A DNA stretch of 63,527 nt, the filler included, from Theionarchaea archaeon (lineage in GTDB: Archaea; Methanobacteriota_B; Thermococci; Methanofastidiosales; SZ-28-30), in assembly GCA_018992565.1 (NCBI GenBank). It is 5 parts of 5 records of this genome, joined end to end, with 100 filler letters (N's around TTAATTAATTAA, not from the genome) between each part and the next. Parts side by side here need not be neighbours in the genome. Positions count along the whole stretch, not along the records: positions 24,860 to 49,093 come from JACVGW010000038.1; 4 more parts are not named here. The stretch is one strand, 5' to 3'. Under the pieces are notes generated by a model. It had not been told where the DNA came from. It saw only the letters and a program-made list of their open reading frames with translations, and did no database searches. Shown piece after piece: positions 1-63,527 of this stretch; position 1 is the stretch's first letter, and every line of letters starts with the position of its first letter. A program made the position numbers and the translations under genes.

Positions 1-63
1 TTGTATCAAGTTTTGGAGGGAAGATAGGGGAAAAGTTTATAAGATCAGAGAAGAGACTAGGCC

Positions 64-1473
64 ATGCATTACGACATGCTGTTTATCCATCCTTCTGCTC
101 ACCCCGATTCTCCGCAGTTTATTGTGATGCCCATGGGAGTTGTCAGCCTGATGAATGAACTTGAGGGCTATGACGTTGAAGCCATCAATGTGGGTCTGGA
201 ACTGTGCCTGGACAGGAATTTTGACATTGAGGAGGCCTTAACTCAGTGTGAATATGATTGTGTTGGTATTGATCTGCACTGGCATGAGCATTCGTTTACA
301 GCACTACAAGTTGCAGAAATATGCAAGAAAGTCCATCCAGGTTGCAAAGTTATCCTGGGAGGGTTGACAGCATCGTATTTTGCACAGGAGATTATGCACT
401 CTTTTGAGCATGTTGACTATGTCGTAAGGGGTGAAGGGGAACAGGCGCTTCCCCTGCTCTTGAGGGGTGATGAAGCGGAACTGATACCGAATCTGGTGTA
501 CAGGGATAATGGAACAGTGAAAGAGACGCCTGTTTCTCCTGTGGAATGTCTTGATTCTCTTGATTTCTCCACTATTAGTGGAATCCGCCATTGGGAAGAC
601 TATTTGAAGAGCTCCATTCACGGGCATATGAGGAGGAGGTTCTGGTATGATTTCTGGTTGTGCACTGGCAGAGGATGCTCTTATGACTGCAGTTACTGCG
701 GAGGAGCGCATCATTCCCAGAACAGACTGTGTGCAAGGCATGGCATGACCTTCAGGTCGGTGGATGCAGTGATGAAAGACTTGGTGCACCTCCAGGACTT
801 GGGAGTCCACGTGGTGTGTCCCTCTCACGATATTTCGCTGGCGGGTCCTCAATACTGGGGGGACTTGTTCAGGTGCATGAAGGAGGCGGGCATTTCCATG
901 GGGATGTACCTGGAAGTGTGGCAACTTCCTGATACTGCCTTCCTGGAAGCGCTTGCCGATATCTGCAACCCACGATTCACCACTATTGTGATGACTCCGC
1001 TGAGTGGAAATGAAAGCATCAGGGAACTGAATGGAAAACACTTCGCCAATGAAGATTTCTATGATCGAGTCAAATATACTGAGGATGTGGGCATGAATCA
1101 TGCCCCATATTTTGCCACAGGACTCCCCTTTGAGACGAGAAAAACATTTAAGGAGACATTGACCATGACTGAGGTTTTGATAACGGATTTTAATCCTTCT
1201 GCTATCTTTTGTACACCCTTGCGGCTGGATCCGGGTTCTCCTATGTTTGAGAATCCAGATCATTACAAGATAGTAAAGCATTTTCACACATTCAGGGATT
1301 ACTATGAACGATGTATGAAGAGGGCACAAAACCTGCCTCACGATTTCATTGGCTATCATACTGAGAACCTTGATGGAAGAACGATTATGGAGATGCAGAA
1401 TGAATGGGAAGCGCTGTTGCGGGAGAACCCCGTCATGGCAGGGACATCCATGGACACGCTCCACTTTGTGTGA
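64..1473 (+). CDS. Cobalamin (B12)-binding radical SAM protein
   Basis: N-terminal B12-binding-type segment (GIDLHWHEH, VILGGLTAS, VDYVVRGEGE) followed by the GRGCSYDCSYC CxxxCxxC motif; TATA box TTTATAAG at 36-43. Confidence 0.85.
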   Translation: MHYDMLFIHPSAHPDSPQFIVMPMGVVSLMNELEGYDVEAINVGLELCLDRNFDIEEALTQCEYDCVGIDLHWHEHSFTALQVAEICKKVHPGCKVILGGLTASYFAQEIMHSFEHVDYVVRGEGEQALPLLLRGDEAELIPNLVYRDNGTVKETPVSPVECLDSLDFSTISGIRHWEDYLKSSIHGHMRRRFWYDFWLCTGRGCSYDCSYCGGAHHSQNRLCARHGMTFRSVDAVMKDLVHLQDLGVHVVCPSHDISLAGPQYWGDLFRCMKEAGISMGMYLEVWQLPDTAFLEALADICNPRFTTIVMTPLSGNESIRELNGKHFANEDFYDRVKYTEDVGMNHAPYFATGLPFETRKTFKETLTMTEVLITDFNPSAIFCTPLRLDPGSPMFENPDHYKIVKHFHTFRDYYERCMKRAQNLPHDFIGYHTENLDGRTIMEMQNEWEALLRENPVMAGTSMDTLHFV

Positions 1474-1479
1474 GGTGGT

Positions 1480-2418
1480 ATGATGAATGTGAACGACGCA
1501 CAATGTGCTCTCCTGTTCCCACCTTTGCGCTATCTGGATGATGCTCCCTTCTTGACAATGTTCTCAGGGGTTATTGAGAAGAATGTCCTGGTTACGTATC
1601 CTCTTTCCTTATATGAGAGGGATTCTTCAGGAAGCTTGAAATGGATGGGGTTCTTATACGCTTTCTTATATACTGCAAAAGATGGGGAGAAGGTATGCAG
1701 TCTGGCACATCCTTTGTGTTTCGTGAAAACCTCTCTCGGAGAGGAATTTGAGATTTATGGGCGGCTCTTCAAGGAAGTTGAGGAACTGGCCCGGGCATTT
1801 GGAGTGTCACGGATGGAATTTGAGGGCTATGAGAGTATTGCTGGAAGTGTTGCGGCTCCTCTGTCTTCTATGGTGTGTGGGAATACTGTGAATGAGGAAT
1901 TCTCACGGTTTGTCAAGACAAAGGGGTTCGAAGAGAGACGTGTCACCCTCTGCTATGAGATTCCTGTTCACCCCGGGGAACCTGAGTATTCTTACACTAT
2001 TGCTGATCTGAATGAACGGAGGAAGACGTATCTAGAATTCTTGGAAGGATCTGATTCTTTTCCTCAGCATTTTTCTACAGATGAGCTTCTGAAGAATCCT
2101 CCTGGCATCATGGACCGATTGTTCCTCAAAGAGAAATGGATTGTCTTTTGCCGGCAGGGCAAGAAAGAGGGGTGTCTAAGATGGATTCCATGTAATGGTG
2201 ATACAGAGAGAGCCAAGGTTCTGCGCGTGATTTTCAGGAATGCCGATTCTGACTTCTTCAGTGCCGGCATGATTGATATGGTTAGGGTTGTAGCCTCGAA
2301 GGGGATAAGAACAGTGCACGTGACAGACGTCATGGAATCGAGTGACCTCGAGAACGTGTTACAACGAATGAATGGGAAGCCTGTGTATAGATCATCGCTG
2401 CTTCAGCATCGCTGCTGA
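1480..2418 (+). CDS. Hypothetical protein, possibly a degenerate tandem GNAT fold
   Basis: 312-aa ORF with SD GAGGTGG, 6 nt after the rSAM stop; FVKTKGFEE and KGIRTVHV...LQRMNGKPVYR loosely resemble GNAT C-terminal motifs (inference). Confidence 0.6.
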   Translation: MMNVNDAQCALLFPPLRYLDDAPFLTMFSGVIEKNVLVTYPLSLYERDSSGSLKWMGFLYAFLYTAKDGEKVCSLAHPLCFVKTSLGEEFEIYGRLFKEVEELARAFGVSRMEFEGYESIAGSVAAPLSSMVCGNTVNEEFSRFVKTKGFEERRVTLCYEIPVHPGEPEYSYTIADLNERRKTYLEFLEGSDSFPQHFSTDELLKNPPGIMDRLFLKEKWIVFCRQGKKEGCLRWIPCNGDTERAKVLRVIFRNADSDFFSAGMIDMVRVVASKGIRTVHVTDVMESSDLENVLQRMNGKPVYRSSLLQHRC

Positions 2419-2475
2419 ACTCCCTCCGCTCTGTCAAATAACAAACCTTATAACCACCTCTCCCCTGGTAAGGCC

Positions 2476-4182
2476 ATGAAGGACCTTGTAGAAAAAGAGA
2501 TCAGACAAAAAGCTCAAACGCTTTACAACTACACGGGTGAAATTGAAGCAAAACCCATTCCTTTCAAGGGAGACTGGGGATTCTCCACCACCGTGGCATT
2601 CAAGATAGCAGGAACCAGGAGAAAAGACTTCCAGCAGGCCCTCAGAGAAATCTCGGAAACCCTGGCTTCCAACCTGGATTTTGGAGAAGAAATCTCTCGA
2701 ATTGAAGCAGTCAACGGCTACATAAACATCTATCTCAATGCCAACACGTATGCCCAGTATATTATCAAGACTATCCTGAACACCCCGTATGGGAAAGGAA
2801 CTTCCAAGAAAGACAAGATCATGGTGGAATACTCCCAGCCAAACACACACAAGGCCTTCCACATAGGGCATCTCAGAAACACGTGTCTGGGAGCCTCCTT
2901 GGTGAGTATCCTTCGCTACGCAGGCTACTCTGTGGTAGCTGCAAACCTGATCAATGATACAGGGTCCCACGTGGCTAAATGGCTGTGGTGTTACCTGACC
3001 TATCACAAGGCAGAAGAGCCTCCCGAAAAAAAGAGTGAATGGCTGGAACAGATCTATGTTGAGGCAACCCAGAAGCTCAACAAGAACCCAGAATTTGAGC
3101 TACAGGTCAAGAAAATACTCCAACGCCTCGAACAGAAAGACCCTGAAATTATTGAAGTCTGGGAGAAAACCAAGCAGTGGTCCATGGATGAATTCCATCG
3201 CATCTACAACGAATTGAATGTTCAGTTTGATGTCTACTTCTATGATTCAACTCTGTATGAAGAGGGAAAACAGATCGTTCAGGAACTCGTTGAAAAAGAA
3301 ATCGCTGAAGAGAGCGAGGGCGCCCTGATCGTCGACCTGGATCACTTACTGGGAACTGATGACGTGTACAAGACCTATGTTGTCCTCCGTTCCGATGGAA
3401 CAGCTCTCTATCAGACCAAGGACCTTGCTCTTGCCAAGAGGAAATTTGAAGGATATGGGATAGACCGCTCGATTTATGTCGTGGGTTCAGAGCAAAAACT
3501 GCACTTCCAGCAGGTGTTCAAGACCCTGGAGCTGGCTGGATTCAAACAGGCTCGGAAATGTTACCACCTGTCCTACGAACTGGTCATGCTTAAAGGGGGA
3601 AAAATGTCGTCTCGTCTGGGAAATATCGTTTTCTATGATGATCTCTACGCAGCAGTCTATGAAGAGGCACTGGAAGAAGTTGAAAAACGTGATATTGTCC
3701 AGGAGAACAAGGAGGAGACAGCTCGCATTGTGTCCCTGGGAGCTATCAAGTTTTCCATGTTGCGAAAAGACAATAACAAGGTCATCGTCTTTGACCCCAA
3801 GGAAGCAGTCAACTTCGAAGGCCAGACTGGTGCTTACATACAGTACGCTCATGCCAGGGCTTCTCGTATCCTGGAAAAGGATCAGGCTGACCTGGCTACC
3901 ATGGACTTCGAGGAATTGACAGTACAGGAGAGAAACCTTCTGGAAGTCCTGACCACATTCCCCGAAACTGTGGAGCAGTCAGCAGAACGGTACAAACCCA
4001 GTATCATGGCCATGTATGTGTTTGAGGTGGCCAAGGCCTTCAATGAGTTCTACCATGCCTGTCCTGTCCTGCAGGCAGAACCTGTCACCAAAAATGCGAG
4101 ACTGGCCCTTGTCTCAGCCACGACTCATGTATTAAAGAGTGGGCTGGAGCTTCTGGGAATTGAGGCCCCAGAGAGGATGTGA
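2476..4182 (+). CDS. argS: Arginine--tRNA ligase
   Basis: VEYSQPNTHKAFHIGHLRN (HIGH), KMSSRLG (KMSKS-like), YIQYAHARASRIL, C-terminal LGIEAPERM. Confidence 0.98.
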   Translation: MKDLVEKEIRQKAQTLYNYTGEIEAKPIPFKGDWGFSTTVAFKIAGTRRKDFQQALREISETLASNLDFGEEISRIEAVNGYINIYLNANTYAQYIIKTILNTPYGKGTSKKDKIMVEYSQPNTHKAFHIGHLRNTCLGASLVSILRYAGYSVVAANLINDTGSHVAKWLWCYLTYHKAEEPPEKKSEWLEQIYVEATQKLNKNPEFELQVKKILQRLEQKDPEIIEVWEKTKQWSMDEFHRIYNELNVQFDVYFYDSTLYEEGKQIVQELVEKEIAEESEGALIVDLDHLLGTDDVYKTYVVLRSDGTALYQTKDLALAKRKFEGYGIDRSIYVVGSEQKLHFQQVFKTLELAGFKQARKCYHLSYELVMLKGGKMSSRLGNIVFYDDLYAAVYEEALEEVEKRDIVQENKEETARIVSLGAIKFSMLRKDNNKVIVFDPKEAVNFEGQTGAYIQYAHARASRILEKDQADLATMDFEELTVQERNLLEVLTTFPETVEQSAERYKPSIMAMYVFEVAKAFNEFYHACPVLQAEPVTKNARLALVSATTHVLKSGLELLGIEAPERM

Positions 4183-4233
4183 GTTCGACCGAAAACCCTT
4201 TTAAAGGTGATTTTACAGTGGCCCTGTGATAAC

Positions 4234-4752
4234 ATGATAGATTACAAGAATATGCCTAGAGAAGAAGTGCTGCAGAAAGCATATGAAACTGCTTTTGGTT
4301 ATGAAAGAGATTATGGCAACTGTCCCCAGTCCATGCTGGCTACCATGCATGATTTGTTTGGTATTGGAGATGAAGATGCCTTCAAGAGTGGAACTGGAAT
4401 GGCAGGAGGAGGAGCCCTTGCAGGGCAGGGAACCTGCGGTGCTCTGGTGGGAGGATTTATGGCCATTGGCCTGGTATTTGGGAGAGGCCCTGACGATTAT
4501 AAATCAAGAAAGGGAGCAGGAAGAGCATATCGTGCTGCAAAGGAGCTGCATGACCGATTTATCAGGGAATTTGGTGGTGTAGTATGTAAGGATGTGCAGA
4601 ATAAAATCTTTGGGAGATCTTTCAACATGCTGGACAAAGAAGAGTACCAGCTTTTTGAGAAGATGGGGGGTCATACAGACAAGTGCACTGATGTGGTTGG
4701 AAAGGTGGCCATGTGGACTGCAGACATCATTCTGGACGAGCTGAAAAAGTAA
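4234..4752 (+). CDS. C_GCAxxG_C_C family putative redox-active protein
   Basis: Pattern NCPQS...GTCGALVGG...GGVVCKDV...KCTDVV; ATG at 4234 preferred over the GTG at 4207. Confidence 0.85.
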   Translation: MIDYKNMPREEVLQKAYETAFGYERDYGNCPQSMLATMHDLFGIGDEDAFKSGTGMAGGGALAGQGTCGALVGGFMAIGLVFGRGPDDYKSRKGAGRAYRAAKELHDRFIREFGGVVCKDVQNKIFGRSFNMLDKEEYQLFEKMGGHTDKCTDVVGKVAMWTADIILDELKK

Positions 4753-4844
4753 CTTCGGTTCATATCTTCCTGTCTCTTTCCCTTCTTCTTTTGCTGCTGG
4801 ACGTACTCTTTCTCCTCGTACTACTTTTCGTCTGTGATTATATG

Positions 4845-5801
4845 TTACCTGAAATGACAGGCCACAAGATGGTCTCCTCCCTTGTTCTCAAGCGCAGGCT
4901 CCTGCTGGGAACAGATTTCCTCGGCAAGCATGCATCTGGTATGGAACCTGCATCCTGGAGGAGGATGCGTGGTGCTGGGTACGTCTCCTTTCAGTACAAT
5001 CTCCTTTCTCTTAAGGGAGGGGTTTGGTACAGGCACTGCTGACATGAGAGCCTCAGTATAGGGGTGTAGAGCATTGTCAAACAACTCTTTCTTGGGAGCC
5101 ATCTCTACAATCTTCCCCACATACATAACAGCCACCCTGTCACAAATATGTTTTATGACACTGAGATCATGGGTTACAAAAAGATACGTGAATCCGAATT
5201 CATCCTGGAGGTCCTGCATCAAATTGAGGATCTGGGCCTGTATGGACACATCCAGGGCTGAAACAGGTTCATCCGCTACAATGAAATCAGGATCAACAGC
5301 CAAAGCACGTGCTATGCCAATTCGCTGCCTCTGGCCACCTGAGAATTCATGAGGATATCTGTTCATCTGCTCCTGAGTCAACCCAACCTTCTCCATGATC
5401 TCCAACACTTTCTCCTCCTTGTCCTTTCCTGAAAACATGCCATGGACCTCCATGGGTTCAGCTATGATTGCTCCCACTGTCATCCTGGGATCCAACGATC
5501 CGAAGGGATCCTGGTAGATGATACTCATTTCTCTCCTGTACTTTCTCATTTCCTGCCTCTTGAGGAGGGTGATATCTTCCCCTCTAAATGTGATATGGCC
5601 AGCATCAGGTTCATACAGCTTGAGTATTGTCTTTCCGCACGTCGTCTTTCCACATCCGGATTCTCCCACCAATCCCAGTGTCTCTCCTTCTTCAATGCTG
5701 AAAGACACATCGTCAACTGCCCTGTTGATCAGTGGTTTCTTCAGGAGTCCACCACCAACCTTGAAATACTTGACCAGGTTATTGACTTCAAGCAGGTTCA
5801 T
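4845..5801 (-). CDS. dppF: Dipeptide/oligopeptide ABC transporter ATP-binding protein
   Basis: GESGCGKT, FSGGQRQR, ADEPVSALD, Cys-containing oligo_HPY tail (HPYT...GCRFHTRC...VACH). Confidence 0.93.
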   Translation of the reverse strand: MNLLEVNNLVKYFKVGGGLLKKPLINRAVDDVSFSIEEGETLGLVGESGCGKTTCGKTILKLYEPDAGHITFRGEDITLLKRQEMRKYRREMSIIYQDPFGSLDPRMTVGAIIAEPMEVHGMFSGKDKEEKVLEIMEKVGLTQEQMNRYPHEFSGGQRQRIGIARALAVDPDFIVADEPVSALDVSIQAQILNLMQDLQDEFGFTYLFVTHDLSVIKHICDRVAVMYVGKIVEMAPKKELFDNALHPYTEALMSAVPVPNPSLKRKEIVLKGDVPSTTHPPPGCRFHTRCMLAEEICSQQEPALENKGGDHLVACHFR

Positions 5802-6766
5802 GGTATCTCCTCCAGAAAACAGCGGGTATAATGGTTATTCTCTCGCTCCACAAGCCGGGGTTGCTCCCGTGCACATACCTCTGTAGCATGACTGCACCTG
5901 GGATGGAACCTGCACCCTGAGGGTATTTGAATCAAGTTGGGCACAGTCCCCTCAATGATCCTCAGCCGTTCTGTGTCTGCATCCAGCCGAGGTATGGCCT
6001 GGTACAGCCCTACTGTATACGGGTGCAGTGGGTTGTCGAAAATAGCTTCAACGCTCCCATATTCTACGATTTCACCTGCGTACATCACAGCTACATTATT
6101 ACATTGCTGGGCTATTACTCCCAGGTCGTGCGTGATCAAAAGAACAGAGGCTGAGAAATCCTGTTTCAATTTGTCCATGAGCCTCAGGATCTGCGCCTGT
6201 ATGGTCACATCAAGTGCTGTCGTGGGTTCATCTGCAATCAGGAGTTTAGGGTTACAGGATAGAGCCATGGCAATCATGACTCTCTGGCGCATTCCCCCTG
6301 ACAACTGATGAGGATATTCTTTCATGCGTCGTTCTGGATCAGGAATACCCACCACATGCAACATTTCAGTAGCTTTTTGGCGGGCTTCTTCTTTTTCCAA
6401 TCCCTGGTGTAATTCAATAACCTCCATGATCTCATTCCCCACTGTAAATACAGGGTCCAGTGATGTCATGGGTTCCTGGAAGATCATGGATATCTTGCAT
6501 CCTCTGATTCTCTGCATTTGCTCCTCTGTCTTCTCCAGCAGATCCTCGCCTTCCAGCAACACCTGCCCCCCCACGATTTTGCCAGGAGGCCAGCTGATCA
6601 GCCGGATTATGGAGAGAGCGGTGACTGACTTCCCGCATCCTGATTCTCCCACCAGTCCAAAGGTTTCTTCCTTTCCTATGGTGAAGCTGACATCATCTAC
6701 TGCCTTGACAATGCCATCATCAGTGAAAAATTGAGTCTTCAGGTTCTTGACCTCCAAGAGACTCAT
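5798..6766 (-). CDS. dppD: Dipeptide/oligopeptide ABC transporter ATP-binding protein
   Basis: [35 protein letters not shown]...GCRFHPRC. Confidence 0.93.
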
Positions 6767-7662
6767 AGCTTGGCACCTCCTTTCAATCTCGGGTCCAAAG
6801 CATCTCGCAACCCATCACCAAGCAGGTTCAATGATATCACAGAGAGCAATATGGCTATCCCGGGAAACGTCGCAGCCCACCATGCACCCGTCACCAGATA
6901 CTTCCGGGACAGTGACAGGGCGAGACCCCACTCAGGCGAAGGTGCCTGTGCTCCTACTCCCAGAAATCCCAGGGCTGCAGCATCCAGAATGGCTGTAGCC
7001 AGCATCAATGTAGAATATACGATGATGGGAGCCATTGAATTGGGTAAAACGTGTCGAAAGATGATTCGCCAGGTAGATGAACCGATGGCATGCTCTGCTT
7101 CAATATATTCCGTCTCTTTTATTGAAAGAACAGCTCCTCTTACCACTCTAGCCATCTGGGGGGTGTATACAATGCCAATAGCCAGCATGGCCTTGTCAAT
7201 CCCCCGACCAAGAGTGCCGGCTACCACCAGAGCCAGCAGTAATGCAGGGTAGGCAAACAGAATATCCACAATGCGCATGACAATATTGTCTACAATCCCT
7301 CCAAAATATCCTGCGGAGACGCCCATGAGTATTCCCACACCCACAGCAAATCCCAGAGCCACAAACCCTACGCTGAGAGTGACTCTCCCTCCATAAAACA
7401 AGCGGGAAAGAAGATCTCGCCCCAGCGCATCTGTGCCCAGGTAGAATCCGGGCAATCCATCATCAGACCAGAATCCTGGTTTCAACTGGCGGTCAAGGTC
7501 AACATCATGAGGGTCATGAGGGGCAAACAGGGGAGCACCCACACACAGAACCACAATAATCATGAGGAGCCCCAGCCCAAACATGGCTGATTTATTCTTC
7601 CGCATCTGGTGAACAACATCTTGAATCCGTGTTCGTCTCTTGATTTTTTCTTCTTCTCCCAT
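6763..7662 (-). CDS. dppC: Peptide ABC transporter permease
   Basis: LGTDALGRDLLSRL, EAA-like loop (EYIEAEHAIG...RHVLPN), LGDGLRDALDPR. Confidence 0.93.
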   Translation of the reverse strand: MGEEEKIKRRTRIQDVVHQMRKNKSAMFGLGLLMIIVVLCVGAPLFAPHDPHDVDLDRQLKPGFWSDDGLPGFYLGTDALGRDLLSRLFYGGRVTLSVGFVALGFAVGVGILMGVSAGYFGGIVDNIVMRIVDILFAYPALLLALVVAGTLGRGIDKAMLAIGIVYTPQMARVVRGAVLSIKETEYIEAEHAIGSSTWRIIFRHVLPNSMAPIIVYSTLMLATAILDAAALGFLGVGAQAPSPEWGLALSLSRKYLVTGAWWAATFPGIAILLSVISLNLLGDGLRDALDPRLKGGAKL

Positions 7663-7673
7663 AGCAACACCTT

Positions 7674-8681
7674 CTACCTATACTTGATCCGCGGATCGAT
7701 GTAGACGTAAATGATGTCAGTGACCAAGTTGATGATCACAAAAGCAGTGGCAAAGAACAGTGTAAATCCTTGAATCACAGGATAATCATAAGCCAGTATG
7801 GCATCTGCAATATACTTACCCAGCCCCGGCAAAGTAAATATGGTCTCTGTCAGCACTGCCCCCCCCATGAGTAATCCAACATTCATACCGATGACAGTGA
7901 CAATGGGAATTAATGCATTACGTATTGCATGTTTATAGACAACCACTCGCTCTGAGAGCCCTTTTGCCCTTTCTGTCCTGATGTAGTCCTGTCGCAAGAC
8001 TTCCAGCATGGAGGATCTGGTCATCCTGGCAATTGTGGCCATGGGAATGGTGGCCAGAGCTATAGAAGGCAATATCAAATGCTTAACACTGTCCAGAAGT
8101 GCTTCTCCGTTGAAGGTCAGGATGCTGTCAAGGATGTTGAGTCCTGTAATTCGTTCCAGGTAAATACCTGTTGTCAGCCTCCCCCCTATGGGAAGAATTC
8201 CAAGTTTGACTCCAAAAATGAACAGCATCATTAGTCCCAGCCAGAACACAGGCATAGACACGCCAAATAAGGCTCCAAACATGACTCCATAATCTACTGG
8301 AGAGTACTGACGAACAGCAGATACAATTCCTGCAATGATTCCAAAAAATGACGCAATAATCATGGCAAATAGCGATAACTCAAGTGTCGTAGGTAATCGT
8401 TCAATAATCTCAATGGTAACCAATTCGCGGGATTTTATTGATCTTCCTAGGTCGCCTTTGAGTGCCATTTCAATCCAGATGAGGTACTGCTCATAAAGAG
8501 GTTTGTTCAGGTGATACTTCTCTCGTATATTCTCCAAAACCTGAGCAGTTGCGTGCTCACCTGCTAGATTAACAGCAGGGTCACCTGGCGCTGCCCTCAC
8601 CAGAACAAACGTGATAATAGAAACACCAAGAAGTACTACTATCAGCATTGCCAGCCGTTTCAGAATATATTCTTTCATCAT
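7674..8681 (-). CDS. dppB: Peptide ABC transporter permease
   Basis: PGDPA, GDLGRS, EVLRQDYIRTERAKGL, YIDPRI. Confidence 0.93.
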   Translation of the reverse strand: MMKEYILKRLAMLIVVLLGVSIITFVLVRAAPGDPAVNLAGEHATAQVLENIREKYHLNKPLYEQYLIWIEMALKGDLGRSIKSRELVTIEIIERLPTTLELSLFAMIIASFFGIIAGIVSAVRQYSPVDYGVMFGALFGVSMPVFWLGLMMLFIFGVKLGILPIGGRLTTGIYLERITGLNILDSILTFNGEALLDSVKHLILPSIALATIPMATIARMTRSSMLEVLRQDYIRTERAKGLSERVVVYKHAIRNALIPIVTVIGMNVGLLMGGAVLTETIFTLPGLGKYIADAILAYDYPVIQGFTLFFATAFVIINLVTDIIYVYIDPRIKYR

Positions 8682-8711
8682 ATCACCTCAAAAAAGAAAA
8701 AAGGGAAAGAT

Positions 8712-10316
8712 TTATTTTCTTCTGATTCGCAGGACGATACCTCCCACCAAGAGAAGAGCTACGAAGAGCGTTCCCAGACCAGCTCCACCTTCTTCTTCTT
8801 CAACCCATACAGGATAGAAGAACTTTCTGCTTGTGGGGTGGATAACGTAACCATGTACTGTGGAAAGGAAGGCAATGTTCTGGTCGGCATGTGCAATGAA
8901 GACATGAGAGCACTGATCTACCAGAAGTGTGTTCGCCTGTTCGTACAGGTCAGCTCTCTCGTCCTGATCATATGTCAGTAGCGCCCTGTTGAGAAGATCC
9001 TGGAATTCAGGGTTCTTCTTGAATCCGATGTTACCTGCACTGCCTACTGTCGCCTTGTCCTGGGAGTACAGCACATTGAGGAAGTTGTCAGGGTCACCGT
9101 TGTCCCCTGTCCATCCCAGCATAGCCATGGCGTGCTTGCCGGCCTCAGTGTCCTGTAGATAGGTACCCCAGTCTTCAGTGAACAGTTCCACTATAATGCC
9201 TACTTCTGCCAGGTCCGCCTGGATTGCTTCTGCAATCTCAGTGGGCACAGGGAAGTACGGTCGTGAAACAGGCATGTGCCACATGGTAACAGTGAATCCG
9301 TCAGGATATCCTGCATCTGCCAGAAGATCTCGTGCTTTCTGTGGATTGTATTCGTACCCTGTGATGGAATTGTTGTATCCAAACAGGGCGGGGGGCATCC
9401 CCTGGTTAGCTGCAGTAGCTGCTCCCTGGTACAAGTTCCTGACAATTGCATCTTTGTTGATGGCGTGAGCAATAGCTCGCCTCACATTGATATCTTGGAA
9501 AGGCTCAAAGGTTCCAGGCACGTCAACTTCTTCGCCTGAATCCCATTTNNNNNNNNNNNNNNNNNNNNNNNNNNNNNNNNNNNNNNNNNNNNNNNNNNNN
9601 NNNNNNNNNNNNNNNNNNNNNNNNNNNNNNNNNNNNNNNNNNNNNNNNTCTCGCCAGTAGTCCTCAAAGGCCCTCAGGGTAATGTGGTCGTCCTTAACCC
9701 ATTCCACAAACTCAAAGGGTCCAGTTCCTACAGGGTTCTTGAAGTAATCCTCCCCATATTCCTGGGCAGCCTTTTCACTAACAATACACACAGTAAACAT
9801 AGCCAGACTTGTCATGATGGAAGCATTGGGCTGCTTCATGTGGATTGCAACCTTGTACGTGTCCAGTTTCTCCACACTCTCGATATCAGTGAACATGTAG
9901 CCCCAGTAAGCCCACTCACCTTTGTCGTGGTACCAGTTGGCAGAATCGTATTGTCTTGCAAAGGAGAAAACTACGTCATCAGCAGTCATCTCACCAAATC
10001 CGTGATGGAACTGCACACCTTTTCTCAGGTTGAACGTAATTGTCTTCTTGTCGTCTGAGACAGTCCAGTCTGTTGCCAGGCACTCCTTGATACTGGTGGT
10101 TCCACTCTCATATTCCACAAGACCTTCGTGCATGTTGTCCATCCTCTGGATGGATTCACCGTCAGTAACATCTGCAGGATCAAGTCGTACTGCATCACCG
10201 GATGAACCGAAGATAAAGATTGTTTTCGTCTCTGGTGCCTTTTCCTGACCAATACATCCGGCCAGTAAGGTGATCAAAACCAGCACAGCTGCGATCGCTT
10301 TAAGTTTTGTTTTCAT
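8712..10316 (-). CDS. dppA: Peptide ABC transporter substrate-binding protein (family 5), interrupted by a sequence gap
   Basis: Lipobox LLAGC, PVGTGPF, VRRAIAHAIN, GWTGDNGDPDNFL; 100 N at 9549-9648, so the true length is unknown; C-terminal TM plus basic tail. Confidence 0.9.
   Translation of the reverse strand: MKTKLKAIAAVLVLITLLAGCIGQEKAPETKTIFIFGSSGDAVRLDPADVTDGESIQRMDNMHEGLVEYESGTTSIKECLATDWTVSDDKKTITFNLRKGVQFHHGFGEMTADDVVFSFARQYDSANWYHDKGEWAYWGYMFTDIESVEKLDTYKVAIHMKQPNASIMTSLAMFTVCIVSEKAAQEYGEDYFKNPVGTGPFEFVEWVKDDHITLRAFEDYWRXXXXXXXXXXXXXXXXXXXXXXXXXXXXXXXXXXKWDSGEEVDVPGTFEPFQDINVRRAIAHAINKDAIVRNLYQGAATAANQGMPPALFGYNNSITGYEYNPQKARDLLADAGYPDGFTVTMWHMPVSRPYFPVPTEIAEAIQADLAEVGIIVELFTEDWGTYLQDTEAGKHAMAMLGWTGDNGDPDNFLNVLYSQDKATVGSAGNIGFKKNPEFQDLLNRALLTYDQDERADLYEQANTLLVDQCSHVFIAHADQNIAFLSTVHGYVIHPTSRKFFYPVWVEEEEGGAGLGTLFVALLLVGGIVLRIRRK
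9549..9648. other. Scaffold gap (100 N)
   Basis: Run of 100 N with no linker motif; dppA coding sequence on both sides. Confidence 0.99.
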
Positions 10317-10323
10317 GTTTTCC

Positions 10324-10388
10324 CTCCTTATGTGAGAACTAGGGTTCTCCTTAGTTCAAAGACAGCTTTTTCAATATATAAAGCTTTC
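10324..10388 (-). promoter_or_regulatory. Promoter of the dpp operon (BRE/TATA, inverted repeat, SD)
   Basis: Minus strand CGAAAGC-TTTATATA (10382-10375); GAGAAC-N4-GTTCTC inverted repeat at 10334-10349; AAGGAGGG upstream of ATG 10316. Confidence 0.6.
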
Positions 10389-10593
10389 GATGTTTATAGT
10401 TTGGAGGGCTCTTTGTCAGTCTCCTTACATTTAATCCGAGAAGCACATTCTGATGGAAAAGATGATCAAGTTCTTTGACTATTCATGTTGTTTCTTTGAT
10501 ATTTTTACCGAAAAATGAGAGGGAGTCTTTAAGCTCTGGCACTGGACTGCAGGGTAGTCTCCTCTCCTGCCCTTCCTCCTGGATACTGGTGTC

Positions 10594-11085
10594 ATGACTT
10601 TCGCACAATTCACTGCCCCATCATCTCATGTCCCCAATTCTTTTAAACATCCATTTCCCAGGTGTCCTGTGAACTACACCATGGTGAAAACAGAATCAGG
10701 CTACAGGATATTCCAGGACAGGATTCCCCTCCTGGATGGAATGCAACTCAGGTTCCTTTATGATGTGCAACACCATCAGGTTTTCGACACGAATTCGCTT
10801 TTCGCTTATTTTGGGTCACTTGAACCCTTTGAGCAGCTGACCGCCCTGGGACTTATAACCCTGCGACCTCATCGGGTGCCTTCACGTGGTGAGAAAGTGC
10901 TGATCCAGTGGAAAGGTACCCTCTTCTATGCAATTCAGGCTTCTGTATTCAGACCGGAAGTGACGGAGAAGGGTATCTGCCTCCTTCGTGACGTGAAGAG
11001 GAGTGATACCTTCTCAGCATGTATGGAGGACATGGATCAGAAAATCGCGGAGAGACTGTTGGGCCAGAGGATTGAGCATGACTAA
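10594..11085 (+). CDS. Hypothetical protein
   Basis: 163-aa ORF overlapping the next ORF by 8 nt; start uncertain (alternative ATG at 10681). Confidence 0.55.
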   Translation: MTFAQFTAPSSHVPNSFKHPFPRCPVNYTMVKTESGYRIFQDRIPLLDGMQLRFLYDVQHHQVFDTNSLFAYFGSLEPFEQLTALGLITLRPHRVPSRGEKVLIQWKGTLFYAIQASVFRPEVTEKGICLLRDVKRSDTFSACMEDMDQKIAERLLGQRIEHD

Positions 11086-11716
11086 GAAGCCCCTCTACTA
11101 CGTGACTAAAGAAAAGAGGATTTACCACATAGGGTTCCAGAGCTCCACCAGAAATGACTTGTCAGAATCGCCCCTCTCACACTCTTTCAAGGGGTTCACA
11201 GAAGATTCCGTGCGCAAGGAGACTGGTACTGCAGTGTATGCTTTTTGCTGCTCTCTCCCCGAGGATGTGGTGAATCTTTGGTTTTCACAGATTGTGAGAG
11301 AGCGTTCTGATATTCACAGTACAAGAAATGTAGCAAGAGCAGAAAATGATGTAAAAGAATCAAAAGTAGCAAATCTAAAGAAAGTAGGAAAGCATGAGAA
11401 TCTGGATCCCTGTGAAATTCACAGAGTTCCCAGAAAGAAGGTACGCAGTGTAGAGGAACTCCGCTGGAAAGTCCCGTCTTCTCCCCCTTCTGATATGTCC
11501 CTCACTGTCAGGAGGAGAAAGAAGAAGGATATTACTGCTCTCACCGAGGAAATCAAAGCTCAGAGACTGTGGGACCCATTTGTTCCCACGTGTAGCGAAT
11601 GCGCCTTTTGGGAGAAGCACATCCTTCCTTACAGCCAGGTGTCTACAGGTCAGTGCAGAATTACGGGAAACCTGGTCGAGGGCGAGAGGAAAGCTTGCTC
11701 TGAGTTCCAGAAGTAG
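11078..11716 (+). CDS. Hypothetical protein with C-terminal Cys4 (putative Zn-binding) motif
   Basis: ATG at 11078 after GAGGA; C-terminal CSECAFW...GQCRIT...ACSEF. Confidence 0.55.
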   Translation: MTKKPLYYVTKEKRIYHIGFQSSTRNDLSESPLSHSFKGFTEDSVRKETGTAVYAFCCSLPEDVVNLWFSQIVRERSDIHSTRNVARAENDVKESKVANLKKVGKHENLDPCEIHRVPRKKVRSVEELRWKVPSSPPSDMSLTVRRRKKKDITALTEEIKAQRLWDPFVPTCSECAFWEKHILPYSQVSTGQCRITGNLVEGERKACSEFQK

Positions 11717-11799
11717 GAATATTCGACCCCCATAAGTGCGGGGGCTCAGGAACTTCCACAGGTACGAACCTTTAAAAATTCAGAGTCCATGGGGAAGGT

Positions 11800-12981
11800 A
11801 TGGACGCACGACTGTGGAAAGCAACCACCATCATTGCGTTTTCTGCCCTTCTGTTGGCAGGATTTTATGTTACCTACTCTTTTCTGGACATCATTCTAGT
11901 AGCAGTGATAATATCTTATATGGTTCGGCCAGCCAAAGAGAAATTGCCCTTCAAAAATGAAACACTTTCTACATTGCTGGCTGAAGTAGCTGTCCTGATC
12001 CCATTATTCCTCTTTTTGGCCTTTACTTTCTTTTCTCTCGTGAATGCTCTGGTAACACAGCATGCATTACGAACTGTCCTTCAGGATATCGGTACCATAG
12101 AAGAGACTATTAGCAGAGTCATGGGTAATCTTCTGCAGTTTCTGGGAATCGGGGAGACCCAGATTGCTGCAGCCTCTCTGGAGATGCTCACCTCTCGAAT
12201 TGAAGTCATCACCCAGGAAATAACAGAGACTATTATAACCTGGGCATTCAAACTCCCAAGTGTTTTGATCAATTTATTCCTGGCAACTTTCCTCTCTTTC
12301 TACTTCGTACGCGATGGGAAAAACCTGAAAGATGCTTTGATTGGAATAGCTCCTGACAGTCAAAGGGAAAAGGTTGAGAGAGTAATTACAGCCTGTGATG
12401 CAGTAATCTATGGTATTGTAGTGGGGTATCTTTCCAAGGCGATCATAACGGCATTTCTCTCCATTATTGTGTTCTACTTTTTAGGTATTGGAAACCCGTT
12501 TGTTATGGGGGTGGTGCTTGCTGTCTTTGACTTTATACCGCTCATCGGGCCGTGGACTGTCTTTTTAGGTCTGTTCTTGTGGTATGCTCTCCAGGGGCAG
12601 GTAGGCTATGCCATTCAGGTGGCAGGAATCTGTTATCTCACTATCTCTTTGATACCTGAATTATACATTCGTCCAAAGGTGTCTGGAACAATTTCCCAGG
12701 TTCATCCTATCGTGATGCTGGTAGGAATCCTGGGTGGCCTCATCTCCCTGGGAGCTATTGGGGTTCTGGCAGGCCCCCTTATTCTTGGGATGATTGTGGT
12801 GATTATCAAGAGCTACTTTCTGGACATGCGTATCGAGAGAGAGGACATTATTGGCAGGACACTGGTAGGTGTTAGAGCTAGGATGGAGAGAGTGAATCCC
12901 TGGCGGGGTAGAAAAAAGCCATCTGAATTCCAGGAAGAACATCCTGAGGACAGGCAGCCCCCTGGGAGGGAAAAGCTGTGA
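11800..12981 (+). CDS. AI-2E family (PerM/UPF0118) transporter
   Basis: Multiple TMs, FYFVRDG, FIPLIGP, YIRPKV...VHP...GILGG...GVLAGP. Confidence 0.9.
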   Translation: MDARLWKATTIIAFSALLLAGFYVTYSFLDIILVAVIISYMVRPAKEKLPFKNETLSTLLAEVAVLIPLFLFLAFTFFSLVNALVTQHALRTVLQDIGTIEETISRVMGNLLQFLGIGETQIAAASLEMLTSRIEVITQEITETIITWAFKLPSVLINLFLATFLSFYFVRDGKNLKDALIGIAPDSQREKVERVITACDAVIYGIVVGYLSKAIITAFLSIIVFYFLGIGNPFVMGVVLAVFDFIPLIGPWTVFLGLFLWYALQGQVGYAIQVAGICYLTISLIPELYIRPKVSGTISQVHPIVMLVGILGGLISLGAIGVLAGPLILGMIVVIIKSYFLDMRIEREDIIGRTLVGVRARMERVNPWRGRKKPSEFQEEHPEDRQPPGREKL

Positions 12982-13991
12982 GCAGGTGGAAATCACTTAT
13001 TCTCCTTCTTGCAGGAATAGGTATTATTGCGCTTATTATTCATCTGGCGGGAATGGAGAGCGTATTCCATTTGTTGATAGAGGCTGATTTCAGGTTCGTG
13101 GCAGCGGCTGTGGCATGCCAGATCACAGCATTGATTCTGTGGTCCTGGCGGTGGAAGATTCTGTTACAGCCCTTTCATGTGGCCCCCCTGCGAAGGTGCC
13201 TTACAGGAATTCTCATCGGCATCTTTTTCAACAACATCACACCGATTGCCAAGGCAGGAGGTGAACCTTTCAGAGCGTACTACCTGGGAGAAAGAGAGGG
13301 AGTGCGGTTTGAAGATACGTTTGCCACAGTTGCTATGGACCGGATCATGGAAAGTCTCCCCTTTCTCGTTATCTTCATTGTTTCTGTGGTGTATTTCCTT
13401 CTGCATTTTGAGACCAGCAGTGAAATGATGGTTATCGTGCTGGTTGCTCTCTTTCTCAACATGCTCCTGCTGGTGGGGGTGCTGTACTTCTCATACAATC
13501 TGGGAGCGGCTAAGAGGTTGGTCTTTTCATTTTTTGGGCTGGTGGGCCGCTTTACAAACAGGGTGGAAAAATATGAGAGCGCCGTAGAAGAAGCAGTGGA
13601 GCAGTATCATGAAGCCATCAAAATGCTGGTTTCGCATCGGAGGAACCTCATTGATTCTCTGTGTATTTCATCAGTATTCTGGCTCTTGCTGATCACCAGG
13701 AATTATCTTGTAGTCCTCGCTCTTGGATACCAGATAGAGTTTTCGATTATTGTGATAGTCCAGACAGTGGGCACGTTTGTAGGCATTGTTCCAGTATTGC
13801 CGGGAGGTCTGGGCTCCACTGACGGAATTATAATATTCCTCTATCTTTCTTTCGGGTTTCCCACTGCAGCAGCAGTGAGTGCCTCTCTGCTGGATCGATT
13901 CATAAGTTACTGGATGGTGACCACACTGGGGGCGCTAGTTGTGGCCATTGAGAGGACTCTGCTGAAAGGGCAGGATTCCCCTCCGCAGTGA
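12978..13991 (+). CDS. Lysylphosphatidylglycerol synthase TM region / UPF0104 flippase-like membrane protein
   Basis: RWKILL, FFNNITPIAKAGGEPFRAYYL, DR, PGGLGSTD, LLDRFISYW; GTG start overlapping the upstream stop. Confidence 0.88.
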   Translation: MSRWKSLILLLAGIGIIALIIHLAGMESVFHLLIEADFRFVAAAVACQITALILWSWRWKILLQPFHVAPLRRCLTGILIGIFFNNITPIAKAGGEPFRAYYLGEREGVRFEDTFATVAMDRIMESLPFLVIFIVSVVYFLLHFETSSEMMVIVLVALFLNMLLLVGVLYFSYNLGAAKRLVFSFFGLVGRFTNRVEKYESAVEEAVEQYHEAIKMLVSHRRNLIDSLCISSVFWLLLITRNYLVVLALGYQIEFSIIVIVQTVGTFVGIVPVLPGGLGSTDGIIIFLYLSFGFPTAAAVSASLLDRFISYWMVTTLGALVVAIERTLLKGQDSPPQ

Positions 13992-14296
13992 TCACCGGTG
14001 TACAATGATGCTGGTCCTTTCTGTTGAAAGGGTAAGTGTCATTCTATGTGAATGATCATCATACCCAGTCCCACACATCGGCTGTCCCCCCATACGGGAA
14101 GGTGATTTCCTTTTCCTCTCTCATGTGAAGTGAAGGGTGAAGTGCCTTTTTCAGGCTTTAATAGCTGAAGAATGGGGATGTTCACGCCCTCCCTTTCTGT
14201 GTAGTCCTGAAAAATGAAAGGCAATCAAAGTCCAGAAAGATTTATAAGTGATGAGATAAAAGCGATACACATCTCAGGTTAACATTTGGTGATTAT

Positions 14297-14590
14297 ATGG
14301 AACGGTCAAAAGGCATCAGAAGCAGAACCAGATACAAGTTGAAGAAGAAGTCTAGGGAGCGAGGGCTACCTTCCCTGTCCCGTATTCTCCAGGAATTTGA
14401 GTGTGGGCAGTATGTGCACATTGATATTGAGCCCTCTATTCACAAAGGGATGCCTCACCCTCGATTTCAGGGGAGGACCGCTGTGGTCAAAGAGAAACGG
14501 GGCAGTTCATATGTTCTGGACATACGAGAAGGCTCAAAACACAAATTGGTAATCGCGCGACCCGAACATCTGCGGCCTCAGGAGGGATAG
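14297..14590 (+). CDS. rpl21e: 50S ribosomal protein L21e (eL21)
   Basis: SKGIRSRTR, SIHKGMPHPRFQGRT, RPEHL; TATA at 14241-14248 and SD GGTGAT. Confidence 0.97.
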   Translation: MERSKGIRSRTRYKLKKKSRERGLPSLSRILQEFECGQYVHIDIEPSIHKGMPHPRFQGRTAVVKEKRGSSYVLDIREGSKHKLVIARPEHLRPQEG

Positions 14591-14592
14591 AG

Positions 14593-14931
14593 TTGGATGG
14601 GAAGCAAGTTGAAGAGTCCGAACCTGTTACATTGTCTGAGGTCAAGGCTATCCTTTCCTCTCGCAGAGAAGATGGTGAGCTTCTGTATGAGCAGAGTATT
14701 GCTCTAGACCATGCTAACAAGTTTGCACGCCTAGAACTTGGAAAGGCCGAGAACCTCGTTGAAAAGCTAGTGGAAGTTGGAGTTCGAAAGGATATGGCAT
14801 GTAAACTTGCAGATCTTCTTCCTCAGAACAAAGAAGAGCTACAGATGCTCTTTCCTAAAGAACGGTTTGTCTCAGATGAATCCCTGATGGAGAAAATCGT
14901 GTCAACTATTCAGGAATATGGAGAGAGCTAG
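14593..14931 (+). CDS. rpoF: DNA-directed RNA polymerase subunit F (Rpo4)
   Basis: VTLSEVKAIL, ELLYEQSIALDHANKFARL, KLADLLP; conserved position after rpl21e; TTG start. Confidence 0.92.
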   Translation: MDGKQVEESEPVTLSEVKAILSSRREDGELLYEQSIALDHANKFARLELGKAENLVEKLVEVGVRKDMACKLADLLPQNKEELQMLFPKERFVSDESLMEKIVSTIQEYGES

Positions 14932-15474
14932 ATGCAAAAAACATATGAAGACTATGCTGTTGTTCTTGATTTTTTGCCTCAGGGATATCCCACAGAAAAA
15001 GGGTTCAAGAGAACCCCCATAGTGCAGCTCCTGGGGGAAACCCACTTTTCTCTCCTTGAAGCAATTCCTAGGGGCCATCTTGCATCACACGAACGGGTCT
15101 TCATAGGAAAGGGAAACCGCAAGAAAATTAACCATATCAAGAGGCGACTCAGTTATGACGATCTCACAAGTTCTGCCAAGGTGGAGTTGCCGTATGTTGT
15201 AGAAGAGGTTGCAGAGCGTTGTGAGCAGCAGTTCGTGGACTTCTTCAATACGTCCCGCGCTATTACCATACGATACCACCAGCTGGAACTCTTAAGCGGA
15301 GTGGGGAAAAAACTCATGAATGAGCTCTTAACGCAGCGCAGGAGAGAGAAGTTCAAGAATTTTGAAGACATTAAGCAGAGAATTCCTTCTGTACCTGATC
15401 CCAAAAAGATGATTGCAAAAAGAATTGTAACTGAAATAAAAGGGGAAGATAAGTACCATATCTTTGTTTTCTAG
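14932..15474 (+). CDS. DUF655 family putative RNA-binding protein
   Basis: EDYAVVLDFLPQG, FSLLE, FVDFFN...ITIRYHQLELLSGVGKK; conserved rpl21e-rpoF-DUF655 order. Confidence 0.92.
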   Translation: MQKTYEDYAVVLDFLPQGYPTEKGFKRTPIVQLLGETHFSLLEAIPRGHLASHERVFIGKGNRKKINHIKRRLSYDDLTSSAKVELPYVVEEVAERCEQQFVDFFNTSRAITIRYHQLELLSGVGKKLMNELLTQRRREKFKNFEDIKQRIPSVPDPKKMIAKRIVTEIKGEDKYHIFVF

Positions 15475-15544
15475 GTGGAGATTGTTCATCTCATCTGAGT
15501 TTTAACAACGAAGAGTTTTTATGTTCTTCTCCCAAGTGAGAGCG

Positions 15545-16141
15545 ATGAGTGCCGGATTCTATCCCATGGGTTCAATATTCTTCTTCTATATTTTCTTCAT
15601 AGCCATGGTCATAGTCATGCTCTATGGGTTGTGGGAGCTCCAACAGAGAAGTCTTGAACAAATGCCCAACCCATTGTCTGCAGCTTTCCTTGGAATTCCG
15701 GAGACTATCAACCTCTTTGATGAGGTGCAGGCCGTGCTACGTGTGACAAATGTGGGAAAGACTCGACTGAGGAATGTCAGGGTGATATGCGGTTCAGTAT
15801 GGACTCTTTCTCTGGAGCCTGATGCCCACACAGATATCCCTTTCAAGCTGGATACATTGCGTGCAGGAAATCATTCCATCAGTGCCAGAGTATGTTACAA
15901 GCAGTTGGAAGTGACTATTCTGTGTTTCTACCACGTTTTTCTCAGGAAACTCACTCAGAAGGAAAAATACCTGAAGATCCTGGGATTGAAAGCAGGTGCA
16001 TCACGGAAAGACATACGGAGGGCAAGAAACAGGCTGGCTAAGAAATATCATCCAGACAAGGAGATGGGAAATGTGGAGAAAATGAAGGAGATCAATGAAG
16101 CATATCGGCAGCTCATTAATGATTCAGAACCAGACACATGA
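15545..16141 (+). CDS. Membrane-anchored protein with CARDB/Ig-like region and C-terminal DnaJ (J) domain
   Basis: N-terminal TM; VTNVG...NVRV beta-sandwich pattern; LKILGL...LAKKYHPDK...MKEINEAY; start 15545 or 15521. Confidence 0.8.
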   Translation: MSAGFYPMGSIFFFYIFFIAMVIVMLYGLWELQQRSLEQMPNPLSAAFLGIPETINLFDEVQAVLRVTNVGKTRLRNVRVICGSVWTLSLEPDAHTDIPFKLDTLRAGNHSISARVCYKQLEVTILCFYHVFLRKLTQKEKYLKILGLKAGASRKDIRRARNRLAKKYHPDKEMGNVEKMKEINEAYRQLINDSEPDT

Positions 16142-16206
16142 GGGTTCATTTTCCCTGGGTTCAGACTGGATAGTACTTTTATCTCTATCAGGGTTTGGTC
16201 TCACGT

Positions 16207-16938
16207 TCAGTACTGCTCTCCATGGTAATAGATGACGATTCCGTCCTGCTGGATTTCGAAGGGCAGCTTTCGCATGGTATGCTTTGTCCCCCGCATTTTG
16301 CGCACGCGCAGTGTTCGCTTCAAATCGTGACCTTTCTCTTCGAGATCCATGATAATGACACCCCGACACACGAATTCCTCCACTCCATACCGGGAAATCA
16401 TGTTGGGACGTACGCTTTCAGTGGTCAGCAGAGATGTCACTCCAATTTCAAGAAGCAGGGAGCTCAGCCGGTAAATAATGCCTCTGATCTGGCCTGTGTC
16501 AGTGACACGCAGTTCAAGAGAAGGAAGAGAATCAATAACCAGCCGTGTCGCTTGAATTCTCTTGGTGGCTCTGTAGATTTCAGTTACGAGAGAATCTATG
16601 TCAAACCCTTTGGGCATTGTGTACTTTTCCCTGGTATGTAACCCGGACCGAGTTGAGGCAGCATCAATGATGACCAGTCGTTCTTCGTCTTCAAACTTCT
16701 TGAAATCCCATCCCAGAGAAAGCATTTCGTTCCTCAGGTCTTCAGGTCGCTCTTCCAGTGTCACGTAGATACCTTTCTCATTGTAATCCCGCAGACCACG
16801 ATAAAGGAATTGGGCGCAGAATATGGTCTTTCCCGTACCAGACGCTCCCGTAACCAGGATGTTCGTTCCGGCGGGATACCCTCCGCCCATGACTTCGTCC
16901 AATCCCTCAATACCTGTCTTCACCCGTTTCATTGACAT
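16207..16938 (-). CDS. KaiC-like / RAD55 family RecA-superfamily ATPase (single domain)
   Basis: RVKTGIEGLD, GASGTGKT, YVTLEE, RLVIDS, RTLRVRKMRGTKH. Confidence 0.92.
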   Translation of the reverse strand: MSMKRVKTGIEGLDEVMGGGYPAGTNILVTGASGTGKTIFCAQFLYRGLRDYNEKGIYVTLEERPEDLRNEMLSLGWDFKKFEDEERLVIIDAASTRSGLHTREKYTMPKGFDIDSLVTEIYRATKRIQATRLVIDSLPSLELRVTDTGQIRGIIYRLSSLLLEIGVTSLLTTESVRPNMISRYGVEEFVCRGVIIMDLEEKGHDLKRTLRVRKMRGTKHTMRKLPFEIQQDGIVIYYHGEQY

Positions 16939-17034
16939 GATTTTCCCTCTTACTTATATATACTTTTCGCTTTTTTTCCAACTGCTCTTGGAAATCTTAC
17001 AAACATTTATATATAAGCGTATCCAAATAACTAT

Positions 17035-17499
17035 ATGGACCAGCTTGATCGAGAGATCCTAAGGGAGCTGTTGCAGGATTCGCGAAAGCCGACCTCAGAG
17101 ATTTCAAGAGTACTGAACAAACCCAATTCCACCATAGACTTCAGAATTAAGAAAATGATGGAAAAAAATATCATAAAGGGGTTTACTGTCATAACTGATC
17201 AATCTGCTCTTTCCAAAACTTTTGCACAGGTGATTATAGACGTCGAGAAACCGTTCTTCAAGGACAGGTACCGAGAGGTCATAGAAGATGTAGCTCACCG
17301 GCTGGCCGAACACACTGAAATCTGTGTGGTTGCCGCCATTCGGGAGGGAAGGCTGTTCTGCATTGTGGCCTGCGCAGATGCTTTGGAGCTGAATGAATTC
17401 ATTAATGAGAAAATCAAGATGACTCCTTTTGTTCGCTCGTGTGAGACAGAAGTCTTTCTTGACGTTTACAAGAACAATGTATGGGTGGAGGACTTGTAA
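17035..17499 (+). CDS. Lrp/AsnC family transcriptional regulator
   Basis: MDQLDREILRELLQDSRKP HTH...RIKKMMEKNIIKGF; TATA TTTATATA at 17006-17013. Confidence 0.9.
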   Translation: MDQLDREILRELLQDSRKPTSEISRVLNKPNSTIDFRIKKMMEKNIIKGFTVITDQSALSKTFAQVIIDVEKPFFKDRYREVIEDVAHRLAEHTEICVVAAIREGRLFCIVACADALELNEFINEKIKMTPFVRSCETEVFLDVYKNNVWVEDL

Positions 17500-17506
17500 T
17501 ACTGGA

Positions 17507-19258
17507 TTAGTATCGGATTCCAATCCAGTATTCACCTATGGCGAAGTATGTGTCGACGGACGGCAGGATTTCTCTGTTGCGATACACAAAGATTGCGGGT
17601 TTCTCCTCGTGCCTGGCCACTTCAATGACCCGTTGCATTTCTATGCTGCCAACTTCAAACCACATGCCGTTGTCCACCCGACGTCCAGTGAGAACCACAA
17701 TGCGGTCAGCTAGAGAGGGTTCATCTACATGGATAATTTGGTCTGGACCAGTATTCTGTTCTATGAATGCTTTCAAGGCCAGGTCATTTTCACGTGGTCC
17801 AAAATCCAGAAAATGAAGTCCCACTGCGCCATCAAGGGCAGTAATACTGGGCAATACAGGTGAACCTCCTCCTGGTACACCAATGGCGATCAATGGCATG
17901 GGAACCAACCCTAGAAGGAGAAGCAGGGCTACTCTCTTCCGGGACGTAATCCACTTCTCGAGGTACAGAGCGATGAGGATCGCCCAGAAGGGTGCAGTAT
18001 GAAACCAGTATCGTCCACCATAGAAAATGAGAGCAGGGAGAAATCCAATGAGTATGTACTTTATCAGGTCTCGATTGATCCCTGAGGACCGTCTCAATCC
18101 TTTGATACCAAAATACAGGAACATAGGGTTGAAAATCTGCAGCGACAACATGCCTATAACCAATCCAAGGACAGGGTTTCCCACAACTGTGGCAAAACTC
18201 CTCAGAAAATCCCTGAACAGCAGAACTCTCAAAGCCCACGGCAAATAGAAAATGAGGGAAAGTACTACAAATTTCCGGTAGAAGGAGAAATACGTTCTGT
18301 ACTTGTAAGAGAGTACCAACAGACACACCAGGACCAGAAACGGGAAAGAAAGATGGGAATATAAGCATAAAACCATAAAAAAAACTGACCAGCCAAGCCG
18401 CTTTGAGAGAAAAGCCAGAAGCAGCAGAGGGAAAAACAAGTTCACCAGGGAACTGGGCATGACTCCGATGAATATGAGTAGGAACGTGGCGTCCATGGAG
18501 AGGATAATGAGGGCGATAAACGCTATTTTTGAGGAGAAGAGAAGGCGGGCAAAATACCAGGACGTGAGTAACGCTGCAGGGTACAGGACGATCTGCAGCA
18601 CTTTTGCCCCTTCAATGACGTGATCAGCATCTGCGCTGAAGAAGGCAATCAAGATATGGAGCAGGGGAGGATACAGGTGTGGTCTGCCCACAGGCTGGAA
18701 TTCCCAGGTGTCCCACAGGGGAATCTCCTTCAGCTCAATGAACTTTCTGGCCACTGCCATGTGATACCACCCATCATCTCCCAGAGGCTGAAACTTGTCA
18801 GCATTAACCAGGAAACTCAGGAAAATAAATAAAATGATGAGAAGAGCCAGGAGGTCCAGTTTTTCCATGGTGAAGCGCAGTCGTGGTCGGGAGAATACCT
18901 CACCGTCTTTTGAGATGACAATGGCATCTTTCCAGGCAATTGGCTTCTCTTCCTTCTCGCCAATCCGGAACCGAGTGTATATCACCTTCACCAGACGAGC
19001 CACAGGAAGCAAGAGGAGGAAAATCCACAGCCTGGTAATGAGCACAATGGAGAAAAAGAGGAGAATATTCGCCAGAATCAGCAGGATCACTCTCACCAAC
19101 CGAGAGCGTACCTCTTTTCTATACAGATACAGAGCCAGTGGTGCGGTGAACAGGGTGGACAGATAGAACCCAGGCCTGTGCCATCCTTGGGTGGCAATCT
19201 TGATACATGCTTGCTCGAAATAGTGAAAACCCCGGGGAAGCCAGGTGAGAGGATTCAT
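17507..19258 (-). CDS. Multi-pass membrane protein, probable GT-C-fold glycosyltransferase
   Basis: About 13 TMs; GDDGWYH followed by GRPHLYPPLLH in the first large loop, typical of STT3/PMT-like GT-C enzymes. Confidence 0.65.
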   Translation of the reverse strand: MNPLTWLPRGFHYFEQACIKIATQGWHRPGFYLSTLFTAPLALYLYRKEVRSRLVRVILLILANILLFFSIVLITRLWIFLLLLPVARLVKVIYTRFRIGEKEEKPIAWKDAIVISKDGEVFSRPRLRFTMEKLDLLALLIILFIFLSFLVNADKFQPLGDDGWYHMAVARKFIELKEIPLWDTWEFQPVGRPHLYPPLLHILIAFFSADADHVIEGAKVLQIVLYPAALLTSWYFARLLFSSKIAFIALIILSMDATFLLIFIGVMPSSLVNLFFPLLLLAFLSKRLGWSVFFMVLCLYSHLSFPFLVLVCLLVLSYKYRTYFSFYRKFVVLSLIFYLPWALRVLLFRDFLRSFATVVGNPVLGLVIGMLSLQIFNPMFLYFGIKGLRRSSGINRDLIKYILIGFLPALIFYGGRYWFHTAPFWAILIALYLEKWITSRKRVALLLLLGLVPMPLIAIGVPGGGSPVLPSITALDGAVGLHFLDFGPRENDLALKAFIEQNTGPDQIIHVDEPSLADRIVVLTGRRVDNGMWFEVGSIEMQRVIEVARHEEKPAIFVYRNREILPSVDTYFAIGEYWIGIRY

Positions 19259-19389
19259 CTCTCCCGCTTCCTGTAAATCTATAAAAAGTTAATGGTTTGA
19301 CACAGGGATTTCTTCAGCGGCTCTGATGACAATACTTATATGGCTCCTTCCCTAACCAACACATTAATCTCATAAAAGGTGTAGCACAT

Positions 19390-21279
19390 ATGAATAACGG
19401 GAATGTAACCCTCGAGAAAATGAGAGAACAGTACCCAGAGAAGTTTGCAACAGAAGCCGGTATATTTGAGAATATCCATCGAGGAGACTACATATTCATC
19501 GGCACAGCCTGCGCTGAGCCGCAGTACCTCGTAGAAGCCTTAATTAACTATGTAGAGTCATATCCAAAGGCTTTTTTTGACGCAGAGATCATCCATGTAT
19601 GGACATTAGGTGTTGCCCCATATACCGACGAAAAATTCAAGTACAACTTCAGGCACGACTCTTTCTTTGTTGGAGAGAACACCAGGACAGCAGTGAACAG
19701 AGGGGCTGCAGACTATACCCCCATTTTTCTGTCACAAGTACCACACTTGTTTAATGATGGGATTGTCCCCGTGGATGTAGCCCTGATACAGACATCCCTT
19801 CCTGATTGCCACGGATACATGAGTCTGGGAGTCAGTGTTGATATTACCAAGGCTGCTACTGAGAAAGCGCCTCTCGTAATTGCGCAGGTCAATTCCCACA
19901 TGCCGCGAGTGCATGGAGATGGGTTCATCCATATTGATGACGTGGATTTTGTAGTTCCCCATGACGAGCCAGTCCTGGAATATGAACCGCAGGTATCTGA
20001 TGAGATAGCCCAGCAGATCGGGACCTATGTGTCGCCGCTGGTGGAAGATGGTGATACTATCCAGGTAGGATATGGGAGTATACCCAATGCTATCCTGACC
20101 AACCTGGGCCAGAAGAAGCACCTGGGAGTCCACACTGAGCTTCTGGGAGATGGGATCGTGGATCTCATGAAAGCAGGTGTTATTGACAACAGCAGGAAGG
20201 CTGTCGACAGAGGGAAAACGACAGCTACCTTCTGCATGGGTACAAAGGAAACCTACTCGTATATCCATGACAACCCCGCTATCGAGTTCAAGACTGTGGA
20301 CTATACGAATAACCCATTGATTATTGCCCAGCATGACCACATGACTGCCATCAACAGTGCCCTGGAAATTGACCTTACCGGCCAGGCAACAGCAGAGTCT
20401 ATTGGGAAGACTTTTTACAGTGGTATTGGGGGGCAGGCAGATTTCATGCGCGGTGCCGCTCTGGCCAGAAATGGGAGGACAATCCTCACCCTGCAGTCAA
20501 CAGCAGAAAATGGTGAGGTTTCCCGCATTGTCCCCTTCCTGAAGGAGGGTGCAGGTGTGACCTTGAACAGAGGAGACCTTCACTACGTGGTCACAGAATG
20601 GGGAATTGCGTACCTGCATGGTAAGAATATCAGGGAGCGGGCTATGGAGTTGATCTCCATTGCTCACCCAAAGTTCAGGCCCGCGCTCATTAAAGAAGCC
20701 AAGAACCTCAACCTCATCTACAAGGACCAGGCTTTCATCCCGGGAAAGAGGGGAGAATACCCGGGAGAGCTTGAAATGTACAGGACTACACGTGAAGGGC
20801 TGGAAATTCTATTGAGGCCTGTCAAGATCAGTGATGAGCCCCTGCTCAAAGACTTCTTCTACTCCCTCTCAGACCAGAGCATGTACAGACGATTCATTTC
20901 CCAGCGCAAAGACATGCCCCACGAAAGGCTGCAGGACTTCGTGGTCATTGATTACACCAAAGAGACTGTGATACTGGCTGTGGTCCAGGAAGAAGAAAGA
21001 GAAGACGTGGTGGGAGTGGGTCAGTACGGCATTGATGACATCACACACACTGGAGAGGTTGCCTTTGTAGTCCGAGATGACTATCAGAACCAGGGAGTGG
21101 GTACTGAATTGCTCACTTATCTCACGTACCTGGCAAAACGACGTGGGTTGCTGGGCTTTACAGCCGAGGTCCTCCTGGAGAACAAGCCCATGCTTCACTT
21201 ATTTGAGAAAATGGGATTTGACATACAGAAGAGAACAGATGGAGGAGTATACGAATTGAGAATGGCTTTCAGAGGGTAA
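19390..21279 (+). CDS. Acetyl-CoA hydrolase/CoA-transferase fused to a C-terminal GNAT acetyltransferase
   Basis: LGVHTE (catalytic Glu region), INSALEIDLTGQ, SGIGGQADF, VVTEWGIA; GNAT LRPVKISDEP...EVAFVVRDDYQNQGVG...NKPMLHLFEKMGF. Confidence 0.92.
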   Translation: MNNGNVTLEKMREQYPEKFATEAGIFENIHRGDYIFIGTACAEPQYLVEALINYVESYPKAFFDAEIIHVWTLGVAPYTDEKFKYNFRHDSFFVGENTRTAVNRGAADYTPIFLSQVPHLFNDGIVPVDVALIQTSLPDCHGYMSLGVSVDITKAATEKAPLVIAQVNSHMPRVHGDGFIHIDDVDFVVPHDEPVLEYEPQVSDEIAQQIGTYVSPLVEDGDTIQVGYGSIPNAILTNLGQKKHLGVHTELLGDGIVDLMKAGVIDNSRKAVDRGKTTATFCMGTKETYSYIHDNPAIEFKTVDYTNNPLIIAQHDHMTAINSALEIDLTGQATAESIGKTFYSGIGGQADFMRGAALARNGRTILTLQSTAENGEVSRIVPFLKEGAGVTLNRGDLHYVVTEWGIAYLHGKNIRERAMELISIAHPKFRPALIKEAKNLNLIYKDQAFIPGKRGEYPGELEMYRTTREGLEILLRPVKISDEPLLKDFFYSLSDQSMYRRFISQRKDMPHERLQDFVVIDYTKETVILAVVQEEEREDVVGVGQYGIDDITHTGEVAFVVRDDYQNQGVGTELLTYLTYLAKRRGLLGFTAEVLLENKPMLHLFEKMGFDIQKRTDGGVYELRMAFRG

Positions 21280-21283
21280 GACT

Positions 21284-23413
21284 ATGACAGAACTACCAGA
21301 TATTAAGTACTTGTTCGAGCCCCGGTCTGTGGCTGTGGTTGGTGCCTCCCACGATGAGTCCAAGGTGGGGTATAAGGTACTGGAGAATATTGTTAAGGGA
21401 GGATACACGGGGGATATCTATCCTGTTAACCCTAAAGGAGGGGAGATTCTGGGGCTTCCTGTCCTCAAGCGTATTGAAGACATACCTGAAGGTGTGGACA
21501 TTGCCTTCATTATCATCCCCGGGAAGTACGTGTTCGAGGCTGTGAAGAGCTGTGCAGAAAGGAAGGCAAAATTCCTCCCCATTATCTCTTCAGGATTCTC
21601 TGAAGTGGGAAACATCAAAGAAGAGCAGAGAATCGTGGAATATGCTGCAGAGCATGGCATGCGGGTTCTGGGTCCTAATATTTTTGGCATCTACACTGCA
21701 GAAGTCTCTTTGAATGGCACCTTTGGACCTTCTCGAATTCTCAAGGGGAACGTGGCCATCATCTCCCAGAGTGGAGCCTTGGGAGGCTCTATGATAGGAA
21801 AGACAGCAGTGGAGAATATTGGACTGTCTACCATGGTTTCAGTTGGAAACAAGGCAGATATAGGAGAACCTGACCTTTTGCGGTATTTGATGAAGTCTGA
21901 TACGACAAAAGTTATTTTCATGTACATTGAAGGGGTAAAAGAAGGAGAAGAACTAATCTCCGTATTAAGTGAGGCCACGCGGCTGAAACCGGTAATAGTC
22001 ATAAAATCGGGCCGATCAAAGAGGGGTGCTATGGCGGCAGCCTCTCATACAGGTTCTCTGGCGGGACAGGACGAAGTTTTCGATGCTATTATGAAGCAAT
22101 GTGGCGTCTTGCGGGCTGAGAGTCTGCAGGAGGCCTTCAACTGGTGCAAGTTTCTGGCCAGTGCCCCTCTCCCCAGGGGAAATGCTACCGTGATTATCAC
22201 AAATGGGGGGGGACTCGGTGTCATGGCTACTGATGCCTGTGAGAAGTATGATGTGAGCCTCTATGATGATACTGAGATCTTGAAGGAGGCCTTTTCAGAA
22301 GCGACTCCTGATTTTGGTTCCACAAAGAACCCTGTGGATATCACTGGGCAGGCCACTCCCCAGCACTATGAATCTGCACTGAAGGCTGCCCTGGACAATG
22401 AAAGTATCAACAGTGTTATCGCACTCTATTGTGAGACAGCTGTCTTTGATCTTGATGCATTCATAACCCTCATGAAGCAGTACTACAAGAAATCACTCCA
22501 GATGGGAAAACCCCTCCTCTTTTCGTTACTGGGTGGTCAAAAGATTGAGGAGTGTATCCATTCTCTCAAGAATGAGGGAGTTCCTGTGTACTCAGATGTG
22601 TACGAGTGTGTCAGCTGTCTGGGGTCACTCTATAGGTTCTACCACCACCAGCTGGGCGAGAAAAAGCCTCCCGAGGAGTATGACATTGATTACGGTGCCA
22701 TTGAGGCAGTGGTGGAGAAGGCCAGGGCAGAAAACAGGTATTTCCTCCTGGCACATGAGGCTCGATCCATCATGGAAGCTGCGTCAATTCCAACGCCCCA
22801 GAGTTATATTGCCAAGACCCTGGATCAGGCCGTCACTTTTGCAGAGAAGGTGGGATACCCTGTCGTCATGAAAGTGGTCTCCAGGGATATTATCCACAAG
22901 AGTGATGCAGGTGGGGTCGCTTTGGACCTTGAAAATAAGGAAGAGCTCATGGATGCATACCAGGCCATCCTGTATAACTCAAGGCAGTACAACCCTCATG
23001 CCAGAATCGACGGCATAGAGGTTGCTGAAATGGTGGAAAAGGGAACAGAGACTATTGTGGGAGCTCGCGTAGATCAGTCATTCGGTCCTGTTGTCATGTT
23101 TGGTCTGGGAGGAATCTACGTTGAAGTGATGAAAGACGTTTCATTCAGAGCATTCCCTCTAGATCGTGAGGAAGTATTGACCATGATGAAAGAAACTCGA
23201 TCATACCCCCTTCTTCTGGGTGTGCGAGGGGAAGAGAAGAAGGATATTGAGAGTGTCATAGATGCTATCATGAAGGTGGGTGCAGTAATTCACAACTGTG
23301 CTCACATTACTGATATTGAGGTCAACCCCCTGGTTGTATATGAACAGGGGGTCAAAGCAGTAGACGTGAGGATTCTCCTGAAGAGAGAAAAAGGTGGTGA
23401 TATGAATGAATAG
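21284..23413 (+). CDS. ADP-forming acyl-CoA (acetate--CoA) ligase, fused alpha/beta
   Basis: FEPRSVAVVGAS, YPVNP, LGPN, ISQSG, AAASHTGSLAG (catalytic His), NPVDI, ATP-grasp IIHKSDAGGV, FGLGG, EVNP. Confidence 0.93.
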   Translation: MTELPDIKYLFEPRSVAVVGASHDESKVGYKVLENIVKGGYTGDIYPVNPKGGEILGLPVLKRIEDIPEGVDIAFIIIPGKYVFEAVKSCAERKAKFLPIISSGFSEVGNIKEEQRIVEYAAEHGMRVLGPNIFGIYTAEVSLNGTFGPSRILKGNVAIISQSGALGGSMIGKTAVENIGLSTMVSVGNKADIGEPDLLRYLMKSDTTKVIFMYIEGVKEGEELISVLSEATRLKPVIVIKSGRSKRGAMAAASHTGSLAGQDEVFDAIMKQCGVLRAESLQEAFNWCKFLASAPLPRGNATVIITNGGGLGVMATDACEKYDVSLYDDTEILKEAFSEATPDFGSTKNPVDITGQATPQHYESALKAALDNESINSVIALYCETAVFDLDAFITLMKQYYKKSLQMGKPLLFSLLGGQKIEECIHSLKNEGVPVYSDVYECVSCLGSLYRFYHHQLGEKKPPEEYDIDYGAIEAVVEKARAENRYFLLAHEARSIMEAASIPTPQSYIAKTLDQAVTFAEKVGYPVVMKVVSRDIIHKSDAGGVALDLENKEELMDAYQAILYNSRQYNPHARIDGIEVAEMVEKGTETIVGARVDQSFGPVVMFGLGGIYVEVMKDVSFRAFPLDREEVLTMMKETRSYPLLLGVRGEEKKDIESVIDAIMKVGAVIHNCAHITDIEVNPLVVYEQGVKAVDVRILLKREKGGDMNE

Positions 23414-24440
23414 GATAGTAGTGGCATCAACACGAGAGAATGCTGGGAAGACCAGTTTTATTGTAGGGCTAACCAAGGCATTGAGGCGAGAGGTAGGATA
23501 TATGAAACCTTTCGGAGACAGGCTCCTGTACAGGAAAAAACGGTTATGGGATTATGATTCTGCGTTGATGGCTAACATCTTTGGGTTGCGAGAAGATCCA
23601 GAGAATATTACCATTGCTTTTGAGCACTCAAAGATAAAGTACATGTATGACGAAGAAGGTACAAAGGACAAGCTCCTGGAAATGGCAGCCAGCACGGGAG
23701 ACGGAAAGGAGCTGCTTATTGTGGAAGGTGGAAAGGATCTGACCTACGGCATATCTGTGTTTCTGGATGCTGTTTCTGTGGCCCGATATCTGGAAGGGGA
23801 ATTACTCTTGGTCTTGAGCGGTAGTGATGAGACAATTGTGGACGATATCACATTTGTCAGGAAATGCGTGGACATGAAAGGGGTTTCCCTGAAGGGAGTG
23901 GTCGTTACCAAGGTACGGGATCCCAGAGAGTTCACAGATCTCTACCTGGACAGTATTACAGAGCTGGATGTCCCCGTACTAGGAATTATTCCCTATGAGA
24001 AGGAGTTGACATATCTATCTGTGGGATATCTGTCAGAGTTCCTGTTTGCCAAGGTCCTTGCAGGTGAGAATGGATTAACCAATATTGCTCGGCACATTTT
24101 TGTGGGCGCCCTGTCTGCTGATGCAGCCATGAGAAACCCACTCTGGAAGGAGGAAGACAAACTGATTATTACAGGTGGGGACCGAACAGATATGATCCTG
24201 GCCGCTCTGGAAAGCGATACAGCAGGAATTATTCTGACCAACAATGTGCTACCACCTTCAGCAACTGTTTCAAAGGCTGCCACCCGTAATATACCGTTGC
24301 TTCTGGTTTCTTCTGATACCTATCAAACGGCAAAACAGATTGATGATCTGGAACCGTTGCTGACCAGAGAGGATGTGCGCAAGATTGATTTGCTGGAGAC
24401 ACTGGTGAAAGACCATGTGAAGCTTGGAGAAATATGTTAG
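23406..24440 (+). CDS. Phosphotransacetylase N-terminal-like protein (BioD-like P-loop plus DRTGG domain)
   Basis: NAGKT, GYMKPFG, IVEG, IITGGDRTD; no Pta catalytic domain. Confidence 0.88.
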   Translation: MNRIVVASTRENAGKTSFIVGLTKALRREVGYMKPFGDRLLYRKKRLWDYDSALMANIFGLREDPENITIAFEHSKIKYMYDEEGTKDKLLEMAASTGDGKELLIVEGGKDLTYGISVFLDAVSVARYLEGELLLVLSGSDETIVDDITFVRKCVDMKGVSLKGVVVTKVRDPREFTDLYLDSITELDVPVLGIIPYEKELTYLSVGYLSEFLFAKVLAGENGLTNIARHIFVGALSADAAMRNPLWKEEDKLIITGGDRTDMILAALESDTAGIILTNNVLPPSATVSKAATRNIPLLLVSSDTYQTAKQIDDLEPLLTREDVRKIDLLETLVKDHVKLGEIC

Positions 24441-24759
24441 AAGTTGAAAAAGAATAGCTTCTGTACTGCTGACGCATGAATCTGTAACCTGGGGATGACT
24501 TCTCCATCAGAGATACAAGGGTTATTTATCCACCGAGTTCCGAATGGCTTCTGTATTCAAATTGTGGTGGATAATCAGGATGTAGAATGATCGTGGTTGT
24601 CTAGTATGTGGGCGGAAGTTAGTCAACCAGGAGTTGCCGTTTCTGTGAGGAGTTGAACCTGTCTTGAGAAATCAGTGAGGCATGATTGAAGGTCTTGACG
24701 ATTCCCTGGGTTTTCATGTCATAGATTGAACAGAAAAGCCTTCTCTTGACTTCTGAGCG

Positions 24760-24859
24760 NNNNNNNNNNNNNNNNNNNNNNNNNNNNNNNNNNNNNNNNN
24801 NNNTTAATTAATTAANNNNNNNNNNNNNNNNNNNNNNNNNNNNNNNNNNNNNNNNNNNN
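24760..24859. other. Artificial contig linker
   Basis: N44-TTAATTAATTAA-N44 (stop codons in all six frames). Confidence 0.97.
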
Positions 24860-25917
24860 AACCATGCCTTGTTGTGGTCAACATCGACATCCATGAGCTC
24901 TACAGAGTAGGCACCGAACTCCATGGGTTCGTGCTTGTACAGGTAGATCTGAGGCTCAAAGCTGGGGTCACCTACCACCAGGTAGGGCTTTCCGAACAGG
25001 TCGCCAAGAGCACCTGTTCTCCCGTTCATGTCGAGGATTGGACCGCCATCAACTACTGTGTAGATAGTGTTGAACAGCTTGAACTGCGGCAGCATTCCCC
25101 AGTACACCATCCACGGTTCGGGTACAGGGAAGGCGCGCACTCTGTTGTAGTCCAGTCCAGTTATTCGAATACCAGCAGGGTGGTTGTAGTCCATGTAACA
25201 CACAATTGAAGGAGGCACGAAGATGTTGTCAGCCCTGTAGATCAGACCGGGAATAGCATACCAGGCCCACAAGTTGCCCAGCATTCCATCCCATGCGTTG
25301 TACAGATCGATGTCTCCACCATACAGGCAGGCTCTGCAGTCAGCATACTGTAACCACATATCTTCCTGTGTTGAGTAGAAGTCATCAAAGCGGATCTGAA
25401 TTTCTTCGTGAGTTTCCCAGGGCTGGAAGTGCTGATCACCGTTACCCCACAGGACATTATCAAAATCATCGAAGTACCACAGTGGATTCAGGGTATAGGT
25501 TATAGGTGTTCCATTGTTGTCCCAGCCGTTGTATGGCACAGCGTCAGGAACATCAACAGTTGGATAACCCAGGCCCCACAGCACTGCATTCACTGGTACA
25601 TTGATCCATGTTCCAGAGTTAACGACAAATAACATGGGGTTGACATCCTCGTGTACAGCAACAGATGTGTCGGTAAAGGTAACTTCGTCTTCTTGCTCTG
25701 TAAAGGTCATTGTCCCAATCTTGGCAGCTAACATGGTGGCTGATACGACATCCATCGCAGCAGCACCGCTGCCTACCACAATGACACAGGTTGGCTGTCC
25801 TGTCTCAGGGTCCACGAAAAAGTCAGTGGGCGGCACCTCTTGAGCAGCAGCACCCGCAAGGGTGGCTCCTAGTAAGGCTGCTCCAGCCAATACAGCTCCA
25901 ATCTTCCTTAATTCCAT
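24860..25917 (-). CDS. S-layer protein (N-terminal part, truncated by the contig end)
   Basis: MELRKIGAVLAGAALLGATL signal peptide; IVVGSGAAAMDVVSATMLAAKIG matches the Thermococcales/Methanococcales S-layer N-terminal motif; SD AGGAGG; TATA TTTATTAA at 26036-26029. Confidence 0.85.
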
Positions 25918-25930
25918 ATTCTTTCCTCCT
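25807..25930 (-). repeat. S-layer 5' repeat copy 1 (inverted relative to 48970-49093)
   Basis: 124 nt with 5 mismatches against 48970-49093 by manual alignment. Confidence 0.95.
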
Positions 25931-26541
25931 CTTATACTTTCCCTCTCAATCATCCTCCTACACATCAGCAAATCTTGCTCGCGTAGAAACCTTCTTTTAA
26001 CTGTGCATTTACTCTTTATATCAAGCCCTTAATAAACATTTCGCTAGTTTACGTATGTCAAAGGACCAATCCCCAATGCGATGGCCTGCAGTCCGAAGTC
26101 CTGGAAAAAATCTGTTCTGGATTTCAGAAACAGCTCAGAATCATGAAAGCTGACTTAAATACTATAATCTCAACGAGAACGATATTTCCAGAAACAATTA
26201 GATTTCCCTTACAACACCTTTTCAACATACATTTTTGCTCAAAAGGTTACATTTTGAGTGCACATCAGTCATAGAGCTACAAAACTACATCTATTATTCG
26301 AAATCCCCTATTCTCTACTGCCCAGCAAGATCAGGAATATCTTTTTCTTTCTCTCATCAGCCAGCAGTCCTCCAAATATCTCGTAGTAGACAACCGCTGG
26401 GATTTCCTTCCTGTTCCTGACACTGAAGAATTCATATACAGGAACCCAGACCCGTGGTTCAGAAAGTATCTGAAAAAAGGGTGAATTTTAGCAGGCAGCA
26501 TCATGAAGAATACGAAGGGTAGCCCTGTAAATTGGTTTCGT

Positions 26542-26559
26542 CTTATAATGTATTATAAG
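26542..26559. promoter_or_regulatory. Perfect inverted repeat upstream of the MFS promoter (candidate operator)
   Basis: CTTATAAT-GT-ATTATAAG; TATA TTTATATA at 26596-26603. Confidence 0.5.
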
Positions 26560-26685
26560 TGCCTTTTAATCCATTCTAAGTACATATCCATAAAGTTTAT
26601 ATACTACAATCCTGCACTTCAGGATGAAGTAGGTATACATGCAGGGTGTTGCTGTACTCATTGAAGGCAAACAGGTGTATGAGAA

Positions 26686-27993
26686 ATGAAAGAAAGGAGC
26701 TTCCGCACCTTCATCATAATCTGGGCAGGGCAGTTCGTGTCCCTTATTGGATCGGGACTCACTGGGTTTGCTCTTGGAGTATGGGTGTATTTGACCACAG
26801 GATCAGTCACCAAGCTGTCCTTTATCATGTTATCCACGGTGATTCCCGGGATCATCATGTCACCAGTGGCAGGTGTCCTGGTAGATCGATGGAACAGGCG
26901 GAAAGCCATGATATTCAGTGATGCGGGAGCTGCCTTGAGTACGCTGGCCATTGCTGTGCTGCTCTACAGCAGTCGTCTGGAAATCTGGCACATGTACGTC
27001 TTCATATCTATTGGTTCTGCATTTGGGAGCTTCCAGTGGCCCGCCTATTCTGCCGCCACAACTCTCCTGGTTCCCAAGAATCACCTGGGACGAGCTGCAG
27101 GCATGGTGCAGACCGCAGAAGCAGCTTCTGTTATTGTTTCACCTGCTGTGGCAGGAGTTCTCATAATGACTATTCAAATATGGGGTGTCATTGCCATTGA
27201 TTTTGCCACGTTTCTGATTGCCCTGGCAACACTGGCAGTCGTTAAAATTCCTAACCCCCCTCCTACTGGTTACACTGAAGAGAACCCATCATTTCGGAAG
27301 GAAGTGACCTTTGGATGGAGGTACATCGCTGAGAGACGTGGGTTGTTTGCCCTCCTCGTCTTCTTCGCGCTGTCAAATTTCGTCTATGGGTTCGTTAATG
27401 TTCTCTTCACACCACTGGTCCTGAGCTTCACAACACCCGTTATGCTGGGAACTGTGGTTTCTATTGGCGGCATTGGGATGCTCCTGGGAGGGATAGTAAT
27501 GAGTGCATGGGGTGGACCCAGGCGGCGAGTCAATGGTATCCTGGGTGCATCGCTGGTCTCAGGGGCAGCCCTGGCAGTGGGTGGGTTGAGGGCCAGCGTC
27601 CCTCTCCTGGCGGGGGCACTTTTCCTGCTCTTTTTTACAGGTCCCGTTGCCAACGCGTGCAGCCAGGCTATCTGGCAGACAAAGACAGCTCCTGATGTCC
27701 AGGGTAAAGTCTTTGCCGTTCGCAGGATGATAGCTCTGTCTGTTTCCCCTCTTTCTTATCTGACAGCAGGCCCTCTGGCAGACAACGTCTTCGAACCTCT
27801 CTTAGCTGTCAACGGAGGTCTGGCAGGCACTGTAGGTAAGATACTTGGAGTCGGGCCGGGAAGAGGAATTGGATTCATGGTTGTGCTTATGGGAATCCTT
27901 TCTGCTGTAATCGTTGTGGGCGCTTACCTCTATCCAAGGTTGAGGCTGGTGGAAGATGAATTGCCTGACCTGGTGGGTGAGAGCACCCCTTAA
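26686..27993 (+). CDS. MFS transporter (DHA3/MefA-like efflux)
   Basis: WAGQFVSLIGS, motif A GVLVDRWNRRK, FQWPA, QGKVFA; about 12 TMs. Confidence 0.92.
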   Translation: MKERSFRTFIIIWAGQFVSLIGSGLTGFALGVWVYLTTGSVTKLSFIMLSTVIPGIIMSPVAGVLVDRWNRRKAMIFSDAGAALSTLAIAVLLYSSRLEIWHMYVFISIGSAFGSFQWPAYSAATTLLVPKNHLGRAAGMVQTAEAASVIVSPAVAGVLIMTIQIWGVIAIDFATFLIALATLAVVKIPNPPPTGYTEENPSFRKEVTFGWRYIAERRGLFALLVFFALSNFVYGFVNVLFTPLVLSFTTPVMLGTVVSIGGIGMLLGGIVMSAWGGPRRRVNGILGASLVSGAALAVGGLRASVPLLAGALFLLFFTGPVANACSQAIWQTKTAPDVQGKVFAVRRMIALSVSPLSYLTAGPLADNVFEPLLAVNGGLAGTVGKILGVGPGRGIGFMVVLMGILSAVIVVGAYLYPRLRLVEDELPDLVGESTP

Positions 27994-28392
27994 GACCCCG
28001 AGCAATGACGAAGTGAGCTGGAAGTCTTCTGGATATGGCACCGCGTTTCGCTCTTTATGGGTTCACAGTTGTGATTGTGTCATTCAAGCAACCACATTCA
28101 TATCAATGACGCATTCTCCATGGAAAAATGACGAGAATCTCAGGGTATCGACTGTGATGCCTGACCTCGATGACGGAGAGATCAAAGGATCAAAGGATAC
28201 CTTTATAAAGCTCTAAAACCTACGCAGTGGTGGACACCTCTTCATGTGAGAGGGTGATCTCAAAAAGTGGATATTATAAAGGTGGTTTCATAGGAGAGGA
28301 TGGTCAGAATAGTAAATGTGCCCTCTTCTGTAAGGGAAAGCTTTATAAATGGAAAGAAAAACTTCGATTTAGGTATCCTATTTTGTGGTTAT

Positions 28393-28466
28393 GGGCCTGT
28401 AGCTCAGTCTGGCAGAGCATCGGCCTTTTAAGCCGAGGGTCGCGGGTTCAATTCCCGTCGGGCCCG
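28393..28466 (+). tRNA. tRNA-Lys (anticodon UUU)
   Basis: Acceptor GGGCCTG/CGGGCCC plus G, D arm TAGCTCAGTCTGGCAGAGC, anticodon arm TCGGC-CTTTTAA-GCCGA, T loop GGTTCAATTCC; CCA not encoded; TATA TTTATAAA at 28342-28349. Confidence 0.96.
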
Positions 28467-28485
28467 CTCACTTCCGGTGGAGAGA

Positions 28486-28722
28486 ATGAAAAAAATTGAT
28501 CCAACTCACCATGAACTTGTCCCCGAGCACGTAGTCCTTGAAGAGGAAGAAGTAGAAGACCTGCTTCAGATTTACAATATCACTCGAGACAAGTTGCCAT
28601 TAATCAAAGCGGCAGACCCGGTAGTAAAGGCCATAGGTGCCAGACCGGGGCAAGTTGTCAAGATCATCAGGAGAGGAAGCCCTGCAGGAGAAGCAGTAAC
28701 CTATAGACTGATAATCAAGTAA
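28486..28722 (+). CDS. rpoH: RNA polymerase subunit H (Rpo5)
   Basis: HELVPEH, LPLIKAADPV, VVKIIR, YR. Confidence 0.97.
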   Translation: MKKIDPTHHELVPEHVVLEEEEVEDLLQIYNITRDKLPLIKAADPVVKAIGARPGQVVKIIRRGSPAGEAVTYRLIIK

Positions 28723-28734
28723 AGAGGGAATATT

Positions 28735-31700
28735 ATGGATAGATGGCCTATTATTAAATCCTTTTTTGACGAGAAGAAATTCGTCAGACAGCACCTGGAC
28801 TCTTACAACGACTTTATAGAAAGGGGACTTCAACAAGTCATAGATGATCAGGAGGGCATAGAAACAGATATTGAAGGGTTCTATGTCAAGTTTGGCAGGA
28901 TCAGAGCAGATATTCCGCGAGCACGAGACGCAGATGGATCTACCCGGTTCTTATATCCTCAGGAAACCCGGTTGAGAGATCTCACGTATGCTGCCCCCTT
29001 GTTCCTTGAGTTAATACCAGTGACAGAAGAAGGAGACAAGGAACCTGTGGAAGTGGCAATTGGAGAACTCCCCGTCATGGTCAAATCCAGCCTGTGTGCT
29101 CTGCAGGGAAGGAGTGATGCAGAACTGGTGGAAGTGGGAGAAGACCCCAAAGATCCTGGCGGTTACTTCATCATCAATGGATCGGAGAAAGTCATAGTCG
29201 CTATCGAAGACCTGGCTCCCAACAAGATATTGATTGAACACAGTTCGCGAACCAATTCAGTGGTAGCCAAAGTGTTTTCCACCCGACATGGATTCAGAGC
29301 GCTGGTCAAACTTGAGCGAAAAAAGGATGGACTCCTGAGAGTGTCCTTCCCATCTGTCCCTGGCAAGATTTCCTTTGTTACCATTATGAAAGCTCTGGGG
29401 CTGGCCAGTGATCAGGACATTGTCAATGCTGTCTCTGCAGAACCTGAAATCCAGAAAGAGCTCCTGGACAACCTTGAAGAGTCTATTGACATTACCAATC
29501 AAGAAGAAGCATTAGATGTTGTGGGAAAACGGGTTGCTATCGGTCAATTGCAGGAATATCGTCTGAAACGTGCAGAATACAGTGTTGATCGATATCTGCT
29601 CCCCCATATTGGAACAGATCCTGAAGATAGAATTAGAAAAGCGTACTACCTGGGTATCATGGCGGACAGAGCCATTGAGCTGGCGCTCTTGAAGAGAGAA
29701 GAAGATGACAAAGATCACTACTCCTCCAAACGATTGAGACTGGCAGGTGACCTGCTGCAGAGCTTGTTCAGGTTGTCGCTGGTGCAGCTCACAAGAGACA
29801 TCAAGTACCAGCTGGAGCGTACCTACGCACGAGGGAAATTCCAGGAAGGGAAAGAACACGAATTCGTGAAAAAAGCGGTGCGCGCAGACGTCTTGACAGA
29901 AAGAATGCGGCATGCCATGGCCACAGGCCAGTGGCCAGGAGGAAGAACAGGCGTCTCTCAGCTTCTGGACACTGTCAACTACATGTCCAAGCTCTCGCAC
30001 CTGCGCCGTGTGGTTTCCATGCTGTCCAGGAGTCAGCCACATTTTGAAGCCCGTGACTTGCATCCTACACACTGGGGGAGAATCTGTCCTTCTGAAACCC
30101 CTGAAGGTCCCAACTGCGGGCTGGTTAAGAACCTGGCCCTGATGTGCGAAGTGGCAGTGGGAGTGGATGAAGAAGATATTGAACGATATCTGCTGGAGAT
30201 TGGAGTCAACAAAATATTGAAGAAAGCCCCCAAATCACTGACATTCGTCTACCTGAATGGTTCCCTGGTGGGGACTCATGAAGATGGGAGAGAACTGATA
30301 GCCAGAATCAGAGAAGACAGGAGGCAGTGCAGAATTCCCCATGCAGTCAATGTTGCATACTTTGAAGACACGAATGAACTCCAGATCAACTGCGATGGAG
30401 GACGGGCCCGGAGGCCCCTGATTGTGGTAGATGAAGGTGTACCCAGAATAAACGAAGAGACGGTAGAACAGATTCTACATGGCGATTTGCAGTGGAGTGA
30501 TCTCGTGGAGAGGGGACTGGTGGAGTACCTGGATGCTGAGGAAGAAGAAAATGCGTACATAGCTATTAAGGAGGATGAATTGTCTCCAGAACACACTCAC
30601 CTGGAGATCTTTCCCGCCACCATCCTGGGCATATCAGCCAGCATTGTACCATTCCCTGAACACAACGCAGCTCCCAGAAATTCCTACGGGGCTGGAATGG
30701 CCAAACAGAGTCTGGGCTTCGGATCGGCGAACTTCAAGCTGCGGGTCGAAACCCGGGAGCATCTCATGCACTACCCTCAGGGACAGCTGGTAACAACCAA
30801 GGTAATGAAAGCTGTTGAATTTGACAAACGCCCTGCAGGGCAGAATTTCATCGTAGCCGTTCTCTCGTACACAGGGTACAATATTGAGGATGCACTGATC
30901 ATCAACAAGGCTGCTGTAGAGCGAGGGCTGGCCAGAACCCACTTTTTCAGAACATACAACGCAGAGGAGCGGCGTTATCCTGGTGGACAGGTTGACATCT
31001 TTGAAATCCCGGATAAAACCATCCGTGGGTACCGGGGAGCTGAATCCTACAAGTACCTGGACGAGGATGGGCTGGTTTGGCCTGAGACCGTGGTGAATGG
31101 AGGAGAAGTGTTAATCGGCAGGACATCACCTCCTCGATTCCTTCAAGAACTGGATGAGTTCGGGACAGCCATCAGTGATCGTGAGGAAACCTCCATCTCT
31201 GCCAGAGTGTCAGAAACGGGAGTGGTTGATCTGACTCTGCTGACCGAGACTCAGGATGGGAACAAACTGGTGAAGATAAAAGTCCGAGACGAGCGTATTC
31301 CAGAACTGGGAGATAAGTTTGCCTCACGCCATGGGCAGAAAGGTGTTATTGGATTAATAGTCCCACAACAGGACATGCCCGTAACGGAATCAGGTATCAC
31401 TCCTGATATGATTGTCAACCCTCATGCTATTCCTTCCAGAAAGACAGTAGGGCAGATCCTTGAGATGATGGCAGGAAAGGCAGCATGTATACAGGGAGAA
31501 GTGATGGATGCTACAGCCTTTGATAATGTGGGAGAATCCGAGATCAGAGACATCCTCAGGGAGAATGGGTTCAAGAGCATTGGTACTGAACGGTTGTACA
31601 ATGGCATGACTGGGGAGTTGATTGAAGCTGAAATCTTCCTTGGAGTATGCTATTACCAGAAGCTCCATCACATGGTGGCAGATAAGATGCATGCCCGGTC

Positions 31701-32046
31701 ACGCGGACCTAGACAGATGCTCACCAGACAGCCGACAGAAGGAAAAGCCAGAGAAGGAGGGTTGCGATTTGGTGAGATGGAGAGAGACTGCCTGGTAGGC
31801 CACGGGGCTGCTATGCTTCTGAAGGAACGGCTCCTGGATGCCTCAGATACCTGCGAGGTTCTGGTTTGCGCCAAGTGTGGGGATATTGCCATTTATGACA
31901 GGATCCGGGACAGGCGGTACTGCCCCTCATGTGGGGAAGATACCGAAATCTACCCTGTGGAAATGTCTTACGCTTTCAAATTACTGCTTGAAGAGCTGAA
32001 ATCAATGTGTCTCTCACCAAAGCTACTCCTGAAGGAGAGGGCGTGA
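28735..32046 (+). CDS. rpoB: RNA polymerase subunit B (Rpo2), unsplit
   Basis: QHLDSYN, GYFIINGSEKV, ETPEGPNCGL, GDKFASRHGQKG, GGLRFGEMERD, C-terminal Zn ribbon. Confidence 0.99.
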   Translation: MDRWPIIKSFFDEKKFVRQHLDSYNDFIERGLQQVIDDQEGIETDIEGFYVKFGRIRADIPRARDADGSTRFLYPQETRLRDLTYAAPLFLELIPVTEEGDKEPVEVAIGELPVMVKSSLCALQGRSDAELVEVGEDPKDPGGYFIINGSEKVIVAIEDLAPNKILIEHSSRTNSVVAKVFSTRHGFRALVKLERKKDGLLRVSFPSVPGKISFVTIMKALGLASDQDIVNAVSAEPEIQKELLDNLEESIDITNQEEALDVVGKRVAIGQLQEYRLKRAEYSVDRYLLPHIGTDPEDRIRKAYYLGIMADRAIELALLKREEDDKDHYSSKRLRLAGDLLQSLFRLSLVQLTRDIKYQLERTYARGKFQEGKEHEFVKKAVRADVLTERMRHAMATGQWPGGRTGVSQLLDTVNYMSKLSHLRRVVSMLSRSQPHFEARDLHPTHWGRICPSETPEGPNCGLVKNLALMCEVAVGVDEEDIERYLLEIGVNKILKKAPKSLTFVYLNGSLVGTHEDGRELIARIREDRRQCRIPHAVNVAYFEDTNELQINCDGGRARRPLIVVDEGVPRINEETVEQILHGDLQWSDLVERGLVEYLDAEEEENAYIAIKEDELSPEHTHLEIFPATILGISASIVPFPEHNAAPRNSYGAGMAKQSLGFGSANFKLRVETREHLMHYPQGQLVTTKVMKAVEFDKRPAGQNFIVAVLSYTGYNIEDALIINKAAVERGLARTHFFRTYNAEERRYPGGQVDIFEIPDKTIRGYRGAESYKYLDEDGLVWPETVVNGGEVLIGRTSPPRFLQELDEFGTAISDREETSISARVSETGVVDLTLLTETQDGNKLVKIKVRDERIPELGDKFASRHGQKGVIGLIVPQQDMPVTESGITPDMIVNPHAIPSRKTVGQILEMMAGKAACIQGEVMDATAFDNVGESEIRDILRENGFKSIGTERLYNGMTGELIEAEIFLGVCYYQKLHHMVADKMHARSRGPRQMLTRQPTEGKAREGGLRFGEMERDCLVGHGAAMLLKERLLDASDTCEVLVCAKCGDIAIYDRIRDRRYCPSCGEDTEIYPVEMSYAFKLLLEELKSMCLSPKLLLKERA

Positions 32047-32050
32047 TACT

Positions 32051-34684
32051 ATGAGTCTAAAGGTGATTAAAGAGATAAAATTCGGGATACTCTCCCCCGA
32101 TGCCATCAGAAAAATGTCTGTCGTGAAGATTGTCACTGCAGATACCTACGATGATGAAGGATATCCCATTGAAAAGGGACTGGTAGACCCCCGTCTGGGT
32201 GTCATTGACCCTGGGCTGAAGTGCCGCACCTGTGGAATGCGGTTTGGTGAATGCCCGGGACACTTCGGCCACATCGAACTGGCCAGACCAGTCATCCATA
32301 TGGGGTATGCAAAGGAAATTTATAAGGTTCTAAAAGGAGTATGCCACAACTGCTATCGCGTCCTCCTGGATAATGACGAGATCAAGAAGTATTCCAAGCG
32401 ATTGAAAGAAGCCAAAGTGCGGGATGTGGAAAAGCAGAAAGTACTCAAGATTATTGCCAAACAGTCTGCTCGCCGCAGACGATATACCAAGAATAACATC
32501 TGCCCCCACTGCGGGGCGGAACTGCCGCGTATACGATTTGAGAAGCCCACAACCTACATGGAGAACACAGAGAAGCTGTCTCCTTCTGATATCCGGGCCC
32601 GATTGGAGAAAATATCAAATGAAGATGCAGAACTCCTGGGCTTTGATCCTGAGGTAGCGAGACCGGAGTGGCTCATACTGACTGCGCTGCCTGTAGCACC
32701 TGTGACAGTAAGACCCTCCATTACTCTGGAGAGCGGAGCTCGCTCTGAAGATGACATGACCCACAAGCTGGTGGACATTATCAGAATTAACCAGAGGTTA
32801 CGGGAAAACATCGATGCAGGTGCGCCCCAGTTGATTGTGGAGGATTTGTGGGAACTTCTCCAGTATCACGTGACCACCTATTTTGATAACGAAGTTTCTG
32901 GGGTCCCTCCTGCCAGGCATCGCTCAGGACGAGTTTTGAAGACACTGGCACAGAGACTCAAAGGGAAGGAAGGACGGTTCAGAAACAACTTGTCGGGAAA
33001 ACGGGTGGACTTTTCTGCCCGGACAGTCATCTCTCCTGACCCCAATGTATCCATTAATGAAGTGGGTGTGCCCACTCCAGTGGCCATGGAGCTGACAATA
33101 CCCGAGAGGGTAACGTATAAGACACGGGATGAACTGAGGAACCTGGTCCTGCGAGGTCCCTCCCAGCATCCTGGTGCAAACTACATAATCAGGCCTGATG
33201 GCCGCAGAAAGCGTATTCCTGCCAACGATGAAGAGCTGAGAAAGACCCTTGCAGAAGAGCTCGATGTGGGATACGTGGTGGAACGACACCTGCGAAATGG
33301 AGATGTTGTTCTGTTCAACAGACAGCCTTCCCTGCACAGGTTGAGCATCATGGCCCACGAGGTCAGGGTCATGCCGTATCGAACTTTCAGGTTGAACCTG
33401 TGTGTGTGTCCCCCATACAATGCGGATTTCGATGGAGATGAAATGAACCTCCATGTACCTCAGACAGAAGAAGCCCAGGCAGAAGCTCTTATTCTAATGC
33501 GGGTGCAGGAACAGATCATATCCCCCCGTTACGGAGAACCTGTCATTGGAGGGGTGCAGGATTATGTCTCAGGTGCCTATATTCTCACCAGAGACGGAAC
33601 AGAATTCACAAAACGGGAAGTCGAAGAGATGTTGTGCATGGCTGGCCTCGATGTTGATATCCCCCAGGACAAGAACCTCTGGACAGGAAAAGAAATATTC
33701 TCCCTGCTCCTTCCCCCTGACCTTAACGTGGAGTATAAGAACAAAATATGCAGACGATGTACCACCTGTAGGGAAAAAGACTGTCCCTATGATGGGTATG
33801 TGGTTATCAAAGACGGTAAACTCCTCAAAGGAGCTATTGATGGAATGGCGTACAAAGCACGATCAGAATGCAAACTCCTGGACAAACTGGTCAAGGATTA
33901 TGGTACAGATACAGGAAGAAAGTTCCTCGATTCCATCACTCGACTGATTCTGTGGGTTCTAGGCATGAAAGGTATAACTGTGGATATGAATGATGTAGAA
34001 CTTGACCAGGACGCAAAAGACAGAATTGAAGAAGTGCTCCTGGATGGGGAAAACAAGGTGGACAGGCTCATCGATGCATACCATAATGGAGAACTGGAAC
34101 CTTTGCCGGGACAGAGTCTGGAAGAGACTCTGGAGAAGAAAATCATGCAGGTTCTTGCTGCAGCCAGAGATCGGGCAGGGCAGATTGCTGAGGAGTATCT
34201 GGGAATGGAACGATTCTCAGTAATCATGGCCAAGACAGGAGCAAAGGGAAACATGCTGGACCTCACACAGATGGCTGCATGTCTGGGTCAGATGTCAGTA
34301 AGAGGAGAACGCCTGCACAGAGGATACAACAACAGATCGCTCTCACACTTCAAAGAGAATGAACTTTCTGCGCGAGCCAGAGGATTTGTTCGCTCATCTT
34401 ACAACAAAGGGTTGTCTCCTACCGAATTCTTCTTCCATTCTATGGGAGGAAGGGAGGGGCTGGTGGATACCGCAGTAAGAACAGCCCAATCAGGATACAT
34501 GCAGAGGCGACTCATGAATGCCATGCAGGACCTGAAGGTGGAGTATGACAGGACGGTAAGAGACAACACAGGATTGGTTATTCAGTTCATGTATGGTGAA
34601 GATGGAGTTGATCCTGCCCGCTCTGATTACGGAAAGGCAGTTGATATTGACTGGATCATTCACAAGCACATGGAGGCGGTTTAA
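32051..34684 (+). CDS. rpoA1: RNA polymerase subunit A' (Rpo1N)
   Basis: [17 protein letters not shown] catalytic motif, [11 protein letters not shown]. Confidence 0.99.
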
Positions 34685-35808
34685 TGGAACCGCTCCCTCT
34701 TTCTGTCAGAGAAGAGCTGACTGAAAAGCTCCTCGCGGCGAATGAGAAGAGGAACCTCACCATATCGCAGATTGATGCTATTATCCAGGACGTCCTGGAG
34801 GAGTACAACAGAGTGCTGGTAGACCCCGGAGAACCAGTGGGCACCGTGGCTGCCCAGAGTATTGGAGAACCCGGCACTCAGATGACCTTGAGCACCTTTC
34901 ATTATGCGGGGGTGGCAGAAATCAATGTCACTTTGGGACTACCTCGGATTATTGAGATTGTGGATATGCGTAGGAAACCCTCTACCCCCGTTATGACTGT
35001 ATTCCTAGAAGAAGGGTATAAGACTGATAGGGAAAAAGCATTGAGAGTAGCACGTCTTATTGAGGGAACCACAGTGGAGAATATAGCGAGATCTGTGGTC
35101 ATGGATGTTATCAATATGAACCTTGTGGTAACCCTGGATGAGTATAAATTGGATGACCAGAAAATTTCTATTGACGATATAATCAAAAAGCTTAAAAAGG
35201 TAAAGAATGTGGAAATGACGCAGGATGGTTTTTCTATCATCCTCAACCCAGGAGATGTTTCTCTGATGAAGCTGCGGAAGTTTGCCATGCGCGTGAGAAA
35301 TACCCAGCTGAAAGGCATCAAGAAGATCAAGCGCGCCTTGATTAGAAAAGAAGACGGTGAATATGTAATCTACACCGAAGGTTCGAAACTCACTGACGTT
35401 TTCAAACTGGAGGGAGTGGATACTACCCGTACTACAACCAATGATGTACGGGAAATTCACAAAGTGTTGGGAATTGAAGCTGCTCGTAATGCAATCATCA
35501 AGGAAATTAAGGAAACCCTGGATGAACAGGGTTTGGATGTGGAGGTACGACACATCATGCTGCTGGCAGACCTAATGACTGTTGATGGAGAACCCAAACC
35601 CATTGGCAGACACGGTATTTCAGGAGAGAAGTCCAGTATACTGGCCCGGGCCGCTTTTGAGGTTACCACTCGCCATCTCTTGGAAGCAGGGAAACAGGGA
35701 ATGGTGGATTCTTTGAATGGGGTCACAGAAAACGTGATCATCGGTCAGCCCATACCGGTGGGTACAGGCACAGTGGAACTGGTAATGAAGAGTAGAGAGG
35801 TGACATGA
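34684..35808 (+). CDS. rpoA2: RNA polymerase subunit A'' (Rpo1C)
   Basis: [38 protein letters not shown]. Confidence 0.98.
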
Positions 35809-36108
35809 TTGGACGTAGGAAGGGAAATCAGAAAAGCAACCGAAACCGGAAGAGTGTTATTTGGAACTGAACAATCTCTCAAGAGCGTCAAGACGGGAGA
35901 AGCTAAACTGGTTATTGTGGCATCCAATGCCCCCGAAAAAACAAAGGAAGACCTTGAGTACTACTGCTCACTGACCCAGATCCCCGTGCATCACTACGAG
36001 GGAACCTCAGTTGACTTGGGTACACTGTGTGGAAAACCTTTTGTGATTTCAGTGCTCACTGTTATCTCACCTGGGGAAAGCAATCTGCTAATGGTGGAGG
36101 GTCACTAA
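35809..36108 (+). CDS. rpl30e: 50S ribosomal protein L30e
   Basis: TGRVLFG, KLVIVASN, LGTLCGKPF; TTG start after SD GAGGTGA. Confidence 0.96.
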   Translation: MDVGREIRKATETGRVLFGTEQSLKSVKTGEAKLVIVASNAPEKTKEDLEYYCSLTQIPVHHYEGTSVDLGTLCGKPFVISVLTVISPGESNLLMVEGH

Positions 36109-36539
36109 TGGGAGTTAAACTGGGAACTGAAGAAATACGATTCATCGGCCTCTTTGAAAGCCTGACAGGAGCAACTGTCATGGACTGCATCCTGGAGGAT
36201 GACAAGGGTCGAGTCGTGTTTGTAGTCAAAGAAGGTGAAGTCGGGCTGGCTGTTGGAAAAAATGGTGCCAACATACAGCGGGTGAGAGATCTCATTGGAA
36301 AATCTGTGGAAGTCATCGAATACTCGGATGATCCAACTTCATTCGTTAAGAACATACTGCGTCCGGCGCGGGTCCGTTCAGCGCACGTTTCTCAGCGCAA
36401 GGGAAACAAGAATGTGGTCATGCTGGATGTCCCCAAGAAGGACAGAGGGCTGGCTATAGGAAAAGATGGCCGCAATATCGGTCGGGCCAAGTATCTCATG
36501 AAACGGCACCACAATATTGATGATGTAATGATGATCTAG
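36108..36539 (+). CDS. nusA: Archaeal NusA-like transcription factor (KH domains)
   Basis: [39 protein letters not shown] overlaps the L30e stop (TAATG). Confidence 0.96.
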
Positions 36540-36547
36540 GTGAGAAT

Positions 36548-36982
36548 ATGAAAGGACCACGAGGTGAATTTGCAGCTCGGTCACTTGAAAGCAAGAGGCA
36601 GAAGTTGAGATGGAAAGACATAGCGTACAAGAGGAGAATGCTCAGGCTGGACGTAAAGTCAGATCCTTTGGAAGGAGCTCCTCAGGCACGAGCGATTGTT
36701 CTGGAAAAAGTACCTGTGGAGGCCAAACAACCCAATTCAGCTCTGAGGAAATGTGTCCGGGTTCAGTTAATCAAGAATGGACGCCAGCTGACTGCTTTCT
36801 GTCCCGGAGACGGGGCCATCAATTTCATAGATGAACATGATGAAGTCATTGTAGAGGGAATTGGAGGCAGAAAAGGAGGATCTATGGGAGATATTCCAGG
36901 AGTGAAATTCAAGGTTACAAAAGTCAACAGAGTCTCTCTGGAGGAGATGGTGCGAGGAAGGAAGGAAAAACCGGTGAGATAA
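36548..36982 (+). CDS. rps12: 30S ribosomal protein S12 (uS12)
   Basis: [27 protein letters not shown]. Confidence 0.99.
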
Positions 36983-37582
36983 ATGAAACTATTTCAAAAA
37001 TGGGACCCCGATGTTGAAGTAAGAGATCTTGGGCTAAAATCATATATCAATTTGAACCCAATCATTCTTCCTCATACAGGGGGCAGGGTGGAAGCAGTGC
37101 GATTCTGGAGAAGCAAGATGAATATCGTGGAACGGTTGATCAACAAGATCATGCGTTCAGGAGCTGCCAGCAGGAAGGTGGCTGGCCACTTCGTCAGGAG
37201 AAAGGGCGGATATACAGGGAAAAAGGCGTGTGCATACCAGACAGTGAAGAATGCATTTGATCTCGTTCAAAAGAAGACGAACGAAAATCCCCTGCAGGTC
37301 TTAGTCAGAGCTATCGAACATTCAGCTCCCAGAGAAGAGGTAACTACCCTGACCTACGGAGGAGTGAGATACCATCAATCTGTGGACATTTCTCCTCACC
37401 GCAGACTGGACATTGCCCTGAAGAATATCGCGTTGGGAGCTTCTGAGAAGACGTTCAAGTCCAAGACCTCCTACGAGAATGCTCTGGCAGAAGAATTGAT
37501 ACTGGCTGGCGAAGCTGACGTGAAGAGCTTTGCAGTGAACAAGAAAGAAGAAATCGAACGAATTGCCAAGAGTGCAAGGTGA
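36983..37582 (+). CDS. rps7: 30S ribosomal protein S7 (uS7)
   Basis: [18 protein letters not shown]...[18 protein letters not shown]. Confidence 0.98.
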
Positions 37583-37586
37583 TTTC

Positions 37587-39782
37587 ATGGGAAGAAAGGA
37601 AAAAATGGCAGAACTCGTGCACAAACTCATGTACAATCCTGACCAAATTCTGAATATCGGCATTGCTGCGCACATTGACCACGGAAAGACTACTCTCTCT
37701 GATAACCTCCTGGCAGGAGCAGGGCTGATGTCTGAAGATCTGGCAGGGAAACAGCTTGTCCTGGACTTTGACGAGCAGGAACAGAGCAGAGGTATCACAA
37801 TTGATGCTGCCAACATCAGCATGGTTCACGAATATGAGGAAAAAGAGTATTTGATCAATCTCATTGACACTCCCGGCCATGTGGACTTTGGTGGTGATGT
37901 TACCAGAGCCATGCGAGCCATAGATGGATGTATCATTGTAGTATGTGCAGTGGAAGGTGTCATGCCTCAGACAGAGACAGTTGTCAGGCAGGCACTAAAG
38001 GAACGAGTCAAACCTGTTCTCTTCATCAACAAGGTAGATCGATTGATCCGCGAACTGAAATTGTCTCCAGATGAAATGCAACGCCGGTTCATGAAGATCA
38101 TCACCCATGTGAACAAGCTGATTAAACAGATGGCTCCTGATGAGTTCAAGGAAGACTGGCAGGTTAACGTCAATGATGGTTCAGTAGCCTTCGGGTCTGC
38201 ATACTGGAACTGGGCTATATCTGTTCCCTTCATGCAGTCCACAGGATTGACCTTCAAGGATATTATTGAATACACAGAAAAGGACCAGCTGAGAGACCTG
38301 GCCAAGAGATCTCCCATTCATCAGATCATTCTGGACATGGTTGTCGACCACCTCCCCAATCCCTTGACTGCACAGAGATATCGGATTCCCAAGATATGGA
38401 AAGGGGATCCCGATTCACCCGTTGGCGAGCAGATGAAGGCAGTGAACCGCGAGGGAACACTGGCTATGGTTGTAACCAAGATTATTGTGGACCGCCACGC
38501 GGGGGAAATTGCCACAGGCAGGATTTTCTCGGGAACAGTCAGAGTGGGAGATGAAGTCTGGATCGTGGGAACCCGAAATAAGAGAAGAGTTGTGCAGTGC
38601 GGTATTTACATGGGGCCTGACCGCAAGAACATGGACGAAGTCCCTGCAGGAAACATTGTAGCTGTCACCGGGCTAAAGGAAGCCATTGCAGGTGAAACCA
38701 TTTGCGGCGGGGATGAACCCATTGCGCCCTTCGAGGCGATAAAACACTATTCTGAACCAGTGGTAACCGTAGCTGTAGAACCTGTCAACACCAAAGATCT
38801 TGCCAAATTGATTGAAGTGATGAGGCAGGTATCCAAGGAAGACCCTACAATTCAGGTGAAGATAGACGAAGAAACAGGAGAGTACTTGATGAGCGGCATG
38901 GGAGAGCTCCATCTTGAAGTGGTTGGTTACAGAATCACTCACAGCAAGGGAGTTGAAATCAGCACCTCTGAGCCTATTGTGGTGTACAGAGAGTCAGTTC
39001 AGGGAACATGTACAGATGTGGAAGGAAAATCTCCCAATAAGCACAACAAGTTTTACCTGCACGCAGAACCTCTGGATGACAATGTCTATCAGGCTATAAA
39101 AGATGGAAGTATCCCTGAAGGCAGGGTCAAAGGGAAAGAGCTGCAGCAGCAGCTCCGGGACCTGGGGATGGACAGAGATGAGGCCAGGGGAGTAGAAGAT
39201 ATCTACCAGGGAAACATGCTCTTGAATCTGTCCAAAGGAATTGTGCACATTGGCGAAGTCATTGAACTGATTGTTGAGGCATTCCACTCAGTGATGGACA
39301 AAGGACCAATGGCTGAAGAGCCAGTGATGAAGGTAAAAATCAAAGTCACCGACATGAAACTGCACGAAGATTCCATCCATCGTGGCCCTGCCCAGGTAAT
39401 TCCTGCTGTACGGCATGCACTCTTTGGTTCCATTTTGATGGCCAAAGATTCATTGTTTGAGCCCATCCAGAAATTGTGGGTACAGGCTCCTCAGGAGTAC
39501 ATGGGATCAATCACCAGGGAAATCCAGGGACGGCGAGGCCAGATCCTGGACATGGCACAGGAGGGAGAGCTAATCAGTATTGAAGCCAAGGTACCTGTGG
39601 CAGAGATGTTTGGGTTTTCAGGTGAAATCAGGTCTGCAACAGAGGGACGAGCCCTGTGGTCCACTGAAGTGACAGGATTTGAACAGGTCCCCGAGAATAT
39701 GCAGCCTGAAATCGTGCTGCAGATTAGAAAACGCAAAGGATTGAAGGTGGAGATTCCCAAACCAGAAAACTGGCTGACATGA
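37587..39782 (+). CDS. fusA: Translation elongation factor 2 (aEF-2)
   Basis: [22 protein letters not shown], diphthamide loop [17 protein letters not shown] before ATG 37587. Confidence 0.99.
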
Positions 39783-39784
39783 AG

Positions 39785-39831
39785 CTTTTTCTCTCTTTTT
39801 CTTGGTAATTTACCCTTTTTTTCAGCTTTTT
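39785..39831 (+). terminator. T-rich archaeal terminator after fusA
   Basis: Several T5-T7 runs immediately after the stop codon. Confidence 0.6.
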
Positions 39832-39944
39832 GTAGGTTCTATGCCATGATGGTTCCATTGCGGTTTTGAACGATAGCCGTAACCTTCGTACCACCTTTCT
39901 TTCAAATTACCTATCCTTATAAGATGTTCCTCCTCTGAAAGTCA

Positions 39945-40724
39945 ATGCGCATCTGCATCATGTACTCTGGCTCAGTACCCTGCGTCTTTCTCAACAGCCT
40001 GTGCAACTGGTGTGATGTCTGCCAGTATTGTAACAGCTGCAGACCGCCATCGCTTGACTTTTGCCAGTACCTGTACGGCATCTTCAGAATACCTGATGAT
40101 TTACCTCCATTTCTGGATAATCCTCTTGATTACCTGCCTTCTCTACCAGACTGCGATCTGGTATTAGCCCTCAATGTGCACCCTGACCTCTTGCTGGAAC
40201 TGCCCTCAACACTCCCTCCATCGGTGAAAGCTGTACTAGTCCCTGCAGAAGCCCCCCATTGGGTGCAGCCGGGGCTAAGGGGACAGCTTCAGACTATCCT
40301 GCAGGAGAAAACCATAGAATGTGCATTTCCAAAACCGTTCTGTTCTCTGGAGTACCACCCGTCTCATCCTTTCATTAACCAAGTGATCTCTACTCTGAGA
40401 ATTGGCAAGCCAGTGGTGCACCTCGAGGTGAAGAGGGACAGTGTTTACAGGGCTGTCTGCCACATCAGCGCTCCCTGCGGGTCCACGTGGTACATCTGTG
40501 AGATGTTGAAGAACACATCCATTGATCACGTAGTAGAAACAGTAGCCAGAGCACATCATGCATACCCTTGTAATGCTTCCATGGCCCAAGATCCGGAGAT
40601 CAAAGACTCTCTCTTGCATGAGGCTGGATACATTGTGAGAGATGCTGTCTTGACTGCACTGCATACAGAAAGTAGTAGTGTCCGACCTTTTTTGGCTCCA
40701 GAGAGTATGTGGGAGTACGAGTAA
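39945..40724 (+). CDS. DUF166 family protein
   Basis: CxxCxxCR, HPDL, FPKPFCSL, SAPCGSTW, HHAYPCNASM...D...LHEAG. Confidence 0.8.
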   Translation: MRICIMYSGSVPCVFLNSLCNWCDVCQYCNSCRPPSLDFCQYLYGIFRIPDDLPPFLDNPLDYLPSLPDCDLVLALNVHPDLLLELPSTLPPSVKAVLVPAEAPHWVQPGLRGQLQTILQEKTIECAFPKPFCSLEYHPSHPFINQVISTLRIGKPVVHLEVKRDSVYRAVCHISAPCGSTWYICEMLKNTSIDHVVETVARAHHAYPCNASMAQDPEIKDSLLHEAGYIVRDAVLTALHTESSSVRPFLAPESMWEYE

Positions 40725-40813
40725 CTGACCTTTAAGCATTCCACTGACTGCATCATGTCCCTCCTGTAACCTCAGTGACAAACCTTTTTATGTACGCTCC
40801 CCAAGAGTAGGCA

Positions 40814-41575
40814 ATGGAATCACCTGTTGACTCGGCTGTCCAGCTTATCTCTGCTTCAGACCATGCGGTGGCTTTGACTGGGGCAGGAATTTCCACTGAC
40901 TCAGGAATTCCTGATTTTCGTTCCCCTGGAGGACTGTGGAGCACATTTCCTCTCTCCTTTGGAGAGTATCATGCCTTTACAACTCGCCCTGAACAGGTTC
41001 TTGAAATAGGTAGAATTCTGCTGCCTCTGCTCGTGTCTGCTGTCCCCAATGAAGGACACAGAGCTCTCAAAAGGCTAGAAGATCTCAACATCCTGCAGGC
41101 TATCATAACACAGAATGTTGATGGGTTGCATCAGATGGCAGGGTCCAGGAATGTCATTGAGATCCACGGAACCTATAAGACTGCCACCTGTCTCAAATGC
41201 AGACGAGCTTTTACCCTGGCAGAGTTACTTCCTCTCTCCAGCTCTTCACTGGTCTGTCCCAATTGTTCAGGAACGGTAAAACCGGATGTGGTCATGTTTG
41301 GGGAACCTCTCCCTGAGGAAGTCTTCTCGCAGGCAGTTTCCCTGGTGCAAAAAGCAGATCTCATGATCGTGGTGGGATCCAGTCTTGAAGTGGTTCCCGC
41401 TTCTCATCTGGTGATTCTGGCTAATCGTAACAGAATCCCCGTCATCATCATCAACAAGACTGCAACCGCCCTGGACGCTGTAGCAGACATCATCTTGAGA
41501 GAGCGCATTTCTGAATGCCTGCCCCACCTAGCAGCCTCAGTGGGAAAGGAGGTTATATCATGCGAGTCCCAGTAG
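40814..41575 (+). CDS. cobB: NAD-dependent protein deacylase (sirtuin)
   Basis: TGAGISTDSGIPDFR, TQNVDGLH, HG...CLKC...CPNC, KPDVVMFGE, GSSL. Confidence 0.95.
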   Translation: MESPVDSAVQLISASDHAVALTGAGISTDSGIPDFRSPGGLWSTFPLSFGEYHAFTTRPEQVLEIGRILLPLLVSAVPNEGHRALKRLEDLNILQAIITQNVDGLHQMAGSRNVIEIHGTYKTATCLKCRRAFTLAELLPLSSSSLVCPNCSGTVKPDVVMFGEPLPEEVFSQAVSLVQKADLMIVVGSSLEVVPASHLVILANRNRIPVIIINKTATALDAVADIILRERISECLPHLAASVGKEVISCESQ

Positions 41576-42279
41576 GTCAAAAGATAAGAGATCTGGAACT
41601 GACAGAACCCAGAGTGACAATTCTTATTGATGAAGCTGAAAAAGAGAATTTGACCGGATTTGTCCGGGTAACCTACGAGAAAAAAGGTATCAATGATTTC
41701 TACATATTCTTCATCAATGGAACCCTCGTCGGCATATACGGCGAGGAAATGCTGACTGAGAAGGAGGTGTTTGGGAAAGAGGCTCTGGATCATGCTCTGG
41801 CCATCTTCTCGTCTGGACTTGCTGGACTCTATTCTCTGGATGGAGAGGATGTTCAGTCCCTGGGCGAAGAAGAACCCCTGTTGCTGTTGGAGAAGAAAGA
41901 GCTGGGATTCACTGAACTCTTGGAAGCGCAGCTTCGCAACCTCAATGAGGACGGGCAGTTCATGGCATCTCTGGTGGCAGATGTACAGGGGCTCCCTGTA
42001 GCAGCCATGGACTCAGAGTATCAAAATGAACGGATTGCTGCTCTCTCCGCCCTGGTGAGAGATGTATCTCACAGGGCAGAAACACAGCTCGGGTTCAAAA
42101 AGACAGATGAAGTCTCACTGGTGGACGATGACAAGGTGCGGCTGGTGTGTAGATATTTTCAGGTGGGAGACCAAACCTACATACTCTCCTGTGTCGTGCC
42201 TGCTTACCAGCCCTACAGGCGCCTGACGAATACTGCTCTCAGGGAAATTGAAAAGATTATGAAACAGAGGTTTTCCTGA
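41560..42279 (+). CDS. DUF2226-like N-terminal domain fused to a Roadblock/LC7 (MglB-like) domain
   Basis: N-terminal LTGFVRV...FFINGTLVG; C-terminal ASLVADVQGLPVAA...ERIAALSALVRDVSHRAETQLGFKKTDEVSL; SD AGGAGGT before ATG 41560. Confidence 0.75.
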   Translation: MRVPVGQKIRDLELTEPRVTILIDEAEKENLTGFVRVTYEKKGINDFYIFFINGTLVGIYGEEMLTEKEVFGKEALDHALAIFSSGLAGLYSLDGEDVQSLGEEEPLLLLEKKELGFTELLEAQLRNLNEDGQFMASLVADVQGLPVAAMDSEYQNERIAALSALVRDVSHRAETQLGFKKTDEVSLVDDDKVRLVCRYFQVGDQTYILSCVVPAYQPYRRLTNTALREIEKIMKQRFS

Positions 42280-42629
42280 TGCTGAAAGAGGTAGAATTTG
42301 GCTCTGTACAATACAAGAATAGGATATACACCCACGATATCTATGTTCATCCTTCAGGTGCTGTGGAACCTCGAAGGAAAGAGCTATCCAGCCTGGTTCA
42401 TGGGACCAGCCATAAGGTCGTCAAGGCAGAAATGGAAATCTTGCTGCTGGAAGATCCAGATTGCGTCATTATTGGAACAGGATACAGTGGTGCATTGCAC
42501 CTGACAGAAGAAGCAAGAGACTTCCTTAAGCAGAAAGGAGTATTCTACCAGGAGCTATTGACTCCTCAAGCAATTATAGAATTCAACCACAGATATAACT
42601 GTGCAATTCTAGTCCACGTTACCTGCTAG
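42279..42629 (+). CDS. Mth938-like (DUF498) domain protein
   Basis: FGSVQY...YTHDI, SHKV, VIIGTG, TPQAIIEFN, HVTC. Confidence 0.9.
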   Translation: MLKEVEFGSVQYKNRIYTHDIYVHPSGAVEPRRKELSSLVHGTSHKVVKAEMEILLLEDPDCVIIGTGYSGALHLTEEARDFLKQKGVFYQELLTPQAIIEFNHRYNCAILVHVTC

Positions 42630-44654
42630 TTGATCGAGTACTGATCGGGCAATTCCTTCTCCCACTATGCTCTCCAGTTCAGAGAGAGATGCCTTCTTTA
42701 TGTCCTGAAGTGTCTCAAACCCATGGTCATACAAAGAACGCGCTCTGACCCGTCCAATATTCTTGATTCGGACCAGAGGGAGTAATTCTTCTTTGATGCC
42801 GTACTTGAGGCGCACACGCAATTTTCTTATGTCTGCCTGGGGGTGAGAGAAGAGCCTGGCAATCTCGCCAAACGAGTATAAGAGCCAGGTTGCTGCCTCC
42901 CGCATTCTGTACAAGTCGCCGGGTCCCACACTAAAATGAGTACAGATCTCTTTCTCATCCACCTCTTCCACCCACATGGAGAGGAGCGACGCAGTCTTCA
43001 CCTGGGATAAGAATATCTCGTATAATTCAGGTTCTTCCCACGTATCTGGTATGGGGAGGAGAAAAGACTCTTTGTGTTCTTCAGTCAGCAGGTCGTACTC
43101 AGAAAAGTCTCCCCGCCTCAAGTACAATCCAGGCATATCAGGACAGGCAGACACAGCATGCAGTATTCCGATGGGGAGCATATCATTCTGGAGGGCCTGT
43201 CGGAGCACTACTGCAGAAGCAGGGTCAATATACAACTGAGACACTCTCCTCCCAAAAGGTGTGGCTTCAAACCCCTGGACTAGGTTGTGACGTTCCAGGT
43301 AGTCTCTGGCCTGATTGATGGTGTCATACACGTATTCTTCCCCGTTCTGGTGAACGTAGAGCGTCTTTGAGAAGAACTTCCTGAGATCCTCTTCAGACTT
43401 CATGTAATCAGAAGCCATAAGTGCCAGAAGATGGGTTCTCAGTGCAGGCTGGGAGGCCAGTTTGGAGGAGATTCTCTCGGGTTCTGCAAAAATGTATCGT
43501 CCAAACAGCTGGTCCACATCCTCTTGGTTCTTGGCCACTAGGATTGCTTCCCCTTCTGAATCATACCTGGGCCTTCCTGCCCGCCCCATCATCTGCTGGA
43601 TTTCCAGAGTGGGTATGAAGTAGTATCCAAGGTTCTGGTAGAACCGTTTGACATCCCTGACCACAACTCGTCTGGCAGGCAGGTTAATCCCTGCAGCCAG
43701 GGTGGGAGTGGCCACCAGCACCTTTAACTGGTTGGCTTTGAATGCTTCCTCAATAAGCAATCTGTCCTGCCGCTTCAGTCCTGCATGATGAAAACTCACA
43801 CCGCGGAGAGAACATTCCTGCAGTACGGAGCGATAGATAGAATCAGAAAAATGCAATGGTTCACATGTGATCATGTTCTTCAGGCTGCGAGCAATGCGAG
43901 ATGCCACAGCCTGTGTCGACTTCCTTGTGTTGACAAAAAAGAGGACCTGACCTTTTTTCAAGCTGTCCACAGCCAGTGTTACACAGGGATCACCGTGAGA
44001 TATGATCTGCTCAGGACCATCTTCAAAGACAATGATAGCCTCATGAAACACGCCTTTTCTCAAAGGAACGGGGCGCCATTCAGACGTTACCAGTTCTGCA
44101 TCAAGCCATTGAGCAAGATCAGAGGCATTGGAAATAGTGGCAGACAAAGCCAGAATTCGTTTCCCTTTCATTTTTGACAGGATCATCTCCAGAGTAGGAC
44201 CTCTCCCGGGATCATCCAGGAGGTGAACCTCATCTGCTACCACAAGATGAACCTCATCGAAAAATGTCACATCGTGGCGGAGGAGCGAATCGCACTTTTC
44301 CGAGGTGGTAACCACTACATCATACTGTTTGAGATATGTATTGGCAGAATCGTAGTCTCCTGTGGTCAGCGCAACATTGATGCCCAGCTCCTTCATGTCC
44401 TGGTACTTCTCTTCGGCCAGAGCTTTCAGAGGTACTATGTACACTGCTTTTTGGTTCCTCTGCAGAGCCTTAATCACTGCAAGAAGGGCAATAAGCGTCT
44501 TTCCAGAAGCTGTGGGAATTGCCAGCACCATGTTCCTGTCTCCAAGAAGGCCCACATGCACCGCCTGTTCCTGTGGGGGAAAGAGTGTGTCATACCCTGC
44601 ACCCTCCAGCTTCTGAATGTACCTGCTGGGGAGATCGAGCTCTCTCAGACGCAT
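42609..44654 (-). CDS. hel308: Ski2-like DEAD/DEAH helicase Hel308 (Hjm)
   Basis: PTASGKT, DEVH, SAT, FHHAGL, TPTLAAGINLPAR, QMMGRAGRP, IGRVRAR. Confidence 0.94.
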   Translation of the reverse strand: MRLRELDLPSRYIQKLEGAGYDTLFPPQEQAVHVGLLGDRNMVLAIPTASGKTLIALLAVIKALQRNQKAVYIVPLKALAEEKYQDMKELGINVALTTGDYDSANTYLKQYDVVVTTSEKCDSLLRHDVTFFDEVHLVVADEVHLLDDPGRGPTLEMILSKMKGKRILALSATISNASDLAQWLDAELVTSEWRPVPLRKGVFHEAIIVFEDGPEQIISHGDPCVTLAVDSLKKGQVLFFVNTRKSTQAVASRIARSLKNMITCEPLHFSDSIYRSVLQECSLRGVSFHHAGLKRQDRLLIEEAFKANQLKVLVATPTLAAGINLPARRVVVRDVKRFYQNLGYYFIPTLEIQQMMGRAGRPRYDSEGEAILVAKNQEDVDQLFGRYIFAEPERISSKLASQPALRTHLLALMASDYMKSEEDLRKFFSKTLYVHQNGEEYVYDTINQARDYLERHNLVQGFEATPFGRRVSQLYIDPASAVVLRQALQNDMLPIGILHAVSACPDMPGLYLRRGDFSEYDLLTEEHKESFLLPIPDTWEEPELYEIFLSQVKTASLLSMWVEEVDEKEICTHFSVGPGDLYRMREAATWLLYSFGEIARLFSHPQADIRKLRVRLKYGIKEELLPLVRIKNIGRVRARSLYDHGFETLQDIKKASLSELESIVGEGIARSVLDQLAGNVD

Positions 44655-44710
44655 GAACCTTTTTCCCAACTATGCTAATAAAGATGTCTCTCAGAACGGT
44701 ATCCAGATGG

Positions 44711-45094
44711 CTACTTTTTCTCAATCTCATCTGCATGATTCTTAGCATTTCTGGCTCTTCCCGTCTCACCAGTTGCAGTCCACAGAGCAGCTGCCCTCTT
44801 CCAGGCGTCTGCTGCACTGCCCCACAATTCCCTGTTCTCATAGGCCCTGGCTGCCACTTCCCAGTCAAGAGCAGCTTTCATGCGGTCATTTCGTGCTTGC
44901 TCCTCATCTCCTGCAGCTTCTCTGAGCCGGGCTGCTTCCTCCCAGGTTTGTGCAGCATCATCCCAGTGCAAGATACGCTCATACCCACTGGCCTGTTTTT
45001 CCAGCTCCTTGGCACTCTCTTGCGAGGGCTTTTCCTTGCTCAGGCATCCTGCCAGCAGCATTACCACAAGCATTGTGCACAGAGTTTTCCTCAT
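44711..45094 (-). CDS. Putative lipoprotein with Trp/Ala helical repeats
   Basis: MRK...LLAGC lipobox; WDDAAQTWEEAA / WEVAA / WGSAADAWKRAA. Confidence 0.75.
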   Translation of the reverse strand: MRKTLCTMLVVMLLAGCLSKEKPSQESAKELEKQASGYERILHWDDAAQTWEEAARLREAAGDEEQARNDRMKAALDWEVAARAYENRELWGSAADAWKRAAALWTATGETGRARNAKNHADEIEKK

Positions 45095-45157
45095 TTGATT
45101 CCCTCTCCAGGTGGACTTATGGCCTGTGCTGTTGATCCATATCCTCCATCACAGTTC

Positions 45158-45322
45158 TTACCCGCTTTCATGTGGTATCTGATACTCTGAAGATTCAGAA
45201 GTATCCTGGAACTGTCGACAGCAGCAGCAGTAGCAATCTTTCGCTTCCAGTACCTTCCTGTGGGCAACCACGCATGTCTCTACAGGATTCTCCCTCTTGC
45301 AGGACTCTGGTCTTACATTCAT
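45158..45322 (-). CDS. Small Cys-rich ORF (54 aa, CYCCCC), not in the supplied ORF track
   Basis: Manual translation MNVRPESCKRENPVETCVVAHRKVLEAKDCYCCCCRQFQDTSESSEYQIPHESG; ATGA overlap with the iscU stop, AGGAGG upstream. Confidence 0.4.
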   Translation of the reverse strand: MNVRPESCKRENPVETCVVAHRKVLEAKDCYCCCCRQFQDTSESSEYQIPHESG

Positions 45323-45693
45323 GGATGTTTCCTCCTGTAATCTTCAATAGCCAGTCTGAGACAGTCAGCAGCCAACAGGGAACAGTGTATCTTGGGTTCT
45401 GGAACACCACCAAGGTTGTCTGCGATGGCTTCCTTGGTAATGGCTTCTGCATCGTCCAGAGTCATTCCTTTGATCATCTCTGTTAACATACTTCCGCTAG
45501 CAACTGCTGCCGCACATCCGAATGTTGTATACTTGGCATCGATAATTTTTCCATCCTTTACCTGTATATACAGATGCATGATATCTCCACATACGTCACT
45601 GGAGAGCTTACCCACTCCATCTGCTTTCTCAATGACACCTACATTGCGCGGATTTTGAAAGTGATCCATGAGCGTTTCGCTGTACTCTACCAT
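45319..45693 (-). CDS. iscU: Fe-S cluster scaffold IscU/NifU-N
   Basis: DHFQNPRNVG, CGD, FGCAAAVAS, KIHCS. Confidence 0.95.
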   Translation of the reverse strand: MVEYSETLMDHFQNPRNVGVIEKADGVGKLSSDVCGDIMHLYIQVKDGKIIDAKYTTFGCAAAVASGSMLTEMIKGMTLDDAEAITKEAIADNLGGVPEPKIHCSLLAADCLRLAIEDYRRKHP

Positions 45694-45891
45694 ACACTGT
45701 CCTCATACGTGGGGTGCTTTTATTTATTGCGGTTGTATGTGCCACTTCAGCTCAGTGTGAGCCACCTCTCGGCAATCAAGAAGGAGGGCATTGTCATCAT
45801 GAATGCAAACCCTTTTAAAGTCAACCTTATATCACGGTAATATATCATATAGCATATCATATGTACTCAAAATTCGTGTCGAGGTGAATCT

Positions 45892-47166
45892 ATGTGGAAA
45901 TCACTCCTATATCTCCCGCTTTTTTACAAAAATCAGTATCGATCTCCTGATTCCTTCAGACAATTTCAGGAGAAACGGCTGAGGCACATAGTCGCTCACG
46001 CGTACCGGAATGTACCTTTGTACCATAGGAAATTCAGAGAACAGGGGCTCTCTCCTTCTGATGTAACCACACTCCATGACCTGGTCAAAATCCCTATTAC
46101 TACCAAGAAGGAAATAAAGTCAGGATTTCCTCACGACAGCGTGGCTCGAGGTTATTCAGAAAAGACCTGTATTACAGAGACCACATCCGGGACTTCAGGC
46201 AATATGCTCACCGTGCTGTACGACAGGAGAGGCTACGAAATTCTGCGATCAGTGGCCTTCAGAGCCTTTCTGGCTCAGGGACTGCGCCCCTGGCACAAGT
46301 ACTGCATCATGTGCCGGGATCTGAGAGAATTCAACAAAGCTACAGGGAGTGTTCTATACAGGACCAGAGGACTACTGGAAGGAAGACCCGAATCAGAGTT
46401 AGTGAAGGAACTGAGAGGAATCCAGCCTGAAGTCATAGGCGCTCATCCTTCTCTGTTTGTCACTATGGCAAAAATCATGGAAAAGAATGCTGTCACAGAT
46501 ATTACTCCCCGTATGCTTTTCATCGGCGGTGAAATGAGTTATCCTGTGCATAGAGAGTACATAGAGAGGATTTTTGGCTGCTCTACCTTCAACAAGTATG
46601 GGGCGTATGAAGCCAACTCACTCGCCTGGGAATGTAAGTATCATACTATGCATATGGATGCAGATTCTGTCATTATGGAATTTGTGAGAGATGGGGAGCC
46701 AGTATCCCCTGGTGAGCGGGGAGAAGTCCTCATCACCAATCTATGGAATGAAGCTATGCCCTTTCTCCGATACCGCCTGGATGACGTAGGAATACCCTCA
46801 GATGAATCATGTCCTTGCGGAAGGACTCTTCCTGTTCTCGAAGAAATCGAGGGAAAATTGGATGACTTCATCATACTATCTTCCGGCGAATTGATTCCAT
46901 CCACACGGATTATACCCTATCTTTTCGATGCTCCACATATTGACCAGTTCAAAGTACTGCAAGATTCTCCAGACCACATAGAGCTGAGAATCGTCCCTCA
47001 GGAAGGGTTCACCGATGACATGGAAAGAGAATTGGTCGCCTGCATTCAGACTGCACTGGACATGAGGATCACTGTGACTGTACGAAAAGTCCATCATGTC
47101 GACCTCACCGGTCAGGGAAAGTACAAGCGCGTACAGCGCACATTCGAGATAGATTCCTTCATGTAG
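45892..47166 (+). CDS. Phenylacetate-CoA ligase / CapK / F390-synthetase-like adenylate-forming enzyme
   Basis: HAYRNVPLY, TSGTSG, YGAYE, MPFLRYRLDD, CPCGR, GKYK. Confidence 0.88.
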   Translation: MWKSLLYLPLFYKNQYRSPDSFRQFQEKRLRHIVAHAYRNVPLYHRKFREQGLSPSDVTTLHDLVKIPITTKKEIKSGFPHDSVARGYSEKTCITETTSGTSGNMLTVLYDRRGYEILRSVAFRAFLAQGLRPWHKYCIMCRDLREFNKATGSVLYRTRGLLEGRPESELVKELRGIQPEVIGAHPSLFVTMAKIMEKNAVTDITPRMLFIGGEMSYPVHREYIERIFGCSTFNKYGAYEANSLAWECKYHTMHMDADSVIMEFVRDGEPVSPGERGEVLITNLWNEAMPFLRYRLDDVGIPSDESCPCGRTLPVLEEIEGKLDDFIILSSGELIPSTRIIPYLFDAPHIDQFKVLQDSPDHIELRIVPQEGFTDDMERELVACIQTALDMRITVTVRKVHHVDLTGQGKYKRVQRTFEIDSFM

Positions 47167-47178
47167 AGGGTTTGTCAC

Positions 47179-48450
47179 CTACTGCTGGCCCACCAGTGAA
47201 CGCACAGGACGAGGCCTATTGTGCCTTCCTCTGGGCAGTTCCTGGCATTCATTAAGCACTATGTCTACTGGTTCACCAAGGACGGCTCTAAATTCCTCTT
47301 CTATGTTCATTCCCCACTCTCTGGTGAAATGAGCACACGGAACAAAATCAACCTGAATGAGATCTTTCTTCTTCTGTATCACTTGGAACTCCTGTATCTC
47401 ACTTGCCAGCTCGAATAATGGAATCACCAACCGTGGGCTGATCCTCTTTCCACTGGGCAGAACCAGAAAATCATCATCTCTTCCCACCACGAGCTTCATC
47501 AAAGGCAGTCCCCGTCCACAGGAACACGTATCTTCAAGGGGAACTCCCCTGTCATTGAGGCTGTAGCGTATGAATGGCATTGCTTCATTCACCAAGGAGG
47601 TTGCATAAATCTCCCCCTCTTCACCAGGTGCCACTGGTTCTCCCTCTTTCAAGAACTCCAGGAAGACATTATCTGCCGATATATGGTGGTTTCTCTCTGC
47701 ACATTCAAAGGCCAGGCTGACGAATTCAATAGAGCCATATTCCTCGTACAGGGGACAGCCAAAAACGGATTCCATGTATGTCTTGGCACTCTTGGTCAGA
47801 ATTTCGGCTTCTGCTCGAACAAATAATGGATGAATACAGGTTCCCTCTTGTTCCATACGTTTGGCCCATTCTATCATGATTGAAGGATACCCTGTTATGG
47901 CATGCGGGTTGAACTGCCTCACCATGGCAATCTGCTGATCAGCCGGCAGGGTGACTGGTATGAACAGCTTCCTGACAATGCCCAGCCTTTCATATGAGGG
48001 TGTTCCTCCGTGGATAGGCTCATAGCGAACATATCCAAGTTTATGCCATGGGTTGTATCCTAATGCTGCGAAATTCCGATATGTGGCCGCCATTTGAAAT
48101 TCGTAAGCTGAGGGGGAATACACCAAATCGAGTACCTCACCTGTGGAGCCTGACGTGACGGCCCGGTAGCACTGGTCCACTGAGTATTCTCGGGAAACCA
48201 CTCCATGGGGGAAAGCGTTCCTTATTTCTGATTTGGTAACAGTAGGGAACTTAGTGATATCATCTAGCGTCTCAAAATCGGCAGGAGTGAGATGTGCTTC
48301 CCTCAATTTTCTGTGATAAAGTTCTGTGTTTTCATACGCATACCGGAGAATCTTCCTGATTCTCTTTGCCTGCAGATCCCTCAATTCTGCAGTTGATTTC
48401 CACTGATCTCTCAATACCCGTGCTACATAGTATACCTGTCGTGCGAACAT
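47179..48450 (-). CDS. Phenylacetate-CoA ligase / CapK-like adenylate-forming enzyme (paralogue)
   Basis: YAYENTELY, TSGSTG, GYPS, YGSIE, MPFIRY, CSCGR, GRDDD; ATG 48450 after GGTGGTGA. Confidence 0.88.
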   Translation of the reverse strand: MFARQVYYVARVLRDQWKSTAELRDLQAKRIRKILRYAYENTELYHRKLREAHLTPADFETLDDITKFPTVTKSEIRNAFPHGVVSREYSVDQCYRAVTSGSTGEVLDLVYSPSAYEFQMAATYRNFAALGYNPWHKLGYVRYEPIHGGTPSYERLGIVRKLFIPVTLPADQQIAMVRQFNPHAITGYPSIMIEWAKRMEQEGTCIHPLFVRAEAEILTKSAKTYMESVFGCPLYEEYGSIEFVSLAFECAERNHHISADNVFLEFLKEGEPVAPGEEGEIYATSLVNEAMPFIRYSLNDRGVPLEDTCSCGRGLPLMKLVVGRDDDFLVLPSGKRISPRLVIPLFELASEIQEFQVIQKKKDLIQVDFVPCAHFTREWGMNIEEEFRAVLGEPVDIVLNECQELPRGRHNRPRPVRSLVGQQ

Positions 48451-48969
48451 TTTCACCACCCCCTCATAACAGACCTAGTACTTAAAAAGGTAACCATCAC
48501 CAGATTCCTTCACAATACATGGAGAAACTCCCAGGAGTAATCAATTGATGAGAGTTGACACCACTATTCAAGAAGGAAATTGTGACTGCAGAAGGGCAAT
48601 ACAGATTCAGAAACAGCAACGCAGCCTTACTGGATTGCTTCTTTCGTGCTCCACATTCTTTATAGTATCACTACACATATCCGCCCGTATCGCCGTTGGG
48701 GTGCTGCCCTGCTTCAGGTATGTGGCAAAGAGATGCTGGTCGTAGAGGAGTTTCACTTATGCGTTTTCTCCCCCATCAATACTTCGATGGACAAGCTTTT
48801 TTTACAAGAACGTGTCTAAATCCGATAGTCCTCAACCTACTATTAATGATAGCAACAGAAAGCTTATTAAGTAAGTACTGAAAAAGAAAGATGCTTAGAG
48901 GATAGCAGGTCTCAGCGCAATTGGGATCTGCCATTGCATCCTGAGAAAAACAGGAGCAAGATCCGGATT

Positions 48970-49093
48970 AGGAGGAAAGAATATGAAATTAAGGAAGATT
49001 GGAGCTGTATTGGCTGGAGCCGCATTACTTGGAGCCACCCTTGCGGGTGCTGCTGCTCAAGAGGTGCCACCCACTGACTTTTTCGTGGACCCT
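48970..49093 (+). repeat. S-layer 5' repeat copy 2
   Basis: Near-identical to the reverse complement of 25807-25930. Confidence 0.95.
48983..49093 (+). CDS. S-layer protein paralogue, first 37 codons only (contig end)
   Basis: MKLRKIGAVLAGAALLGATLAGAAAQEVPPTDFFVDP; SD AGGAGG; TATA CTTATTAA at 48863-48870. Confidence 0.85.
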
Positions 49094-49193
49094 NNNNNNN
49101 NNNNNNNNNNNNNNNNNNNNNNNNNNNNNNNNNNNNNTTAATTAATTAANNNNNNNNNNNNNNNNNNNNNNNNNNNNNNNNNNNNNNNNNNNN
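49094..49193. other. Artificial contig linker
   Basis: N44-TTAATTAATTAA-N44. Confidence 0.97.
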
Positions 49194-49240
49194 TATTCTG
49201 TTGTGGAGCTCCTTCGCACTCTCAGAGGTGATTCCTGGCT

Positions 49241-51301
49241 ATGAGCTTCGTTGTCCTCACCCCGGCTCTGACATGTCCTGGTCTTGTGAAGAAAGGAAAT
49301 GGACTGGAAGTCCTTCTCCTGGCTACCAAGTCCTTTCGTCAGGAGGAATTCAATGAGCTCTCCTATTCACACTGGAAAAAAGACAGATCAGAGTCCATTG
49401 ATGCAAAAGACACTGAGATATTGCATTTTGTTCCAACAGACTGTCACATATCAGAGTTTGTCCTCTCAGCATACAGGAAGAAAGGGTTCACACAGGTTAT
49501 ACGGGCACGGATAACACTGCCTGTGTCAAAAGGGCTCTACCAGCTGACACATTTCTCGGATGAACAGGTTGCCCACCTTCTCAAGCAGGAATCCCCTGAA
49601 TCCTTCAGGGACGATTCTGTGAGACTGCACCACCCATTCTATGTGGGTGATTCTGATTACCTGAATATTGCTCACATCTCAGACAGCCACCTGGCAGCCA
49701 GGTTGTACATGCTGGAGGACAGGTGGAACTCCAATTTTAATGATGTGTGGTCTCAGTCCTGTCTGGGACAGGGAAAACCTGGCGATTTCTCCAACTACAA
49801 TGCCCAATTTGAGCGTCTCTTGACCATGATTGCCAGGAACAAGGATATAGACATAATCATACACACAGGAGACATTACTGACTACAACAGGGGATACCAC
49901 AACCCTGAGGGCGAGAATGACCTGTCAAAAGACTACTACCTGGACAGAAACTGGGTTCTCTTCTACCAGCTGCTGTACAGGAATTATGAGAAACCCTTCT
50001 TTTCAGTACTGGGCAACCACGATTACCGGTTGAACCCATATCCACCCAACCCTGTGGTACTGTCCAGAAGAATCCGTGAGTTCTTTAACATGGCACCTAC
50101 TGTTAATCTGACACGCAGTGAGATGAATACCCTGCATGAGAATCCTCATGCGCTCAATATCACCAAGAATCACGTCATGAAGGCCCCCTATGCAGTGAGA
50201 TGGTATGCTCTTGTCCTCAACCCTCTCCTGGACTACCAGGTCTTTTATGGGAACATGGCTTTCATGATGCTTGACTGGAACCTGGGAGAAGATCATGAGG
50301 AGGGCAACCCGTGGGCAGAAAAGGCCTTATCCTCGCGGCAATGGAAGATTCTCACCCTGTGGCACAAGAAAGTCATCAATCACAGGAAGAGAACACCTGT
50401 CGTCTCAGTGGTATCCATGCACTGTTCAGTCTTCAACCCCTTCCCGGAGATAGGGGATCGGAAGATTGCAGTCAACCCTGAGACCAATGTCTTCTACACC
50501 AGTGGGTTAACAGACCATTACGAGCCCCAGAGAGACCTGGTGGATGGAACCTTCCGGCTGAAACGGGATGAGTTCATCAGGCTGTGTCTTGGTAGCAGTC
50601 TCTACGGCAGGACAGGGTTTACAGCACTTCCTGAAAAGGGAGTGGATATAGTACTCACGGGTCATGCTCACAGGACAGGCATATACCAGGTGGAGGGTCC
50701 CCATGTGCTTCTGAAAAAAGGCGAATTGGAGCACGGGCCTGTTTTCTGTAATGCTGTATCCTCAGGTCCTATCGGGATAAAAAATGAGAAAGGAGGGATA
50801 GATGGTGTTGAATTATGTCCTCCAGCATACCAGGGAGTGTACACCAGGGGTGGGATCAGCGTGGTGGTTCATCAGTCTGAACTGGTATCAATACGAGAAC
50901 ATGCCAGGCGTTCTTTTGGAGAAGTGGGACGGGAAGAGACATTTGAAGTATCAGATCACGTGGCCGATTTCCCCGGCCTCCCCAGCACCTACAGGTGGGA
51001 AGTGACAAACCTGAAGAAAGGCAGTACTCTCACCAGGATTCTCATCACTACAGGGTGTACTGCTCCAATAGAGATCATTGAGACTCCTCTGGGCTGGCGG
51101 CATTCTGTAGCCAGAAAGGATGGCCGTACCGTGGTCACCTGTGAAGCTCACGACAGGGGACAGGGTATCTACTGGGGGGAAAAAGGAGAAATTCATCTCA
51201 AGGCACCCCACTGCGTGGAGAGAATGGGAACCCTGCAGGTTGCCTGGGATATGGATAGCACTCTATCTATACCTGTCTGTGTGAGAGTTCCTGGGGATTA
51301 G
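49241..51301 (+). CDS. Calcineurin-like metallophosphoesterase with extra N- and C-terminal regions
   Basis: HISDSH, TGDITD, LGNHD, SMH, LTGHAH; SD GGTGAT. Confidence 0.85.
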   Translation: MSFVVLTPALTCPGLVKKGNGLEVLLLATKSFRQEEFNELSYSHWKKDRSESIDAKDTEILHFVPTDCHISEFVLSAYRKKGFTQVIRARITLPVSKGLYQLTHFSDEQVAHLLKQESPESFRDDSVRLHHPFYVGDSDYLNIAHISDSHLAARLYMLEDRWNSNFNDVWSQSCLGQGKPGDFSNYNAQFERLLTMIARNKDIDIIIHTGDITDYNRGYHNPEGENDLSKDYYLDRNWVLFYQLLYRNYEKPFFSVLGNHDYRLNPYPPNPVVLSRRIREFFNMAPTVNLTRSEMNTLHENPHALNITKNHVMKAPYAVRWYALVLNPLLDYQVFYGNMAFMMLDWNLGEDHEEGNPWAEKALSSRQWKILTLWHKKVINHRKRTPVVSVVSMHCSVFNPFPEIGDRKIAVNPETNVFYTSGLTDHYEPQRDLVDGTFRLKRDEFIRLCLGSSLYGRTGFTALPEKGVDIVLTGHAHRTGIYQVEGPHVLLKKGELEHGPVFCNAVSSGPIGIKNEKGGIDGVELCPPAYQGVYTRGGISVVVHQSELVSIREHARRSFGEVGREETFEVSDHVADFPGLPSTYRWEVTNLKKGSTLTRILITTGCTAPIEIIETPLGWRHSVARKDGRTVVTCEAHDRGQGIYWGEKGEIHLKAPHCVERMGTLQVAWDMDSTLSIPVCVRVPGD

Positions 51302-51305
51302 CAGT

Positions 51306-52349
51306 TCATATCCACCAGTACAGCATGGGGGCTCGCTCTGCAGCTCCTCTCCCCTCCAGGTCCACATGAGTACCATCAATGACTGCCGTGCCCGTGGTCT
51401 CAAAAAAGAAGTTGGTGTATTTTACACGGGCGCTGTAATCATTGTATTCATACTGCCGGAAGTCCGTGATTTCAGCTGTGATATCAAATGAATTGTCTCC
51501 ATCATGTCCCGTACAGTGGATTTTTTCTCCAAGAATGTTGCGATACTTCTTGTCTCTTATGGCAGCTTCCAGGGTGTCAGGAAATGCAGCAGTGTACTCG
51601 CGAAAAGGATGGAATGTCCCATTCATGTACAGCCAGCATTCGTTGAAAGGCCGTACTCTGATACCTCCCGTGGTGGCAATATACAGGTCCAGGACTGCTC
51701 CTGTGCTCAGGTGTGACATGAACCACAGCCATTTGGATGGCCAGCAGACAGAAATCTTGGACCACATCCGTTCATACCACCCTCGATTTTTCCTCTTACG
51801 AGTAGTCACATCCTCACCTCCTATTGTCCCTTTCAATGAGGCTGTGACATCTCCTGAGTGAAACCAACTGGCAATCCTCTTGTTACAAGGCATCCATTGA
51901 AAAACCTCTTTGGAAGCTATGGAGCAGGGGTCAAGTTCGATCTTCATATCGATTTCTATATCCACCAGAGGCGTCTCAATTTCCAGGGCATAGTGAGGAT
52001 ACTCCCCTGTGATCATACCATGGTAGATTCTTCGGGGTTGTGGTTCTGCAACGTACCAGAGCTCATATCCAGACTTCATAGAACGAAATTTCACAGGGAT
52101 TCTCTGCAGGTCGAAGAACCCATCTTTGTCCTGATCCGGATTTCCTACCAGAGAATACTGTTTTTTCTGAAAAGCAATCCATCCGAAAGCGCCCATCCCC
52201 GTATAACTCCTGGGAAATCCCAGCATGAATGATAAAGGTGTCTCATCAACAAAAAAGGTACCCAAAAAGTGGAACCATTCCTTATAGCCCATGAGACTAT
52301 CGAAGATGCCGTCATCATGGAGCTTCTTGTCCTCATACCTGACGTCCAT
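51306..52349 (-). CDS. Hypothetical beta-rich protein, AttH/CrtC/tocopherol cyclase-like
   Basis: YKEWFHF, LKGTI, GWYERMW...WLWF, GTAVIDG...GRGAAE; start at ATG 52349 or GTG 52355. Confidence 0.6.
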   Translation of the reverse strand: MDVRYEDKKLHDDGIFDSLMGYKEWFHFLGTFFVDETPLSFMLGFPRSYTGMGAFGWIAFQKKQYSLVGNPDQDKDGFFDLQRIPVKFRSMKSGYELWYVAEPQPRRIYHGMITGEYPHYALEIETPLVDIEIDMKIELDPCSIASKEVFQWMPCNKRIASWFHSGDVTASLKGTIGGEDVTTRKRKNRGWYERMWSKISVCWPSKWLWFMSHLSTGAVLDLYIATTGGIRVRPFNECWLYMNGTFHPFREYTAAFPDTLEAAIRDKKYRNILGEKIHCTGHDGDNSFDITAEITDFRQYEYNDYSARVKYTNFFFETTGTAVIDGTHVDLEGRGAAERAPMLYWWI

Positions 52350-52512
52350 GCTCACAGTAGGGGGACATGTTTATAACTATTGTGAATTGCGAGGGATTCA
52401 TGAACTCTCAGCTTTGCGACTGGGATTTCTCTCGTGAGATACCAACCGTTGAATACGTCCTGGGCCAGACCTCTATCCTTAAGCTGTCACTGACGCGGTC
52501 AATCACGTGGTG

Positions 52513-53388
52513 TCACCACTTCATTCTGGAACGAGTCATGATTCCATAGGTTTCCACAGGTACCTTCTTATCCTTGAGCGTCACAGTACCTGCAATTCGT
52601 GTGGGGAGCTCCCAGTAGTGGGAATCCACCAGAAGACCCATCAGTATCTTCTTGTGTTCATATCGGTGCCTGATCGGATAGACATCCAGGATCATGTCGT
52701 CGGACGTGACCTTGCAGGTCTTCAGGACATGGTTCTCATCTACCACAAAGTCCATGTTGGGATCCAGATCAACCCACTTCCCATCATAGAACATGACTGC
52801 ATACTTGTAATCGTACCCTGAATAGTCTCCCCGTGAAATCACAATAGAGTAATCGTCATGGAGTGCTATGACCCAGTTCCAGGCGACATTTCGTGGAAAA
52901 TCGCAGAAGGTATGTTCCCTGCACCCGTAAGTGTTGATCTCGTACGTTCTCCCAAATGCATCCAGCGTCCCTGTGACAGTGACCTTGGGAAACAGTTCAC
53001 ACTTGAACTGCTCATCCCAGAACCGTTCAAGGATCTTCTGGGGACCTTCCGGTGAGTAGAAGAGATCTGCAGAAAATTCTGGATTCTTGATTCTGAGTTC
53101 CCAGCCTCCTTCTTCGTATTTTCCCTTTACTGATGCTGTTCCCCATTTCCCTTCAGCGCTCAGATCAGTATAGTCTTCCTGAGAAGCTTCGATTCTTGAA
53201 TCAAAGCTCAACTCAATCTTCTCGTCCTTTTTGAAATTCCATATACAGCTGCTCAAATGGTCCCTTATCTTGGATTTCAACATGATAAAGGAAAAGACAA
53301 GGTTCTCTCTCCTGGAAAAGAAATAGAAATCCCACCACTCTTTATACTTCATGTAACTGCCTATATCATGGTACCCTTCATGTTTCAT
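52513..53388 (-). CDS. Hypothetical beta-rich protein, AttH/CrtC/tocopherol cyclase-like
   Basis: YKEWWDFYF, VTGTL, YGCREHTF...WNWV, AGTVTL. Confidence 0.6.
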   Translation of the reverse strand: MKHEGYHDIGSYMKYKEWWDFYFFSRRENLVFSFIMLKSKIRDHLSSCIWNFKKDEKIELSFDSRIEASQEDYTDLSAEGKWGTASVKGKYEEGGWELRIKNPEFSADLFYSPEGPQKILERFWDEQFKCELFPKVTVTGTLDAFGRTYEINTYGCREHTFCDFPRNVAWNWVIALHDDYSIVISRGDYSGYDYKYAVMFYDGKWVDLDPNMDFVVDENHVLKTCKVTSDDMILDVYPIRHRYEHKKILMGLLVDSHYWELPTRIAGTVTLKDKKVPVETYGIMTRSRMKW

Positions 53389-53957
53389 CGGACACCTCCT
53401 TCCCTGGAATAGATGTTGATCTCTACCTCTTCTCTGTCAACGCACTCCAGCAACTGATCCAGAGCATCGCTCCCGCATCTGTCACCAAAGAAAACATCAA
53501 CAGGTTTTCCAGCATCCAGCAGAACATATCCTTTCCCCAGAGATGTTTTCACTTCCAGCGTGCCATAGAGCTTTCTCTGAACATAGAAATTGAGCAGTTT
53601 CTTAAAATCTGCATACATAGTATGGAGAACCTGGGTAGGTCTCTCCCTGAGCGTCATGATGAATATTTGGAGAATTTCCCGGGGCAGTTCATACACGTCA
53701 ATTATGCCCGGTTCAATCTTAGAACGTTCTATGATATTGTGCCCTTTTCGGTCCTTGACTGGCATTTCTTCCCCGTATATCTCGTATCCGTCAACAATTC
53801 TTCCTTCATCAAATATGCTTACTCCCTCACAGGCATCAAAAGTCAACTTCAATACTCCAGTGAGCTTCTTTTTTTTCAGCTCTCTGATGAGAGATTCCAG
53901 ATCAGTGAACCTCGTTTCAAGATCGCTGTAGAGTTTTTTCTGCTTGGGGAGTTGCAT
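53385..53957 (-). CDS. DUF2226-like protein (two internal repeats)
   Basis: LTGVLKL...FDEGRIVDG and LYGTLEV...LDAGKPVD; ATGA overlap with the next gene. Confidence 0.65.
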   Translation of the reverse strand: MQLPKQKKLYSDLETRFTDLESLIRELKKKKLTGVLKLTFDACEGVSIFDEGRIVDGYEIYGEEMPVKDRKGHNIIERSKIEPGIIDVYELPREILQIFIMTLRERPTQVLHTMYADFKKLLNFYVQRKLYGTLEVKTSLGKGYVLLDAGKPVDVFFGDRCGSDALDQLLECVDREEVEINIYSREGGVR

Positions 53958-53973
53958 TCCATCATCCTGCCTG

Positions 53974-54073
53974 NNNNNNNNNNNNNNNNNNNNNNNNNNN
54001 NNNNNNNNNNNNNNNNNTTAATTAATTAANNNNNNNNNNNNNNNNNNNNNNNNNNNNNNNNNNNNNNNNNNNN
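53974..54073. other. Artificial contig linker
   Basis: N44-TTAATTAATTAA-N44. Confidence 0.97.
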
Positions 54074-54155
54074 AAGGTGAATTCTCTGCTCAGTCTCGTT
54101 TTCATGATCTGTACCTCACAATATATGATAGGTAAGGTGTGGTTTCTATTTAAGG

Positions 54156-54533
54156 TTGCTGTCCTCAGGTGTCCATACTCATAAGTCCAACACCTTGAAT
54201 ACTCCCATTGAAGCTCTGGAAATGGTATATCCTTTTCTGGTAACTAAATACTCATTTATCAGCAATTCAGGAGGAAAGGGGTAATTCAAAAGCGGCATGG
54301 GCATATGCAGAAGTATTCAAGTATTCACCGATTGCGTTGTGTCTATCCAGAGTGAGAGAAGGAGATTTGCTCCGTACGGACTGTTTGGCGGGGAGGAAAG
54401 ACAAAGAGGCAGAAATGTCCTGGTAGAAGGAGATCAAGAAATAGAATTACCATCAAAAGCAACTATGCAGGTGAAAAAAGGGAACATCCTTAAAATACAA
54501 ACTCCAGGGGGTGGAGGATACGATACAGAGTAA
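54156..54533 (+). pseudogene. Hydantoinase B/5-oxoprolinase C-terminal remnant
   Basis: SGVHTHKSNTLNTPIEALEMVYPF...SGGKG*FKSGMG...SERRRFAPYGLFGG...TPGGGGY; in-frame TAA at 54282-54284; N-terminal part absent. Confidence 0.8.
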
Positions 54534-54716
54534 TCTCAGATGCTAAATCCTCCTAAGAATTCTACGGTATGATCGAAAGTCCTACAAAACCATACGACTG
54601 GTGGGGCTCAATTCGTTGGATCACACTTCTGGCTCAATTGACACTCTGGATATGAATGAATTACAGAGAGTAGGCTGGAGTTGCAATCTCTGCAGACAGT
54701 TCACAGAATAGCATCA

Positions 54717-56561
54717 CTATCTATATAGGTCAGCAGGTATTTTCAGGTTCTTTTTCTTTGCCACGTCTCCTGCTGTCTTGTACCCTGTGTCATAGTGACG
54801 GGCTACTCCAATCCCCGGATCCACCGTTAACACTCGTTGCAGCCTGACATCTCTCTCTTTGGTACCATCAGCCACAATGACCATTCCTGCATGCATTGAA
54901 AGCCCGTGGCCCACCCCACCTCCACTGTGAAACGATATCCAGGAGGCACCACAGATAGCATTCAAAGCAAAGTTCAAGAGAGGCCAGTCAGCAACAGCAT
55001 CACTCTCATCCAGCATTTCTTCAGTCTCCCTGGTGGGAGAAGCAACTGATCCACAATCCAGGTGGTCTCGTCCTATGACAATTGGCCCCTTGATTTCATT
55101 GTCTCTGACCATTTCATTGATTCTCAAGCCCAATTGCTCCCGATCTCCATAGGCCACCCAGCATACTCTGGAAGGCAATCCCTGGAAGAAAATAGACCCA
55201 TACTCCCGGGCCAGTTCAGTCCACCTTTTCAACTCCAGATCAGTGGCGAACTCCTTTTCCACCACCTTGTCAATAGCAAAAATATCTGATTCCTGCCCTG
55301 ACAGCGTGGCCCACCTGAAGGGCCCCTTTCCCTGGCAGAACAGCTGCCTGACATATTTCCGTACAAACCCAGGGTACGCATACTGCTCTCGTTCCACAAC
55401 TGCCCCATTCCTGGTTACAGGGGTTCCAAATTCATCCAGAACGGGTTGTACTTCCTTCATAGAGGGGGCGTCTTTTCCAGATGCTCTGGCTTCTTCAATT
55501 TTCGCTCTGATACCGTTCCCATATTCAAACACGGTGGAGCCCATCCTTTTCAGTTCCAGAAGCGCCCTCATATGACTGATCATCGTATTTTCCGATTGCT
55601 CCTCATACTCTCCCTTATCAAGGTCTGGATTCTCTTTTATGAGTTCCTGATATTCCTTTCCATATTCAACTGGTATGTAATTCTCCAGCTTGTGAGCAGA
55701 AGTCTGATCAGTGACAAAGTCAGGCAAATACTCTGGGTTTTTCTTTGCCATTTCCACAATTTTCGGATGGATATCGCCTGCGTTTCCTGCCAGACCAATT
55801 GATACAGGTTTTTTCTCCTTCTTGTAGCAGGCTACCCGGTTCATAGCATCTTCCAGGTTATCTGCTTTTTCGTCCAGTTTAGGGAAGGGGTTGTCCTTAC
55901 CTGGGAGTAAATTCTGAATCTTGTCCTCCTTCACTTCCACAATCAGCCCTACCCCCCCATTCATGGTGATAGACAGAGGTTGAGCCTGCCCCATGGCCCC
56001 CAGTCCAGCGGTTAGTACGAACTTCCCCTGCAGCGGGTTGGGATGACTCCCTCCTGCCTGCATTCCTGCATGGTACATCGTGGAGTACGTTCCCTGCAGA
56101 ATCCCCTGAAATCCAATATAAATCCAGGATCCTGCAGTCATCTGACCATACATCATGAGCCCCAGTTCATCCAGGTGGTCAAAGTGCTGATCAGTGGCCC
56201 ATCGAGGAACCAGGTTAGAATTGGCAATAACGACTCTGGGAGCTTCACCATACGTTTTAGCTATGTACACTGGTTTTCCTGACTGGACACATAAGGTTTC
56301 ATCAGGTTCCAGGTTCATGAGACACTCTCGTATCCTCTGGTACTCCTGCCAGTTACGGGCAGCACGTCCCGAGCCACCATACACGATAAGGTTCTTCCAG
56401 TCTTTGGCTACTCGATATCTGGCCTCTCCCAGATCTGTTAAGTTGTTTTCCATCATACGCAGCGCTGCTTCTGCATCCCAGGTCTTGCAGCGCAAATCAT
56501 CTCCTGTATAAGCCTTAATAGGGGTCTTAGGTCTAAATTTTTCATACATGGGTCGTGTCAT
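54717..56561 (-). CDS. hutU: Urocanate hydratase
   Basis: LIVYGGSGRAARNW, QSGKPV, MYGQMTAGSWIYIG, TDQTSAH, GRDHLD, HSGGGVG. Confidence 0.96.
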   Translation of the reverse strand: MTRPMYEKFRPKTPIKAYTGDDLRCKTWDAEAALRMMENNLTDLGEARYRVAKDWKNLIVYGGSGRAARNWQEYQRIRECLMNLEPDETLCVQSGKPVYIAKTYGEAPRVVIANSNLVPRWATDQHFDHLDELGLMMYGQMTAGSWIYIGFQGILQGTYSTMYHAGMQAGGSHPNPLQGKFVLTAGLGAMGQAQPLSITMNGGVGLIVEVKEDKIQNLLPGKDNPFPKLDEKADNLEDAMNRVACYKKEKKPVSIGLAGNAGDIHPKIVEMAKKNPEYLPDFVTDQTSAHKLENYIPVEYGKEYQELIKENPDLDKGEYEEQSENTMISHMRALLELKRMGSTVFEYGNGIRAKIEEARASGKDAPSMKEVQPVLDEFGTPVTRNGAVVEREQYAYPGFVRKYVRQLFCQGKGPFRWATLSGQESDIFAIDKVVEKEFATDLELKRWTELAREYGSIFFQGLPSRVCWVAYGDREQLGLRINEMVRDNEIKGPIVIGRDHLDCGSVASPTRETEEMLDESDAVADWPLLNFALNAICGASWISFHSGGGVGHGLSMHAGMVIVADGTKERDVRLQRVLTVDPGIGVARHYDTGYKTAGDVAKKKNLKIPADLYR

Positions 56562-56799
56562 TATACAACCTCCATTTTGCTCTTAACACAGGTTGATAGC
56601 TGTGACATGTGTCCTGTGCCAAACCCTCTTCCCACGTTGTTCCTTCTTAACGCGCTGTTGATTCTGCAGTGTTAAAAAGGTTATCATCTAGATCAAGAGA
56701 AGCCTCCACACTTCTCAGACAACCCTCACGTGTGGCACTCCCCACATGATGCCGGTGGGTGGTAACAAGATTCTTAAGGGTTGAAAAGTGGCACATCAT

Positions 56800-57615
56800 A
56801 TGGATGACCGGCCATTCAGAGAAGTGAAACCCAGGGAGAAGAACCCAGTGAGAAAGAATCCATCAGACGATGGAGGGTTCAGAAACTCATATGAAGATAC
56901 AGAACGAGCGCGCGCGTATGCTGGCCTTGAGTTTCCAGGTACATACTATCTGGCATATCGGGATTTGCCAGAGATAATCTGGCAGCATGTCAAGGGAAGA
57001 GAGGCCATGGACTTTGGATGTGGCGCAGGACGGTCAACACGGTTTTTGAAACGCCTGGGATTTCACACTGTTGGAGTTGATATATCAACTGAAATGCTGA
57101 GAAAAGCCAGGGAAATAGATCCTGAAGGTGACTACCGTATCATTGAAGAGAATACTCTCAGCCAAGTTGAAGCAGACTTCTTTGATCTGGTTTTGTGTGC
57201 CTTCACCTTTGATAATATCCCAACAATGGAAAAAAAGATCAAGAATTTCAAAGAAATCAGGAGAATATTGAAAGAAGAAGGAAGAATTGTCAACCTGGTG
57301 TCCTCTCCCGAGATATATACTCATGAATGGGCCTCGTTTTCCACCAAAGATTTCCCTGAGAATCTCACTGCGAAAAGTGGGGAAAAAGTGAGGATTATTC
57401 AAACAGATCTAGAGGATAAGAGGCCAGTTGAAGACGTTATTTGCTCAGAAGGTGATTACAGGAGAATCTATGGCGAGGCTGGATTGGAGATTGCTGCTGT
57501 GGCCAGGCCTCTGGCCCGAGAGGATGAACCCTACTCATGGATCAATGAAACACGGATTCCCCCCTGGACTATTTACGTTCTGAAAAAAAGGAAAGCCAGA
57601 GAGGCTGAGAGGTGA
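56800..57615 (+). CDS. Class I SAM-dependent methyltransferase
   Basis: MDFGCGAGRS, GVDISTEML, FDLV, LKEEG. Confidence 0.9.
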   Translation: MDDRPFREVKPREKNPVRKNPSDDGGFRNSYEDTERARAYAGLEFPGTYYLAYRDLPEIIWQHVKGREAMDFGCGAGRSTRFLKRLGFHTVGVDISTEMLRKAREIDPEGDYRIIEENTLSQVEADFFDLVLCAFTFDNIPTMEKKIKNFKEIRRILKEEGRIVNLVSSPEIYTHEWASFSTKDFPENLTAKSGEKVRIIQTDLEDKRPVEDVICSEGDYRRIYGEAGLEIAAVARPLAREDEPYSWINETRIPPWTIYVLKKRKAREAER

Positions 57616-57695
57616 AGGGACGAAGAACCCATTCGCACCCTGAAGCCTGAAGTTCCGACCAACGTCAATTCTATCATTGTTCTGTGGCACATTTC

Positions 57696-58484
57696 TCAAC
57701 CACGTGTAAGGTTCTCCAGTAATCGAAAAAGTACCTCAGCCTTGGAGGCAATTTCAGGACTTTCAAAAGAGTGAATCTCCAGAATATTCACCAGTTCCTG
57801 GTACAGGTCCGGCAATCCCAGGATATCAACTACTTGCTCTTTAATCCACTTGTCATAGGCAATCGGATATATCCTGTTGGAAATAAAGAGAAGTTGAAGG
57901 AACTCACGGAATGCATCATATAACCTGTTGAAAGCCTGGAAGTACAGTCCTCGATCCACAAACAAGGCGATGTGGTCCAGGTTATTGACACAGTAGCGTC
58001 TGACCACAGCAATTCTTTCCTGACGCAAGTCCTCATTGTAGTAAGGTAACCACAGCGCCTTTAGTTCCTGGAAAAAACCACTCTGCTCCAGGAGAGGGAG
58101 ACTGTACACCAAAGTGTTTCCGATTTCCAGCTCGAACTCATCAGGTCCAGATGTCCAATGCCGCGGCTGGGGGTTGAACTGGCCATCAACAAAATCAAGA
58201 TCAACGTGTGAGTACTTCCCCACAGTCCGGACATCTCTGAAGACCTTCTCGTGTTCATAATAGGTATTCCATTCACTCTCCAGAGCAGGTCTTCTGGCAG
58301 AGAGTACTTCAGGTCTGACCAGTACCATGAAGTCGAGACAGCTGTCAGGTGAACCCTTACCACGAGCACACGACCCGTACAGAATCACAGCCTCAATATC
58401 AGGTTGTCCACGAAAAAAATCCACAACAGCCAGTGAAGCACGTTCATGATACGGTGTGGGGTATTTCGCTTCTATATGAACCAT
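57696..58484 (-). CDS. Pol-beta-like nucleotidyltransferase domain protein with helical C-terminal domain
   Basis: VILYGSCARG...DSCLD; SD AAGGTGA before ATG 58484. Confidence 0.8.
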   Translation of the reverse strand: MVHIEAKYPTPYHERASLAVVDFFRGQPDIEAVILYGSCARGKGSPDSCLDFMVLVRPEVLSARRPALESEWNTYYEHEKVFRDVRTVGKYSHVDLDFVDGQFNPQPRHWTSGPDEFELEIGNTLVYSLPLLEQSGFFQELKALWLPYYNEDLRQERIAVVRRYCVNNLDHIALFVDRGLYFQAFNRLYDAFREFLQLLFISNRIYPIAYDKWIKEQVVDILGLPDLYQELVNILEIHSFESPEIASKAEVLFRLLENLTRG

Positions 58485-58560
58485 AGTCTCACCTTGACTA
58501 CACATCTTGATGACTCTGCGCAATTAAAAGCTTGCTGGAGAATAGGCGAAAAAGGGGGGC

Positions 58561-58786
58561 TCATACGACAATCTGAGAATTATCCCCCAGCACCAGTGTG
58601 TATCCCCTGGGGACTCTGGTTCTTGAAGAACTGATTTCACACCCTCTCCCAATCAGACTGTCAAAAATACGTTCCCCATCAGAGATTACGGTATCGTCCA
58701 TGACAATTGAAGACTCCACCTCAGTGTTCTTGATGACAACATTGTTTCCAATTGATGTGAAAGGTCCAATATACGTATTGGGGCCA
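58561..58786 (-). CDS. C-terminal left-handed beta-helix of a sugar-phosphate nucleotidyltransferase (glucose-1-phosphate thymidylyltransferase, long form), partial
   Basis: Manual translation GPNTYIGPFTSIGNNVVIKNTEVESSIVM...DSLIGR...LVLGDNSQIVV*; truncated by the contig end. Confidence 0.8.
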
Positions 58787-58886
58787 NNNNNNNNNNNNNN
58801 NNNNNNNNNNNNNNNNNNNNNNNNNNNNNNTTAATTAATTAANNNNNNNNNNNNNNNNNNNNNNNNNNNNNNNNNNNNNNNNNNNN
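58787..58886. other. Artificial contig linker
   Basis: N44-TTAATTAATTAA-N44. Confidence 0.97.
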
Positions 58887-58989
58887 CCTCACTTCACATG
58901 GTTCACACCATTTTTAGCTTTTTCTAATACAGACCGAGGAACGAGATTCACTGGATATGACCTGCTCTATCCTGAAGGCCTAGACGAGT

Positions 58990-60087
58990 TCATGGAATGA
59001 TCTCCGGACCAAAATACTTCTCATGTGCGAAATCTTCCTTTCTGACTTCTCCATGGAGTATCATTTTCTCAATTGCAGGTACTGCGTCCTTCAACTCTTT
59101 TACGAGGTGAAAAACCGTCTTGCAGATCAGTTCATTCCCTCTCTTGGGCCACAAATTAGCCTTATTCCAGTATAGGCACCTCCCACCACAAATTCCTCTC
59201 ATTGTACATTCCAGACATCTGCCAGAAACATCAAACTTCTTCAAATCCTCCGGATGTGTCTCCAGGTCACCTGCAACAAAGTCTGTAATAAAGCTCCCGA
59301 TAGGACAGGCCACAATTCTCCCATCAGTGGTGATACAGTATCCTGCATGACCTGCTCCACACCTCAACCGTGTGGTTTCTCTATGAAGCAACGAAGAAAC
59401 AATACCTACAAAGGGATACAACCGCAGAACCGTACCTTTCTTGAGGGCTGTTACCCAGAATGCAACCAATCTCCCGATACTCCTATTATACTCTTCTACA
59501 AACCTCCCAAACCGTTCCTCATCAAAATCAAATCCATAAAATCCCGCATCCAATTGCCAGTGCACAGATTGAAATCCCTCCTTCACCAGAAAGGTGACCT
59601 GTTCAAAAATATCGGGGCAATCCTGTGCCACAGTCATTCTCGCAACAATCTCACCATGATACCAGGGCTGAATACTGCGAATATTCTTCATTACTCTCTC
59701 ATATACTGCCACACCTCTGTTATAATCAGTCCTTTCCTTGTCCCCGTCTAGAGAAACCAGAATCCTTCCAATCCTCTTCATGTACTCCTGGGGAACCTTG
59801 TCCAGGAGCAGCCCGTTTGTCTGCATCCTGTAGGGGACATCAATGCAGTCCATGATATCCATCATCTTCTTCAGTTCAAGGAGTGGCTCTCCTCCGTAGA
59901 ATATGATGACAGGATCACTATCCTTCTCCAAGAACCTTTTCAGGTTCTCAATGTCTGCAGAAAATACAGAGGGTGCTGAAAAGTCATATTCAAACCGTGA
60001 AGGAGTCTCACAGTCCAGTAATGATTTCTCATAGCAGTACCTGCATTCCAGGTTGCATTGATCTGTGAGCATCAGGTGATAGTGCAT
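58990..60087 (-). CDS. Radical SAM/SPASM protein (AF0577/TIGR04084-like, putative peptide-modifying)
   Basis: CNLECRYC, FYGGEPL, QTNG, VSLDG, CGAG...GRIVACP...CLEC...CGGRC, C-terminal FGPEIIP. Confidence 0.85.
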   Translation of the reverse strand: MHYHLMLTDQCNLECRYCYEKSLLDCETPSRFEYDFSAPSVFSADIENLKRFLEKDSDPVIIFYGGEPLLELKKMMDIMDCIDVPYRMQTNGLLLDKVPQEYMKRIGRILVSLDGDKERTDYNRGVAVYERVMKNIRSIQPWYHGEIVARMTVAQDCPDIFEQVTFLVKEGFQSVHWQLDAGFYGFDFDEERFGRFVEEYNRSIGRLVAFWVTALKKGTVLRLYPFVGIVSSLLHRETTRLRCGAGHAGYCITTDGRIVACPIGSFITDFVAGDLETHPEDLKKFDVSGRCLECTMRGICGGRCLYWNKANLWPKRGNELICKTVFHLVKELKDAVPAIEKMILHGEVRKEDFAHEKYFGPEIIP

Positions 60088-60283
60088 AGGTATTCCAGCT
60101 TTCCCGTACATTAAAATATGCCGATTCTTCCTCACAAGGGCCACCATCTGACCCATCTCCTCAACTACCTTCTTCGATGTTTACGTATGTAAAGGTTATG
60201 CTTTTAAAGGAATCTGATCAAGTTTAGCAGAGGTTGCTGTGGTAGAGGAAATCTGCCTGCAAAGACCTGAAAGAGGTGAATGA

Positions 60284-60580
60284 ATGATCAGAGCTGCAGT
60301 CATGGGAGTTGGGTACACAGATTCTCTATCTGTGACTCCCGGCATATCATGGAAGGACATCATGTACAGGGCAGCTTCTTCTGCGAGTAATGATTGCGGA
60401 GTCAATCCGCGTCGAGATGTTGCCAGGGCTACTGTCTTTGCTGGACCCTGTCTTTTGCAGCCAGTAATACCTGCATTCACTGACAGATTCAACGTGAACG
60501 TGATGCAGGTTACATCATTCTCAGAAGTGTGTACTTGTCCCAGCCACAGTGGCTTCGTTATCTATGATATGAGGAGGTAA
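60284..60580 (+). pseudogene. Short thiolase-like ORF (N-terminus only), probable internally deleted thiolase
   Basis: RAAVMGVGYT...TPGISWKDIMYRAA...GVNPRRDV resembles an archaeal thiolase N-terminus but the ORF is only 98 aa; SD GAGGTGA. Confidence 0.55.
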
Positions 60581-60584
60581 ATCT

Positions 60585-61865
60585 ATGAGCAAAGTAGCTG
60601 TAGTCGGCGGTGGCATATTCCGTGGAGACAGATTCAGATACGAGAACGCTGAGGAAGGGGTGGCAATTGCATTCCGTGACCTCTTGGATGACACACCGGA
60701 ACTGGACCCTCAAGACATTGATTTTGTCATGATGTCCTATTTCAGTGATCATTTGAATCAGCAGTTGTGCATGGGCTGGATTATCCAGGACTATATAGGA
60801 TTGCACAGAAAACCAGGATACAGAGTTGAATCTGGAGGAAGCACTCCCCTGGATGCCATTATCAATGCGTACTACCTGATAAAGTCAGGCTACTACGACC
60901 TGATACTCGTTCCTGGGTGGGAATGGATGTCCGAGGTTGATACTGCCACCACTAATGAATTTATTGCATCAGCTTCTGATACAGACTGGGATTTCACCGT
61001 TGGTGGGTACTACAACGGGTACTACGCGTGCCTGGAGACCAGGCACATGCAACTCTATGGTGAAACCATAGAAGACCTGGGGAGAATTGCAGTGAAGAAC
61101 CACAACAATGCAACACACAACCCCTACTCTCAGTGGAGAAGTGAGCATGGGACAGGGTATGTTACACTTGAAGACTACTACAATGACAGGATTGTGGCCT
61201 GGCCATACAGGAGGATGAACTGCGCTTTAATCTCTGAAGGTGCATGCTGTCTATTGCTGGCATCTGAGAAGGTAGCCAAGAAGTACAGTGACACTCCCAT
61301 GTGGTTTGAAGGAGTCGGGCTGGGAACTGATTCCATGCGACCGGGTGACAGGCTGGCTGACTGGGCGTACTACGGTATGTATCCTGAAGATGAGAAGATA
61401 TATCCCAGCACTGTCAAGAAACCTAAGACCCCCTATCCTGACATGGCAAACTTCGGCTCTCTAAGGGAAGGAGCTGTTACTGCTTACAAGGAGGCCAACA
61501 TCCAGAACCCTGCAAAGGAAATTGACCTGGCAGAAATATTCGCACCCTATGATGGTGTGGAACTGACCCTGTATGAGGACCTGAAGTTCTGCAAGCGAGG
61601 AGAAGGCAAGACCATGATCCGGGAAGGAATTGTGGAGCGGACTGGAGAGCTACCCTGTCAGGTAAGCGGTGGATTGACGTCGTTTGCTCATCCTGTGGGA
61701 GCAACTTCATTGATGCAGTCTCTGTTTCTGTACTGGCAGCTTGCGGGCAAAATTCCAGAGAAATTCGGTGACTCAACGCTGCAGATATCAGACGCTGAGA
61801 AAGCTCTTACCACAGGACATGGTGGTACCGGGTGTCAGGGCGGCGTCATTGTGTACTCGAGGTGA
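60585..61865 (+). CDS. Thiolase-domain protein (SCP2/archaeal type) lacking the canonical nucleophilic Cys
   Basis: KVAVVGGG, RVESGGST, IAVKNHNNATHNP, ISEGA, SGGL...HPVGAT. Confidence 0.88.
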   Translation: MSKVAVVGGGIFRGDRFRYENAEEGVAIAFRDLLDDTPELDPQDIDFVMMSYFSDHLNQQLCMGWIIQDYIGLHRKPGYRVESGGSTPLDAIINAYYLIKSGYYDLILVPGWEWMSEVDTATTNEFIASASDTDWDFTVGGYYNGYYACLETRHMQLYGETIEDLGRIAVKNHNNATHNPYSQWRSEHGTGYVTLEDYYNDRIVAWPYRRMNCALISEGACCLLLASEKVAKKYSDTPMWFEGVGLGTDSMRPGDRLADWAYYGMYPEDEKIYPSTVKKPKTPYPDMANFGSLREGAVTAYKEANIQNPAKEIDLAEIFAPYDGVELTLYEDLKFCKRGEGKTMIREGIVERTGELPCQVSGGLTSFAHPVGATSLMQSLFLYWQLAGKIPEKFGDSTLQISDAEKALTTGHGGTGCQGGVIVYSR

Positions 61866-61869
61866 TCAG

Positions 61870-62598
61870 ATGGCAGATGAAAAAATCAAAATAGTAAAAG
61901 ATGAATCCACCTCTATCTACAAGGAGTGGGAGACCTGGGCACGGAAAGGAAACTTCAGAGTCGAAGGGTACCAGTTTATTAAAGGACCCTGCGGCCCGGG
62001 TAAGATCGAGGACGCCAAGATGGGAGAATTCATGCTGGTTAATAGGCCCCATGGGGCGTTGTATACTCACTCGTACGGACTGGTCTCAAAATTCTTCAAA
62101 GGATTGATCGAGAAGACGCTGTACGGGACACGGTGCCCTGTCTGTGGTACCACGTACTGCCCCCCGAGAATGCACTGCTGGAACCCCACCTGCAAGGTTG
62201 CTGAGACAGAATGGGTGGAACTACCTCTGAAAGGTGAGGTTCATACCTTCTCTGTGATGCTGTTTTCAGCTGATGCCTTTCTGGAGATGCTACCATTTGT
62301 TCTGGCATATGTACAGATCGAAGGCAGTGATACCACGGTCCCCATGCAGGTCATTACTGCCCCTACTGAGGTTTTTGTAGGACAGAAAGTGGAAATCAAG
62401 TTCAGAGACAAAAGGATGGGCGAATTGATGGACATGTATGCTGTCCCCATAAAGGGGCAGAAAGTCCCCGAGGATTCTTGCCTCAATAACCCGGAATACT
62501 TGAAGGATATGGAAAGAGACCTGCAGGGCACGTATGCCTATCTTGAAAAACGGTTTGGCATGAAGAAGGAAGACATCGAAAAGAGATGGAAAAGATAA
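61870..62598 (+). CDS. Zn-ribbon/OB-fold protein (DUF35 family)
   Basis: YGTRCPVCGTTYCPPRMHC...C...EWVEL..KGEVHTFS...PFVLAYV; SD GAGGTGAT. Confidence 0.9.
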   Translation: MADEKIKIVKDESTSIYKEWETWARKGNFRVEGYQFIKGPCGPGKIEDAKMGEFMLVNRPHGALYTHSYGLVSKFFKGLIEKTLYGTRCPVCGTTYCPPRMHCWNPTCKVAETEWVELPLKGEVHTFSVMLFSADAFLEMLPFVLAYVQIEGSDTTVPMQVITAPTEVFVGQKVEIKFRDKRMGELMDMYAVPIKGQKVPEDSCLNNPEYLKDMERDLQGTYAYLEKRFGMKKEDIEKRWKR

Positions 62599-62679
62599 TA
62601 CCTCTTTTTTCTTTTTTGTTGTACTGTGCAGGACGAATTCTGAGAGAATATTTAAGAGGAATCACAACTAGAAGTAATA

Positions 62680-63009
62680 ATGATTGAACAGTACTCTTTT
62701 GGGCGAATACACATTGATGGGAAGGAATACACGTCAGATATTATGATTGTCAAGGGGAAGGTATACAGCTGGTGGAGAAAGCAGGGTCACATAGTGGCTC
62801 CTGAAGATCTGGATGTGATTGTGGAGGGATCCCCGGAGACACTCGTAGTGGGCACAGGGGCGTATGGAATAATGAACGTACCTGATAAGACAAAGGATTA
62901 CGTGAAGAGCAAAGGGATAGAGCTAATCGCTGAGAAGACAGGTGATGCTGTGACTCTTTTCAATAAACTGACTGGAGAAAAAGCAGCAGCCTTTCATCTT
63001 ACATGCTGA
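62680..63009 (+). CDS. Mth938-like (DUF498) domain protein
   Basis: IEQYSFGRIHIDGKEYTSD, WWRKQGH, VVGTG, FHLTC. Confidence 0.92.
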   Translation: MIEQYSFGRIHIDGKEYTSDIMIVKGKVYSWWRKQGHIVAPEDLDVIVEGSPETLVVGTGAYGIMNVPDKTKDYVKSKGIELIAEKTGDAVTLFNKLTGEKAAAFHLTC

Positions 63010-63197
63010 TTCATATGGGACTCCTCCCGTGATTTCTCACGTTTCCACCCCTAGAAATGGAGAGAAACCCATCACACAGTTGTCATGAACAGAGCAAAAA
63101 GATCATGTTCGTCCTGATGGTCGGGCATGGGTGACTATCTACAGGGAATATTGAAGAGGCGCAGAATAGGCAATCTCATGATGGTTATATTCCTTTC

Positions 63198-63527
63198 TCA
63201 GTCTATTTCGAAATATTTGGATAGTATCTTTTTTTCAGCCTTCCGTAGGTGTTCCAGGAAGGTTGTCCTTGACAGCTTCATCTGGGTTGACAATTCTTCC
63301 AGATTCACTTTCTTGGGAATCTCAAAATACCCTCGCTCAATCGCCAAGTTGACTGCCTTCAACTGCTGAGGGGTCAAATCTTCCAAATCAAACTGGAGGT
63401 TCACATTTCCAATACGTATAATCCTCCACTCTTCCAGGTGTTGCAGCACGGACTGCAGTTTCTTCTTAGTTTCAAAGATCAAGGTACATATCTGTCTCCC
63501 TTTCTGGAACTTGATAGGGTAGATGTA
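63198..63527 (-). CDS. HTH_10 (bacterio-opsin activator-type HTH) regulator, 5'-partial
   Basis: LTPQQLKAVNLAIERGYFEIPKKVNLEELS...TFLEHLRKAEKK; frame open to the window edge. Confidence 0.9.
   Translation of the reverse strand, partial: YIYPIKFQKGRQICTLIFETKKKLQSVLQHLEEWRIIRIGNVNLQFDLEDLTPQQLKAVNLAIERGYFEIPKKVNLEELSTQMKLSRTTFLEHLRKAEKKILSKYFEID

Follow-up and report, generated by a model that had tools for sequence, protein, structure and literature searches.

Near-identical S-layer gene copies in inverted orientation around the RNA polymerase/EF-2 gene cluster of a Theionarchaea genome

Results and Discussion

Two S-layer gene starts bound a single contig

The window analyzed here is a stretch of 63,527 nucleotides in which contigs of a Theionarchaea metagenome-assembled genome (MAG; 88% complete, 154 contigs) are strung together. 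Positions 24860-49093 correspond to one of these contigs (C113, 24,234 bp), which is flanked by runs of N with the spacer TTAATTAATTAA, and both of its ends lie inside an S-layer gene. On the minus strand, the left end holds the first 1058 nt (352 codons) of a gene that we refer to as copy A (24860-25917, ATG at 25917), which matches both PF05124 and TIGR01564 and is truncated by the contig end. On the plus strand, the right end holds the first 111 nt of copy B (48983-49093, ATG at 48983), truncated in the same way. Both start codons are where the original prediction had placed them, and each is preceded by the same 13-nt ribosome-binding block, AGGAGGAAAGAAT (25918-25930 on the minus strand for copy A and 48970-48982 on the plus strand for copy B). 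The count of differences in the shared coding part was also correct: the two copies match at 106 of 111 nt, and the differences, at positions 4, 39, 42, 48, and 87, comprise four synonymous changes and one amino acid replacement (E2K). Similarity ends abruptly at the ribosome-binding site and the leaders differ, as had been described, with an ungapped identity of 28% over the next 120 nt upstream of the 13-nt block, which is the random level.

These sequences make up the only inverted repeat in the contig that reaches 30 nt (arms at 25807-25930 and 48970-49093, 124 nt, 96% identity), and the conserved 5' region of the genes is thus present in inverted orientation. A 16-mer consisting of the ribosome-binding site and ATG has two matches in the window, compared to none expected from 100 shuffles. 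The arms are 23,039 nt apart, and the segment between them (25931-48969), in which we examined 23 ORFs by Pfam scan together with a tRNA-Lys gene (28393-28467), does contain the RNA polymerase and EF-2 genes that had been reported there. Its contents include an MFS protein, the tRNA-Lys, rpoH, rpoB, rpoA', rpoA'', L30e, NusA, S12, S7, and EF-2, as well as DUF166, Sir2, DUF2226, DUF498, and Hel308 proteins and ORFs of no assigned family.

Three near-identical copies and the cause of the contig ends

The original prediction had proposed that paralogues be counted in the MAG, and we found at least three near-identical copies of the S-layer gene: A, B, and a third that we refer to as copy C. All three belong to the TIGR01564/PF05124 family. 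The copy A fragment exceeds the curated cut-offs, scoring 77.7 bits against TIGR01564 (cut-off 25, E 7.6e-22) and 52.9 bits against PF05124 (cut-off 23.9, E 4.5e-14), while a diverged paralogue, D, scores 121 and 108.5 bits against the two models, and a C-terminal S-layer fragment on contig C30 scores 76.2 bits against PF05124. Copy C is 95% identical to copy A over 1071 nt and matches copy B at 110 of 111 nt. The DNA upstream of the three 5' ends is unrelated among them, giving three unique 5' flanks, and the three 3' ends of the family have in common their last ~96 nt, the stop codon, and a further ~38 nt before they pass into unique flanks (contigs C30, C142, and C9). The repeat shared by the copies thus begins at the ribosome-binding site and ends in a T-rich tail ~38 nt beyond the stop codon, with unique DNA outside it. 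The identity of A and B probably extends over the whole gene, the length of which we estimate at about 2.4 kb per copy from full-length relatives.

It had been suggested that the assembly breaks where it does because the gene family is repeated, and the exact positions of the contig ends bear this out, as every end lies 100 nt past the last copy-specific base. A and C last differ at nt 959, and the contigs of both end exactly 100 nt away from this position, while the contig end of B lies exactly 100 nt beyond nt 12, its sole difference from C. Contig C142 starts 99 nt ahead of its single mismatch to C30, and C9 and C142 overlap by exactly 99 nt. This is the pattern of a k=99 assembly graph, in which contigs end at the points where copies merge because the assembler could not thread the repeats. 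A fixed arrangement of the copies is an assumption, because the gene middles and the pairing of 5' and 3' flanks lie outside the assembled sequence.

The identity of the 13-nt block before A and B could be read as a scar of recombination, but we rejected this possibility. The block is identical in all 11 family 5' ends compared, from at least three species, in some of which the coding part is only 65-80% identical; it is therefore a family-wide ribosome-binding sequence and not a scar.

Arrangement in related genomes and public sequencing runs

Orientation in related genomes had been put forward as a check, and the same outward-facing S-layer pair is found in a sister Theionarchaea MAG (contig JACVGT010000036.1, 21,110 bp) that is colinear with the 23-kb segment at 82-85% identity. 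Contigs of an independent DNA sample, run X4, show this arrangement as well and are colinear with the segment. The sister MAG and a third member of the genus have three S-layer 3' ends each, at contig ends, and two 3' flanks are orthologous. On the available contigs, the DNA upstream of rpoB lacks S-layer genes for 12.7 kb in the third genus member and for 7 kb in another member of the family, and none follows Hel308. Of the genomes searched, only this one and its sister therefore have the inverted pair. In nine related genomes, two or three S-layer copies lie on the same strand a few kb apart, and among contigs with at least two matches, opposite-strand copies occur only on the contig described here and on that of the sister MAG.

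Of 23 listed public runs, 15 DNA runs from at least seven studies contain 91-95% of the sampled words. We compared four of the runs as k=31 contigs, two of them from RNA (X16 and X18) and two from DNA (X2 and X4). These contigs break at nt 34 of the gene, too early to phase a promoter with a gene body; the junctions that are present match the reference arrangement, and there is no alternative junction among them. One X4 contig of 20,576 nt runs from position 28441 to nt 34 of copy B, another of 2,529 nt runs from nt 34 of copy A to 28412, and a 5.4-kb contig of X2 also carries the B junction. Positions 25010-25759 in X4 and those around 25422-25471 in X2 are uncovered, though with about 60% of the runs read these gaps prove nothing. 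The depth of X2 is 30-42 on the gene and 10-12 on its flanks, values that are not copy numbers.

Candidate promoters and transcript leaders

A candidate archaeal promoter of copy A, with the BRE/TATA-like block AGCGAAATGTTTATTAAGGG followed by GATATAAAG (26014-26045, minus strand), is kept in the sister orthologue, within an upstream region that is otherwise 66% identical. The candidate promoter of copy B, CAGAAAGCTTATTAAG (48856-48871, plus strand), is likewise kept in the orthologue of the sister MAG. Blocks of this kind upstream of A, B, and C are all conserved in other species; we take them to be BRE and TATA elements on the basis of their consensus, and the promoters assigned here are accordingly putative.

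The unique 5' leader of copy A (25931-25994, minus strand) is present in RNA contigs of X16, and the leader of copy C is present in RNA contigs of two studies (X16 and X18). On the copy A side, the depth of X16 is 90.6 in the bin 25910-26059 and 0 beyond 26060. The adjoining intergenic and MFS DNA has a depth of 0-3.5 in both RNA runs and is covered in the DNA runs. One X16 RNA contig terminates at 25994 and continues into extra letters that are presumably Illumina adapter, which gives a weak hint that the 5' end of the copy A transcript lies ~77 nt before the ATG. A 1155-nt RNA contig of copy C carries all 49 of the letters that are typical of C. Other X16 contigs have mixed patterns, combining C-type letters at nt 955-959 with A-type letters at 915 and 933, or C-type letters at eight sites with an A-type letter at nt 664. 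These could represent the body of copy B, strain variants, or recombinants.

Gene conversion and selection among the copies

Copies A and C differ at 49 positions in 1058 nt, and these differences are unevenly spread. The longest stretch free of differences spans 94 codons (permutation p 0.0001), and dS is 0 in codons 44-137 but 0.156-0.166 elsewhere. Orthologues do differ within nt 129-240, which are part of this identical tract. The sister MAG's own copies match at 238 of 240 nt, compared to 227 of 240 nt for copy A and its sister orthologue. The paralogues are therefore evolving in concert, with greater likeness to each other than to orthologues and with tract-like identity. Gene conversion between the copies, which had been offered as an alternative in the original prediction, is supported by these sequence comparisons, because copies from one genome resemble each other more closely than they do orthologues and because A and C share a difference-free tract of 94 codons. 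Diversifying selection on the S-layer copies can be rejected, as the dN/dS of A and C is 0.28, and the amino acid differences form a patchwork of states that are found in relatives.

Taken together, we consider it likely that A and B are two of three near-identical, separately promoted S-layer genes that are kept alike by purifying selection and gene conversion and that break the assembly. Copy C stands in tandem behind the diverged paralogue D, and under this model the tandem would predate the genus. The common ancestor shared with the sister species would have gained copies A and B, inverted relative to each other on either side of the RNA polymerase/ribosomal-protein/EF-2 cluster. The copies would be kept alike by purifying selection and by repeated rounds of gene conversion, for which RadA-type homologous recombination may be the agent, leaving a mosaic of identical and diverged tracts. 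The assembler was unable to thread the repeats, and each contig stops where its copy-specific path joins that of another copy. The role of the three promoters may be one of dosage or differential regulation and not of switching.

Alternative explanations

The headline of the original prediction was a candidate S-layer switch. In a working switch, homologous recombination between A and B would flip the 23-kb segment and reassort promoters and 5' ends with gene bodies, changing the dominant variant. The more cautious alternatives of the prediction, a repeated gene family that breaks the assembly and gene conversion, held up, but a working switch appears unlikely to us. The arrangement itself would suit one: the copies are inverted, probably more than 2 kb long, ~95% or more identical, and 23 kb apart, with their promoters inside the segment, and the inverted arrangement has been retained in the sister species. 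Gene conversion is evidence that the copies recombine, and the abrupt end of homology at the ribosome-binding site, common to all copies, also fits a recombination-based cassette system. Mosaic variants occur among the RNA contigs, and in X2, of which ~59% was read, only C-type body contigs are found beside an intact contig of the copy A promoter and start, although at that share of the run a lack of A-type bodies proves nothing. A precedent is offered by slpA/slpB of Lactobacillus acidophilus, as described in PMC3666127. Against this, the genes do not appear to share one expression site. No silent cassette is apparent here, as A, B, and C each have their own conserved BRE/TATA-like block and the leaders of both A and C are in RNA contigs, and neither a switch resembling that of Campylobacter fetus nor any other system with a single promoter and silent cassettes is supported. 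Only about 5% of residues differ between the copies, at a dN/dS of 0.28, and a swap would therefore change little. On their available contigs, the third genus member and the family member mentioned above lack an S-layer gene next to rpoB or Hel308. Lastly, no recombinase, integrase, or transposase family was matched at E 0.001 or better by any of the 23 interior ORFs or the 21 ORFs beside the other copies (0/44), in agreement with the original remark that no recombinase is visible, which does not fit a site-specific invertase switch of the Hin/Gin type or of the kind found in tyrosine-recombinase shufflons.

Inversion of the 23-kb segment by general recombination is nonetheless possible. It is tempting to consider A and B as a recombination hinge, though we believe this to be improbable. 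Occasional flips of the RNA polymerase/EF-2 segment, together with conversion from C, would reassort three differently regulated promoters with slightly different bodies, leading to mixed surface lattices in sediment populations and perhaps acting as a hedge against viruses. Such a hinge would be an archaeal, multi-promoter counterpart of bacterial S-layer inversion systems. To our knowledge, no S-layer inversion system has been reported in archaea, and none is apparent from the titles or opening lines of abstracts in the literature searched on archaeal S-layer paralogs and gene conversion and on the Theionarchaea S-layer. If both orientations exist, this would be the first archaeal example that we are aware of.

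A recent duplication without continuing exchange, by which the copies would be alike because they are young, seems to us very unlikely. It would account for the high identity, including at synonymous sites, of B and C (110/111 nt) and of parts of A and C, but the A/B pair was already present before the sister species diverged (flanks 82-85% identical) and yet the sister's own pair matches at 238/240 nt, the divergence of A and C is strongly patchy (dS 0 compared to 0.16), and the upstream regions cannot be aligned. It is very improbable that the 111-nt end is a mis-assembly, strain chimera, or binning error, which the original prediction had named as grounds for refutation and which would be in line with a contig end inside a repeat and a MAG of 154 contigs at 88% completeness, as the B junction is also present on the 20.5-kb contig of X4 and the 5.4-kb contig of X2, from two other studies, and in the sister MAG, where 240 nt of the gene follow an upstream region of 72% identity (37/40 nt closest to the ribosome-binding block).

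If three separately promoted copies are indeed kept alike by selection and conversion, an uncultured sediment archaeon maintains three very highly expressed surface-protein genes that are homogenized by gene conversion, two of which lie inverted on either side of essential transcription and translation genes. The three near-identical genes would also explain why genome assemblies in this genus break recurrently, and they are a caution against taking repeats at contig ends for switches.

Comparison with known systems

The sap locus of C. fetus comprises several S-layer homologues with conserved 5' ends, some of which are mutually inverted. A single promoter lies on an invertible segment, the other homologues are promoterless and diverge after the 5' region, and the process is RecA-dependent and is not known to involve a dedicated site-specific recombinase. 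The genes described here are similar in that they are S-layer homologues with conserved 5' ends, some of them inverted, but their identity spans the whole transcribed unit, beginning at the ribosome-binding site and reaching the terminator, and their promoters are separate. In L. acidophilus, inversion at slpA/slpB places a silent gene before the single active promoter, according to PMC3666127. This system likewise has two opposed S-layer genes on one chromosomal segment, with exchange via homologous gene sequence, whereas in the present genome each copy has its own conserved candidate promoter, at least two leaders are in RNA contigs, 23 kb of core genes lie between the copies, a third copy is found elsewhere, and no inversion has been observed. 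The tandem paralogues of related archaea (TIGR01564, S_layer_MJ) belong to the same protein family, and their same-strand arrangement resembles the D-C tandem of this genome, but their match to the query was limited to the first 80-130 residues, and the 95-99% identity of the three dispersed copies is not seen there. Ribosomal RNA operons are dispersed repeats that are homogenized by gene conversion, with frequent assembly breaks and occasional inversions. The S-layer genes are like them in being long, near-identical copies at separate loci that evolve in concert, but they code for a very highly expressed surface protein and have retained their differences in patches.

The inverted S-layer gene pair

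The two S-layer genes lie on a single contig of 24,234 bp (C113, 24860-49093) of the MAG under study, which comprises 154 contigs and 2.80 Mb and is 88% complete and 1.6% contaminated. The window pieces are separate contigs that adjoin without physical linkage; of the joins (9549-9648, 24760-24859, 49094-49193, 53974-54073, and 58787-58886), one is a scaffold gap of 100 N and the others are TTAATTAATTAA spacers with 44 N on either side. As originally predicted, copy A starts at 25917 on the minus strand and copy B at 48983 on the plus strand; A extends 1058 nt to the contig end and B 111 nt to the other end. The S-layer proteins score above the cut-offs of PF05124 and TIGR01564. The 13 nt preceding the two ATGs are the same, the 111 common coding nt have five differences, one of them non-synonymous, and homology ends upstream, where the next 120 nt are only 28% identical (ungapped); all of this agrees with the original prediction. 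The A/B inverted repeat (124 nt, 96% identity, arms 23,039 nt apart) is the only one of at least 30 nt in the contig, and the 16-mer spanning the ribosome-binding site and ATG has two matches in the window versus none in 100 shuffles. The enclosed 23 kb or so do contain the RNA polymerase and EF-2 genes, with MFS, tRNA-Lys, rpoH, rpoB, rpoA', rpoA'', L30e, NusA, S12, S7, EF-2, DUF166, Sir2, DUF2226, DUF498, Hel308, and unknown ORFs lying between A and B.

A third copy and the contig ends

The proposed paralogue count revealed three near-identical copies in the MAG, not two. The terminal part of contig C154 holds the start of copy C, which shares 95% identity with A across 1071 nt and matches B at 110/111 positions, and whose upstream DNA is unrelated to that of A and B. 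It follows in tandem a complete paralogue, D (810 aa, approximately 53% identical), and more remote family members occur on C98, C123, C140, and C49. There are also three S-layer 3' ends, on C30 (last 335 codons), C142 (the contig begins 96 nt ahead of the stop), and C9 (terminal 99 nt), with a common final coding stretch, stop, and T-rich tail of about 38 nt followed by unlike flanks. Because there are three unrelated 5' flanks and three 3' ends that diverge after the T-rich tail, the unit repeated at three loci is the gene as transcribed, beginning with the ribosome-binding site and closing with the terminator-like tail. Beside the 3' ends on C9 (1575-3380, locus L095) and C30 (locus L093) are a C25 (gingipain-type) peptidase and two transglutaminase-like proteins, and the same neighbourhoods hold a Memo-AMMECR1 fusion adjoining a radical SAM protein.

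The last A/C difference is at nt 959, and the contigs of A and C both stop at nt 1058, exactly 100 nt later; the sole B/C difference is at nt 12, and the contig of B stops at nt 111, 100 nt later. Similarly, C142 starts 99 nt before its one mismatch to C30, and C9 and C142 overlap by exactly 99 nt. This spacing of 99-100 nt between the last copy-specific base and the contig end is the signature of a k=99 de Bruijn graph, in which each contig stops once the path of its own copy joins that of another. The assembly does break at a repeated gene family, as had been supposed, but the breaks reflect collapse of the repeat during assembly and hold no information on rearrangement.

Concerted evolution

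The most likely reading, which we hold with good confidence, is an ordinary but neat one: a three-copy S-layer family that evolves in concert and makes assemblies collapse. The two copies in the sister MAG, which is classed in the same genus, are identical to each other at 238/240 positions, whereas A and its sister orthologue are identical at 227/240, with genome flanks at 82-85%. The 49 differences between A and C are clustered, leaving 94 consecutive codons without any (permutation p 0.0001), and dS is 0 in codons 44-137 versus 0.156-0.166 on either side. This tract is not mutation-free, because orthologues differ within nt 129-240, inside it. The dN/dS of 0.28 between A and C gave no sign of diversifying selection, and their amino-acid differences form a patchwork in which the state of relatives is found now in A, now in C. 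These patterns fit repeated gene conversion, which the original prediction had named as an alternative. The E2/K2 difference tracks the promoter across species, so exchange ends just inside the gene. The 13-nt block before the ATG is identical in 11/11 5' ends of the family, drawn from this genome, its sister, and relatives in metagenomes, even where two members agree at just 65-80% of the first 111 coding nt; it is a conserved ribosome-binding region, and is also the last homology stretch for conversion. S-layer 3' ends likewise lie at contig ends in the sister (three) and in G002, a third genus member (three), and two sister 3' flanks are orthologous to those of C142 and C30.

Conservation of the arrangement

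The sister contig JACVGT010000036.1 (21,110 bp) carries at its two ends the same outward-facing S-layer starts, with 240 nt of gene apiece, and is colinear with C113 at 82-85%, apart from 45733-48795. Opposite this stretch of about 3 kb before B the sister has only some 580 nt. The stretch in C113 holds an ORF of 424 aa without a Pfam match and one of 426 aa with a weak AMP-binding match, and is an insertion or replaced stretch. In X4, a public DNA run from another study, a 20,576-nt contig begins at 28441 and reaches nt 34 of copy B, and a 2,529-nt contig begins at nt 34 of copy A and reaches 28412. What separates the two is the tRNA-Lys(UUU) gene (28393-28467, just upstream of rpoH), whose conservation explains a depth spike and contig break in public runs. 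X2, a DNA run from a third study, gave an A-promoter contig with 0 differences and B-type and C-type junction contigs with 1 and 2 differences, as expected. A mis-assembly or strain chimera is therefore excluded, as the same junctions recur in the sister MAG, X4, and X2.

In a search of 41 genomes, 29 (this one included) had S-layer matches at E 1e-10 or better. Comparing orientations, as had been suggested, placed same-strand neighbouring copies in nine relatives and, among contigs with two or more matches, opposite-strand copies only in C113 and the sister contig. On the available contigs of G002 and of G003, a family member, neither rpoB nor Hel308 has an S-layer gene as a neighbour. The D-then-C tandem is also found in G002 and in a more distant metagenome contig. 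The tandem is old, and the inverted pair arose in an ancestor shared with the sister.

Candidate promoters, leaders, and transcription

About 100-135 nt upstream of the ATG, A, B, and C each have a block that we take to be BRE/TATA-like from the archaeal consensus, and each is kept at the matching locus of another species where the surrounding DNA has drifted. In public RNA, a 1155-nt contig from X18 is C-type at each of the 49 sites and includes 72 nt of the leader unique to C, and X16 contains the C leader as well as the unique leader of A up to 25994, where the terminal letters of the contig are presumably Illumina adapter. Contig depth in X16 is 155-227 over the S-layer gene versus 0-4 over neighbouring intergenic DNA, MFS, rpoH, and rpoB. 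As the DNA runs do cover those stretches, DNA carry-over was rejected as the source of the signal. Copies A and C, at the least, are transcribed.

The C leader (C154:60650-60849, L007, compared with metagenome contigs L084 and L083) is long and conserved in more distant relatives, with a conserved CTACCCAAAT ahead of the ribosome-binding site. On visual inspection the leader contains two short inverted repeats; in one of them, pairing seems to be preserved despite changes in both arms. The leader may serve to stabilise the transcript. Between L083:863-3017 and L084:9858-12015, on contigs of a relative from two samples, an S-layer gene with promoter and leader is 98.75% identical over 2162 nt. 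The likeness starts 140 nt before the ATG, and the upstream genes differ: a D-like S-layer gene in one, two small genes after an S-layer 3' end in the other.

Inversion and comparison with known S-layer switches

Because long inverted repeats of such identity can recombine, the 23-kb segment may plausibly invert now and then. Some X16 contigs mix A-type and C-type letters, and X2 has only C-type bodies beside an intact A start, in data where missing contigs prove nothing; the mixed patterns may be the body of B, strain variants, or recombinants. A low-depth X4 contig (8.7) skips 329 nt (24891 to 25221), and at 24891, 25251, and 25332 both X4 and X16 have loose ends that continue into dissimilar sequence; these are probably further S-layer variants or relatives.

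That the segment serves as a functional inversion switch is improbable. As the original prediction had noted, no recombinase was found: recombinase, integrase, and transposase families were absent from all 23 ORFs between A and B, and likewise from 21 ORFs flanking the other copies. Hel308, a general recombination/repair helicase, lies inside the segment and was given no weight. The S-layer switch of Campylobacter fetus, on which the proposal was modelled, uses a single promoter and silent cassettes. A single promoter with a silent cassette is also described for Lactobacillus acidophilus in PMC3666127. The S-layer genes studied here depart from this design, because conserved promoter-like blocks precede A, B, and C and the leaders of both A and C are found in RNA; the proposed switching of the C. 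fetus kind is thus not supported.
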